Part shown: positions 1 through 45,069 of the stretch, piece by piece
Numbering within the stretch: position 1 is the first letter of the stretch
How the letters are laid out: every line of letters starts with the position of its first letter
Origin: a virus
Lineage: Duplodnaviria; Caudoviricetes
Strand: one strand, 5' to 3'
IMG/VR virus record: IMGVR_UViG_3300032279_000442
Span: 1-45,069 of that record
Length of the DNA: 45,069 nt
Position numbers and translations under genes: made by a program
The notes under the pieces: generated by a model
The model's database searches: none
What the model saw: the letters and a program-made list of their open reading frames with translations, nothing else
What the model was told of the DNA's origin: nothing

Positions 1-10
1 CCCATACCTT

Positions 11-160
11 CCCCGAAAAGAGCCCCCCGTCGATTCCGCCCCCCTAAACCCCCAAACCCCCCGAGAATTATGTAACGACTTCGTCGGGAATTATTTCTAA
101 TGCGTAAAAACCGGGGGGTTTGGGTTTTGCTAAACCCCCCTTTCGGGCTAAACCCCCCTC
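11..160. repeat. C-rich low-complexity repeats (AAACCCCC units) in a non-coding end region
   Basis: AAACCCCC at about 46, 54, 132 and 150; inverted GGGGGGTTT at 113-121; GCTAAACCCCCC twice. Confidence 0.6.
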
Positions 161-222
161 GAAACAAAAAAAGCGCCCTTCAAAGGCGCAAAGAATCAAA
201 GAAACAATGTTACAATACACGC

Positions 223-762
223 CTATTCGCAACTCCAGGTCTCAGTTTGAACCCTGAGTCGAGGAACCACACCGGCGGTGAACGACCGATCCTCGAACAC
301 GACCTTGTTGGTCGGCTGGATCGTGAGTCGTCCGTTATCGAGTTCGAGGAACATGAACTCCTTGTTTTGTTCTGGGGAATCAGAGAACCCCTCGTTCATG
401 GGGGCAGTGGTAAAGAGATACGATCCGCGGTAGGATTTTTCGCCAATGAGGGCGTGGCAGCGCAGCCCGCGCAGGTAAGTATATTCGTGGACCGCCCAAT
501 CGTGACCGTAGCAGTCCCAGAGTTGGGCTTCCTCCTCGCTCCATAGGGGATCGGGGTCTTTGGAAAAGGATACAGCGTGTGGGGGGAGATTTCGGTAGAC
601 GGCTCCGCATTCAAGCATGACATTCAAGCCCCACACCCGCCCTGGGATCGACACCAGGCCAAACCAAACCCCAGGGACAAAGCCACAGGGAGTTTCGTGC
701 GTATAATTCGAGTCCACCTCGATGTAGAGGTGCTTGGGGAGGCTCCCGATTCGGGTGTTCAT
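223..762 (-). CDS. Hypothetical phage protein (179 aa)
   Basis: Last ORF of the tightly packed minus-strand operon; its start overlaps the stop of the upstream ORF. Confidence 0.75.
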   Translation of the reverse strand: MNTRIGSLPKHLYIEVDSNYTHETPCGFVPGVWFGLVSIPGRVWGLNVMLECGAVYRNLPPHAVSFSKDPDPLWSEEEAQLWDCYGHDWAVHEYTYLRGLRCHALIGEKSYRGSYLFTTAPMNEGFSDSPEQNKEFMFLELDNGRLTIQPTNKVVFEDRSFTAGVVPRLRVQTETWSCE

Positions 763-1055
763 AGCTCGCTTCGGATGACTTTTTCGGCTGTTTCAGTCTT
801 TTCGATCATCTGATGGACGCGGTCGAGCCAGTTTGTAGCCTTTTTAGGCTTTTTCTCGGTCTTTTTGCGCGGTTTGGTGGAGGGGAGGGGCTTGAATTTC
901 TGTTCCGGCGCGATTTCAGTGACCTCGTAGGTCGTAAATCGCTTCCGGCAGTGGGCACATTGCCGTCTGCGGCGGACGCGGAGGCCGTGAGCATCGCGGA
1001 GTTTGCGGGAGTCGATGATTTTGGACTTGGCGGCTTCGCAGTGCGGGCATTTCAT
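759..1055 (-). CDS. NrdR-like N-terminal zinc-ribbon protein lacking the ATP-cone
   Basis: MKCPHC...SKIIDSR...VRRRRQCAHCRKRFTTYE closely follows the NrdR N-terminus (MxCPxC...VxDSR...RRRRxCxxCxxRFTTxE); C-terminus is a short basic tail. Confidence 0.85.
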   Translation of the reverse strand: MKCPHCEAAKSKIIDSRKLRDAHGLRVRRRRQCAHCRKRFTTYEVTEIAPEQKFKPLPSTKPRKKTEKKPKKATNWLDRVHQMIEKTETAEKVIRSEL

Positions 1056-1246
1056 TTGAGAGTAGTGTTGTATCCTTTTTTGAGTTGTTCATCTGGGGTC
1101 TGCGAGGTCAGGTGCCAGCCGCCGCAGGTCACGCAGCGGTAAGGCCAAAGCCTTTTTCCGGTGCGCGTCCAAAACAGCGCCGAGTTTTTTCTAGCTGTTG
1201 GGAGGTCGGCGTAGGTTTTTTTCTCATCGCACCAAGGAGCCTTCAT
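1052..1246 (-). CDS. Small putative Zn-binding phage protein
   Basis: C...KKTY...YRCxxCGGWHLTS pattern; ATGA-coupled to neighbours. Confidence 0.7.
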   Translation of the reverse strand: MKAPWCDEKKTYADLPTARKNSALFWTRTGKRLWPYRCVTCGGWHLTSQTPDEQLKKGYNTTLK

Positions 1247-1494
1247 TTCACACCATCTTCAAGTTCGGCGCGGAGTTTGGCGTTGCGATCAAGCAACTCG
1301 TCACGCTCGCGCCTTAACACACACATCGGTCGTTGGCATTCGTTGTGGCATGAATGGATTGCAGCGACATCCAAGTCCTCTAGCGCCTCGTCGCGCTCGC
1401 GTTCAAGTTTACGACAAAGAGCAAAAACTTCAAATATTTCACCACAATTCCAAAATTGTGGAACTAAGGCATCCGTCTCTGGTGTGTCACTCAT
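1243..1494 (-). CDS. Hypothetical protein (MSDTPETDA..., coiled-coil LERERDE repeats)
   Basis: ATG at 1494 overlaps the upstream stop; RERDE occurs twice. Confidence 0.65.
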   Translation of the reverse strand: MSDTPETDALVPQFWNCGEIFEVFALCRKLERERDEALEDLDVAAIHSCHNECQRPMCVLRRERDELLDRNAKLRAELEDGVK

Positions 1495-1724
1495 TTCGCT
1501 TCCTCCCATTTTCCTATTTTGCGTAGGAATTTCTCAGTATTTTCTTGAGAAGTGGTAATTGAATCCTCCACCGCCCCGCAGAGGGGGCAGGATTTGAACG
1601 GCCTTTCTTTTTCTAATTGATAGCGTTCCACGAGGTTCATTGTCCCCGCGATCAGGAGCATGGTCCCGAAGAGAGCAATGCAGACGGTTTCTCCGCTGGC
1701 AAAAGGGAAGGGGAGTTTTCTCAT
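1491..1724 (-). CDS. Small membrane-anchored protein with a CPxCG motif
   Basis: Hydrophobic stretch VCIALFGTMLLIAG followed by SCPLCG; coupled to neighbours. Confidence 0.6.
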   Translation of the reverse strand: MRKLPFPFASGETVCIALFGTMLLIAGTMNLVERYQLEKERPFKSCPLCGAVEDSITTSQENTEKFLRKIGKWEEAK

Positions 1725-2041
1725 TCAAGTAGCCCCTCAATCTCTTTATCATGTTTCTCTGCAAGGTGATTCATTGCTTCCTTGAGGAGTTTCTTCGCTG
1801 TTGCAGGGCCGATGCGCCGGTAAATCCCGACGAGGGCTTCGTCTCCGGCCTCCAAAACGAAGTGAGCTTTGTCGTCATCGTTGAGGTCTTTGAGTTTGAT
1901 GCCTTCCTTGTCCGCAGCCCTGCGGATTCCCGCGGTGAGATAAGTCCAGTGGTTCCCCAGGAGTTTTTTCTCTTTCTTGGCTTTCTCGTCGCGGAGCGAC
2001 CAGGCGAGTTTGAGTAGTGTTTCGGTGTTGTCGGTTGTCAT
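1721..2041 (-). CDS. Hypothetical protein (about 106 aa)
   Basis: ATG at 2041 preceded by the TGTAATAACC-GCATAACC leader seen at other starts. Confidence 0.7.
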   Translation of the reverse strand: MTTDNTETLLKLAWSLRDEKAKKEKKLLGNHWTYLTAGIRRAADKEGIKLKDLNDDDKAHFVLEAGDEALVGIYRRIGPATAKKLLKEAMNHLAEKHDKEIEGLLE

Positions 2042-2173
2042 GGTTATGCGGTTATTACAGACATTGTTGGTTTGGATTTGTTCAAATAAAAGTTCCCGCT
2101 TCGTGATGACCGACTGTGGCGGGCGCACAGTCTGAAAGAACGGGCCTAACCTCCCGTTTGGTCTTGGTAAGCG

Positions 2174-3835
2174 TCACGACACGCTTTTTTCTGTGCTGTC
2201 GTAGGTCACATCACCTTTCGGCTCGACCCACGGCAGGAAAATGGAGAATTGGAGGGACTTCTTGGACTTCGGCCCCCTCTTGACCACATCGACGCCGAGG
2301 TCCCCGCGGGAAACAAGCTCCCGCAATCGTGCGGACAAAATTGTGTGGGTGATCCCGCGCATTTGCTCGGGAGAGGAGCGGAAGCAGTTTCCAAGCTCGT
2401 CGAGGATTGCCGATGCCGTGCCGACGAAGGGAGTCTTTCGCTCGCTTGCCGTGCGTCGAGCCCACCATTCGGCGAGCTTTTCCTGAATCGAGTAAGCGAG
2501 GGAGCTTTGAAAAATACGCTCCTGAACTTCCTCTGCAATGATTGGTCGAATTCCATAACGCCCTCTTTCATCGAGCACCTCCTTTGGTGGGTTCCACGCT
2601 TTAAGCCAAGCTAGAAAGTGTGGCAACTCCGTCGTTTCGATGTTTTTGAAAACCTCGGAGGGTGGGTGGTCCTCCCATGATTTCATGTAAACAGCGATCA
2701 TCTTGTCGGCGTTGCTGATCTCAAGGTTTGGCATGAGCCGGATGGAGAACGGATCGTCGTTGAGGGCGAGAACCACGCGCCCTGACCATGAAATCTCGGT
2801 CGGGGTCTCGAATTTCTTGTGGTAGGCGTGGACCGGATTGGCGACGAGTTTTTTAATCTGCGCCGCATACTGGTTACGCTTCTCCTCGCTCGATGCGCCC
2901 CGTGCGTCGTCGATCACCGCGAGCGGACTCTCGAATACATCCGCAGTAAACCCTCCGGCGTCCCCGCTTGCCATCGAGGAAAAATCGGCAAAGCCCCCCA
3001 TGGCGGGTTTGAGGACCTTGTGAATTGTCCACGACTTGTAGCAGTGAATCGGACCAACCATGGCGAGAGCCTGCCCTGGGGCGAGTTCCCCCTCCTCGGC
3101 GCTTTCGTAGAATCGCTTGAACCACGCAAGGAACAGATCGCGGTAGATCGGCTTGGCGAAGACATTGTCATAGACTTGGGCGATGAGCGGGAAGTGCTGC
3201 CCCCACGCGCCGACTGAGGACGCGGGCTCCATGATGCTGACCGTCGAAGTGTTGAGGAACTTGCGCCCACCACGAACGAAGATGTCGTTCTTGTGGTAGA
3301 GGAACGGAGCGGCCCCATCGACGCGGCGGTGCTTGAGGATCGTGTGCTTGGCGCGGTCGAGCGGGGAAGCTGTCTGCCCCTTGGCTGCTCGGTCGGAGAA
3401 GCCCCGAACCTTGAGCATGGAAGTCACCATGCCGCCTGCAAGCAAACGCCAGATGTTGTCTGCTCCGCGGTCGTAAAAGTTGCGCCCGTCAAAAGCGATG
3501 TCGTCGAACTGGTCGGGATCGACCGAGTGCCCGACTTTCAGCTTGCGCTTTGCATCGTCAATGGCAGCGGAGAAGGCGTCGGGTTCAGGAAGAGGAGCCT
3601 CTGTTCCTTCCCCGTGTCCTTCCTCTCCACGAACGGAAGCCTCGTCAGCCTCACCGCCGTCAGACTCCCCTGGCAGGCCCCCAGCGGCACAACCAAGCTC
3701 GCCAACTTCCTCACTCTCTCGCTCCACTGCTCCTTCGAGGTCGCTCCGACTAAGATGATCGAGTGCGCCGACTCGTTCCCCGAAAGGGTTATGGAAATAA
3801 TCGGGAGTGGGAGTTTTTTCAGTATTGTCAGCCAT
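2174..3835 (-). CDS. Primase-associated helicase/NTPase (DUF5906/D5-like C-terminal domain)
   Basis: Degenerate Walker A (VGPIHCYKS), Walker B (AVIDD), FLAW...PG motif, LALND; acidic N-terminal extension overlaps the primase gene. Confidence 0.7.
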   Translation of the reverse strand: MADNTEKTPTPDYFHNPFGERVGALDHLSRSDLEGAVERESEEVGELGCAAGGLPGESDGGEADEASVRGEEGHGEGTEAPLPEPDAFSAAIDDAKRKLKVGHSVDPDQFDDIAFDGRNFYDRGADNIWRLLAGGMVTSMLKVRGFSDRAAKGQTASPLDRAKHTILKHRRVDGAAPFLYHKNDIFVRGGRKFLNTSTVSIMEPASSVGAWGQHFPLIAQVYDNVFAKPIYRDLFLAWFKRFYESAEEGELAPGQALAMVGPIHCYKSWTIHKVLKPAMGGFADFSSMASGDAGGFTADVFESPLAVIDDARGASSEEKRNQYAAQIKKLVANPVHAYHKKFETPTEISWSGRVVLALNDDPFSIRLMPNLEISNADKMIAVYMKSWEDHPPSEVFKNIETTELPHFLAWLKAWNPPKEVLDERGRYGIRPIIAEEVQERIFQSSLAYSIQEKLAEWWARRTASERKTPFVGTASAILDELGNCFRSSPEQMRGITHTILSARLRELVSRGDLGVDVVKRGPKSKKSLQFSIFLPWVEPKGDVTYDSTEKSVS

Positions 3836-4467
3836 AGGTTAGGTTCAATTTTGTCGCTTTCAACGAGAGCGAATTTGTAGGCCGATATGCTCTCCTCGGC
3901 TCGACGGCTCGCTTTCCCGAGTCGTTCGATAAATGTTTTCTCGCCGCTGACGGGGTTCATTAGGAACCAAGCTCCTACGCGGTTATTTCTGATGACCCAG
4001 TCCAAGAATCCCCTAGGGGTCGAGTGGCCCCATACCATCTGGCCTTGGCTCCGCTCGTCGTTAAAGACGACGGTTCTCTCCCCGTCGGCATAGACCATGC
4101 GGAGGTAGTCATGCACCGTGACACTGCGGGGGTCGATCGGGCTCATAGCCTCTATCTCCTCGAAGGAAGTTGGTCCCTCTTTGGTGGCTTCTTTGATGGC
4201 GTCGGGATCGAGGTCGTGGCGCGGTATGTAGTGTATGCGGTTATGCAACCCGCCCCCACGAATTTTGCGAAGGGTGTTTTCGACTTCTCCTGGCTGGGCA
4301 GGGCGAGACATCCAGTGGTCAACCCACGCCTCGATGTCGTCATCGTCCAAGCCCGCGTTCACGAGCCCGTTAATCACGAGGTAGAGCCAGCGGTGGCACC
4401 CTTCGCCAGACGGAGGGCACTCCGGCAAACACAAGTCACTTGGATGGTGTTCCTTCGGGTCGATCAT
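3538..4467 (-). CDS. DNA primase (AEP/RepB-primase-like)
   Basis: LVESD, SGNESAH and RLTRLP resemble primase-polymerase catalytic motifs; lies between the polymerase and helicase genes. Confidence 0.7.
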   Translation of the reverse strand: MIDPKEHHPSDLCLPECPPSGEGCHRWLYLVINGLVNAGLDDDDIEAWVDHWMSRPAQPGEVENTLRKIRGGGLHNRIHYIPRHDLDPDAIKEATKEGPTSFEEIEAMSPIDPRSVTVHDYLRMVYADGERTVVFNDERSQGQMVWGHSTPRGFLDWVIRNNRVGAWFLMNPVSGEKTFIERLGKASRRAEESISAYKFALVESDKIEPNLWLTILKKLPLPIISITLSGNESAHSIILVGATSKEQWSERVRKLASLVVPLGACQGSLTAVRLTRLPFVERKDTGKEQRLLFLNPTPSPLPLTMQSAS

Positions 4468-4585
4468 TTTTTGGTTTCTTGAATATCTGGTCGTAGTTCT
4501 CCCGATACTTTTGCCAGTTTGTGTTTGCGCGGGCCTGTGGCCCTGTGCCAGTCCTTACTTTTTTTAGTTCGATCGTTTTGCTCAT
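4436..4585 (-). CDS. Small basic phage peptide (49 aa) overlapping both neighbours
   Basis: MSKTIELKKVRTGTGPQARANTNWQKYRENYDQIFKK resembles small phage proteins ending YxxN(Y/W)DxIFxK (recalled, not searched). Confidence 0.5.
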   Translation of the reverse strand: MSKTIELKKVRTGTGPQARANTNWQKYRENYDQIFKKPKNDRPEGTPSK

Positions 4586-4787
4586 AAACTTCCTGACAGA
4601 CTCGACGGATGCGCTTTTCATTCAGTCCCAGCGCGAAGGCTGCGACCGCAAAGGCGTCGGAGTTGAAAAACCTCATCGCGGCATCCCGCTCGGTTTTAAG
4701 TTCGAGATCGGCTCGGGCCTGTTCGATGATCGCGCAGAGGATTCGTCTGGCTCCGAGCGTGTCGAGTGGCAGAAACTTATTTGACAT
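4464..4787 (-). CDS. Hypothetical protein (AIIEQAxxD motif)
   Basis: Coupled to the polymerase stop and primase start; LCAIIEQARADL...AMRFF pattern typical of small phage proteins. Confidence 0.7.
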   Translation of the reverse strand: MSNKFLPLDTLGARRILCAIIEQARADLELKTERDAAMRFFNSDAFAVAAFALGLNEKRIRRVCQEVYEQNDRTKKSKDWHRATGPRKHKLAKVSGELRPDIQETKK

Positions 4788-6519
4788 AGCTTTTGGTCAG
4801 GTTCGCTTCTGCTCCGACGGGCAGATTGGCGCACCATGCTGGGGCGATCGCCATGGTGGATTCGATGTCTTTGAGCGCGGCGTCGGCCTTGTCCTCATCA
4901 ACGAGGCACACCACCTCGTCGTGAACCCGCATGATGACTTCGTAGCCTTTTCGGGTCAGTTCGCTCACCCGATCCATGAAGATGTCGCGGGCAAACGCCT
5001 GCGTGAGGTTTTCCACCAGCAAGCCGCCATAGAGCTTGCTTCGCATCATTTTTCCGTTGCGCGGGATCACGCCCGAGAACTCGCCCTGGGACGCCTTGAT
5101 CTCGCGGTAAACCAACTCGCGCTTCCTTGGGAGTTGGACATTTAGGTTGTTCCCTGCGCTTTCCTCCAGTTTTGCTTGGAGCCTTCTCCAAAGAGTCACG
5201 ATTCTTGGGTTCGAGGCGCGGTAGTCGGCGACGATGCGCTCCGCTTCGGCAGGCGCGATGTCGAGCCCCGCCATCATCTTCGCGACGACCTGGAATTTCT
5301 TGGCTCCGCACCCAAAGCCGAGCCCCAGCACACGGGCCTTGGCGAGTTGTCTCATTGACTTGTCCACCTCTTTGAGCGGGCGCAGGTTGGAGTAGCCCAT
5401 CGTGGCGCGGGCGTGAGCCTCATAAACATCAACGCCAGTCTTGAGAAGATCGAGGGTCGCGTGGTCGCCAGCGAGCCACAGGATGCAGCGGGCTTCAATC
5501 TGCGCGAGGTCACAAACGACGAGCATCTTTCCTTCGGGAGCTTCGATCATCGAGCGAATGTCCACGCCAGAGACAATGTCCCTAGGGAGGTTTTGAGCGT
5601 TCCAGCCGCCACTACCCGAGTCGCGCCCTGTGGTGGCTCCAAAGTATTTCAAATCGTAACCCATCCGCCCGTCGGGGCGGGTTCGGGAGAGCATGGTCTG
5701 GATTGTCTTTAGATGTTTGTTCGCCTTCCGGTGTTCGCGAATCGCGGATACCCAACGATACTTATCGGCGAACTCCTCCTCCCATTTTTGCGCTTGATCT
5801 TCTTTTTCGGCGAAGCTGTCGGGGGCCCAGATGCCCTCGATCGCGCATTGGTCGCGCACCGCATGGAGGCTTAACGCCGGACGCGCAGGATGCCATGGCA
5901 ACAGGTCGCGGGTTTCGTTGGAGGTCTGCTCCAAAGTTACGCTTGCATGGAATAACTTTTTTATATTTACCGGCACGCCCCGCATGGTCATTTCGCGGGT
6001 CACGCGGGACACATGGCGCTCATGCTCCGGCCACTTGTTGCCGTGCTTGAGCCAAAGATTCAAAGTGTTCTCTGCATCGCCGAGCGCGTATTTTTCTACC
6101 TCGGCGCGGAAGTCCACATCCATCGTCTCCCAGCGTTTGCCCTTCATCTTGTCGCGAACATCCTTGGACACCTCGGTCCCGAGAAGGTGGTGACTGGCTT
6201 CTTTGAGTGAGCGGGGGAATCCGAGGAACGCCGTCATGTCGGCGGTGTCAAAGACCTCTCCGCTTACTTGCGGAACAACGCCAGCTTCGATCAGAGCGCC
6301 TAGGAGCGTAAGGTCAAAGGCCGCGTTGTGCATGATCCATGTCGCCCCGTTCACGGCTTCCCAAGGGGCCGACTTCGGATGCCCGACATAGCGGAGGCCG
6401 TCGTCCCCAACCATCGAGACGAGGTAGATGTCGGTGGCGCGGGCGTAGTGCCACGCTCCCATGTCTCCAACGGTGCAGTCCTTGGAGTAGAAGGATTCAA
6501 AGTCGATGGCGTATGTCAT
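4777..6519 (-). CDS. Family A DNA polymerase with 3'-5' exonuclease domain
   Basis: Exo I DFES, Exo II HNAAFD, Exo III YALGD; TTGR, motif A DLAQIEAR, motif B RQLAKARVLGLGFG, motif C VHDE. Confidence 0.95.
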   Translation of the reverse strand: MTYAIDFESFYSKDCTVGDMGAWHYARATDIYLVSMVGDDGLRYVGHPKSAPWEAVNGATWIMHNAAFDLTLLGALIEAGVVPQVSGEVFDTADMTAFLGFPRSLKEASHHLLGTEVSKDVRDKMKGKRWETMDVDFRAEVEKYALGDAENTLNLWLKHGNKWPEHERHVSRVTREMTMRGVPVNIKKLFHASVTLEQTSNETRDLLPWHPARPALSLHAVRDQCAIEGIWAPDSFAEKEDQAQKWEEEFADKYRWVSAIREHRKANKHLKTIQTMLSRTRPDGRMGYDLKYFGATTGRDSGSGGWNAQNLPRDIVSGVDIRSMIEAPEGKMLVVCDLAQIEARCILWLAGDHATLDLLKTGVDVYEAHARATMGYSNLRPLKEVDKSMRQLAKARVLGLGFGCGAKKFQVVAKMMAGLDIAPAEAERIVADYRASNPRIVTLWRRLQAKLEESAGNNLNVQLPRKRELVYREIKASQGEFSGVIPRNGKMMRSKLYGGLLVENLTQAFARDIFMDRVSELTRKGYEVIMRVHDEVVCLVDEDKADAALKDIESTMAIAPAWCANLPVGAEANLTKSYVK

Positions 6520-7913
6520 TTTATGAGTTCATCCCAGAGGACGCGAAAAGCTCGCTCTGCTGCGGCAGGCACGACTCCGTTGCCGAGGAGTCGAAGCTCG
6601 TCGGTTCGATTGTCAGAGCGCACCATCCACTCACAAATTTCGGCCAGTTCTTGATGACTGAGGCCGGACAACTCGGCGAGGTCCACCCCATGCAGACGCC
6701 TTGGAGCGTTTCGACCCAACGCGGGTTCAGTTTTGCTGATTTGTTCCCGTTCGCAGCATGATCCCGCAGTTTGTATTTCCCCGCACAGCCCTCCCGCATC
6801 TCCATCACGCCGCCCTCGCCGTCCGAAGATGACGGGGTTCGCCATTGCTTCTCCACTTCGTGCAAGACTTGCGTCTGAATCGGCTTGTGAAGGTTCACTC
6901 CCTTCTCCGTCTGCTGGTATTCCGCTCGCTTCGTCCATTGCTCCGTGTTCTCCGGCGGTTGATAGCAAAACGCATTCGGCGTTGCCCAATTCTGGACCTT
7001 CTCCACCTGTTGATTTATTGTCTGGGATTGCAGCACCATCCGTCCATCCGGCGTCTTGCGGTAGGCTCTCTCGCCCGGTCTCGCTGGTTGTCCATCCTTC
7101 GTGTAAAGCGTCTCCACTCTCGCTCCCGCTTCGTTGGCTTGCGGTGTGCGCCAATCCACCGACCACCCTTGGCGGCTCCCATCCGTGCTGGGGTTGGCCG
7201 GGGCGGCTGGGCCAAGCTCCCCACGATTCGCCATTGCTGACAGACTCGGCCAATTCGCCGCATCCTGCGTCACCACCGCACAGAGGTAGCCCTTTTTCAT
7301 CATGTGATCGTGACTCTTCGACCCAACGGGTCCAACATCCTTGTATTCGCTTGCTCTGATCGTAGGCCAAGATGAAGGCCCGTTTCCGCTGGTGCGGTGC
7401 GCCGACTTCAGACGCGCTGAAAATTCCAGCCGTCGCTTCGTAACCCACCCGCTCCAATTCGCGGAGGGCATGGAGCAAAACAGGCGTCCCTGCGGGATCG
7501 CGCCAGCCGTCTCCGGCGAGTTTGGCGCTGACGATACCCTCGACATTTTCCAAGAAAACAAGGGAAGGTCGGCATTGAGTGATCCCGTCAAGGATGTGGG
7601 GGAAGAGGTGGCGTGGGTCTGAGTCGGCCCCGCGCTTTCCGGCGGCGCTAAATGGTTGGCACGGAAAGCCGCCTGACAAGATACCCACCAGTCCGTGAAA
7701 TTTTCCCCAAGGGAAGGATCGCAAATCGCTCCAGATAGGTGCGTCGTCCAAGTGTCCCGCTTGAGCTTTTGAGACCAAGTGCGCGATGGCGAACCCTTCG
7801 ATCTCTGCATAAGCGAGTGTGCGAAGGCGGTTGCCAAAGATTCTTTTGAGGCCGAGGTCGATACCCCCGTAGCCGCTGCAAAGCGAGAGGTGAGTGATGG
7901 TGTCAGTATCCAC
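6516..7913 (-). CDS. C5 cytosine DNA methyltransferase, catalytic chain (motifs I-VIII and X)
   Basis: HLSLCSGYGG (I), GGFPCQPFS (IV), ENVEG (VI), HQRKRAF (VIII), LRLLGNGVVP (X); likely GTG start at 7913 (frame is open to 7973). Confidence 0.92.
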   Translation of the reverse strand: MDTDTITHLSLCSGYGGIDLGLKRIFGNRLRTLAYAEIEGFAIAHLVSKAQAGHLDDAPIWSDLRSFPWGKFHGLVGILSGGFPCQPFSAAGKRGADSDPRHLFPHILDGITQCRPSLVFLENVEGIVSAKLAGDGWRDPAGTPVLLHALRELERVGYEATAGIFSASEVGAPHQRKRAFILAYDQSKRIQGCWTRWVEESRSHDEKGLPLCGGDAGCGELAESVSNGESWGAWPSRPGQPQHGWEPPRVVGGLAHTASQRSGSESGDALHEGWTTSETGRESLPQDAGWTDGAAIPDNKSTGGEGPELGNAECVLLSTAGEHGAMDEASGIPADGEGSEPSQADSDASLARSGEAMANPVIFGRRGRRDGDAGGLCGEIQTAGSCCEREQISKTEPALGRNAPRRLHGVDLAELSGLSHQELAEICEWMVRSDNRTDELRLLGNGVVPAAAERAFRVLWDELIK

Positions 7914-7915
7914 AT
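6521..7915 (-). CDS. Overprinted methyltransferase partner chain (TRD-like WxTP repeats plus motif IX)
   Basis: 464-codon ORF in a second frame across the whole MTase gene, ATG start; WPTI, WRTP, WATP, WRTP repeats and LNPRWVETLQGVCMGWT. Confidence 0.8.
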   Translation of the reverse strand: MWILTPSLTSRFAAATGVSTSASKESLATAFAHSLMQRSKGSPSRTWSQKLKRDTWTTHLSGAICDPSLGENFTDWWVSCQAAFRANHLAPPESAGPTQTHATSSPTSLTGSLNADLPLFSWKMSRVSSAPNSPETAGAIPQGRLFCSMPSANWSGWVTKRRLEFSARLKSAHRTSGNGPSSWPTIRASEYKDVGPVGSKSHDHMMKKGYLCAVVTQDAANWPSLSAMANRGELGPAAPANPSTDGSRQGWSVDWRTPQANEAGARVETLYTKDGQPARPGERAYRKTPDGRMVLQSQTINQQVEKVQNWATPNAFCYQPPENTEQWTKRAEYQQTEKGVNLHKPIQTQVLHEVEKQWRTPSSSDGEGGVMEMREGCAGKYKLRDHAANGNKSAKLNPRWVETLQGVCMGWTSPSCPASVIKNWPKFVSGWCALTIEPTSFDSSATESCLPQQSELFASSGMNS

Positions 7916-7924
7916 TTAGAGAGG

Positions 7925-7960
7925 TTCGGGTTGTGAGGTTATTACATCTCACAACCCGAA
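7925..7960. promoter_or_regulatory. Perfect 13-bp inverted repeat just upstream of the MTase dual start
   Basis: TTCGGGTTGTGAG (7925-7937) and CTCACAACCCGAA (7948-7960); the 10-nt loop carries the TGTAATAAC motif. Confidence 0.7.
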
Positions 7961-7965
7961 TAATA

Positions 7966-8775
7966 TTACGCAAGGGTTGAGATGAGTTCCTTCTGAGCCT
8001 CGGTGACGAGGCCCGCCGAGCGGATTGTCGGAGTCCACCAAGACTTGTCAGCCTTGGTCATAACGACGCTGCCTAAGTCCCATTGACCGCCCTTGAGACC
8101 TGTTGCGGCAAGGTGGGTGCGGAGGCTGGTCGCGATCGGCACCGCCACGCCGCTGTATGCGGTCGAAGCAAATGTCGCCACGGCGCGAGTGTAGCGGGTG
8201 CCATCCGAAGCGATGTTGTAGAACAACGGCTCGGCATCGTCGCTGATGTCATCCATCGCTTGAATCAAGAACTCCACGGTGGCGATCTCCGAGAAGAAGC
8301 CCGCTCCGCGAGTCCAGTGAACTTGCCCACCGATTTCGCGAACCTCTGAGGCCGTGTTAAAGAGCCTCGCGGGGGTTTGTTCGCGATCGTCGTAAGGAAT
8401 GTTCTCTTGATACTGCTTCAGCATTTGAAGCGTGATGACACGCATGGGAACGCCCTTCTTTTTGTCGGCAGGGTCGATCTTTGAGATGGCGTGTTGCTTG
8501 TCGAGAACCCAAGTGCCAGGGCTGAACTGGTCAGCGAGAACGCCTGTTTTATTGACAAGATTGATGCGCGGGAGGCGTGTGTCTGAGGCACTCCAGTCGC
8601 CAACGAGCCCTTTTTCTGCGAGGGCCGTGGTGGTCGTGATGTTAGCGAGAGCGTTTGCCTCTGGCTGGGTGGTCGCGAGTTGTTTGGACTCGGTGGTGGT
8701 TTCGTCGAATGTTATTGTTGCCATATTTTCGGTTTTTGTGGTTTTTGGTTTTTGTTCTGGGGTTGTGTTAGACAT
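7966..8775 (-). CDS. Putative single-stranded DNA-binding / replication accessory protein
   Basis: Position between Cas4-like nuclease and polymerase; D.RLPRINLV motif; function inferred from synteny only. Confidence 0.55.
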   Translation of the reverse strand: MSNTTPEQKPKTTKTENMATITFDETTTESKQLATTQPEANALANITTTTALAEKGLVGDWSASDTRLPRINLVNKTGVLADQFSPGTWVLDKQHAISKIDPADKKKGVPMRVITLQMLKQYQENIPYDDREQTPARLFNTASEVREIGGQVHWTRGAGFFSEIATVEFLIQAMDDISDDAEPLFYNIASDGTRYTRAVATFASTAYSGVAVPIATSLRTHLAATGLKGGQWDLGSVVMTKADKSWWTPTIRSAGLVTEAQKELISTLA

Positions 8776-8793
8776 TATTAGGTTATATCATGT

Positions 8794-11172
8794 TCAAAAG
8801 TTTTTTGATTTTTTTAAGAACGAGATTGTCCCCTCGACTTTTGCAGCGTTCGCGTCGATCAGCTTGTCGCGTAGAGCCGCTTTGGCTTTAGCCATTTGGC
8901 CTCTTTCCGCGGTGCGGGAGTAGGCTTTTTCCAACTCGCCGATTTTTAGTTTGGCGCAGGCTGCAAAAGCCTCCGGCGTTATTTTTTCTTTCACGACTTC
9001 CCACGCTGCTTGCGGGTCAGTGATCTCAAACGCGCTGCTCCGTTCGGCGAGTTCCCATCCTGGGATTTCCACGCCGGAAAGGCGAAGCTCCAAGGCCCGC
9101 GCATCCACTTTCTCCGCCCAACCTTTGAGGATGGGAGCGAGCTTTTTGGCGAGCGCCATTTTCTCGGGGTCGCTGATGATTGCTGGGTCGTATTCCGGCG
9201 GCAGCGCGAGTTCGTCTGGCTGATATTTGCTGGCGATTGTGAGCGCGAGGCTGTTGAGCTTGTGGCACTGTGCGCGGTTATTACACCACGCGCAGTGACT
9301 TCCGGTTTGGTAGTTGGCGGGGTCATTTCGTTTGGCGGCTTCGACAATAGCGGTGACAGCAGCGACAAGCCGGTCGTAATCCGCGTCGCGAGTCCACTCC
9401 ACGACATCAATCACGCCCTGGAAGGGAAGAAGCACATGAACAGAAATTTTGTTTATCTGGGGGTGTGCGTCCCAAATTCCGATGCTGTAAGCCCAAAATT
9501 GAGGAGAATCCGCTTCATATTTTCCCCACGCGAACTTGTAATCAACCAATTCGGCGGTGTCACCGTGAAGCATAATGTGATCAATGTGCCCGAACTGATC
9601 GAGCACGATGTAGCGCCGTTCCCGAATCTCCTCCAGCCCTGCTCCACACTTCTCGCGAAGCTGCCGGAGGTATTGCAGGCAGAGCCCCGCGCATTTGCGA
9701 AGGAACTCGTCATCGGCGGGGATGACATCGAGGTTCTCCTTTTCGATCGCGAGGTGCCCTAAGGTGCCGCGGTCGGCGGCTGTGGTGTCTCGCGTGTTGT
9801 CGTTGCGAAAGCCTGGGCATTTCGCTTTTTCTTTTAGTGACGACGGAGAATGCTCCGCGTGTTCTTTTTCTGGTGGTGCCGCCGCGATCGACACCTCTGC
9901 TATGTCGCGGTCTGTTGTGTTTTCCATAATTCCTTCGTTCAAAATTTGTTGGTTTTCGCGCTTGTGGCGCGTGAGGTGCAGGGCCGCTTGCTCGACCGTC
10001 CCTGGCGCGTAGAGGCGCAGTGCCAGAGCGCGGTTCTTAGCCCCGACGCGGCGCACCCGCCCGATCGCTTGTTCCTCTGCCGTGCCTGAAAATTGCGGGC
10101 AAAGAAGGGCCGTGCGCGGCGCGTTGCCGTGCGTGTCGTGGAGGTCGATAGATTGACCACCGGCTCCAATTTGGACAACGAGGCAGCGCAGAACATTGGC
10201 TTGAAACCTATCGCGGCTCCCCTGTCGCAATTCCTGCGACACCCGCCCATCAATCGTCTCCGACATCTCCCCCAGCAATGCGGCAGCTTTGTCGATCGAG
10301 GCGTGGAAATTGAGGAACAACACGACGCTCCCGCCCTCTTCGACAATTTCTGACGCTCGCTCGACGAGGTAGGGAACTTTGATGAGTTCGATCGCTTGGC
10401 GCTGCCGCAGATTCTTGACGGCGGCAGGGTCCTCGATGTCGATCATCTCGCCGTAGAGTTTTAAGATTTCGTCGCGATCCTCACTCGAAAGGTGAATTGG
10501 CTCGTCACAGAGTCGGAGTTCGGGGAGTTGGTCGGCCAGCACGGCATCCAAGGTGCGGTTGCCACGACTTGTGAAAATGGAATGATGAAGATGCTCCATT
10601 GCGAGCTTGTTCTCGGGAGTCTTCGGGTCCCATTCAAGCCCGCCCCAGCGCCCGTTCTCCGCGCCCATCTTTCTTACCCAGCCCCAGAACGCCCTAGGGT
10701 GAAACAGGCCGAGCTTGGAGCCAATCGCTTTCATGCGAAGCGGGCTCTCCGCTGCCGTTGCCGACAGCATCAGCACTCGGTAGGGGGCTACTTCGAGCAT
10801 CTTGCTGTTTGTCGATTTGTAGCCTGCGAACATATGAACTTCGTCCACGACCAACAGGAGATGGACGGGAGTCCACTTAAAATCTTTGCCTGACTTTTTG
10901 ACCCATGGGGTGTTTCCCGCACGGAGCTTTTCAGGGTTCTCCACGAACACCGGCTCGATGCCGAAAGCCTCCAGAGTGGCTCGCCACTTGGCTTTGACGC
11001 TCTTGGGGCAGACGACTCCCACGGGTAGCCCGTAGCGCCGCGCCACTTCGCAGGCGATGATTGTTTTGCCGCCCCCGCAGCCGGTCGCCTCCAGTGAGGC
11101 TCCGTTGGCGTCGAGACTCGCGAGGTTTTTCTCCACCGCGTCTTGTTGAAATGGGTAAAGGGAGAACTTCAT
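8794..11172 (-). CDS. SF2 helicase fused to a Cas4-like PD-(D/E)xK nuclease (DUF2800-like)
   Basis: YPFQ, GCGGGKT, DEVH, SAT, QAIGRVRRVG; then HSPSS...CPG, GTLGH, GHID, DYK and CAWCNNRAQC. Confidence 0.88.
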   Translation of the reverse strand: MKFSLYPFQQDAVEKNLASLDANGASLEATGCGGGKTIIACEVARRYGLPVGVVCPKSVKAKWRATLEAFGIEPVFVENPEKLRAGNTPWVKKSGKDFKWTPVHLLLVVDEVHMFAGYKSTNSKMLEVAPYRVLMLSATAAESPLRMKAIGSKLGLFHPRAFWGWVRKMGAENGRWGGLEWDPKTPENKLAMEHLHHSIFTSRGNRTLDAVLADQLPELRLCDEPIHLSSEDRDEILKLYGEMIDIEDPAAVKNLRQRQAIELIKVPYLVERASEIVEEGGSVVLFLNFHASIDKAAALLGEMSETIDGRVSQELRQGSRDRFQANVLRCLVVQIGAGGQSIDLHDTHGNAPRTALLCPQFSGTAEEQAIGRVRRVGAKNRALALRLYAPGTVEQAALHLTRHKRENQQILNEGIMENTTDRDIAEVSIAAAPPEKEHAEHSPSSLKEKAKCPGFRNDNTRDTTAADRGTLGHLAIEKENLDVIPADDEFLRKCAGLCLQYLRQLREKCGAGLEEIRERRYIVLDQFGHIDHIMLHGDTAELVDYKFAWGKYEADSPQFWAYSIGIWDAHPQINKISVHVLLPFQGVIDVVEWTRDADYDRLVAAVTAIVEAAKRNDPANYQTGSHCAWCNNRAQCHKLNSLALTIASKYQPDELALPPEYDPAIISDPEKMALAKKLAPILKGWAEKVDARALELRLSGVEIPGWELAERSSAFEITDPQAAWEVVKEKITPEAFAACAKLKIGELEKAYSRTAERGQMAKAKAALRDKLIDANAAKVEGTISFLKKSKNF

Positions 11173-11447
11173 TCCTCCTCGAAGCCCGCAATCTGGGCGG
11201 CACAGCGGGCATAGCCCGCAATATCGACATACGAGTCGCGAGTCGGCGTGTAAACAGTCCTTGCGATTTTGAGGAGAATCATCAAGTGGGCCACATCCAG
11301 AGGCGAAAGCGGGGCGGTCGGGTCTTTGCGGGCCTGAATATAGGCATTCCAGTGGGCCGCGATTCGCTCGTGGTTGGGGGTGGCTTTGTCGTAATCGCGG
11401 CGGCGGTCGCCGCTCGTCACTTCCAAGGCGGTGTCGAGGATACTCAT
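11169..11447 (-). CDS. DUF6378-like protein
   Basis: GDRRRDY...RIAAHW...MILLKIAR...DSYVDIAGYA signature. Confidence 0.8.
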   Translation of the reverse strand: MSILDTALEVTSGDRRRDYDKATPNHERIAAHWNAYIQARKDPTAPLSPLDVAHLMILLKIARTVYTPTRDSYVDIAGYARCAAQIAGFEEE

Positions 11448-11785
11448 TTCACCAAAGAGGACTCACGCAGGATCGCGATGAAATCTTGCGCGGAGAGAAC
11501 CACGATCCACTCATGGTCGTTGCGCTTGTGGAAAACGACGGGAATTTTCCCTGGCTTTGCGTCGCGCTGGGCTTGGGAGAGCCACTGGTAGGGGTTCCCC
11601 GCCTCCACCCGCTTGCACTCGATGTGCAGTGGCAGAGAGTCGCACACGACATCGCTTTCGGTCAGACCGAAGCGCCCTTGCGAGAACTGAACCCCACGCT
11701 TCGCGGGGAACCCCTGTTCCGTCAAAAATCCGGCAAGCTCTCGCTCGCCTCGTGCGCCCTTGGCGCGAGAATTGATGCGCTTCAT
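11444..11785 (-). CDS. Holliday junction resolvase (PD-(D/E)xK type)
   Basis: NSRAKGARGERELA...SDV...IECKR...PVVFHKRN; ATG at 11785 overlaps the upstream TGA. Confidence 0.85.
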   Translation of the reverse strand: MKRINSRAKGARGERELAGFLTEQGFPAKRGVQFSQGRFGLTESDVVCDSLPLHIECKRVEAGNPYQWLSQAQRDAKPGKIPVVFHKRNDHEWIVVLSAQDFIAILRESSLVK

Positions 11786-12069
11786 GTCAACATCGTCCTT
11801 CCTTTGCACCAGCGAGCCAAATCAGACTCGCGATAAATAAATTTTTTGAGTCCGAGTTTTTTGTAAGGGAGGCCCATGAACTGCCGCCAGTAAGCCAGGT
11901 TTCCCCGACTTACTGGACGCCCAAGTAACTCTGAAAGTCTTTCCAGAGCCCTATCCGCTTCGTAGCTCGCTTCGGCGGGGGCCTCGGAGGGTTTTGCTCC
12001 GACAATCTCCAGCCGAATTTTACCTCCTGGTCCTTGCTCTGCTTTGAAAAAATCACATTCCAGAATCAT
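11782..12069 (-). CDS. Excisionase-like HTH DNA-binding protein
   Basis: C-terminal VSRGNLAYWRQFMGLPYKKLG...IYRESDLARW fits the MerR/Xis-type winged HTH pattern; near the integrase. Confidence 0.65.
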   Translation of the reverse strand: MILECDFFKAEQGPGGKIRLEIVGAKPSEAPAEASYEADRALERLSELLGRPVSRGNLAYWRQFMGLPYKKLGLKKFIYRESDLARWCKGRTMLT

Positions 12070-12227
12070 AGTCTTAAATAACGATACCTTCTCAAGTAGA
12101 GCCTGAGAGCCCTTCGGATGATCCACGACGCGTTTTTTTTCATTCGTTTTTGTTCAAGCTCCAGCCCCTTTTCGATGTCTGGAGCCGATGGAAAAGATCG
12201 AATCTGTTTCGGATTAGGAGGGTTCAT
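12066..12227 (-). CDS. Small ribbon-helix-helix-like regulator (53 aa, absent from the ORF track)
   Basis: Hand translation MNPPNPKQIRSFPSAPDIEKGLELEQKRMKKNASWIIRRALRLYLRRYRYLRL; stop overlaps the next ATG (ATGA). Confidence 0.65.
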   Translation of the reverse strand: MNPPNPKQIRSFPSAPDIEKGLELEQKRMKKNASWIIRRALRLYLRRYRYLRL

Positions 12228-12384
12228 TACACTGCAGCCCAATCAACTCAGGGTCGTCCAAAGCGGACTCAGCGAAGTCTTTCAAAAACTCTAGGCTGAG
12301 AGCCTCAATGGAAGTTCCCGTCTTGGCAGAAAGCTCCTCTAAGATTTCGGCCAGTTCCGTGTCGATTGTCAGGGTTAATATCAT
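12214..12384 (-). CDS. Small ribbon-helix-helix-like regulator (56 aa, absent from the ORF track)
   Basis: Hand translation MILTLTIDTELAEILEELSAKTGTSIEALSLEFLKDFAESALDDPELIGLQCNEPS; beta-helix-G-helix pattern. Confidence 0.6.
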   Translation of the reverse strand: MILTLTIDTELAEILEELSAKTGTSIEALSLEFLKDFAESALDDPELIGLQCNEPS

Positions 12385-12478
12385 ATATGGTTACTAATTT
12401 ATTTGGTTGATGTCAGGTTATTACACATTCTGAGGGAAAAGCATTAAAAGAGTGTGGGTTCTGAGGGGAACACTTGTT

Positions 12479-12769
12479 TTATTTCGCGAGCTTCTTGTGA
12501 AGAATCTTGGCAATTTCAAGGATTTTCGGGTCCATCCCGTCTTTGGCGCGTTCTTTTGAAGAGTCGCTTTGCATGGAGAGGGCCTTTCGGGCTTGTTCTA
12601 GGACGACTCCGCTTGAGTCTTCCTTCTCTAGGTATTGTATAGTTGCTTGACGCATTAAGGAGCTAATCGAAACGCCTTTATATGCGGACATAATTTTAAG
12701 GGCATAGTGGACCTCGTTGCTTTCGACATACGAGACTCGACTTGTTCCTTCTTTGAGTTGGTTAGGCAT
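12479..12769 (-). CDS. Putative RHH-like repressor
   Basis: RVSYVES...ALKIMSAYKGVSISSLMRQATIQYL; directly downstream of the integrase. Confidence 0.6.
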   Translation of the reverse strand: MPNQLKEGTSRVSYVESNEVHYALKIMSAYKGVSISSLMRQATIQYLEKEDSSGVVLEQARKALSMQSDSSKERAKDGMDPKILEIAKILHKKLAK

Positions 12770-12826
12770 TATTTTTTTTTGTTGTTTGTGCTGTCAGGTT
12801 GTTAGACAACGCAACCTGGAAAATGT

Positions 12827-14032
12827 TCACCAAGTTAATAACCCGTCAAGTTTATTTTCGCGGGCAAACCTCCGAACCCTGTCAGGGGTTATTGAAAACC
12901 AACCTTCTGCACTGACTTTGGACACAAGGGCTCGATAATGCTTTTTAAGAATTTCTGGTGAGTTCCCCGCAATATCCGCGGTCTTGGCGGGGTCGCGGTG
13001 CATGGCGAGGTGGTAGGAGCAGAACGAATGGCGCAGGGCGTTTTGCTTGGTTTTCACTCCGCAGGCTTTCAAACGATCCTCGTCGATCCCGTGAATTTTG
13101 TGGGTCGGGACAATAGGCCCTTCTTGAGGGCCGAACTCTTTTAGCCATGCCATCAAGTTTTCAGGAATGTCGAGGGCTCGCCCCGTTCTTGTTTTCGTGA
13201 TCTCAGGGCCAAGCCGAATCATTTTTTCCTCAAACAAAACATCCGCCATCGTGAGTTTTTTGCTTGACGCCTCGGATCGTCTTGATCCCGCAAAAGCCAT
13301 CAGGGCGACGAACGGAAGATATTTTCTCTCGGTGGCTATCAGCAAGCGGCAGAGTTCCGGTGGCGTGTAGAATTCTACCGTCTGGTCCCGTAAGGTGGGG
13401 AGGTCACACTCGATGTTAGTCTTGTCCTCGGACACGAATCTTTTTTTCCGTGCAAAGCGGAGCAGCGTCGTGAGGGTGCCGAACAAATTTCGTTTTGATC
13501 GGTCTTGGTATTTTGAGGTTCGCAAAAAATCCAAGTATTCCTCGGGCGCAATCGTGTCGATGTGTCGTTTTCCAAACTCCGGTTCCCAAACATTTCGGTG
13601 GTGCCGCAGGGTTTGATAATATCTTTGAGAGAGCCCGCGCTCCTCGGCTCTCGCGTAGAAGGCGTCATACACCTGTGAGAAACTTTGAGGGTTCGCGGAA
13701 GTGTATTCGTGAAATTTCAAATAGAATTCTACCGCGGTATGCAGAGGAATTTTTCCGAGGCGCTGACGGCACTCGTTGAAATAAACGATGTCCTCCCCGC
13801 AAAGCGTCGTCGCGGCTCCATCGCAGGTGGCGAGGTGCTTGACGATCCGCTCCGCCTCTATCATAGCGGCTGACTCGTTGTTGTAGGATTTGTTGTAGGT
13901 CTTCTTCCCGACCTTCCATTTCAGACGGTGCGTTGTGTAGCCGCCGCGAAATAATTTTGAGATGCGAACTATCGCAGGACCGCAGCGCACGGCGGAGTGT
14001 TTTTCGTCGATGTTTTCAATTTGGGTTTTCAT
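12827..14032 (-). CDS. int: Tyrosine recombinase / phage integrase
   Basis: AGSRRSE (catalytic R), TKT (K), NALRHSF, AGNS, KHY (catalytic Y); 401 aa. Confidence 0.93.
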   Translation of the reverse strand: MKTQIENIDEKHSAVRCGPAIVRISKLFRGGYTTHRLKWKVGKKTYNKSYNNESAAMIEAERIVKHLATCDGAATTLCGEDIVYFNECRQRLGKIPLHTAVEFYLKFHEYTSANPQSFSQVYDAFYARAEERGLSQRYYQTLRHHRNVWEPEFGKRHIDTIAPEEYLDFLRTSKYQDRSKRNLFGTLTTLLRFARKKRFVSEDKTNIECDLPTLRDQTVEFYTPPELCRLLIATERKYLPFVALMAFAGSRRSEASSKKLTMADVLFEEKMIRLGPEITKTRTGRALDIPENLMAWLKEFGPQEGPIVPTHKIHGIDEDRLKACGVKTKQNALRHSFCSYHLAMHRDPAKTADIAGNSPEILKKHYRALVSKVSAEGWFSITPDRVRRFARENKLDGLLTW

Positions 14033-14185
14033 TTTTTTCTTTCTGGTTCTGTCCCAAAAATTGGGACAAAGTGTGTTTTGGGGTGTAATAACCTATACAA
14101 AGAATCATACACCGCAACAAAAAAACCTGTAGCCTTGCGAAGAAGAACCAGAAATTTGTCCCTGAAAATTTGGGACAAAAAGAAC

Positions 14186-14205
14186 CGGAGTCTACGGGGC
14201 TCGAA
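14186..14205 (-). other. Putative attP core matching a tRNA 3' end (tRNA-Asp-like)
   Basis: Minus strand TTCGAGC-CCCGT-AGACTCC-G parses as T-loop (7), T-stem 3' strand (5), acceptor 3' strand (7) and discriminator G. Confidence 0.7.
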
Positions 14206-14230
14206 TTCGTGTTCAGTTTTGTATAAGTAG

Positions 14231-14256
14231 TTGACAAAAAATATATTGTGTAAAAG
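14231..14256 (+). promoter_or_regulatory. Possible sigma70-type promoter for the terminase/structural arm
   Basis: Perfect TTGACA at 14231 in AT-rich DNA; the -10 element is unclear. Confidence 0.35.
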
Positions 14257-14298
14257 TGAAATTGACCTTGTCCCGAGTTAGACATATCTTGTCCTGAA

Positions 14299-16068
14299 AT
14301 GGTTCAAAATAAAGTTGGGATTTTTGTTGATGACGGAAAAACTCCAGTCCCAAAAAACAGCGTTGTTCGTTACGGCTATGTGTATCCGCAAGGCACTGCG
14401 GATTGGACGATCGAGCTTCATGCTTACCGAGCACTAGCAAAAGACGGAACGCCGCGAGAGGAAAATTTCAAGAGAGCGGCGCAGATGTTTTTCTCGAAAA
14501 ATTCGGAGCCGTTTATCTGGCATCCGTGGGCCGAGGATATGCTCTACGAGTGCTGCTACTCGCAGTTCGTGGGCTTCGCGGGATGCGGCTCGTCGGGCAA
14601 GTCGGATTTCATGGCGGTGTGGATTCTTTTGAATTGGCTCGCTGCGCCGTATCACACACTCGGACTCCTGACCTCGACTTCGATCCGCGATTCTAAGAAG
14701 CGCGTTTGGGGCGCGGTGTCCCGCTACTGGCCTTCGATTGCGCCCGTCGCTCCGGCGAAGCTCACCGACACGCCGACTCCGGCGATTTATGTTGTGCGCG
14801 ACAAGGTTCGCATGGAGCAGGCGGGCGTGTATCTCATCCCCGCGGAAGCAAAGAAGACCAACGAGGTGACGGGCAAGATGCGAGGGATGAAAGCTCCGCG
14901 AGTCTTTCTGGCAGCGGATGAGTTGTCGGAGCTTTCGCATTCGCTTCTCGACACGGCGATGTCGAACTTGGCGAACAACGCGGTTCTTCACATCTGCGCG
15001 GCGGCGAACCCTGTCAGCTACTACGACCCCTTCGGAAAATTCGCGGAGCCGCAGAATGGTTGGGGTTCGATCACGGTGAACGACGATCGCTGGGAAACCA
15101 AGCTGGGTGGGATTTGTCTGCACTTCGACGCCATGCGAAACCCGAATTATCTGGCGAAGGAAAATCTTTGGCCGATTCAAAAATGGGAGAAGATCGAGGA
15201 GGCGGTGGAGCGGCTGGGCGACGACTCGCCGATGTTTTGGCGTGACTATCGCGGCTTCTGGCCTCCCCAGGGAATTTCCAAAGCGATCTACTCGGAGTCG
15301 GAGATCATCAAATTCAAAGGGGACCAGCCGCCGGTCTGGCAAGGCGCGACGACGCGGATCGCGGGCGTGGACCCTTCGTTTGTTTCGGGCGGAGATCGTT
15401 GTGTGCTGTATGTCGGCAGCTATGGGCTGAACAAGGACGGCGTGGAGCAGGTATCATTTGATACCTTCCATTTTGTCGAGGATGACGCTTCCTCGAACGA
15501 GCCTCGCACTTTTCAGGTAGCGGCAAAGATCGCCGAGATTTTGCGGCGTGAGCGGGTGCAGTCTTACCACCTCGGCGTCGATGTGACGGGCGGCGGCGTT
15601 CCGTTTTGCGATGCGCTATCCCGCGTCCTCGGGAGCAATGATTTTCTTCGGGTGCATTTCGGAGGGTCTCCGAGTGATCGGTCGCTCTCGGCTTACGACG
15701 CGACGAAAGCCAACGACAAGTATGTGAATCGTGTCACTGAGCTTTGGTTCGGCGCGAAAGAGTATTTGCAGAATGGGCAACTTCGCGGCATTGGCCCCGA
15801 CCTCGCCCAGGAGATGACCGCCCGCAATTTCGAGACGCGCAAATCGGGCGGGATGAAACTCTGCGTCGAGCCGAAGGTGGACATGAAGGCACGGATGGGT
15901 CGCTCCCCTGACATTGCGGACGCGGCGTTTGTTTTGTTGGAAGTCGTGCGCGAGCGGATGGGCCTTCGACCTCCCCAGGAGAGCGGACCCCGCGCTGCCC
16001 GCCCGTGGCGCAAGATGATGGGGCGCTTCGATGTCAAGCGCAATTCGTCTTGCCTTTTGGACTGCTAG
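14299..16068 (+). CDS. terL: Terminase large subunit
   Basis: Walker A GCGSSGKS, Walker B LAADE, AANP, nuclease GVDPS...GGD and RSPDIADA. Confidence 0.92.
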   Translation: MVQNKVGIFVDDGKTPVPKNSVVRYGYVYPQGTADWTIELHAYRALAKDGTPREENFKRAAQMFFSKNSEPFIWHPWAEDMLYECCYSQFVGFAGCGSSGKSDFMAVWILLNWLAAPYHTLGLLTSTSIRDSKKRVWGAVSRYWPSIAPVAPAKLTDTPTPAIYVVRDKVRMEQAGVYLIPAEAKKTNEVTGKMRGMKAPRVFLAADELSELSHSLLDTAMSNLANNAVLHICAAANPVSYYDPFGKFAEPQNGWGSITVNDDRWETKLGGICLHFDAMRNPNYLAKENLWPIQKWEKIEEAVERLGDDSPMFWRDYRGFWPPQGISKAIYSESEIIKFKGDQPPVWQGATTRIAGVDPSFVSGGDRCVLYVGSYGLNKDGVEQVSFDTFHFVEDDASSNEPRTFQVAAKIAEILRRERVQSYHLGVDVTGGGVPFCDALSRVLGSNDFLRVHFGGSPSDRSLSAYDATKANDKYVNRVTELWFGAKEYLQNGQLRGIGPDLAQEMTARNFETRKSGGMKLCVEPKVDMKARMGRSPDIADAAFVLLEVVRERMGLRPPQESGPRAARPWRKMMGRFDVKRNSSCLLDC

Positions 16069-16088
16069 GTGTAATAATTTCACAACCT

Positions 16089-16430
16089 ATGGAAGCCGTT
16101 GAATACCCGCTTACGATTGAGCAAGGTTCCACTTTTCAGAAGCAATTTCGCTGGAAGGTGGACGGGCAGGTCATGAACCTTACAGGTTACACGGCCAAGA
16201 TGCAGGCCCGCAAGAACTACGGCGGTGCGGTGGGGTTTGAACTCAGCACCGCAAACAGCCGAATTTTGCTAGGCGGCGCGGGCGGAACAGTCTCTTTGGA
16301 GATGGCTCCTGACGAAACGGCGGCTCTCCCCGTGGGAAATTTTGTTTACGATTTAGAACTGACGACCGGCGGCGTGGTGAGGAAACTCATTCGCGGCACG
16401 GTGGTTGTCGTGCCGGAGGCAACGATCTAA
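16089..16430 (+). CDS. Small beta-sandwich virion/adaptor-like protein
   Basis: LTIEQGSTF...[12 protein letters not shown]...VYDLEL...LIRG pattern common in phage tail regions; AACCT-ATG start. Confidence 0.7.
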
Positions 16431-16431
16431 C

Positions 16432-16965
16432 ATGGCAGAGATTATCGAAATCATTGGCTCCGGTTTGACCGGCCCCCAGGGACCTCGTGGGTTGCCAGGT
16501 TTGAACGGAGCCCCTGGAGCCGCTGGGGCACAAGGAGCGGTCGGACCTATCGGCCCCGTCGGCCCCGTCGGCCCCGTCGGCCCGACAGGATTAAAAGGCG
16601 ATCGTGGTTTTCAAGGTCTTAAAGGCGATAGCATTACCGGCCCCCAGGGCGAGCGCGGGTTAAAGGGTGACAAAGGCGACCGCGGTATCGAAGGTCCCAT
16701 GGGCCCCGTTGGCCCCGTTGGCCCGTCGGGCGGACCTGGCCCCGCTGGGGCGATGGGAGCCCGTGGTTTTCAAGGTTTGCGCGGCGATCCAGGCCCCCAG
16801 GGCATCGAAGGCCCGCGGGGTTTGCAGGGCGTGCAGGGTAACAAAGGCGATACCGGCGCAGTCGGAGGTCCTGGCCCCCGTGGCTACACCGGCCCGCAAG
16901 GCCCCCAGGGCGAGATTTCCAAAGGCTCCGTCATGGCTTTTAGCATCGCTCTTGGAGGCGTGTGA
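16432..16965 (+). CDS. Collagen-like triple-helix protein
   Basis: Nearly continuous Gly-X-Y repeats; C-terminal MAFSIALG. Confidence 0.85.
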
Positions 16966-18899
16966 AGCAACAATACAAAGGCTCCTACCTCTTCAATGTC
17001 GCCACGCGCACGATTACGCTGGCGGGTATCGAGCTTTCCCAGGATCGCTTGGCGCTGATCGTCAATTCGACGGTCGGGTTTATTTATCACAACCTTGAAC
17101 ACGAGCCGACGGCCCAAGTCACGATCTCCGGCGGCAACACGATCATTGTTTTCCCCCAATACAAAGATTGCGAGACGCACCGTGATTCCGACGCGCTTTC
17201 GATTTTTTACGACGATGGCATTGATCTCGGGCAACTCATCAAGGACGAGTCGGACGAGACGCAGGCGTTGTTGCAGACAGAGTTCGACGAAACGCAAACA
17301 GCGATTTCCAATTTTCGCACGGAGGTAAAAGCCGAGAGTGACGAGACGCAAGCCTTGTTGCAGGCCGAGTTTGACGAGACCCAAGCGGCGATCGTTAGCC
17401 CCACGGGCGGAATTTTGTCCGCTGTCGGATACGACGCCATCGACTCGTTCAATGGCGACTACGCAATTTATCAAGGCGGTTTAGATAAGGGCGGAGTCCT
17501 CAACATCGTCGGCGGCGTAATAACGGTTGTCAATCCAGGCAACGGGTATTCCGCAGGATTTGCTAATTCGGTCGGGGGGACGCGGTTTGTTGTAGAAATC
17601 GACCCCTCTGCTTTCCGCATGAAGGTTAAAGCGGAGTTCGACCAGACGCAGACTTTACTCCAAAACGAGTTCGACGAAACGCAGACCGCGATTTCAGGCT
17701 TTCGCACCGAGGTCAAAGCGGAGTCCGACGAAACCCAGTCGCTCCTTAACGCAGAGTTTAACGAGACGCAGACGGCGATTTCAGGCTTTCGCACCGAGGT
17801 CAAAGCGGAGAGCGATGCGACACAGACGCTCCTTCAAACGGAGTTCGACCAAACGCAAACAGCGATTTCAGGCTTTCGCACCGAGGTCAAAGCCGAGAGC
17901 GATGCGACACAGGCCCTTCTCAACTTAAAGCTCGCAGGGCTGATTAACGGGTTCCTAGGGATCGAGCATATCGTCAAGTATTCGGCGGAAAACGGGGTTG
18001 AGATTGATTTCACTCCTGGCGGATACGGCCCGTCGCAGATTGTATTTTCAAAGGGCGGCGGCGTTACGATGACAATTTTTTTGCACTATGACAACGAAGG
18101 GCATTTAATTCTAGTCACTTCTCAGTATTGGACCCCCTCTCTACTCGACACCCGTGCTATTTGGTTAGATGCAAGTGATCTAACTTCAATAGTGACTTCA
18201 GGTCAGTATGTCACTCGGTGGAACAGCCAACTCGATTCTACTTGGAGTGCTCGTCCTTTTGACAATTCTCCTACTACTGACAGCCGCCCGAAGTCTGGTT
18301 TATCTACTATAAACGGGCTTAACGCGATCGCTTTTGACGCGGTGGACGATGACCTTTTGACCTACAAAAACGGAATCCGTCGAGCTTTGGCTGATGTGGA
18401 CCAAGGGGCTCAATACTCTAAGGAAGCCGTTTTTATCGTGGCGCGACGGAACGCGGCCTCCAAAAGCCGGTGGCTTTCCGCGGGGGTTTCAGGAAATCGA
18501 ACTTTTGGAACTTTCTTTACAGACCTAGGGGTCAACCGAATGATTCTGGATATTGGCCTTAATAGGGTTGACTATTATTACCCCGCCGCATTCCCGGCTG
18601 TGGGGATGTTTTCTTTTTTCGCCGATTCGACCGCACCAAGTTCTGAGCTTTTTTTTAATGGCACTCGGGTTTCTTTAGATACAACTCCTTTTGATATGTT
18701 TGCAGGCCGACAAGACGGAGTTGGCGGGACGACTATTGGGCCAGGGTCGGGTGACGATTTTGGCGAGGTTTTAGTTCTTCGCGAGGTCCCTGATAGGACC
18801 ACTCGGCAAAAGATCGAGGGGTATCTGGCTCATAAGTGGGGGCTTGTGAGCGGTCTTCCTGCGGGGCACCCGCACAAATTTGCCCCGCCTGGAGTTTAG
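16962..18899 (+). CDS. Coiled-coil repeat fibre protein with C-terminal lectin/LamG-like domain
   Basis: 29-aa repeats [29 protein letters not shown]; C-terminal WLDASD...[11 protein letters not shown]...LPAGHP. Confidence 0.7.
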
Positions 18900-18940
18900 A
18901 CTTGCTTTTTCTAGCAAATAATGTAATAACCACATAACCC

Positions 18941-19981
18941 GTGAAGCAACAATACAAAGGCTCCTACCTCTTCAATGTCGCCACGCGGACCATCACGATG
19001 CAAGGCATCGAGGTGCCGCCGGAGCGGGTGTTGCTAGTGGTTAATTCCACGGTCGGTTTCGTTTACCATAATTTCGCAATCGAGCCGAATGGTGACATTT
19101 CGATTTCTGGCGGCAACACGGTCATTGTTTTTCCCCCTTACAAAGATTGCGACACTCATCGCAACACCGATGACCTCTCGATTTTTTACGACGACGGCGT
19201 TGACCTGGGGAAGCTCATCAAAGACGAGTCGGACGAGACGCAGGCGTTGTTGCAGGCGGAGTTCGACGAGACGCAAACAGCGATTTCCAATTTTCGCACG
19301 GAGGTAAAAGCCGAGAGTGACGAGACGCAAGCCTTGTTGCAGGCCGAGTTTGACGAGACCCAGGCGGCGATCGTTGATTTTCGGACGGAGGTTAAAGCGG
19401 AATTCGACGCGACACAGACGCTCCTTCAATCCGAGTTTGACCAGACGCAGGCACTCATTCCCCCGTTTGAAGCAGAGGTCAAAGCGGAGTTCGACGAGAC
19501 GCAAACTTTGTTGCAGACAGAGTTCGACGAGACGCAAACGGCAATTACTAATTTCCGCACGGAAGTAAAATCGGAAAGCGACGCAACGCAGGCGTTGTTG
19601 CAGACAGAGTTCGACCAAACGCAAACAGCGATTGTTGACTTCCGCACGGAAGTAAAATCGGAAAGCGACGAAACGCAGGCGTTGTTGCAGACAGAGTTCG
19701 ACCAAACGCAAACAGCGATTGTTGATTTCCGCACCGAGGTAAAAGCTGAAAGTGACGCAACGCAGACGATTCTCACGACCAAGCTCCCTGACCTTGTGAA
19801 CGGGCGCATCCCCGTGGAGACGATTGGAGCTTTCGATGCAACCAACGGCGTCTCGATCGCGATGGACCACGGAGCCTTTGGCCCCACCCAAGCGAGGTTT
19901 TCTCGCAATGGAGTGGTCGTTAAGACCTTGAACTTGATTTACGACCTTAACGGAAACTTAACTTCCGTGCTTCCAGCATGA
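18941..19981 (+). CDS. Paralog of the preceding coiled-coil repeat protein, without the lectin-like domain
   Basis: Same N-terminus [19 protein letters not shown] and the same 29-aa repeats. Confidence 0.75.
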   Translation: MKQQYKGSYLFNVATRTITMQGIEVPPERVLLVVNSTVGFVYHNFAIEPNGDISISGGNTVIVFPPYKDCDTHRNTDDLSIFYDDGVDLGKLIKDESDETQALLQAEFDETQTAISNFRTEVKAESDETQALLQAEFDETQAAIVDFRTEVKAEFDATQTLLQSEFDQTQALIPPFEAEVKAEFDETQTLLQTEFDETQTAITNFRTEVKSESDATQALLQTEFDQTQTAIVDFRTEVKSESDETQALLQTEFDQTQTAIVDFRTEVKAESDATQTILTTKLPDLVNGRIPVETIGAFDATNGVSIAMDHGAFGPTQARFSRNGVVVKTLNLIYDLNGNLTSVLPA

Positions 19982-22644
19982 GATTTTTATTTAACCCCAT
20001 CACATCGGAGTTCAATTCGGCTCCCCCTAGGGAAATCATTTACTCCGACACCGCCCCTGCGTTTCCAATCGAAGGCACCCGCTGGGTGAACACGCTGGAG
20101 ATTCGCGAGTATGTTTTTACTTTTGATGCCAGTGGCTCAGGGTATTGGGTGGAGGTCGGAATCGGATCGACCGGCCCCCAGGGCGAGACGGGCGAGCAGG
20201 GCATTCAAGGAATCCAAGGAATCCAAGGCATTCAGGGCGTGCAGGGCCCCGCCGCAACGGTAGCCGTCGGCACCGTGACGACTGGTGATGCAGGAACGAG
20301 CGTTTCGGTCTCGAACGCGGGAACAAGCGGAGCCGCAGTTTTGAATTTTACAATCCCTAGGGGCGCAGTCGGTCAAACCGGTGCAGTCGGCCCCCAGGGG
20401 CCACAGGGCATTCAGGGTGTAAAGGGCGACACTGGAAACGCAGGACTTCAAGGCATCCAGGGGCTTACAGGCCCCGCAGGCCCCGTTGGAGCAGTCGGCC
20501 CCGCAGGAACGGCAGCAAGCGTCTCGGTCGGAACGACGACGACTAGCGCGGCTGGGACGAACGCAGCGGTAACAAACTCAGGGACTACTTCGGCAGCGGT
20601 TTTGAATTTCACAGTCCCTCGCGGAGCGACGGGTGTAGCAGGGCCTACTGGGCCGCAAGGTCCCGCAGGAACCAGCGTGGTCTTAAAGGGGTCTGTTGCT
20701 CAAGTTGCCAACCTGCCAACTACGGGAAACACGGCAGGCGATCTTTATGTCGTCACCGCGACCGGCGACGGGTATGTGTGGAGCGGGTCTTCTTGGAGCG
20801 ATGTCGGCCCGATTCGTGGGCCCGCTGGCCCTGCTGGATCGACCGGCGCGACAGGTCCCGCGGGAACGGCGGCAAGCGTTTCGGTCGGCACAACGACGAC
20901 TGGCGCGGCGGGGACGAACGCGGCGGTAACAAACTCAGGGACTACTTCGGCAGCGGTTTTGAATTTCACAGTCCCTCGCGGAGCGACGGGGGCTAACGGC
21001 GCAACCGGCGCAACCGGAGCGGTCGGCCCCCAGGGGCCCCAAGGCATTCAGGGCGTAAAGGGTGACACCGGAGCGCAAGGCCCCGCAGGCCCCGCCCCAG
21101 CGGGAACTGGAGCCGTTGTCGTTAGCAACGGAACTCTCGGAACCCCTGTCGGCTACGGCACCGACAATGTCGCCAGCACACTCGTTCAGCGTGACGCCAG
21201 CGGCAATTTTTCGGCGGGCACGATTACAGCGAATCTCACCGGCAATGTCACGGGGAGCGTAACCGGCGGCGTATCCGGCAACGCAGGCACCGCGACCAAG
21301 CTCGCCACGGCCCGCACCATCAATGTCTCGGGTGATGTCACGGGCACGGCTCAGAGTTTCGACGGCTCGGCAGACATTACGATACCAACGGCGATCGCTG
21401 CAAATTCGATTGTCAATGCCGACATCAATTCTGCGGCGGCAATTTCCGACACAAAGCTCGCGACGATTTCTACCGCAGGGAAAGTCTTGAACTCCGCCAC
21501 CACGGCGACAAGCGCAAATACAAATTTCGCGATCGTGGCACGGGACGCCAATGGCAATTTCTCCGCGAATCAAATCACCGCGAGTCTCACGGGCACCGTG
21601 ACCGGCAACGCCACGAATGTTTCTGGGACTGTAGCGGTCGCCAACGGCGGCACGGGATCGACCACAGCGGCAGGCGCTTTGACTAGTCTCGGAGCGGCAG
21701 CAGCCACTCACTTTCACGACGACCGGTATTACACCGAGACGGAAACCAATAACTTGCTTGCGGGCAAGCAAAATAGTTTAGGTTTTACGCCAGTGCAGCA
21801 AGGAGGAGGGGCAAATCAAAGCACAAATAAACTTTACATTGGCTGGTCCGGCTCTCAGTTGCGCTTGCAGATCGACACTACCGATTTCGGCCCAAACTGG
21901 CCGATAAATGCCTCGAATGTTTCTGGAACGGTAGCGATCGCCAACGGCGGCACGGGATCGACCACAGTGGCAGGCGCTTTGACTAATCTCGGAGCGGCGG
22001 CGGCTACTCACTTTCACAACGCCTCGGCGATTAACGCTGGCACTCTGGATAACGCAAGGCTCCCCGCAAGGCTCCAAGCCACGGCTCAGACGATTACCGA
22101 CTGGGATAACGCTTTGGAGAATGGTTGGTTTCAAGGAAACCAAGCCGCCAATGCGCCAGAAGGAGTTCTTGACTGGTGGCTTGGGTATGTGGAAGCGCAT
22201 TTCCATAATCGTTGGCTAACGCAGACAGTTCACCGTTTCACCGCAGACGCCCCGACCAACACTCAGATATGGCGGAGGAGTTCTTCTGACAATGGCACCG
22301 CAAGAGTTTGGGGCGCTTGGTATAAGCTCCAGCTATCTCAAGCAGAGCAAGACGCTCGATACCTGTCTGCTTGGGTCTCAAAGACCTCTGCTTACACAGC
22401 CGTTTCTGGTGATCGCATCAGCGCCAACACTACATCAGCCGCATTCATTCTTACGCTGCCCGCCAATCCCTCGCAGTTCGCGGAGGTAGTCATTGTAGAT
22501 CATTACAAAAGTTGGGGCATAAAGAACCTAACCATCGCTCGCAATAACAAAACCATTGAAGGACTGGCGGAGAACCTAGTGTGCGATGTAGCGGGGCTAC
22601 AAATCACCCTGCGATATGAAGGAACAACTTGGAGAGTGTATTAA
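19978..22644 (+). CDS. Tail fibre protein with collagen segments
   Basis: Gly-X-Y blocks, three VGTxTT...AVLNFTxPRG modules, RDASGNFSAGTITA, ATKLATARTI, GFTPVQQGGG, GGTG repeats. Confidence 0.8.
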   Translation: MRFLFNPITSEFNSAPPREIIYSDTAPAFPIEGTRWVNTLEIREYVFTFDASGSGYWVEVGIGSTGPQGETGEQGIQGIQGIQGIQGVQGPAATVAVGTVTTGDAGTSVSVSNAGTSGAAVLNFTIPRGAVGQTGAVGPQGPQGIQGVKGDTGNAGLQGIQGLTGPAGPVGAVGPAGTAASVSVGTTTTSAAGTNAAVTNSGTTSAAVLNFTVPRGATGVAGPTGPQGPAGTSVVLKGSVAQVANLPTTGNTAGDLYVVTATGDGYVWSGSSWSDVGPIRGPAGPAGSTGATGPAGTAASVSVGTTTTGAAGTNAAVTNSGTTSAAVLNFTVPRGATGANGATGATGAVGPQGPQGIQGVKGDTGAQGPAGPAPAGTGAVVVSNGTLGTPVGYGTDNVASTLVQRDASGNFSAGTITANLTGNVTGSVTGGVSGNAGTATKLATARTINVSGDVTGTAQSFDGSADITIPTAIAANSIVNADINSAAAISDTKLATISTAGKVLNSATTATSANTNFAIVARDANGNFSANQITASLTGTVTGNATNVSGTVAVANGGTGSTTAAGALTSLGAAAATHFHDDRYYTETETNNLLAGKQNSLGFTPVQQGGGANQSTNKLYIGWSGSQLRLQIDTTDFGPNWPINASNVSGTVAIANGGTGSTTVAGALTNLGAAAATHFHNASAINAGTLDNARLPARLQATAQTITDWDNALENGWFQGNQAANAPEGVLDWWLGYVEAHFHNRWLTQTVHRFTADAPTNTQIWRRSSSDNGTARVWGAWYKLQLSQAEQDARYLSAWVSKTSAYTAVSGDRISANTTSAAFILTLPANPSQFAEVVIVDHYKSWGIKNLTIARNNKTIEGLAENLVCDVAGLQITLRYEGTTWRVY

Positions 22645-22646
22645 AA

Positions 22647-23138
22647 ATGAATCTTAGCTCAATAGTCACAGCCGCAGACGGGGTAGCAAAACTAGAACTT
22701 AACACAGCCTCGGGGGTAAATGGCCCATTGTATATTGCAAACACATGGAACGATATTTGTTTTAATAATAAAGTTTGCGATAGCGACAGTATTGTAAATT
22801 TATTAGTTGACGGAAGTTTTGAAGTAACCCCTGGCGTCTATGTTGTCAAAGTCCAATTTTCACCAGGACAGTTGGTCGGATCGTCAAGCAATATGTATTT
22901 TAACGCCCGACTTTCTTCAATAGTTGGAAGTTCTTTATTAAAGTGGCCGACAGGAGTTATTTCTCAAACCGGAACGATATTGGATCATGGGAAATTAGAT
23001 GGTGTTATTCACTTAACACAAAGAACACAAATGAATCTTGAAATTTTCACTAATGTTAATAGGACTCATCAAGCTATTTTGGCCGATGGGGTGAGTAATG
23101 TGTGGTGGTCTATTGACTTAGTAAGATTAAAAAAGTAA
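22647..23138 (+). CDS. Hypothetical beta-rich fibre-associated protein (AT-rich gene)
   Basis: ORF between fibre genes with visibly lower GC. Confidence 0.6.
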   Translation: MNLSSIVTAADGVAKLELNTASGVNGPLYIANTWNDICFNNKVCDSDSIVNLLVDGSFEVTPGVYVVKVQFSPGQLVGSSSNMYFNARLSSIVGSSLLKWPTGVISQTGTILDHGKLDGVIHLTQRTQMNLEIFTNVNRTHQAILADGVSNVWWSIDLVRLKK

Positions 23139-23480
23139 ATGCTCACTTTTCCCACAAGCCCGCAACTTGGCGATACTGTTCAACTCGTAGATCGCGTCTA
23201 CCAGTGGAACGGCGCGGTGTGGCGGTCGATCCCTGTGACGGGAGCGCAAGGCCCTCCAGGGGCCCCAGGACCCGCCGGTCCCGCAGGCCCAGCCGGTCCC
23301 CAGGGGCAGCGAGGCGAGGCCGGACCCTCCGGTCCAGTTGGCCCCGCCGGTCCCGCTGGGGCGAGTGGCGCGAAAGGCGATCAGGGCATCCCTGGCCCCG
23401 CCCCTTCAGGCACCGGCTTTGTGTATGTGGAGAGTGGCGTGGCCTCCTCCACTTTGGCCTTTGATGCCGGAACTTTTTGA
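23139..23480 (+). CDS. Short collagen-like protein
   Basis: FPTSP...YQWNGAVW, then Gly-X-Y repeats, ending DAGTF. Confidence 0.8.
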
Positions 23481-23546
23481 CTTTTCCCAGAACCAGCAGT
23501 AATAACCAAATAACAACAACAGTCAGTAATAACCAATAAAAAAACT

Positions 23547-24578
23547 ATGGCTAATCCAAACCTCAAAGTAGTTCGCCGCCGCCTCACTGGCGCGGCAGGT
23601 GCCCCTTCCAACATGGAAGCGGGACAAATCGCAATTAACTCCGTTGATGAAAAAGTTTACATCCACAACGGCACTTCCGCAATCGCCGTGGCGGGTAAAG
23701 GCGAGTTCGTGGACAAAAGCTCCGAGCAATCGGTGACAGGTAAGAAGAACTTCACCACCGCCACCGTTTCGACGGCCCCTTCCGGCACGACCGATGTTGT
23801 TCGTAAGACCGACCTCGACACCGAAGTCATTGCACTTCAGGGTGCCATCACGACTGAGGCTGGAACTCGCGCAGCGGCAGACACCGCGCTTGGTCTCCGA
23901 ATCGACGCCCTAGGGAGCGCCTTCAACTATGTTGGCACCGTCTCCGGTGGAGCCAGCATCGGAGCAGCGACAAACCTCGCCTCACTCACCCAAAAAGACG
24001 CGGGCGACTACTACAAAGTGGCTGCTGCGGGTCACTTCGTTCTAGCTCCCGCTGCTGCGTTCTACGCCAATGCCAATGATGGGCTTGTTTTCAACCTCGC
24101 TAGTGGTGTGGATTTGATCGACAATACGAACTCCTCAGTTTCCGGCACCGCCAATCAGATTGCCGTAACTGGTTCTGCGGACACTGGCTTCACCGTTGCG
24201 CTCGACGCCGTTTTCTCAGGTCGCATGACGACCGCCGAAAGCGACATTGATGCTCTTGAAGGCCGCGCCACTACCGCAGAGAGCGGCATCACCGCCCTTC
24301 AAGGTCGCATGACGACTGCCGAAAACGACATCAATGCCCTTGAAGGCACCGTCGCAGCCCTCGGCACGATGGCGAACCAGAACGCGAACGCGGTGGCGAT
24401 TACGGGTGGCACTATCGACGGAACGACCATTGGCGGCACCACTGCTGCTGCTGGTTCGTTCACAACTCTGTCGGTGTCTTCGACTGCTTCGCTTGCGGGA
24501 GCCAGCTTTACTGGCAACCTCGTCGGCAATGGCACGAGCCAGATCACCGATTTTGTGATTGATGCCGGAACATTCTAG
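23547..24578 (+). CDS. Fibre-like virion protein with a coiled-coil segment
   Basis: GAPSNMEAGQIAIN...KVYI N-terminus, three RxTTAExxIxALxG repeats, AVAITGGTIDGTTIG, ending IDAGTF. Confidence 0.75.
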   Translation: MANPNLKVVRRRLTGAAGAPSNMEAGQIAINSVDEKVYIHNGTSAIAVAGKGEFVDKSSEQSVTGKKNFTTATVSTAPSGTTDVVRKTDLDTEVIALQGAITTEAGTRAAADTALGLRIDALGSAFNYVGTVSGGASIGAATNLASLTQKDAGDYYKVAAAGHFVLAPAAAFYANANDGLVFNLASGVDLIDNTNSSVSGTANQIAVTGSADTGFTVALDAVFSGRMTTAESDIDALEGRATTAESGITALQGRMTTAENDINALEGTVAALGTMANQNANAVAITGGTIDGTTIGGTTAAAGSFTTLSVSSTASLAGASFTGNLVGNGTSQITDFVIDAGTF

Positions 24579-24584
24579 TTCGTA

Positions 24585-25517
24585 ATGGCGAATAGAATCT
24601 CGGTTCTAAAAAGTGAGGCTGTGGGGGTCATCCCCACAGCTTCCGCCATGGCGGTAGGAGAAATAGCCGTAAACTACGCTGACAAAAAGATATACGGAAA
24701 GCATCCTGGTAGTGACGCGGTGGTTCAGATCGCGGCATCGGCAATTCACAAATCAACTCATGCTACAGGCGGCACGGATGCGCTCACGCCTGCTGATATT
24801 GGGGCGGCAACTGCCGCGCAGGGAACTAAGGCCGACTCCGCTCTGCAAAGTGGCGCGGCTATTGCAAACATTTCTGGGCTGCAAACTGCTTTGGACGGCA
24901 AGCAGGCGTCCGGCTCTTACGCCACACTCGTCGAGGGGTTGGTGCCCTCCTCGCAGCTTCCGAGCTATGTGGACGACGTGTTGGAATTTGCCGCTCTTGC
25001 TAATTTTCCCGAGACTGGGGAGACAGGCAAAATCTATGTGGCGAGCAGTGCAAACAAAGTTTACAGATGGTCTGGCTCTATCTATGTCGAAATGGTCGGC
25101 TCGCCAGGCTCCACCGACTCGGTGACAGAAGGTAGCACGAATCTCTATTTCACGGCGGCAAGAGCGGTCTCGGCATTGGCATCCACTCTCTCATCTTACG
25201 CTACGCAAGCGTGGGTCTCTGCCCAAAGCTACGCGACCACATCCAGCGTGACGTCGGCAATTTCTGCGCTTGTCACGGGGGTTTCTTCGGTGGCTGGCAA
25301 AACAGGCGCGGTGACTCTTACCAAAAGCGATGTCAGCTTAGGAAATTGTGACAATACAGCGGATTCCGCCAAGCCAGTTTCTACTGCGACTCAGACCGCG
25401 CTTAATGGGAAGGTAGCCAATGGCGGCGGCGCGGCCACGTTGAGGGTTATTTCTACTGCGGACTATAACGCGCTCGCCTCGCTCGATCCAAACACAGTTT
25501 ACATCATAACGGCATGA
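24585..25517 (+). CDS. Tail fibre-like protein
   Basis: GEIAVNYADKKIY, HKSTHATGGTDALTPADIGA, VPSSQLPSYVDDVLE, EGSTNLYFT, VSSVAGKTGAVTL motifs. Confidence 0.75.
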   Translation: MANRISVLKSEAVGVIPTASAMAVGEIAVNYADKKIYGKHPGSDAVVQIAASAIHKSTHATGGTDALTPADIGAATAAQGTKADSALQSGAAIANISGLQTALDGKQASGSYATLVEGLVPSSQLPSYVDDVLEFAALANFPETGETGKIYVASSANKVYRWSGSIYVEMVGSPGSTDSVTEGSTNLYFTAARAVSALASTLSSYATQAWVSAQSYATTSSVTSAISALVTGVSSVAGKTGAVTLTKSDVSLGNCDNTADSAKPVSTATQTALNGKVANGGGAATLRVISTADYNALASLDPNTVYIITA

Positions 25518-27664
25518 ACCTCAATGACGCTATAGACATACGATGCAGGGGCGGTTTGGCTGCAACTTTAGGCGGGCCAAGGTTAGCTGTTACAAGCTCA
25601 AATGGTGGTATTTATGCTTGGAACGGCTCGGCTTTTGACAGGTATGGCTATGATCAAAGAATTGAGCAAATAGGATCACAGTATGGCGGGGTTCAAAACT
25701 CTTGGGCAATTTTAAATTCGGACGGCGATGGTAATTCAATTCTTATTGAGGTATCCACCACGGGTGGGGATTCGCCTTGGCTCGTGCAATGGCCGAGCGT
25801 CAGCGTAAATGAGTTTCACTATCCTGCGGTCGTGAACATCGAAACAGCAACTTTTTCTATGTTTAATTGTGTTCCTGTATTTGATAGTATTAAGTTTGAT
25901 AGCCCGCGTTTTTCTAGAACCATCAGCGACAGCAAAACCATTATTAAAAATGGCGCAGGCGGATTACGGTTACAATCAAGTTATGCTAATCCTGTCGTAG
26001 TAAATAGTGGCAGCTTGTTTATTTTTGGAGGTTGGAGTGGTTCAAGTGCGAGTGTAAATGGCAGCGCTCTTTTACAAATTAACGTAGTGGCCTCAACATC
26101 CGGTGAGGTGAATGTAAACGACAGCGCAACTTTTACTATTGGGAGTGGGACTTCGAGGTCTGTGATCAATTTAGCTGCAAATGCTGCCCTGAGCATATAC
26201 GGCGGCGGCGGCGTAACTTTTGGCGGCATCACAGGAAGTGGATTTATTTCTGGAATTTTAGGGCTAAATTTAATTCAAGATTGCCTGTTTACTGGCAGGA
26301 TAAATGGGAGATTTATTTTAACAAATACTGATTCGTCAAATACTAACAATTCGCCTCGAATCCTGACGCTCACCAACTCATTAAACTCATCAAGTGGGAC
26401 AACTACTTGGGGAATCGGGGGTGATGCAGCTAATGCGACTAATCGCGGTAATGTGGTGTTGAAATTAGGCGCAAGCGGCGTGATCCCCGATCTCGTTGCC
26501 CTAAGTATTCGCGGGAGCAGTGCTGCCACTGGCAATGGGTCTTACCAAAACATATTCGACATGAATGGTTTCAACGAGATGATCCACAGTCTCGCCAATG
26601 GCGGGGTGACTTCTGGAACAAATCGCGGCCTAGTCATCAACAATGGAGCCACCGACTCTCTCTTAACAGTCTTAATAGACACCAGCAGCGCAACATTTTC
26701 TGGTGACATAAAGGACGGCGCAACTAATAAAATATCGCTTACGAAAAATGGCAGTGGGACTCAGGTTTTGAGTGGGGTCAATACATATTCTGGGGACACG
26801 CGAATCAACGCAGGCATACTACAAAGTGCCAATGCCAGTGCCCTTGGGTCGGGCGGTAACATCACCTTCGGTGGAGGAACCCTTCAATACGCAACAGGCA
26901 TCAACACAGACATCTCTTCCCGCATCAAAAATAGTTCATCCGTGATTCTTGTCAATCAGGGTAGCAACAACGTCACCTTTGCCTCATCCATTGACTCGTC
27001 GAACTCTGGAGGGTTGCTAAAGATCGGAACGGGGTCACTAACGCTATCAGGCTCCAACGCTTTTACGGGGGGCGTGACTATCTCTTCCAACAACAGCGGA
27101 ACATTGATCATCAATAACAATACGGCGTTAGGAACTGGGACTTTAACGCTGGCGCATTCCTCGGCGATCATTAACAGCACTGTATCTGGTATTAGCATTG
27201 CTAATGCGGTCTCTGTAACGGCAAACTTCACTTTCACAGGCACAAACAACCTGACTTTGACTGGCAATGTCGTCCTCACTGGCACCCGTCAAGTCGCCGT
27301 TAGTGCAGGTGTGCTGACAATGAGCGGGGTGATTTCCGGCTCAAATATTACCAAAACAGGGGCCGGAACGCTCACATTTTCAGGCTCCAGCGTCAATACT
27401 TACACGGGGGCGACTGGCATCTCGGCAGGGACTTTGATCACGACGAAATGCACAGGCGCCACTGCTAGTAAGCTCACGCAGGCCGTGTTTACACCCACCG
27501 CTCTCGCGGTCACATTTGGCACGGCTCCGCTGGCAAACGAGACCTACAGATTTTTCCCAGGAACAACGGCTCAAAGCTATGCTTCCGCAGCAATAACATT
27601 GGTCGGGGCACCTGGACGCACAGCAACCTATACTTCAAGCACCTCAACTCTTAGGATTGTATGA
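25514..27664 (+). CDS. Adhesin-like protein with autotransporter-associated beta-strand repeats
   Basis: Three repeats of the type LTKNGSGTQVLSGVNTYSGDTRINAGIL, LLKIGTGSLTLSGSNAFTGG and ITKTGAGTLTFSG...NTYTGAT. Confidence 0.8.
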   Translation: MNLNDAIDIRCRGGLAATLGGPRLAVTSSNGGIYAWNGSAFDRYGYDQRIEQIGSQYGGVQNSWAILNSDGDGNSILIEVSTTGGDSPWLVQWPSVSVNEFHYPAVVNIETATFSMFNCVPVFDSIKFDSPRFSRTISDSKTIIKNGAGGLRLQSSYANPVVVNSGSLFIFGGWSGSSASVNGSALLQINVVASTSGEVNVNDSATFTIGSGTSRSVINLAANAALSIYGGGGVTFGGITGSGFISGILGLNLIQDCLFTGRINGRFILTNTDSSNTNNSPRILTLTNSLNSSSGTTTWGIGGDAANATNRGNVVLKLGASGVIPDLVALSIRGSSAATGNGSYQNIFDMNGFNEMIHSLANGGVTSGTNRGLVINNGATDSLLTVLIDTSSATFSGDIKDGATNKISLTKNGSGTQVLSGVNTYSGDTRINAGILQSANASALGSGGNITFGGGTLQYATGINTDISSRIKNSSSVILVNQGSNNVTFASSIDSSNSGGLLKIGTGSLTLSGSNAFTGGVTISSNNSGTLIINNNTALGTGTLTLAHSSAIINSTVSGISIANAVSVTANFTFTGTNNLTLTGNVVLTGTRQVAVSAGVLTMSGVISGSNITKTGAGTLTFSGSSVNTYTGATGISAGTLITTKCTGATASKLTQAVFTPTALAVTFGTAPLANETYRFFPGTTAQSYASAAITLVGAPGRTATYTSSTSTLRIV

Positions 27665-27903
27665 ACGAACTCGCCAGATACTTTGACATCGGGCTCAAAA
27701 TAGCCAGCACTGTTGCGCTTCTTGCAGTTGCGCTTCTCGGAACAAAATTTGTTACCAAAGAGGAGTTTAGAGACGCAAACACGCGAATCGAGAAGATCGA
27801 GGCTGTCCTTATCCGCATGGAACAGAACGCCGTAACGGACGCTAGGCACGATAATATCCTCAACGACCACGAAAACCGCATCCGCACGCTCGAACGCCAA
27901 TGA
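27661..27903 (+). CDS. Single-TM coiled-coil protein (lysis accessory; possible i-spanin or holin-like)
   Basis: N-terminal TM segment, then a coiled coil ending DHENRIRTLE; first gene of the lysis cluster. Confidence 0.55.
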   Translation: MNELARYFDIGLKIASTVALLAVALLGTKFVTKEEFRDANTRIEKIEAVLIRMEQNAVTDARHDNILNDHENRIRTLERQ

Positions 27904-28124
27904 ATAAACTCCTACTATTTTGTATCACATTAGTATTTACCGGCTGTGTCAGTATCCCCATCCCGCCGATTGGCGATCGGGTAGGGGAATTAGGCAACCT
28001 CAAACTCAGCGTCAAAGTCGCCTACGAGCCCAAATTTTCCCCCGAACGACCGCCGAGTGATTCCATGGCTTTTGCCTGGGAGCAATTCGGCTTAACGCAA
28101 CCCAAACTGTTAAAAGACAAATGA
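27900..28124 (+). CDS. Lipoprotein (possible o-spanin)
   Basis: Signal peptide with lipobox LVFTG-C, Pro-rich mature part. Confidence 0.6.
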   Translation: MNKLLLFCITLVFTGCVSIPIPPIGDRVGELGNLKLSVKVAYEPKFSPERPPSDSMAFAWEQFGLTQPKLLKDK

Positions 28125-28291
28125 AAATCGTAAACATCGTCATCGAACGGCTTAGTGAAAATTCCACCTGGCGCGGCATTATCCTCGTCGTCACGGCCCT
28201 AGGGCTTCGTTTGGAGCCAGAGCTTCAAAATCAAATCGTCGCCGCTGGCCTCTCGCTTGTTGGCCTCATCAACATCGTTCGCAAGGGTTAA
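28121..28291 (+). CDS. Putative holin (56 aa, absent from the ORF track)
   Basis: Hand translation MKIVNIVIERLSENSTWRGIILVVTALGLRLEPELQNQIVAAGLSLVGLINIVRKG: two hydrophobic segments, immediately before the endolysin. Confidence 0.7.
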   Translation: MKIVNIVIERLSENSTWRGIILVVTALGLRLEPELQNQIVAAGLSLVGLINIVRKG

Positions 28292-28846
28292 GTGACGAGC
28301 GATCAAATCCAACGGATGCAGCGCCGGATCGGCGTCGTGCCGGACGGGTTCTGGGGCCCCAAGTCCCAGGCCCGTTGCCGCGAGCATTTGCGCTCGCTGA
28401 TGCCGAGTCCGAACCCATGGCCACACTCCACGCAAGCGGCGCTGCGTGAGTTCTACGGGGAGCCTGGGGATGAATCGAACCTCGTCACAATCGAGTTCCC
28501 GTTTCCTATGTATTACGACGGGAAGCTCGTGAAAAAATCTCGTTGCCACTTGAAGGTCGCGCCTTCTCTGACGCGGATTCTCCAAGCGATCGGGGATCGC
28601 GAGGTCGTCTACGGCGGTATCTTCAACTTTCGACTAAAACGCGGCGGAAATTCGTTTTCCGTCCACGCTTGGGGGGCGGCAATAGATTTAGACGCCGACG
28701 ACAACACTTTTCGAGACACCTGGCCGCTGAAGGCCGATATGCCCCTAGAGATCATGGAGGCGTTTGCCCGCGAAGGCTGGCAGAGCGCCGGAGCCTTCTG
28801 GGGCTACGATGCCATGCACTTCGAGGCGACCCGCCCTAGGGCTTGA
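28292..28846 (+). CDS. Endolysin, M15 family Zn peptidase with N-terminal peptidoglycan-binding motif
   Basis: QRRIGVVPDGFWGPKS; SVHAWGAAID and DAMHFE. Confidence 0.88.
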   Translation: MTSDQIQRMQRRIGVVPDGFWGPKSQARCREHLRSLMPSPNPWPHSTQAALREFYGEPGDESNLVTIEFPFPMYYDGKLVKKSRCHLKVAPSLTRILQAIGDREVVYGGIFNFRLKRGGNSFSVHAWGAAIDLDADDNTFRDTWPLKADMPLEIMEAFAREGWQSAGAFWGYDAMHFEATRPRA

Positions 28847-28850
28847 ATTT

Positions 28851-29888
28851 ATGCCAAAAAAACAACCCGCAGCTAACAATGTGTGGCAGGAGATCGAACG
28901 CTCCTCCACGACTCGCGCTCACCGCTCCGAGGTGGACGACCTGAAAAAACAGATCTCAAGCTACCAGCAAGCGATCGAAGAGTTGAGCGCCAGCATGGAT
29001 GTGGCTTCTTTACTAAAGGAATCCCCCTCGGGCAACCGCACCTACGCCATCGAGCGCAAAGGCAAATCCTCCACGGAATCCGCGGCGGTGGTGGTGGCGA
29101 GTGATTGGCACTGCGAGGAATCGGTCGATCCCCGCACGGTTTCGCACCTCAACACTTTTAACTTGGAGGTCGCCGATCAACGCATCGAGCGGTTTGCCAA
29201 GTCGGCGATCCGACTCCTCGAAATCCAGCGCGGCGGCTGCGACATCCCGATTTGTATTCTCGCTCTTTTGGGCGATTTGATGTCCGGTTTTATTCACGAG
29301 GAACTGCGGGAGGAGAACGAACTCACTCCCACGCAGACTGTTCTGTGGCTCAAAGAGCGCGTGGCGAAATTCATCAACACCTTCCGTAAAGAGGGGAACT
29401 TCGATCACATCATCATCCCGTGCTCGGTCGGCAACCACGGGCGCACGACGATCAAACCGCGCCATGGCACAAGTTGGAAGAACTCTTACGAATGGCTCCT
29501 TTACAAAATCTTGGAGCAGGAGATCACCGACGGGGTGACATGGGTGATCGGGGAATCATATCACACCTACCTCGATGTCTATGGCAAGACCTTCCGCCTG
29601 CATCATGGGGATGGATTGAAGTTCCAAGGGGGCGTGGGCGGGTTGACCATACCCGTAGAAAAGGCGATTTCCAACTGGAACAAAGGCCGCGTGGCGGACC
29701 TCGATATTTTCGGGCATTGGCATCAAAGCCAACAGAATCCGAAGTGGGTATCGAACGGGAGTCTCATCGGCCACAACGCTTACAGTATCGCCATCAAGGC
29801 TCCCTATGAGCCCCCACAGCAGACGCTCTTTCTTTTCAGTGCGAAGCGCGGACGCACCGGCACCTGGCCCATCTTTTTAGAAGATTAA
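28851..29888 (+). CDS. Calcineurin-like metallophosphoesterase
   Basis: SDWH, LGD, GNHGR, HHGD, GHWH motifs. Confidence 0.88.
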   Translation: MPKKQPAANNVWQEIERSSTTRAHRSEVDDLKKQISSYQQAIEELSASMDVASLLKESPSGNRTYAIERKGKSSTESAAVVVASDWHCEESVDPRTVSHLNTFNLEVADQRIERFAKSAIRLLEIQRGGCDIPICILALLGDLMSGFIHEELREENELTPTQTVLWLKERVAKFINTFRKEGNFDHIIIPCSVGNHGRTTIKPRHGTSWKNSYEWLLYKILEQEITDGVTWVIGESYHTYLDVYGKTFRLHHGDGLKFQGGVGGLTIPVEKAISNWNKGRVADLDIFGHWHQSQQNPKWVSNGSLIGHNAYSIAIKAPYEPPQQTLFLFSAKRGRTGTWPIFLED

Positions 29889-29899
29889 CCCTACAACCT

Positions 29900-30322
29900 A
29901 TGAATCCTTGGAAAGCACTCGTCGTAAAACACAAAGCCAAAAGCGTCAAACCCGTCCCCGAAGGATGGCTGACCCGAGCCCAAGTCGCCGAGAAAATCGG
30001 ATGTGCAGAAAGCCGCGTCAATGAAAACCTTCGCTCCGCCATCAAAGCCAAAGATGTAGTGGTGGACAAATTTCCAATCTGGGATGCGATTGAAGGTAAG
30101 GTGGTCACAATACAATGCTATTCGATTAGCTCTCGCAAACCTGCGGAAGCAGCCCCGACGAAAAGCAAGCCTGGGCGCTGGCCTTTCCCTGTGGGAACCC
30201 AGGTGCGCCGGTATGACGGCGCTGAAACGGGGGTTGTGATTTCTGGCGGACGCATTGAGTGGGCGAACGGACGCATCAGCACGCCCCAGGGGAGTTCCAC
30301 AAAAAAGATTCTCGCGGTGTGA
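29900..30322 (+). CDS. Hypothetical protein with a possible HTH
   Basis: AACCT-ATG start; WLTRAQVAEKIGCAESRV. Confidence 0.65.
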   Translation: MNPWKALVVKHKAKSVKPVPEGWLTRAQVAEKIGCAESRVNENLRSAIKAKDVVVDKFPIWDAIEGKVVTIQCYSISSRKPAEAAPTKSKPGRWPFPVGTQVRRYDGAETGVVISGGRIEWANGRISTPQGSSTKKILAV

Positions 30323-30606
30323 AAAAGACCTCCGGCAGGGTCCGAATCCGTGGGAAGTGGTGGAAAATCGAAATTAAGCGCCTCGCGCCGATTAAGAGAG
30401 ACGGGCAGTGGTCCCCGCTTCACGGGCTCTGCGACTACGCCCAACGGACGATCTACCTCAACCCGCAGTTCAATATGCAAGCTACTCTCCGACATGAAGT
30501 AACCCACGCCTGTCAGCCCGACCTCGACGAGCCCACGGTGGAGGAGATTGAGGACGCCCATGAAAATGCTGATAAAGTTTTTGAAAAATTGGTTGCCGGA
30601 TGTTAA
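30319..30606 (+). CDS. Small HExxH metallopeptidase-like protein
   Basis: GLCDY...IYL...TLRHEVTHA; GTG start overlaps the upstream TGA. Confidence 0.65.
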   Translation: MKKTSGRVRIRGKWWKIEIKRLAPIKRDGQWSPLHGLCDYAQRTIYLNPQFNMQATLRHEVTHACQPDLDEPTVEEIEDAHENADKVFEKLVAGC

Positions 30607-30628
30607 TAACCTTGTAGAATAATAACCC

Positions 30629-31396
30629 ATGTTGCTTGTCATCCCGTTTGCCGAAAAAGCCGTTCCCCTTTACAAACATCTTTTTTCCCTAGGGGGCGTG
30701 GCGATGCACGATGTCCTACTGGTTGGCGGGAACCGCGATGTCGCCGAGATCGAAAACGCGATCAACATTTTGAAAGGAGCTTTTGCGAATGCGGACATCT
30801 TCACGGGCGACCATGTTTACAACTCACGCAACAAGCTCTTTCACGACACGGCGCACTACCTCGACCTCGTGGGCTGCACCGACCCGTGGTATTGGTTCGA
30901 CGAGACTTGTTGCCCTCTGCGCCCTTCGTGGCTGACGGAGATTGCGAAGGAGTATTTCGCCGCAAAGATGCCCTACCTCGGAGCCACTGAGCCGAGCGTG
31001 GAGCGCGACCCTGCCACAGGAAAGATGCGGCAGGAACCCCCGCGGATCATCGCCTCCTCGATCTACCCGCCCGACCTTTACTTGCGCTCCACTCTGATCC
31101 GCCGCTTGGGCTACGGCTCGAAGGAGACGCCGTGGAATGTGCAAATGCGATTCGAGATGCGCCGTGATTCGGCAGTCTCAAAGCTGATTCAAAATCAAGC
31201 GGGCACCTCCGAATACCGCGGCGGTGCGGATGGAAAGTATTTTTTCAAAGAAGCTCCTGGGGTGAACGCCGAACCGATCGCCCCACAGACCGCCGTGATC
31301 GCCGGAGTCGCCGATGGCTCGGTGCTCGAAATCCTCAACCCCAAGCCCAAACCGGCAAAGAAAAAGACTGATGAACCTGAACCACTCTCCGCTTGA
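30629..31396 (+). CDS. Hypothetical protein (possibly glycosyltransferase-like fold)
   Basis: Clear ORF with AACCC-ATG start; WYWFDETCCPLRPSWL...YLG; the fold guess is weak. Confidence 0.55.
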   Translation: MLLVIPFAEKAVPLYKHLFSLGGVAMHDVLLVGGNRDVAEIENAINILKGAFANADIFTGDHVYNSRNKLFHDTAHYLDLVGCTDPWYWFDETCCPLRPSWLTEIAKEYFAAKMPYLGATEPSVERDPATGKMRQEPPRIIASSIYPPDLYLRSTLIRRLGYGSKETPWNVQMRFEMRRDSAVSKLIQNQAGTSEYRGGADGKYFFKEAPGVNAEPIAPQTAVIAGVADGSVLEILNPKPKPAKKKTDEPEPLSA

Positions 31397-33701
31397 ACTG
31401 AAGGGGCTTGACCCCGTGACCGGCGAAGTCCCGTGCGCCCGTGTGGGCGATGTGGACGCCGCCCGCTCGATTTACCTCTCGCTCAAAAAAGCCGACGAGG
31501 GCAGCAGCCGCAACCGCGCTCTGATCGACGGGATGTTCAACGGAGCGCCGCCCTTCAACGCCAACGACCTCAAAGAAGTCGGGCAGGGGGAGCGCACGAA
31601 CTTGGATTTTGGCGAAGCTGCCGCGCTCAAGGACCAAGCCCTCGCGGGCTACTACGACTTGACGAACTCGGTCGATATGCTCGCCCGCGTTCGCACCACC
31701 TACGGAAGCCCCGAGCAAGCCGCCGAGTGGGGCGAGATCATCGGCGAGGAGTTCCACCGCACCCTGCGTGGATGGAGCGAGTTTGAATTCAACCACCAGC
31801 GGCTCTCGGATTTTTTTGTGACCCATGGGGTCGGGGTCGCGTATTTCGAGGACGAACTCGATTGGCGCTGGCGCGTAACGGGGCTCAATGAATTTCGCAT
31901 CCCCCGAGGCACACGAGCCAGCGAGGCCGAGATCGAAGTCGCTACGGTGGACCGTGAATACCGCTCCGACGAGCTTTACGGATTTATTCGCGACCCCGAA
32001 ATTGCCGCGTCCCTAGGGTGGGATGTCGCCACGGTCAAAGAAGCTCTCAAGCGGGCTTGCGCCCAAGACACCACGACCTCCCTAGGGGACTGGGAGAAAT
32101 TGGAGGTAGAGCTAAAAAACAACGACATCCTTTACGGCACGGCCAAGAGCAAGGTCGTGAAGGTCGTTCATATGTGGGTGAAGGAATTTTGCGGGTGCGT
32201 CTCGCATTTGATTTTCCTGCAAGAGCCTCTTCCCACTGATGTCGGCGCGATGAAAGAGAGTTTTCTTTACCGAAAAGAAAAGCGGTTCGACTCCCCGACG
32301 CAGTGCTGGGTGACTTTTACCTACGGCGTCGGTAACGGCACCTACCACGGCATCCGCGGGCTGGGCTTCAAAATCTACCCGCACATCCAAGTCTTGAACC
32401 GCCTGCGTTGCGGCATGGTGGATGGGGCGCTCCTCTCCTCCTCGCTCATCGTGCAGCCAAGCGATAGCAGCACCCGCGCTCTCGATGACCTGACGCTCAC
32501 CTACTACGGCCCCTACGCCCTCTTCCCGCCTGGCTTGAAGATCGTTGATAAAGCCGTGCCGAACCTTCAGCAGAACATCATCCCCGTCATCAACGACATG
32601 GCGATGCAGATGAGCAACAACACGGGGGCCTACCAGACTCGCGCCAACACGGGCGACAGCAACCAAGCCCGCACCGCCTACGAGGTGAAAGCGCAACTGC
32701 AAAAGGAAGCCGTGCTCTCGAATGCTTCGATCAATTTGTTCTACCATCCTTGGAAGCGGATTCTCACCGAGGTCTTCCGCCGTCTCACCCGCCGCGATTA
32801 CAACGCTCGCGAACCAGGTGGAAAGGAAGCCGTTGAGTTCCGCAAACGCCTTCTCAAACGCGGCGTGCCCGAGGAAGCGATTCACCGCGTCATCAATGTC
32901 GAGCCTGTGCGAGCGATCGGCTATGGAAGCCCCGCGATGCGAATGGCGGCGATCGACGAAACCATGTCGATCTTCGGGAGCCTCGATGAAATGGGGCGCA
33001 TCAACCTGCTTCGCGACCGCATTGCGGCTCGTTTCGGGCAAGAAGTGGTGGACCGCTACCTCCCTTCGCCAGAGACAGGACTCCGCCCGCCGATCGACAT
33101 GAAGATCGCGATTTTGGAGAACTCCACGATGGTCGATGGGAATGGGATTCCGGTATCCCCTGGGGAGAATCACTTCCTCCACGCACAGTCGCATCTCCAA
33201 GCCCTCGACAGCATCGAAGCTGCTACAGTGCAAGGGCAGAACAACCCTCAAGAGGCGCTCATGGCGATGCAGTTGATGATCCCGCATTTAGGGGATCACC
33301 TCTCGCAACTCGGCTCCGACCTCGTTCGCAAGGACCAAGTGGCGATGATGCGCCAAAGATACCAGCAGCTTTCCGCCACGGCGAAGCGGGTTCAAGACGA
33401 GTTGCAATCGCAAATGGAGAACCAGCAGAAAGCCCAGCAGGCCGAAGCCGAGCGGCAGCAAACCGCGCTCATGGCCGAGTATCAAGCAATGCAGCAAAAG
33501 CTCGCGGAGAGCCAGCAACTCAGCCCCGAGGCCCAGCAACGCCTGATGGAGCGACAAGTCGAGTTGCAAATGAAAATGGAGCGCCACCAAGCCGACCTGA
33601 AAATGAAAGACGAGCAAACCATTCAGAAGCTCGCCCTCAAGGACGCCGAGACCGCCGCCAAAATCCGATCCATGTCCCCGACAACCGTTCCTCCACAATG
33701 A
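31371..33701 (+). CDS. Portal (head-to-tail connector) protein
   Basis: About 776 aa, upstream of scaffold and capsid; RTAYEV motif and Q-rich coiled-coil C-terminus as in podovirus portals. Confidence 0.8.
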   Translation: MNLNHSPLELKGLDPVTGEVPCARVGDVDAARSIYLSLKKADEGSSRNRALIDGMFNGAPPFNANDLKEVGQGERTNLDFGEAAALKDQALAGYYDLTNSVDMLARVRTTYGSPEQAAEWGEIIGEEFHRTLRGWSEFEFNHQRLSDFFVTHGVGVAYFEDELDWRWRVTGLNEFRIPRGTRASEAEIEVATVDREYRSDELYGFIRDPEIAASLGWDVATVKEALKRACAQDTTTSLGDWEKLEVELKNNDILYGTAKSKVVKVVHMWVKEFCGCVSHLIFLQEPLPTDVGAMKESFLYRKEKRFDSPTQCWVTFTYGVGNGTYHGIRGLGFKIYPHIQVLNRLRCGMVDGALLSSSLIVQPSDSSTRALDDLTLTYYGPYALFPPGLKIVDKAVPNLQQNIIPVINDMAMQMSNNTGAYQTRANTGDSNQARTAYEVKAQLQKEAVLSNASINLFYHPWKRILTEVFRRLTRRDYNAREPGGKEAVEFRKRLLKRGVPEEAIHRVINVEPVRAIGYGSPAMRMAAIDETMSIFGSLDEMGRINLLRDRIAARFGQEVVDRYLPSPETGLRPPIDMKIAILENSTMVDGNGIPVSPGENHFLHAQSHLQALDSIEAATVQGQNNPQEALMAMQLMIPHLGDHLSQLGSDLVRKDQVAMMRQRYQQLSATAKRVQDELQSQMENQQKAQQAEAERQQTALMAEYQAMQQKLAESQQLSPEAQQRLMERQVELQMKMERHQADLKMKDEQTIQKLALKDAETAAKIRSMSPTTVPPQ

Positions 33702-33916
33702 GAAACTACCGCAAAGAATACGACGACTATCACGCCCGCCCTGATCAGAAGAAGAAACGGGCGAACCGCAACGCCGCTCGCCGAAAGCTCGCAAGTCAAG
33801 GGCGGGTAAAAAAAGGCGACGGGATGGATGTCCACCACAAGGATGGAAACCCTCTCAACAACAGTCCTGGCAACCTGCAAGCCCTGCGGGCGAAGGTCAA
33901 CCGCTCCTTGAAATAA
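33698..33916 (+). CDS. Small HNH endonuclease-like protein
   Basis: RNYRKEY...KGDGMDVHHKDGNPLNN..GNL...NRS. Confidence 0.8.
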   Translation: MRNYRKEYDDYHARPDQKKKRANRNAARRKLASQGRVKKGDGMDVHHKDGNPLNNSPGNLQALRAKVNRSLK

Positions 33917-34153
33917 ATGCCGACCGCCCTAGATATGGCAAAAAGTCTGCTCACCGAGACTGCGAAGTGGGCCAAGAAAGGCTTCAAGCTCGCTTCGGGT
34001 GAAGTCATCACGAAGCGATTCGAGCAGTGCCAAGCGTGTCCGTTTTGGAACTCGAAAGCGTGGGGCGGCTCCGGCAAATGCACGGTCTGCGGTTGCTCGA
34101 CCAAGGCCAAGCTCTTTCTCGAAACCTCCAAGTGTCCTAAAAATAAATGGTAA
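33917..34153 (+). CDS. Small Cys-rich Zn-binding protein
   Basis: R...CQACP...CTVCGC...K...CPKNKW. Confidence 0.75.
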   Translation: MPTALDMAKSLLTETAKWAKKGFKLASGEVITKRFEQCQACPFWNSKAWGGSGKCTVCGCSTKAKLFLETSKCPKNKW

Positions 34154-34434
34154 CTATTGAAACCTTCCGCTCCAGCGAGGTGCTTACGAGCGCCTTTGCT
34201 GAACTATTGAAACGCCCCGAGATGAAAGCTGCCGTCGAGGCGCTACGCCATTTGGGGTGCCCTAGGGAGATCGCCCCTCCGACCGGCGTGGGGTTCTCGG
34301 AATGGAACTCGCACCAGAACACCCGCTTCGAGGGGTTCAATCAAGCGATCGACGCCCTTCTCGCCCTCGGCGTGCCAACCAAGCCGCGCAAGAGCGACAG
34401 CGACCTTATGCCCACCCTCGAACCCGAGGATTGA
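34147..34434 (+). CDS. Hypothetical protein
   Basis: ORF between portal and scaffold, tightly packed. Confidence 0.65.
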   Translation: MVTIETFRSSEVLTSAFAELLKRPEMKAAVEALRHLGCPREIAPPTGVGFSEWNSHQNTRFEGFNQAIDALLALGVPTKPRKSDSDLMPTLEPED

Positions 34435-34437
34435 TTT

Positions 34438-35667
34438 ATGTCAGACAACACCACCACCGACACACCGACAGAAACAGCCCCGCCGCAAGAAGGCGAAAAC
34501 CTTCAAGCCAAGGGGGGAACCATGGACTTCGATGCCGCCGCAAGTATTGCGGATGCGTTTGCGAAGCTCAAAGATGGCGATGCCGCTCCTGCGGAGCCCA
34601 CAGGGTCAACCAACCACTCAGGAAAAAAAGGCGTCGAAGGCGAGCCAGGAAAACCCGAGGCCGAGGAGAAAGCTGAAGTCAAAGTGCCTACCTCCAGCGA
34701 CCTCGCTAAACTTCGCGGGAAAATAAAAGAAGCCCCTGCCGACTCCGAACCCGCCGAGGAGAAAGGGTTGGAGAATGCCAGCGACAACGCGAAGAACGCG
34801 TTCGCCTCCATGCGTAAAGACCTGAAAGCCGAGCGGGAAAAAGCCGCGGCGCTGGAAGCCAAGCTCTCCGAGCTTCAAAAACTCCGTGCCGAAACCGACC
34901 CCGAGGAAGTGCAGCGACTTCGCCAAATCAACGACGAGTATGAGCGCGAGCTACAAATCTCACGGGTCGAAGCGACCAAGGAGTTCAAAGACGCGGTTGT
35001 GCTGCCCATGCAAAACATCCGCGAGTCCCTGGGGCGCATCGCCTCGAAATACGAGGTCTCCGAGTCCGAAATCTTGAATGCGTTTTCCGAGTCCGACGCC
35101 AGCGTTCGCGCTGACAAACTCAGCGACCTCGCGGCAGGGATGAACGATCGCGACAAATTTTCGCTCTACGATTTGGAGTCGAAATTCAACAAGGTGCAAA
35201 GCACCCGCGAGCGGGTCGTGAATAACGCCAAACTTGCGCTTGAAAGAATCGAACAGCACCGTGAGGAGCAATCCAAAGTCCAGCGTGAGGAATACACCAA
35301 ACGCTATGGGCATATCGTGGACAAAGTCTTGCAAGAGGCTATTGAAGCGGTGCCCCTCCTTCGACCGATTGAAGGCGACGACGAGTGGAATAATCAACTG
35401 GCTGAAGCGGAAAAATTTACCCGTGAAGTAAATTTTGACACCCTCAACGAGGACACTCGCGCCCGCGTGGCGTTGCGTTCCGCGGTGGCCCCGATCATCT
35501 ACGGGCAATTCGTAAATCTCTATAACAAGTATCAGGAACTTGAGAAGTCCCTGGAGAAATACCAGAAAGCCACCCCCAAGGCGGGCGGCGGCGGAAGCGC
35601 CCCAGCGGCCCCAGCCAAAGAGGAGTTCGAGGATTTCATGTCGGCGCTTAAAGCCAATCTGCGCTAA
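34438..35667 (+). CDS. Putative capsid scaffolding protein
   Basis: Acidic disordered N-terminus, long coiled coil, directly upstream of the capsid gene. Confidence 0.7.
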   Translation: MSDNTTTDTPTETAPPQEGENLQAKGGTMDFDAAASIADAFAKLKDGDAAPAEPTGSTNHSGKKGVEGEPGKPEAEEKAEVKVPTSSDLAKLRGKIKEAPADSEPAEEKGLENASDNAKNAFASMRKDLKAEREKAAALEAKLSELQKLRAETDPEEVQRLRQINDEYERELQISRVEATKEFKDAVVLPMQNIRESLGRIASKYEVSESEILNAFSESDASVRADKLSDLAAGMNDRDKFSLYDLESKFNKVQSTRERVVNNAKLALERIEQHREEQSKVQREEYTKRYGHIVDKVLQEAIEAVPLLRPIEGDDEWNNQLAEAEKFTREVNFDTLNEDTRARVALRSAVAPIIYGQFVNLYNKYQELEKSLEKYQKATPKAGGGGSAPAAPAKEEFEDFMSALKANLR

Positions 35668-35688
35668 AAGCGTAGCTTCCCCCTCCCC

Positions 35689-35730
35689 AAACCCCACAGG
35701 GACTTGGTCTCTGTGGGGTTTTTCTTTTTT
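35689..35730 (+). terminator. Rho-independent terminator
   Basis: AAACCCCACAGGGAC / GTCTCTGTGGGGTTT stem followed by a T-tract. Confidence 0.85.
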
Positions 35731-35907
35731 CGCAACTCTTTGAAAATTGTCTATTGACTTTGCGAGGTTGCTGGGTTATTACATTCCTGACGCTGCTTGC
35801 AGGCGGTAACTGCATGGACATTTTTTGCGCGTAGTTCCGACCCCCGCACGGAAAAAACAACGAGGTGTAACAACCTCACAACACAACCTTCTGTTTTTTC
35901 TATTCCT

Positions 35908-37239
35908 ATGGCAGCATTACAAAATATCGAACAACTTTTCGTAGAGTGGGGCGGTCTCATCCGCAACAATGTCGCGAAGAACATCGTAACCTCCGACTTC
36001 TACCTCAAATATCTTCCTAAAGATAAGTGGGTGGATGGTCAGGGCAACGCAGTCAGCTATCCTATTTTCGAGCGTTCGCTTTCCAGCGCCGCGGTCTCGA
36101 CTCCAGGTGGCGTGATTTTTGAGAACTGGACCTCCTCGGGCGGCGATGGCGACAACGCCACCAAGAGCGGCACCTACACCGCTTCCCCGAACAACTCCAA
36201 CCTCATTGGAGCCAACGGCGGACCCCTCCCTCGCACGGGTATGCTCGGCGGCGGAAGCCAAATCGTCGGTCAGAAGATCGACTCTTTCGGCGTGACCGTT
36301 CGCACGATGAGCCTCAAAAAGGCGGCTCTCAACAGCCCCGACATCAACCTCGATGACCTCCAATTCGCTTGGCAGGTCGAGGACCAGGTCAAGAATGTGA
36401 TCCGCGTCCTTTCCGAGAACACCAAGTATGTCTGGACCAACACTTATCAGGACGAATATGTCAACGCCTGCGGCCAAAAATCCGTGGCGGTGTCAAACTT
36501 CGACCCTAACACATCTGTTTTCGCTGCCACTCCGGCGACCTCGAAGCTCACCTGGGGCATCCTCGAAGCAATTTATGAGCAACTCGGCTACAACGGCGGG
36601 TCGATCAACCCGTTCGCTCGCGTGGACGAGATGACTCCGATCTACGCCGCGGTCGGCGAGCGTTACACCTTCAGTGATCTGAAGCGCCAAGACGCCAATG
36701 TTCGTGACGACTATCGTTACGCTTACATGGGCAGCGGCGACAGCAATCCAATGATGGCTGCTCCTGGTTTGAACACCATCACTCGCGGCTTCAAATTCTT
36801 CACCGTGGAGCTTCCTCCGCGCTACGAGTTTGACGCTGTGGCTGGTGCCTGGGTCCGTGTGTTCCCATACGAGCCAATCGCGACCTCGCGTGGAATGCGT
36901 TGGGAGATCAGCGCCCGTTACAAGGCCGCTCCTTACACCGACACGGTGATTTACCATCAGGATGTGATGAAAGTCCTCACTCCTTCGCCCCGCACGAGCA
37001 AGGGCGGCATGACCTACAACCCATCTTATAGCTGGGCTGGCGAGTTCGTGTGGAGGAACATCCCTGACCGCGAGAGCAACATCGACGGTTCGACCGGCTT
37101 CTTCCGTGCGCTCTATGCCTACGGCTCGAAAGTCGAGCGCCCCGAGTTGGGCTTTGTGGTTCGCCACCTCCGTTGCGTGGATCGTGCAACCGATCTCACC
37201 GACTGCGACGGCGACGCTGTCTGCCCTCCGACTCCCTGA
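35908..37239 (+). CDS. Major capsid protein
   Basis: 443 aa after the scaffold, with its own leader region and a downstream hairpin; assignment mostly from synteny and size. Confidence 0.75.
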   Translation: MAALQNIEQLFVEWGGLIRNNVAKNIVTSDFYLKYLPKDKWVDGQGNAVSYPIFERSLSSAAVSTPGGVIFENWTSSGGDGDNATKSGTYTASPNNSNLIGANGGPLPRTGMLGGGSQIVGQKIDSFGVTVRTMSLKKAALNSPDINLDDLQFAWQVEDQVKNVIRVLSENTKYVWTNTYQDEYVNACGQKSVAVSNFDPNTSVFAATPATSKLTWGILEAIYEQLGYNGGSINPFARVDEMTPIYAAVGERYTFSDLKRQDANVRDDYRYAYMGSGDSNPMMAAPGLNTITRGFKFFTVELPPRYEFDAVAGAWVRVFPYEPIATSRGMRWEISARYKAAPYTDTVIYHQDVMKVLTPSPRTSKGGMTYNPSYSWAGEFVWRNIPDRESNIDGSTGFFRALYAYGSKVERPELGFVVRHLRCVDRATDLTDCDGDAVCPPTP

Positions 37240-37258
37240 GTAGGTAAGCCCTCAAACA

Positions 37259-37288
37259 CCGCCTCCTTGCCCTAGGGCGAGGGGGCGG
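37259..37288 (+). terminator. GC-rich hairpin after the capsid gene (probable terminator)
   Basis: CCGCCTCCTTGCC / GGCGAGGGGGCGG stem centred on CCCTAGGG; weak T-tract. Confidence 0.55.
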
Positions 37289-37322
37289 AATTGAGGTTTT
37301 ACAATCAACCCAAACAAACACC

Positions 37323-37565
37323 ATGGTTAAATTCCCGATGCCGGAAGGCTACACACTCCCCGAGGGCGCTGACAAAGGCACCTTCGAGGCTCTTGCAACT
37401 TTGGAAGTCGATGGCGAAAGTCTCGTGCTTACCGCGATCGACGGGCTCCCTGTCGGCGGTGAGGGCGAGACGGAAGAAACCGAAGAAGACGAGTCCTACT
37501 CTGAAGCGACCGATCCCAACACGGGGGATTTCCAAAAAGCCGTAATGATGGGCATGGGACAGTAA
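37323..37565 (+). CDS. Small acidic hypothetical protein
   Basis: 80-aa ORF with AAACACC-ATG start. Confidence 0.7.
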   Translation: MVKFPMPEGYTLPEGADKGTFEALATLEVDGESLVLTAIDGLPVGGEGETEETEEDESYSEATDPNTGDFQKAVMMGMGQ

Positions 37566-37571
37566 CGCCCT

Positions 37572-39644
37572 ATGAGTCTCGGCAGGGACAAACGGCGATT
37601 ATTGGACGGGTTCCGCGGGCTACCGCTGGGCATGGACGGGTCGAAAGACCCGACCCTCGTTCCCAACGGCTCGGCGTTTTACGCTCAGAATGTCACTTTT
37701 CGAGGCGGGAGCGGGCCCAAGACGCGCCCTGGATTTTCCTACAAAACCCTTTCTGGCACTGGAAGCGGCACGCTGAAAGATGGCAAGCTCTTTCAAGGCT
37801 GGGGCGTTTACAATTTGGCTCTAGCGGGGCAGCAGAGCTGCATCCTCGCGGCGGTGGATGGGAACATACTGCAAATTACTCCTAGTGGCACGGGCAGTTT
37901 GGCGGTCGAAAATCTCTCGTCTTCGACGGGGCTCAAGATGAGCACCTCGAAACCGGTGTATTTTTGCCAAGCGGGTCGGTTTGTGGTAATTCAAGACGGC
38001 ATATCAAGCCCTTTAATTTTTGTTTCCAATGTCAGTCCTAAACTGCAAACCGCTGCGTCTTTTACTCAGTCTGCGTTGAAGGGGATCGCGTCGGTTCCGA
38101 CGGGCACGCACATGGCTTACGGGCAGGGGAGGTTGTATGTGGCAGTGACGGAAAGCGCGATTCGGGCGGGGGACATCGCATTTGGTGGGTCCACAAGCAA
38201 AAAGAAAATCATATCGTCCGCGATCGCTGCCGATGGAAAAAAACAAGTGTTTACGATCGACGGAGGGAACCCTTTTACAAATGGTCAGTATGTGACGATC
38301 CAGGCTCACACTTCGCTAAACCTCGTGGATGGAACCTACGAAATCATCGAGCGCACCAACACCACTTTCACAATCTATGTGGATGCGGGCTCCGACGGAG
38401 TAAGCGGCTGGGTGAGCGCCTTCAATGCGGGGCAGGACATAGATGTGCTCCACTTCAGCGAGCATGGGTTTATCAACGAAGGCGGTGATTTGATTATCCC
38501 TGCCGAGCTAGGGCAAATCCGAGCTTTGACCTTTCTGCCCGTGCAAGACACAGCGGCAGGGCAGGGCGATCTGGTGGCGTTCTGCGAGCGCGGAGCGGCT
38601 ACCTTTGCGGTGAGCTTGCCCCGCACAAGTTGGAAAGAAACGCAGGGCTTCCAGAAAATTTTATTTTTGAATGTCGGCATGGTGGGAGAGAGCGTCTGCC
38701 CTGTGAACGGAGACTTGTATTTCCGCTCGATGGACGGCAATGGCATCCGCAGCTATCGCAACGCCCGAGCGGAGTTTGCAGGCGCGGGGCAGACGCCGCT
38801 TTCTTCCGAGATCGACCCGATCCTAACCCGCGACACAGAGTTTCTTTTGGAGAAGGATGTGAGGGTGCAGTCGGTAGGCAATTTGTTGAGCGTAGGGGTG
38901 AGCCTCATTGCGTTTGACAACCGCCTCTTGATGACTTGTCTGCCAAAAACCCAAACCGCCGAAGCGGGTTCGGGCCAACCGTATTTCACCAAGTTCACGG
39001 GAATCGCCGCGCTGGATTTTAAGTCGGTATCGGGGAACATGGGCAAGTCAAACTCGGTGTATGACGGAGTGTGGACGGGCATCGACGCGTTGAGTTTGGC
39101 CTCGGGCAACTTCGACGGGGTGCGGCGGGCGTTTGCGTTTTGCTACCACAATAGCAACCATGAGATTTGGGAGATCACGAAGGACGCCGAGGCGGACACA
39201 GGAGTAAACGGAAAGAGCAACATCGTGTGCTCGGTGACTACGAAGAACTTCGACATGGAATACCCGCTCATGCTCAAGAAGCTCCTGCGGTGCGACCTGT
39301 GGTTCGACTCGATCAGCGGCGGGCCGACTTCCGCTCTCGACATCACGCTCTACTACCGCCCCGACTCCAGCCCGAAATACATCGAGTGGGCGACATGGCA
39401 GAGGTGCTTTACGACCCAATACACAGCGGGCGTGGCGGCGATCGACTTGACGACTCCCTTCGCCAAGGGCTACGCGCCGCAGCTTCGTTCCCCAACTCCT
39501 CCGCAAACGGACAATGCCATCACGGGGGTCCCTGACAACCTCGGCTACGATTTTGGCTTCAAGGTCAAGTGGGTCGGGCACGGGCGGTTGGCGCGGTTGA
39601 TGGTTCACGCGCTGGAGGCGGTCGAGAATGTGGGAGGTGGGTAA
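37572..39644 (+). CDS. Podovirus tail tubular / DNA-stabilisation (nozzle)-like protein
   Basis: 690 aa beta-rich protein after the capsid gene; NVTFRGG..KTRPG N-terminus typical of P22 gp10/T7 gp12-type positions (inference). Confidence 0.65.
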   Translation: MSLGRDKRRLLDGFRGLPLGMDGSKDPTLVPNGSAFYAQNVTFRGGSGPKTRPGFSYKTLSGTGSGTLKDGKLFQGWGVYNLALAGQQSCILAAVDGNILQITPSGTGSLAVENLSSSTGLKMSTSKPVYFCQAGRFVVIQDGISSPLIFVSNVSPKLQTAASFTQSALKGIASVPTGTHMAYGQGRLYVAVTESAIRAGDIAFGGSTSKKKIISSAIAADGKKQVFTIDGGNPFTNGQYVTIQAHTSLNLVDGTYEIIERTNTTFTIYVDAGSDGVSGWVSAFNAGQDIDVLHFSEHGFINEGGDLIIPAELGQIRALTFLPVQDTAAGQGDLVAFCERGAATFAVSLPRTSWKETQGFQKILFLNVGMVGESVCPVNGDLYFRSMDGNGIRSYRNARAEFAGAGQTPLSSEIDPILTRDTEFLLEKDVRVQSVGNLLSVGVSLIAFDNRLLMTCLPKTQTAEAGSGQPYFTKFTGIAALDFKSVSGNMGKSNSVYDGVWTGIDALSLASGNFDGVRRAFAFCYHNSNHEIWEITKDAEADTGVNGKSNIVCSVTTKNFDMEYPLMLKKLLRCDLWFDSISGGPTSALDITLYYRPDSSPKYIEWATWQRCFTTQYTAGVAAIDLTTPFAKGYAPQLRSPTPPQTDNAITGVPDNLGYDFGFKVKWVGHGRLARLMVHALEAVENVGGG

Positions 39645-42560
39645 ATGTGGGTAGGGTTCCATAATGGGGACGGTTCCTTAAAAACAAGGATCGTCTTAAA
39701 GAACCCTTACACAAACCCGAGCACGCCTTATTCGTCTAGTGGGCAGTTTGAAAATACTTTTAACGGGGAGGCGTTAAACTCCGCAGGGACTAGGGTTGCG
39801 GGGCCCACTTTATTTCGCTGCACATCAGGGACAAATTATTTTAATATCCCTGGCGGCGGGTTTTTTGTTATTTCCCCAGTTACATCAGGGGCTAATGACT
39901 CTTATGGGTTTAATTTGGAATGGCCCGACACTAGATCGTCTCAAACAATTTCCTTTGATAAAATACAAAATGTAATTGTTGGTCAATCAGTTACTCTTTC
40001 TGCGACGGCGAGTTCAGGGTTAGCTGTAACTTTTAACGCAAGCCCTTCTTCAGTTGCGTCTGTTTCTGGGAATGTTTTAATCGTCAAGAGCGCAGGATCA
40101 TTTACGGTATCGGCTAGACAAGCGGGGGACTCCACATATTTGCCCGCAAGCGCAGCGCAGACAATTACTTCGCTTGCGCCTCAGACGATCACTTTCAAAA
40201 TTCCTAAAGTCCCCCGAACATACACCGAGGACGACGGTTCGATTGTCAACGAAGAGTTGGAAATTTATGAGACTTTCGTAGATGACTCTCCCGAAAGCGC
40301 CACGGTTATCCTGCAAGCGTCATCTGACTCTGGATTGACCGAGTTCACTTATACCTCCAGCGACCCCGCAGTCGCTCTCGTGTTTGACGGCAACAAGCTC
40401 AAGATGCTTCAACGGGCCGAGGTGACAATTACTGCGACACAGCCTGGGGATACTCAATACAACTCCGCATCCGCATCTGCTACAATTTCGCCCACTGCTT
40501 TACCGGCCCCTCAAACGCTGACAGTTACGATCCCAGGGGTGATGAAAGTTGGGGGCACCGCGAATTTTTCGGTTAGCTCCTCGGCGGGGTTCACGGTGTC
40601 TGTAAGTAGTTTTTCGCCGGAAATTATCGAGATCGTTGGAAGCCAGCTTCGCGCTTTGTTACCTGGAGGGGCGATCATTGAGTTCAGCGCCCCAGGAAAT
40701 GAAACCTACGCGGAAATTACGGAATTTTTTTTTGTTTTTGTAGAAGGCTTGCCCCAGACCGTGACTTTTTCTCCAGTTCCTTCGTTGGCAGTCGGAGATG
40801 AAGTGACCTTGAGTGCCACTTCCAGCGCGGGACTCGCTGTTACCTTTTCAAGCTCCGACCCGTTAATTATGTCGGTGACGGGGGCAATACTTAAAATCCT
40901 TCGACAAGGGTATGCCACGATCACCGCGACCGCGGCTACAAGCCCGATTTACAGCGCAGCATCGGCTTCGCAAGATGTGGTGGTCGGCAGTAGCGGGCAG
41001 TCGATTATTTTCCCCGCGATCCCAGAGGTTCCCTATGGCGCGGCGGGGTATGTGGTCGCGGTGTTTGCGACTTCTGGGTTGCCGGTGACGCTGGCAAGCT
41101 CGAACCCCTCGGTGGCAATCGTGCTGGGAAACACGCTTTCGATCCGCGGGGTAGGGACGACTACGATTACCGCATCTCAAGAGGGCAACCCTTTTTGGCT
41201 TCCTGCGACATCCCAGCAACAACTCTTGCGAGTGGTCAAAGCCGAGCAAGGTCTGAACTTTACGCGCCCTCCTTCATTGATCCCTGTCGGGGATCGTGTG
41301 CTGTTGGGGGCCTCGACGACTTCCGGCGAACCGGCGCAATTTTTTGCAACGGGGGCGCTGGCTATTGAAGATGGATATTTGGCTGGGAAGATCATCGGAG
41401 TCGGAACCGTAACCGCGACGGTGGCGGAGACGGACCTCTACAAGCCCGCATCGGTTACTTACGAAGTGACCGTCGGGAAGCTGGATCAGGCGATTTCATT
41501 TGCTGATGTCCAAATCAAATCGTTTACCGATTTTCCGTTTCGGCTGGATGTTTCCTCGAACTCTCAGTTGTCCGTGGCGCTCACAAGCTCGAACTCTTCA
41601 ATTATCGAAATTACGGATGGCAACTTGGCGACCATCAAGGGCACTGGGGTTGTAACGATTGAAGCGGCTCAAACGGGGGACTCGACTTACAACCCCGCGC
41701 CGAGTGTGACTCGACAAATCGCCGTGGAGCGAGGCGTGCAGGCTATCGCGTTTCAAGACATCGCTCCGGTGGCTTTTGGGGTGCCTAGTTTCTCTTTGAG
41801 CGCCAGCGCCCCAGGGGGAAGTGTGGCGTTCGCATCTTCCAACCTCTCGGTGGCGCGGGTGCAAAATGGGAATCAACTCGTGATTCAAGGGCTGGGGGTA
41901 GCGCGGATCATCGCCACGCAGGTAGGGAACCAAAATTATTTTTCCACCTCGGCGGTGCAATCTGTGATCGTGCTACCGACGATCTCAAGTGCGGTAGGGG
42001 TGACAAAGGGTAACGATGACACGGAAGCTCATAGCAGCCTCACAAGCTCGCCTGCGAGCGGAGTTCCTGCGTTCGTCGTCTCCGCGCCAAGCATTGAAGA
42101 TCGGGAGACGCACCTGTCGATTTCTCCAAGCCCCGCGCTAAACTGTGGCGGTTCTCAAATATCCCTAGGAACTCGCGATACGGAGGACCACCAATCGCTG
42201 ACGGCATCCCCAGGGTTTTCTGGGGCGGCGTTTAATATGGGATCGGTGCAGCAAGGAACCGATGAATCGGGGTATTCGGTATCTCTGTCTCCGGCCTACA
42301 CGGGGGCTTCTCCCGCTGTCGGAGCCGCTACGGAGTTTGACATCTCGGATTACCGCGCTTGGTTGGCCTCTGCCGCAAGCTCTGCATCTCCGGTCGTGGC
42401 GCGGTATGACGGGCGCAACGAGTTTGAGGTGTATTTCGCGCCGACCGCGTATGAGCCGGTGGGCTTCTTGAAATGGGCGAAGAGTGGAGTTTCGGGGCGA
42501 ATCTTGAACCGAAGAACCAATGAAGACGGAGTCGAACTAAAAGGAAAAATAGCAATATGA
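39645..42560 (+). CDS. Large protein with tandem Ig-like repeats
   Basis: About eight 80-aa repeats Q(T/S/A)I(T/S)F...A(T/S)SGL.V...SS(N/D)PxVA...G..TITAxQxG..Y. Confidence 0.8.
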   Translation: MWVGFHNGDGSLKTRIVLKNPYTNPSTPYSSSGQFENTFNGEALNSAGTRVAGPTLFRCTSGTNYFNIPGGGFFVISPVTSGANDSYGFNLEWPDTRSSQTISFDKIQNVIVGQSVTLSATASSGLAVTFNASPSSVASVSGNVLIVKSAGSFTVSARQAGDSTYLPASAAQTITSLAPQTITFKIPKVPRTYTEDDGSIVNEELEIYETFVDDSPESATVILQASSDSGLTEFTYTSSDPAVALVFDGNKLKMLQRAEVTITATQPGDTQYNSASASATISPTALPAPQTLTVTIPGVMKVGGTANFSVSSSAGFTVSVSSFSPEIIEIVGSQLRALLPGGAIIEFSAPGNETYAEITEFFFVFVEGLPQTVTFSPVPSLAVGDEVTLSATSSAGLAVTFSSSDPLIMSVTGAILKILRQGYATITATAATSPIYSAASASQDVVVGSSGQSIIFPAIPEVPYGAAGYVVAVFATSGLPVTLASSNPSVAIVLGNTLSIRGVGTTTITASQEGNPFWLPATSQQQLLRVVKAEQGLNFTRPPSLIPVGDRVLLGASTTSGEPAQFFATGALAIEDGYLAGKIIGVGTVTATVAETDLYKPASVTYEVTVGKLDQAISFADVQIKSFTDFPFRLDVSSNSQLSVALTSSNSSIIEITDGNLATIKGTGVVTIEAAQTGDSTYNPAPSVTRQIAVERGVQAIAFQDIAPVAFGVPSFSLSASAPGGSVAFASSNLSVARVQNGNQLVIQGLGVARIIATQVGNQNYFSTSAVQSVIVLPTISSAVGVTKGNDDTEAHSSLTSSPASGVPAFVVSAPSIEDRETHLSISPSPALNCGGSQISLGTRDTEDHQSLTASPGFSGAAFNMGSVQQGTDESGYSVSLSPAYTGASPAVGAATEFDISDYRAWLASAASSASPVVARYDGRNEFEVYFAPTAYEPVGFLKWAKSGVSGRILNRRTNEDGVELKGKIAI

Positions 42561-43912
42561 GCGACAAACTAATCTCCGAACTGGAGGAAAAAACAGGAGT
42601 CGTGGACTCCGATCAAATGGCGGTGGAGGGCGGCGGGGTGACTTGGCGGCTTCCGCTTCTCAAGCTGCGGGAATACCTGTTCGGGATTTTTGCAGTATGG
42701 GCGGGGGCGACCTCGAAAAGCGACTTCCTGTTGTTAAAGCGGTTTGGCGGCGATGCGGTCTATCGAGTGAGTCTGGACAATCTCTTGCCTGATGCGGTGG
42801 TGAAGACAAAGCACCTTGAAGATAGCGTCTCCGCGGACTCAGGCATTACCGCCGCAAAGATTGCTCCAGCCGCAGTGACCCACCCGAAACTTGCGATCGA
42901 CTCGGTTCACACCCACAACATCGCCAACGCCGAGGCCACGAGTTTTGCCAACTGGACTTCAAAGGATTTTGGAACTGGCGTGACCACGGCAAAGATTGTG
43001 GATGGCGCGGTGACAGGGGCTAAAGGCGGCGTGCCGGTGGGGGCGGTGTTTCATTTTGCGGGAAGCAAAGCCCCCGTGGGGTATGTGGCGTGCAACGGAA
43101 ATTTGCTCCCGGCGTTTGACGCGAACAACCCTGGGGCGACCTACACCTCGGCGGACAACATCGAGTCGATCCCCGTGTGGCGGCTTCAGGACTTGCGAAA
43201 CCATTTGGGGACGCAGTTTGGCGTTCAAGGCAAGCTGCCTGATCTGCAGGGAATTTTTGTGCGGGGGTCGGGGAGAAACTCGGTTGCCACAACGAGGGTG
43301 AAGATCAAGCAGGATAACGCGGGGACTTCGGGCAATGTGTTCTGGGGCTCCAGCGAAACCAACGAGGAGCGGCCCAGCACGGTCTCTTACACGATCGAAT
43401 TTTATTCGGATGCGAATTTTGTGACTGCGACGGGGAGCCTCACTTACACTTTGGCGCAGTCGTTGGCGTTTTCCCCGCCGCATCAAATCACGGGGCACGC
43501 CAGAAAATTTTACATGGTCTATGCGAATAAAGGCGCGGTTTCCGGCTCCCTAGGAACAGTGCAGCAGGATGCCATGCAGCAGCATTTTCACAACACGATT
43601 GATCCTAGGCATACTCATGGAGCGGAAGGCCAATGGAAGAACACAAATCACAGCCACGAAATTAAATATAACATTCGCAATGACTTGCAAGGTGGTGGCG
43701 GCAGCCAGGCCGTGAATCACCTCGGATGGAATGGGAACTCAACGAGCTATACTAAGGATATTGACTTAGGGTTCTGCGGAGACTGTGTCGATGTAAGTGT
43801 GGACTCTGCGAGCACCGGCATCACCATTTCCCGTTACCCCAACATTGCTTTCAAAGTGCCTGATGAGACGCGCCCTGTGAACATGGCGCTTTTGGCTTGC
43901 ATAAAGTATTAA
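42557..43912 (+). CDS. Tail fibre protein with phage tail collar domain
   Basis: VPVGAVFHFAGSKAPVGYVACNG...LPDLQGIFVRG, HxH motifs, C-terminal ETRPVNMALLACIKY. Confidence 0.88.
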   Translation: MSDKLISELEEKTGVVDSDQMAVEGGGVTWRLPLLKLREYLFGIFAVWAGATSKSDFLLLKRFGGDAVYRVSLDNLLPDAVVKTKHLEDSVSADSGITAAKIAPAAVTHPKLAIDSVHTHNIANAEATSFANWTSKDFGTGVTTAKIVDGAVTGAKGGVPVGAVFHFAGSKAPVGYVACNGNLLPAFDANNPGATYTSADNIESIPVWRLQDLRNHLGTQFGVQGKLPDLQGIFVRGSGRNSVATTRVKIKQDNAGTSGNVFWGSSETNEERPSTVSYTIEFYSDANFVTATGSLTYTLAQSLAFSPPHQITGHARKFYMVYANKGAVSGSLGTVQQDAMQQHFHNTIDPRHTHGAEGQWKNTNHSHEIKYNIRNDLQGGGGSQAVNHLGWNGNSTSYTKDIDLGFCGDCVDVSVDSASTGITISRYPNIAFKVPDETRPVNMALLACIKY

Positions 43913-43931
43913 CCTAGTTTATTCATACCCT

Positions 43932-44618
43932 ATGACGCCGTTGCAATATGGAACCCTTGTGCCGGGGGAGGATACCTACCCCAACGCGCCGCAAGTTTTG
44001 TTGCAACGATTTGCAGGTAATCTTTTTGTGCCGGAGCAGCCGCAGAGTTTTTACAATTTGAGTGCGCCGGATACCGTGCCGACCAATGCGCTGTGGCTGG
44101 ATAGCCGAAACGGAGCTCTGAAAGTCAATAAGTCGTTGACTTGGGTGAACATCCTCGGAGGAAACTCCGCATTCCGAACCTCCCCGAATAATGGGGCAGT
44201 TTTGGCGGGGACCAACATTTTTAACAAGTCGGCTGCCCCCACTTCAAATAGAGGGGTCGAGGTTGCCAACCTGTCTTTCTCCCCTAGGGCGGTGGGGAAC
44301 CGTGTTTTGGTGGTGGCGCAAGTGCCTGCGATCACAAGCTCGGAGAATGATGTAACGGCTTTTGCCATGCTGAACGCAGGAAGCACTCCGATTGCATTGA
44401 GCGCGGCGCTTTGCCGAGCCGGTGTATTAACCTCTCTTTTTCTGATGGGTTTGCACCTCCCCTCGGTGTCCGAAGTAACCTCCGGCCTTACTTACTCACT
44501 TCGGATCGGAACCGATAGCCCGACCAGTGCCCTTTATTTCAACCGCACGGCGGGGACGGACGCCTTCGGGAATTTTCTTAATGTCCAGATCGTCGCCACG
44601 GAACTCCCTGTAAACTGA
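43932..44618 (+). CDS. Hypothetical tail-associated protein
   Basis: ACCCT-ATG start, beta-rich, within the tail cluster. Confidence 0.65.
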   Translation: MTPLQYGTLVPGEDTYPNAPQVLLQRFAGNLFVPEQPQSFYNLSAPDTVPTNALWLDSRNGALKVNKSLTWVNILGGNSAFRTSPNNGAVLAGTNIFNKSAAPTSNRGVEVANLSFSPRAVGNRVLVVAQVPAITSSENDVTAFAMLNAGSTPIALSAALCRAGVLTSLFLMGLHLPSVSEVTSGLTYSLRIGTDSPTSALYFNRTAGTDAFGNFLNVQIVATELPVN

Positions 44619-45069
44619 TGTCAACCTTTGCCGCCGCCAGAACTGCTCTCGCGCCCTATGTGGACAATGGGGTGAACTCGACGGACACGACTCGGATCGA
44701 CTCGCGGATCAACGAGGCGCAGCGGCGGTTGATCGACCAATACAATTTCATCGTCCGGCGGGAGGAATTGGAGCGGCCTGTGCTGAACTACTCGGCCTCG
44801 CCGACAAATCTTATTCTTCCAAATTTAGACGCCACAAAAGTAATGATCCTCTGCCTTTGGCGCGAGGAGAACAATGAGTTGGAAATGGCTTCGGGGTTGG
44901 AGCAAAAAGCCATTGGGATGATCGAGCGGGATATTTTGCAAGTGGTCGAAACTTCGCGTCGCGCCGAATACCAGGGACTCGAAAGCACTAAATCCTTCAA
45001 CACCCTGGGGGGCCTCGTGGGGCGCTTGGGGTTGGAGACGATCCCCCGCTACCGCGTGCCCTCTAACCG
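44618..45069 (+). CDS. Putative tail adaptor/tubular protein, truncated by the window end
   Basis: TGATG coupling; open to the end: MSTFAAARTALAPYVDNGV...RINEAQRRLIDQY... Confidence 0.6.
   Translation, partial: MSTFAAARTALAPYVDNGVNSTDTTRIDSRINEAQRRLIDQYNFIVRREELERPVLNYSASPTNLILPNLDATKVMILCLWREENNELEMASGLEQKAIGMIERDILQVVETSRRAEYQGLESTKSFNTLGGLVGRLGLETIPRYRVPSN

Follow-up and report, generated by a model that had tools for sequence, protein, structure and literature searches.

Chi, the DNA uptake sequences and KOPS are short, selected words that are abundant in their hosts and are read by a DNA-processing machine. To our knowledge, iterated words such as HIP1 have been without a known reader for three decades. 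Known pairs of MoxR AAA+ ATPases and vWA proteins remodel proteins, and we know of no such pair that binds DNA. HIP1 (GCGATCGC) and the alternate HIPs of cyanobacteria are 8-bp, GC-rich palindromes (PMC4390886; PMC5861425), and so is the iterated word described here, CCCTAGGG. A genome-wide palindrome excess within a single lineage also occurs in the mycobacteriophages of subcluster B3, where GATC and GGATCC are in excess about 4-fold; the accessible part of that account gave neither a gene link nor a conservation test (PMC4841201).

The window, i.e., the whole stretch of 45,069 nt that was analysed, contained 14 exact copies of CCCTAGGG where 0.3–0.4 were expected, and each lay exactly where the preliminary description had placed it. 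Two checks proposed there were carried out: a second-order Markov model predicted 0.32 copies, while synonymous codon shuffling of 50 curated genes gave a mean of 0.27 and a maximum of 4 (2000 shuffles), against 13 observed. Among 100 dinucleotide shuffles of the window the mean was 0.37 and the maximum 2. The density was 311 per Mb and spacings ranged from 69 to 9333 bases (14 sites, 45 kb); in this lake phage and its relatives there was approximately one copy per 3 kb. Thirteen of the 14 copies were genic and, as originally claimed, occupied two frames, 8 reading xxC-CCT-AGG-Gxx (Pro-Arg) and 5 reading xCC-CTA-GGG (Leu-Gly). The genome-wide codon shuffle ruled out a codon or protein artefact. 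CCT-AGG was used in 8 of 13 Pro-Arg pairs with a preceding C and a following G, compared with 1 of 27 lacking the following G, and AGG accounted for 58 of 738 arginine codons. The internal control matched its description also, one of three NFTxPRG repeats using CCTAGG and the other two CCTCGC. Avoidance of CTAG, given as usual in bacteria, was barely present in the window (54 vs 64). The one-mismatch copies were real and lay at 17953, 18523, 42163 and 43548, three of them shifted by one base from the places first quoted; the commonest variant, CCCCAGGG/CCCTGGGG, had been overlooked (18 copies vs 1.7). A longer consensus around CCCTAGGG was rejected, since flank bias was only mild. A tRNA search found none, and PADLOC returned weak matches only.

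Copies read as Pro-Arg lay at 4011–4018 in a primase-like gene (3538–4467, minus strand; shared with 1 of 10 aligned relatives), at 5580–5587 in the DNA polymerase A gene (4777–6519, minus; in one relative the residues are unchanged despite three synonymous substitutions), at 10692–10699 in a helicase-nuclease gene (8794–11172, minus), at 20025–20032 in the collagen tail-fibre gene (19978–22644, plus), at 28834–28841 at the end of the endolysin gene (28400–28846, plus; alternating with CCCCAGGG in relatives), at 34260–34267 (gene 34147–34434, plus; CCCCAGGG in most relatives) and at 44282–44289 (gene 43932–44618, plus; no relative aligned here). The first NFTxPRG repeat of the tail-fibre gene held another copy (20355–20362), which 7 of 8 aligned relatives retain. 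Leu-Gly copies, all in genes on the plus strand, were located at 23908–23915 (gene 23547–24578; retained by all 7 aligned relatives), 28197–28204 (a 56-aa ORF, 28121–28291; alternating with CCCTGGGG in relatives), 30687–30694 (gene 30629–31396), 32011–32018 and 32080–32087 (both gene 31371–33701). The intergenic copy (37270–37277), present in all 8 aligned relatives, lay in the loop closing a strong 13-bp GC-rich hairpin after a conserved 443-aa gene, which lacks a family match and likely encodes the major capsid protein. CCCCAGGG/CCCTGGGG, the sister word, occurred throughout the window (18 copies, 669–45010) and represents the same signal in this lineage.

With the window as reference, synonymous codons within the word were unchanged in 179 of 234 comparisons, a fraction of 0.76 where 0.63 was expected; the corresponding values were 0.87 against 0.63 for G506, the closest complete relative of the window's phage, and 0.94–0.98 against 0.53–0.66 for three genomes of a second sub-lineage. 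For seven of the eight reference genomes, a site bootstrap of the excess excluded zero, and the only one of 9 control words to show an excess was CCACAGGG, a member of the same word family. The commonest aligned alternative to CCCTAGGG across relatives was CCCCAGGG (65 of 162 non-identical pairs). Genes held 17 copies of CCCCAGGG/CCCTGGGG where the codon shuffle predicted 3.5, and several of them fell in collagen repeats; collagen Pro-Gln-Gly contributed about half of the CCCCAGGG copies, and the excess survived the shuffle. Variant enrichment was graded and lineage-dependent; the second sub-lineage and G543 were without CCCCAGGG, and a sister lineage used TCCCAGA as its iterated word. Since sites swap mainly with CCCCAGGG/CCCTGGGG, the word behind the signal is degenerate, approximately CCMYAGGG, and CCCTAGGG is its strongest member, kept throughout this lineage's genes. 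Palindromy is not essential, because the non-palindromic CCCCAGGG and CCACAGGG were enriched and conserved and the sister lineage used TCCCAGA. Very probably, this is a selected, phage-specific, putative protein-binding word; two readings offered at the outset, a HIP1-like iterated word and a protein-binding signal, both fit its genome-wide, genic distribution and its conserved synonymous positions.

The iterated word was found to accompany a MoxR AAA+ ATPase/vWA gene pair. All six near-complete relatives with the pair had an iterated word (CCCTAGGG, YCCTAGGR or TCCCAGA), as opposed to none of eight without it, two of the six lineages having been recruited via the ATPase search itself. Only two families, the ATPase and the vWA protein, were common to all six lineages bearing the word or the pair while missing from five genomes without a word. 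G551–G553 were found via the ATPase and then seen to carry TCCCAGA (51–52 copies vs 7.5–7.9). In G520, otherwise of a word-less lineage, all 35 copies of CCTAGG fell within 33–66 kb, around the pair, and some of the word-bearing genes were 76–85% identical to word-less relatives. The pair was not found in the window, which is a 64%-complete record; it is present in G506, from which we infer that the window's phage carries it in the unassembled part. Counterexamples included G554, which had the pair and only 8 copies of TCCCAGA (vs 3.2), G555, which had the pair and a weak word, and G525, which lacked the pair, yet had 17 copies (vs 7.5). Two unrelated proviruses contained 16 and 21 copies of CCCTAGGG and no AAA_5 match; these and G543 were obtained from a two-copy pattern scan of viral contigs, which otherwise gave mostly chance pairs and tandem repeats. 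The top word of G556 was rejected as a collagen repeat. A rule that the pair implies CCTAGG was ruled out by G551–G555 and was replaced by the rule that the pair goes with some word.

The ATPase had a NorQ/CbbQ-type MoxR fold (AAA_5 above cut-off; top Foldseek matches NorQ and CbbQ). Its adjacent vWA partner displayed DxSGS and TDG motifs (MIDAS) and had NorD vWA as top structure matches. The N-terminus of the ATPase in the lake phages was predicted to form a helix-extension-helix (SAP/Rho-N-like) domain; residues 1–65 resembled Rho-N/SAP models, with all Atlas structure rows below the tool's bar, and six such N-termini gave no Pfam SAP or Rho_N match. Among distant phage ATPases, 14 of 51 clusters lay beside words, compared with 5 of 50 controls (p = 0.04), and 37 of 51 failed the word test. 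The sole Rho_N-like ATPase (L572) failed it; L588, an unrelated phage ATPase, had a Pfam SAP domain at its front (at cut-off) and sat among GCTAGCA words. A Variovorax plasmid region, L398 and L401 had no word, and their ATPases had other N-termini. Three of five cultured phages had a dispersed word, at 3.9–10.9 fold; one cultured phage, phiM5, contained 364 copies of CTGWCA in 44 kb (8 copies per kb), and its ATPase front end had no SAP/Rho_N-like match. No cultured phage matched the lake ATPase. The open-access literature searched held no link between a phage MoxR/CobS ATPase and a DNA word, and among the matches listed for CCCTAGGG as a whole word all were unrelated by title.

Enriched, conserved at synonymous positions, rare in the likely host family and co-occurring with the pair, the degenerate word is a candidate binding site that would mark phage DNA as 'self'. 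The ATPase front domain likely binds it: the predicted helix-extension-helix would read the word, the hexameric ATPase would dock there soon after infection, and the vWA/HExxH partner would, by analogy, strip or cut host proteins (restriction enzymes, silencers) off phage DNA. The IncC plasmid pair Vcrx089-090 protects against type I restriction, and Vcrx089, which has an AAA_5 domain, contributes to this evasion (PMC7498323); the tblastn matches did not include Vcrx089. The whole chain, from a selected word, through its reading by the ATPase front domain, to action of the pair on proteins on marked DNA, is proposed tentatively, its chances being somewhat short of even.

The word could be selected and protein-bound with a different reader, most likely the giant (3,300–4,000 aa) polyvalent protein, which might, for example, draw the genome into the cell or protect it on entry. 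Word density peaked in and beside the giant gene (21 CCCYAGGG sites in G506, 16 of 35 in G520, 12 of 23 in G555), and the giants differed strongly across lineages and carried LPD or ART-PolyVal domains; however, word-less genomes have giants too, the giant of G514 contained one word copy (16 in the genome), no DNA-binding, methylase or helicase family was seen in 12 giants, and phiM5 has no such giant annotated, making this reader unlikely.

A host protein (defence, repair or nucleoid factor) might read the word, with lineages differing because hosts differ, and the unrelated proviruses do share the word without the ATPase. The host is known by inference only, its family being likely Terrimicrobiaceae from the tyrosine integrase (12827–14032, minus). 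Across 102 genomes of that family, CCCTAGGG had a median of 3 and a maximum of 20 copies per genome, and the phylum maximum was 19 per Mb (401 sampled genomes), against 311 per Mb in the phage. This rarity ruled out a HIP of the host and, with it, the earlier suggestion of a host footprint; the octamer, expected to be enriched in candidate hosts, was nearly absent there, and so the word does not predict the host. None of the 102 genomes of the family had a match to the vWA partner at E 1e-20, in a search run without a positive control. Likely hosts nearly devoid of the word, unlike those of Chi, uptake sequences and HIP1, and the tagging of G520 over half its genome only, leave a host reader rather improbable.

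We consider it equally hard to credit that the word is a mutational sink without function, in which C-to-T change turns CCCCGGGG first into CCCCAGGG and later into CCCTAGGG, or near-words are converted by a repair enzyme, although Elhai's HIP model is of the same kind (PMC4390886), hardly any CCSGG was left (6 vs 130), and both the commonest neighbour and the commonest aligned alternative were CCCCAGGG. Against this, NCTAGG words other than CCCTAGGG were not enriched, which also rejected simple Dcm-type decay; flanking synonymous positions were held (AGG 39 of 44 vs 23; GGG 32 of 32 vs 22.5), a conservation that directed repair could still mimic; and CCCCAGGG is missing from the second sub-lineage and G543, while CCACAGGG and TCCCAGA are off the decay path. 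The window's own C5 DNA methyltransferase (6516–7973, minus), proposed initially as a possible modifier of the word, was rejected as its cause. In 34 records searched, matches occurred in seven word-less records (40–63%), with weak partial matches in G551–G555 and none in the remaining word-bearing relatives, opposite to the distribution of the word.

Independent lineages number about five, such that word and pair may be co-inherited and the G520 block could be one import; that they are independent traits, the word serving perhaps nicking, packaging or replication restart, accords with so few lineages and with the weak general association (14 of 51 vs 5 of 50), but is the least probable explanation given that words with a CTAR/YAG core recur next to unrelated ATPases (L579/L588, L581, L586) whose fronts are helix-extension-helix-like.

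If reading by the ATPase is correct, unmodified phage DNA would carry a self mark encoded in its sequence, on which the ATPase/vWA pair, acting as a remodeller, would clear away host defence proteins, discriminating self from non-self without chemical modification. The mark would be a short word absent from the host and present in hundreds of copies in the phage's own genes. A phage gene that is widespread under a wrong label would thereby gain a function, and the occurrence in phages of iterated words that vary by lineage would be accounted for; phiM5 on Sinorhizobium meliloti is a ready test case at the bench. It is possible, though doubtful, that many 'CobS / porphyrin biosynthesis' phage genes are DNA-addressed AAA+ machines with a swappable front domain where the word is read.

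The word is phage-specific, lineage-variable and selected, and its candidate reader is new in the literature searched. Like HIP1, it is about 40-fold enriched, genic and conserved beyond coding need, and its 311 per Mb is at the low end of HIP1's 300–2700; unlike HIP1, it is phage-borne and scarce in the likely host chromosome, yielded no matching methylase, is degenerate and partly non-palindromic, and changes between lineages. Chi, uptake sequences and KOPS are abundant in the host chromosome, whereas this word is nearly absent from that of the likely host. The gene pair resembles other MoxR AAA+/vWA pairs (NorQ-NorD, CbbQ-CbbO; 'CobS/CobT-like' in phages) in its ATPase and vWA folds and adjacent genes, and differs from them in the additional N-terminal helix-extension-helix-like domain and coiled coil of the lake ATPase, and in the HExxH motif of its partner.

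The iteration of CCCTAGGG, an 8-base palindrome centred on CCTAGG, is real, selected and phage-specific. All 14 exact copies counted in the preliminary description were recovered, each at its reported position, against 0.32 expected under a second-order Markov model and 0.37 in shuffled window sequence, and this was the most enriched 8-mer in the window. As had also been described, 13 of the 14 lay within genes and used two frames, which are those that escape a TAG stop; after synonymous codon shuffling, 0.27 genic copies were seen. The palindrome background ran the opposite way: 36 of 64 six-base palindromes were missing, GTAC had 0 copies and ACGT 5, and CCSGG occurred 6 times against 130 expected. 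The sets purged differed between sub-lineages.

The word was in every one of the first 17 (61–94% identity) of 40 polymerase-related loci; among the other 23 (55–68%), 22 were without it and one had a single copy. Whole records agreed: the closest complete relative (G506) had 28 copies, and six near-complete genomes from the other branch had none. At orthologous sites in close relatives the word was identical in 297 of 459 pairs, which are not independent, and CCCCAGGG or CCCTGGGG was found in 65. Codon retention inside the word was then compared with that of the same codons elsewhere, the amino acid being unchanged. Retention was 0.76 versus 0.63 for the window, 0.87 versus 0.63 for G506, and 0.94–0.98 versus 0.53–0.66 for the relatives G505, G513 and G514; a bootstrap over sites excluded zero for the excess in 7 of 8 references. 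One rival view treats the word as a mutational sink. Within the window's sub-lineage the centre of the word was free (CCT 28/47 vs 23.7; CTA 18/32 vs 16.8) and the arms were held (AGG 39/44 vs 23; GGG 32/32 vs 22.5), a per-position scan giving CCMYAGGG. The scan gave a core of CTAGGG in the second sub-lineage and in G543, YCCTAGGR in G520 and TCCCAGAG in G551–G553. Judged from sequence, such graded neighbours suggest a binding protein.

Comparison of gene content among relatives picked out two adjacent genes, both outside the window, a record of estimated 64% completeness. The first encodes an AAA_5 ATPase, whose structure model matches NorQ and CbbQ. The product of the second combines an HExxH motif with a vWA domain that matches NorD. 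No other families were shared by each of the six pair-bearing lineages and missing from all five word-less genomes. Among genomes at least 87% complete, a word occurred in 6/6 with the pair and 0/8 without it, the best dispersed words in these eight reaching 2–3 fold. A search based on the ATPase added five records, with CCTAGG excess in none; TCCCAGA occurred 51–52 times in three complete records (7.5–7.9 expected), 23 times in a fourth (4.9) and only 8 times in the fifth, a half genome (3.2). By its core genes G520 belongs to the word-less branch, yet it carries the pair; all 35 of its CCTAGG copies fell within 33–66 kb, and the genes holding several of them could still be aligned with word-less relatives. 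There are only about five independent contrasts, and shared inheritance may therefore account for the joint occurrence of word and pair.

A rival candidate as reader of the word is the giant polyvalent protein. In G520, G551–G553 and G555 the word was densest near the pair and the giant gene beside it; along G506 and G514 its density was nearly even. The giant (3,300–4,000 aa) was present in all near-complete relatives examined (L362–L372, L228:5289-16727), was highly variable across lineages, and had LPD23, LPD37 or ART-PolyVal domains in some. Repeated 18-bp palindromic operator-like sites lay between early genes flanking the pair (L293:1652-8161, L309:4417-10319, L403:412-2402), being AATCAGAA..TTCTGATT in G551 and TAGTCAGA..TCTGAC in G554; G506, G520 and G519 had further repeated palindromes of other sequence.

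In the ATPase model, a three-helix front domain predicted with confidence is followed by a coiled coil and then by the ATPase part. A Pfam search of the front domain named no family, and its nearest structural look-alikes, Rho-N and SAP domains, were all below the tool's bar. Between CCTAGG and TCCCAGA lineages it was 27–44% identical, against 50–64% for the ATPase part. Searched against 78 distant ATPases, the front-domain profile scored best on the L581 N-terminus (E 0.001), followed by those of the L579/L584/L588 group (E 0.08–0.6); the L588 N-terminus is a SAP domain in Pfam, at cut-off. The L581 and L579/L584/L588 loci carry the words CTAACAC and GCTAGCA. Other ATPases shared a 'GL..GK(L/M)S..QA'-like N-terminal stretch (L404, L405, L407, L409, L557–L563, L604–L610), and their phages carry AGTCTG, AGTCTA or TGTCTA.

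Generality was surveyed with a test fixed before both locus sets were seen, though shaped by earlier positives. Loci with 8 kb or more of coding DNA qualified. These were 70 of the 80 best among 207 confirmed CobS-like ATPase loci, and 59 of 80 viral loci picked at random. After clustering, 14 of 51 ATPase clusters passed the dispersed-word test versus 5 of 50 random clusters (Fisher p = 0.04). Five cultured phages with CobS-like ATPases were also examined. In genes of Sinorhizobium phage phiM5 (L432, MF074189.1), CTGTCA occurred 162 times vs 14.9 and CTGACA 149 vs 15.7; together they made 364 evenly distributed copies in 44 kb, about 10-fold above codon shuffle, and 40 kb of the host's pSymB showed no enrichment (26 vs 28 expected). 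Tunturi_4 had CTAGGA (86 vs 16), P106B CCTGGA (78 vs 20), Octobien14 a weak CTTAGC (71 vs 26) and PT11-V19 CCCGGG (12 vs 0.3, in 9 genes). Locus L589 had phiM5's word although it was without a blastn match to phiM5. The association of word and ATPase could instead be a coincidence, and three results count against the link: the majority of the CobS-like ATPases surveyed had no passing word, the closest plasmid relative had none, and no AAA_5 match was found in two unrelated proviruses (G548, G549; L267–L272; 61–62% GC, GATC nearly absent) bearing CCCTAGGG 16 and 21 times. The link to the ATPase should be taken as a strong lead rather than as a result. Separately, GGGTACC was enriched in genes of viral contigs L114 (20 vs 1.5) and L110 (15 vs 3.0), the 407-kb record containing L110 having an AAA_5 gene, and L121:1480-3400 held an array of hairpin-like TTTCCCCTAGGGGTTT units unconnected with the dispersed word.

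The window phage is temperate, its named genes being an integrase, DNA polymerase A, a C5 methylase, a helicase-nuclease and collagen tail fibres. Four freshwater metagenome runs, from a single study, had 0.22–0.23 of sampled words. The closest integrase relatives (60–61%; 3 of 45 in bacterial genomes) were in Terrimicrobiaceae bins, which had the integrase and neighbour gene without further phage genes, and a 160-kb host sample showed the same losses as the phage (GTAC 0 vs 166, ACGT 30 vs 252). From these relatives and the shared GTAC and ACGT loss we infer, rather than take as proven, a Terrimicrobiaceae host. Enrichment of the octamer in candidate host genomes had been proposed as a check that would also predict the host; in this probable host family it was rare (0–20 copies in each of 102 genomes, median 3), and the same held for the phylum's 401 sampled genomes (maximum 48 copies in 2.5 Mb), its density in the window phage being 311 per Mb. 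A further rival is reading of the word by a host protein. The C5 methylase was rejected as partner or cause of the word, as it does not travel with the word among relatives, and the earlier idea of a phage methyltransferase behind the word falls with it.

Elsewhere in the window, a 792-aa ORF (8794-11172, minus strand) fuses a helicase to a Cas4-like DUF2800 nuclease. At 2174-4467 (minus strand) a primase-like ORF (3538-4467) and a 553-aa DUF5906 ORF overlap by about 300 bases, possibly a split or frameshift; a single 764-aa ORF in G520 matches the latter. TAATAACC/GGTTATTA occurred 12 times vs 0.4 expected (2050, 7937, 9276, 12416, 12836, 14086, 18924, 23500, 23527, 30604, 30620 and 35774), 7 copies being 2–40 bases upstream of a start on the same strand; found in both word-bearing and word-less relatives, it is likely a promoter -10 element.

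Under the preferred reading, the selected, phage-specific word would be a putative binding site, likely read by the front domain of the ATPase, and this reading would direct the MoxR/vWA remodeller to phage DNA only. An anti-restriction role, with host restriction as putative target, is suggested because of the IncC Vcrx089-090 pair, from which the analogy comes (PMC7498323, in the part available), and heavy palindrome loss in these phages. A literature search of main texts returned nothing on CCCTAGGG in phages and nothing linking such ATPases to a word. In the accessible parts of PMC4390886, each HIP is tied to a methylase and the table of anomalous HIPs does not include CCCTAGGG; HIP1 conservation, as excerpted from PMC5861425, resembles that of the word. 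CCCTAGGG behaves like HIP1 and its alternates but, unlike a HIP, is not abundant in the inferred host, and so falls outside that class. An unexplained GGATCC excess is described for B3 mycobacteriophages in the available portion of PMC4841201. According to the visible part of the MANTIS preprint (10.64898/2026.09.23.753747), an AAA+ ATPase loads a methylase onto short motifs; there, however, the ATPase is on the host side and the motifs are depleted in phages.

Follow-up and report, generated by a model that had tools for sequence, protein, structure and literature searches.

The window, a linear virus record of 45,069 nt (45 kb) that carries integrase, tail, primase, helicase and polA genes, contains on its minus strand a predicted DNA methyltransferase gene that is open in two reading frames. 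Both frames begin at a single ATGTG. As the earlier note on this DNA had proposed, the ATG at 7915-7913 opens one frame of 464 amino acids (beta; stop TAA at 6523-6521, with a further in-frame TAA immediately upstream of the ATG), and the overlapping GTG at 7913-7911 opens the catalytic frame of 465 amino acids (alpha; stop TGA at 6518-6516), both read on the minus strand. Two overlapping start codons, AUG and GUG, each with a frame of its own, are a hallmark of an ambiguous AUGUG start site. The note placed the GTG a few codons ahead of motif I, and the distance is 10 codons (LCSGYGG, from 7883); it also described both stops and the ATG of the polymerase as packed together at the 3' end, where all three indeed lie inside TAAAATGA (6523-6516). 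The features of the gene and its downstream neighbour are as follows:

7911..7915, minus strand: ATGTG double start, with the ATG of beta at 7915-7913 and the GTG of alpha at 7913-7911
6521..7915, minus strand: beta chain, 464 aa, +1 frame, with a conserved N-terminal part of about 185 aa, W-x-T-P repeat modules and a motif IX-like segment
7898..7915, minus strand: N-terminal peptide of beta, MWILTP (MWILP in the family), predicted docking strand on the motif III region of alpha
6698..6730, minus strand: motif IX-like segment LNPRWVETLQG in the beta frame, predicted to pack on motif X of alpha
6516..7913, minus strand: alpha chain, 465 aa, with C5 methyltransferase large domain, low-complexity linker and motif X
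7883-7863, minus strand: motif I of alpha, LCSGYGG
7661-7659, minus strand: Cys codon of the catalytic PC of alpha, whose large domain also holds ENV and motif VIII
6567..6584, minus strand: motif X core GNGVVP, alpha frame
6516..6523, minus strand: TAAAATGA, which contains the stops of both chains and the ATG of polA (6519-6517), a likely site of translational coupling for polA
4777..6519, minus strand: polA, DNA polymerase family A, which directly follows the hairpin in empty-site relatives

The GTG frame is a predicted C5 cytosine DNA methyltransferase with motifs I-VIII and X. It matches Pfam PF00145 (E 3e-30) and PHROG 363, and the hallmarks of C5 methyltransferases (PF00145) are present, namely motif I, the catalytic PC, ENV, motif VIII, motif X and the large-domain fold. 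The model of an alpha homolog (pLDDT 84) adopts this fold and matches M.HhaI (E 5e-13) and M.HaeIII.

The +1 frame encodes a chain with no match in Pfam or PHROG, and among its 107 relatives every named one is labelled 'hypothetical protein'. Modelled alone, beta gives a low-confidence structure with no fold match and no solved relative, and its look-alikes in the structure atlas are unnamed; a 230-aa homolog modelled alone likewise has no confident fold (pTM 0.24). We take the segment LNPRWVETLQG to be motif IX-like. The W-x-T-P repeat modules, of which beta homologs carry 0-7, likely serve in target recognition. Recognition would point to beta: the alpha frame is broken by 13-19 stops across the variable region in three homologs (L059, L060 and L331), and the repeat modules sit in beta; judged from these frames, the variable region is likely read in the beta frame rather than in alpha. 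Contigs from other, DNA-type sequencing runs join across the variable region of the window at 6614-7365 (e.g. 7214-7362, 6614-7171 and 6988-7159), joins that are consistent with gain and loss of repeat modules. Among the sequencing runs searched, the window stretch was found in only one, which may be its source, and the shares of RNA-type runs were 0.05-0.06.

When alpha is recoded synonymously, the +1 frame stays free of stops along the entire gene in 0.2% of 3000 trials, and along the first 185 codons in 4.6%. Openness of the 5' part could arise by chance at this latter rate, so homologs are needed as evidence for that part of the frame.

The double start among homologous loci

Homologs were fetched by protein similarity, with the start playing no part in their selection; of 285 loci retrieved, 22 in which no motif I was recognised and 21 duplicates were removed before counting, and 169 representatives below 90% identity were compared. 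They form two classes, one with full-overlap beta (75/169, the class of the window) versus one with beta starting inside alpha, where the modal beta ATG lies at codon 54, past motif I, and is preceded by stops. The note had suggested checking whether ATGTG is conserved at homologous starts, and a start pair 2 nt apart occurs in 56/75 full-overlap homologs (53 ATG/GTG, two GTG/GTG and one TTG/GTG), while in the remaining 19/75 alpha and beta start separately, at a distance of 4 to 10 nt; this count omits about seven more full-overlap loci, owing to a loose class label. After correction and enlargement, the 2-nt pair is found in 88/108 loci and separate starts in 20/108, a count that includes loci fetched with the ATGTGG pattern and leaves L005 and L290 outside its classes. 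The nearest start pair of full-overlap loci is never more than 10 nt apart, a closeness that is partly built into the class definition; alpha starts 15-24 nt ahead of motif I are common in the internal-start class. Split starts require 15 changes of state on a quick tree, with at least 10 forced by well-supported branches, indicating that they arose repeatedly. The claim of a single initiation region for both chains is supported by this conservation, and the outcome that the note named as refuting it, a lack of conserved ATGTG, is not what the homologs show.

Among 104 representatives with NTGTG in register, drawn from 405 loci after removal of 32 and 66 on the same respective grounds and then of 21 with a short core, the +1 frame is stop-free for 150 codons past motif I in 97, and the +2 frame over the same 150 codons in none; a +1 motif IX-like segment is present in 96/104. 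The seven exceptions comprise a mis-anchored locus (L064), three chance NTGTG matches in the internal-start class (L145, L173 and L180), one short contig, and the ATGTG loci L005 and L290, each with one stop in the beta frame. L064 was excluded from the tree, the codon test, the sole-start count and the stricter dereplication, and the three chance matches from the last two. The GTG is the sole ATG, GTG or TTG between an in-frame stop and motif I in 50/100 loci, and it is also alpha's sole canonical start in both methylase-bearing close relatives of the window.

These relatives bear on the possibility that alpha of this phage starts upstream by translational coupling, at TTG 7973, overlapping the end of the previous gene, or at GTG 7952, with the ATG serving beta only. 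The catalytic frame of the window is indeed open farther upstream to these codons, beginning with TTG 7973. However, the upstream stretch contains stops in both methylase-bearing close relatives, with tandem stops and no other canonical start in L416/L465 and L462, and the extension would pass through the hairpin described below, making such a start very improbable.

The Trp codon of beta provides the TG of the alpha start codon. In an alignment of 52 beta N-termini from loci chosen for the NTGTG pair, M1, W2 and P5 are invariant (52/52). Since ATG-TGG forces GTG, the five letters on their own may be conserved through selection for Met-Trp. Beta starts M-T-W in L001, L198 and L206, where the base preceding the Trp codon makes the alpha start ATG, and loci without the beta Trp have an alpha ATG upstream, from which it follows that the alpha start is normally built on the Trp codon of beta.

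The main rival to dual initiation is an early frameshift, in which ribosomes initiate at the AUG only and alpha arises by -1 ribosomal frameshifting or transcriptional slippage, leaving the GTG as a by-product of Met-Trp. The forced GTG agrees with this proposal, as does an A_AAx site in beta phase before motif I in 58/104 loci and a full slippery heptamer in 10. However, such a site is missing from 46/104 loci, among them the window, and a run of seven A or T occurs in none. Where the GTG pair has been lost, alpha always has a start codon of its own no more than 10 nt away; frameshifting would make such a codon unnecessary, which argues against it. Frameshifting is accordingly regarded as quite improbable.

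Selection on beta and the predicted complex

Selection on the N-terminal part of beta was assessed in pairs of loci at 50-79% alpha identity, scored at four-fold sites unable to make a +1 stop, the pairs not being independent. Full-overlap loci have four-fold identities of 0.53, 0.70 and 0.42 in alpha residues 1-15, 16-30 and 31-45; the corresponding values for the 56 internal-start loci are 0.26, 0.32 and 0.32. In the internal-start loci identity climbs to 0.43-0.50 from residue 46, where beta begins, and this step serves as an internal control. First positions of Leu codons, silent in both frames, are saturated (0.56 versus 0.53 expected). The codon pattern shows that beta is under protein-level selection from its start. 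Frame 2 is thus open from the start because its residues matter. The note had explained this openness by the shared initiation region, an account that holds for the shared start but is incomplete, given that N-terminal residues of beta are under protein-level selection and are predicted to dock on alpha.

The alternative that beta starts internally, with the 5' part of frame 2 untranslated and kept open by the codons of alpha, draws on the 4.6% of recodings in which the alpha core alone leaves +1 open over 185 codons, and on the failure of the 230-aa beta homolog to fold confidently alone. However, four-fold constraint in alpha residues 1-45 is confined to the full-overlap class, internal-start loci average 2.2 stops in the first 50 codons, and P5 of beta is invariant though alpha varies there. 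An internal start of beta in full-overlap loci is therefore held to be highly unlikely.

Models of the alpha-beta complex, built for the pair from homolog L208, reached a score of 0.84 (best control 0.00), where the mark applied is reached by 116/157 solved complexes and 2/215 mismatched pairs; the runs share at least 73% of contacts, and partner pLDDT is at least 72. The best contacts, both away from shared codons, join beta 2-5 (W2-P5) to alpha 58-60 (P58-W60) and the motif IX segment of beta (211-222) to motif X of alpha (221-231), the latter being covered by the tendency of halves of a split gene to pass through likeness to solved monomers. Contacts near the diagonal (alpha 147-162 with beta 140-162) could be artefactual, as the paired frames share codons. 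The model supports binding of alpha and beta to each other, in which the MWILP strand of beta would dock on alpha and the beta repeats would read the DNA.

The hairpin, polA and the TGTAATAAC motif

The double start is preceded by the perfect 13-bp inverted repeat that the note described 9 nt upstream with a motif in its loop, the arms being 7960-7948 and 7937-7925 and the loop motif TGTAATAAC. The upstream features are as follows:

7966..8775, minus strand: upstream gene, 269 aa, with its stop 5 nt before the hairpin
7948..7960, minus strand: 5' arm of the hairpin, 13 bp, perfect inverted repeat with a 10-nt loop
7938..7946, minus strand: TGTAATAAC, an intergenic motif found genome-wide, in the hairpin loop at the methylase
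7925..7937, minus strand: 3' arm of the hairpin, 13 bp, ending 9 nt ahead of the ATG
7916..7924, minus strand: pyrimidine-rich 9-nt spacer that lacks a Shine-Dalgarno sequence; spacers of this type also stand before polA in empty-site relatives

The RNA fold of the hairpin has a z-score of -2.96, and equal stability was reached in 0/200 shuffles. Among 12 aligned copies, seven precede polA, three the methylase and two another gene; changes on both sides occur in 7 of 14 pairs, and the covariation score exceeds all 500 shuffles, bearing in mind that related sequences can beat shuffles without structure, with slid controls far lower. The hairpin tail holds 3 T in 8 in the window, and several relatives have runs of 4-5 T. 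A scan listed no sigma-70 promoter or canonical terminator at the site, and Rfam 15 gave no match at gathering score in 7700-8200, only one at chance level (E 1.1).

An inverted repeat of 10 bp or more within 70 nt upstream is found in 1/75 full-overlap homologs, namely the window itself, and its absence from the other 74 rules out the hairpin as a feature of the methylase family. The special role that the note gave to the hairpin is not upheld, as only this one homolog has it and it also precedes polA in relatives without a methylase. Judged from the aligned copies, it is a feature of the replication operon of this phage group, a polA leader. It would serve the transcript from upstream as a leaky terminator or 3' stabiliser, and the motif carried in its loop is promoter-like.

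The relation of the hairpin to polA is seen in empty sites. In L460 a hairpin nearly as in the window is followed directly by polA, and a contig of run X3 (DNA-type) joins 7913 to 6517; the beta ATG therefore occupies the position that the polA ATG has in empty sites. The methylase has thus likely been inserted as a cassette at the polA start, with polA recoupled at the cassette end, where it would now be translated by coupling at TAAAATGA. A 10-base stretch is repeated at both junctions in L462 and L465. The slot between the 269-aa gene and polA, which holds different small genes in L407-L411, L414, L421-L423 and L430-L432, is an insertion hotspot. No restriction gene was found among the scanned neighbours. 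The 269-aa gene itself has no match in Pfam or PHROG; PF23977 appears in 22-32% of the members of its look-alike clusters, which serves as a lead only.

In more distant polA relatives (L436-L458) a long hairpin (about -33 to -40 kcal/mol) is conserved immediately ahead of the aligned polymerase and seems to lie within an N-terminal extension that is in frame. Many distant polA matches are 380-850 nt longer than the query, an excess that suggests inserts.

It has to be considered whether the hairpin replaces the Shine-Dalgarno helix as a ruler, fixing for this phage the choice between AUG and GUG and thereby the subunit ratio. None of the three methylase-bearing phages of this group has a Shine-Dalgarno sequence, and in each the hairpin lies 9-14 nt upstream; the stem covaries and ends within the ribosome footprint of the AUG on read-through RNA. 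However, the hairpin is missing from 74/75 full-overlap homologs, it also stands before polA and other genes without a double start, and its spacer to the ATGTG varies (9, 11 and 14 nt). Such a function is improbable, and the hairpin is treated here as a polA-leader element.

The loop motif is separate from the hairpin and, by its distribution, may be a promoter or operator. The window contains 16 matches to TGTAATAAC versus 3.1 expected; 10/15 sites are intergenic, in a window with an intergenic share of 7%, and 8/10 intergenic sites lie 17-48 nt before a gene on the same strand, mostly without a stem. In L413 a TGTAATAAC variant follows the hairpin. Other copies, mostly intergenic and co-oriented, lie at 2051, 12417, 14084, 16070, 18922, 23498, 23525, 30602, 35775 and 35866, the last two forming a divergent pair that adjoins a 15-bp hairpin at 35689-35721. 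An exact copy at 9277-9285 (minus strand), within a helicase/nuclease gene, likewise falls in a loop, that of a predicted stem (-21.6 kcal/mol); this may be a coding coincidence.

Four GAAC-N17/19-GTCT(A/G) sites, which presumably resemble ECF sigma promoters, lie on the minus strand just before leftward genes (first bases 14305, 12828, 8795 and 2083). The site ahead of the 269-aa gene is kept in relatives L407-L418. In relatives, TAATAAC falls within the spacer of the GAAC/GTCT site, which fits an operator.

Initiation and comparison with known systems

Taken as a whole, the gene is open in two frames from a conserved ATGTG that likely yields both chains of a heterodimeric C5 methyltransferase, and the hairpin is a conserved polA-leader element likely taken over by the methylase when it inserted at the polA start codon; to this reading we assign a probability of roughly 0.7. 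Host ribosomes would initiate at either the AUG (beta) or the GUG two bases on (alpha), and by analogy with reporters in E. coli (PMC9841429) the choice of start would set the alpha:beta ratio. According to that study, AUGUG in E. coli allows ribosomes to initiate de novo in either frame with an aligned spacing of 12/14, where AUG is favoured over GUG 3.5-fold in vitro and about 10-fold in vivo rather than 1:1 (PMC9841429). Preferred Shine-Dalgarno spacing differs between species, as a further report states (PMC13009471).

Homologs with plain ATGTG have a Shine-Dalgarno match in 41/81 loci and none in 40/81. Spacing in the former has its mode at 12 (12.3/41), versus 18.5/200 for neighbouring ORFs, whose mode is 14 (Fisher p = 0.001); the peak at 12 is smaller under stricter dereplication (8.8/32 at 80% and 4/20 at 70%), and in a first, smaller homolog set it was not significant (p = 0.22). 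The leader of the window contains no Shine-Dalgarno sequence ahead of the ATGTG, so the published positioning rule cannot be applied to the window.

The nearest enzymatic parallel is M.EcoHK31I of E. coli HK31 (YGGCCR), an alpha/beta C5 methyltransferase (PMC2836561, PMC3404938). As described, it agrees with the window in having motifs I-VIII and X on one chain and a motif IX-like segment in another frame of the same DNA. However, beta of M.EcoHK31I is small, nested in alpha and able to do without its first 42 residues in vitro, and the recognition domain has been placed on alpha; unlike it, beta of the window is as long as alpha, starts 2 nt earlier and has a constrained N-terminus. M.AquI, another two-chain C5 methyltransferase, is described as having motifs IX and X both on beta (PMC3404938), unlike the window, where motif X is on alpha. 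Four homologs (L009, L190, L338 and L350) have motif X moved to the beta frame in the manner of M.AquI while keeping full overlap from ATGTG.

As to the start itself, the E. coli AUGUG/GUGUG sites of pqiA and tamA likewise have two start codons 2 nt apart, and the Shine-Dalgarno spacing mode of the homologs resembles theirs (12/14), the window having no such sequence (PMC9841429). Those sites are described as giving side peptides of 15 and 10 residues of unknown use, whereas here the products are conserved chains of about 460 aa belonging to one enzyme (PMC9841429). In Thermus rnpA-rpmH, two functional proteins are encoded in fully overlapping frames from AUGGAUG with one ribosome binding site (cited in PMC9841429). 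The same geometry, NTGAATG with starts 4 nt apart, occurs in L056, L065, L067 and L223; however, the Thermus pair comprises two unrelated proteins with starts 4 nt apart, whereas the present pair comprises subunits of one enzyme with starts mostly 2 nt apart.

Dual initiation at AUGUG and two-frame methylases are each already published separately, and in the literature searched, with subscription journals outside its scope, no paper joining them was found. Published work on AUGUG establishes that it can start two frames and leaves open whether a natural site gives two useful proteins (PMC9841429). The present analysis contributes two tests, the stepwise one on codons and the one on spacing, and describes the pattern of start swaps, the docking predicted for the N-terminus, where the hairpin comes from and how motif X varies. 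It is fairly probable, on balance, that AUGUG is a working device in a large phage family: one initiation region would serve two full-length, co-selected subunits, the Trp codon of the beta docking strand would double as the alpha start, start choice would set the stoichiometry, the gene would be a cassette plugging into the start codon of another gene, and some homologs would make three chains.

The family offers about a hundred natural variants (ATGTG, GTGTG, TTGTG and starts 4-10 nt apart, with and without Shine-Dalgarno sequences), and DNA methylation provides a simple read-out, making the dual-start question directly testable. A cultured isolate, Geminisphaera colitermitum TAV2, is among the homologs (L206, starts 5 nt apart). 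In the one annotated phage record examined only alpha is listed, such that annotation misses half of these enzymes; given that neither Pfam nor PHROG has a family for the chain likely to serve in recognition, target prediction or cloning from the annotated frame alone would mislead.

A further arrangement is seen in L059, L060, L061 and L331, where the alpha frame terminates past motif VIII (downstream of codon ~160) and motif X is found on a third ORF. This ORF starts MADT behind a GGAG-type sequence, with its ATG drawn from the codons of a beta W-P-T-P repeat. From their frames, these four are likely three-chain methyltransferases encoded by one stretch of DNA.
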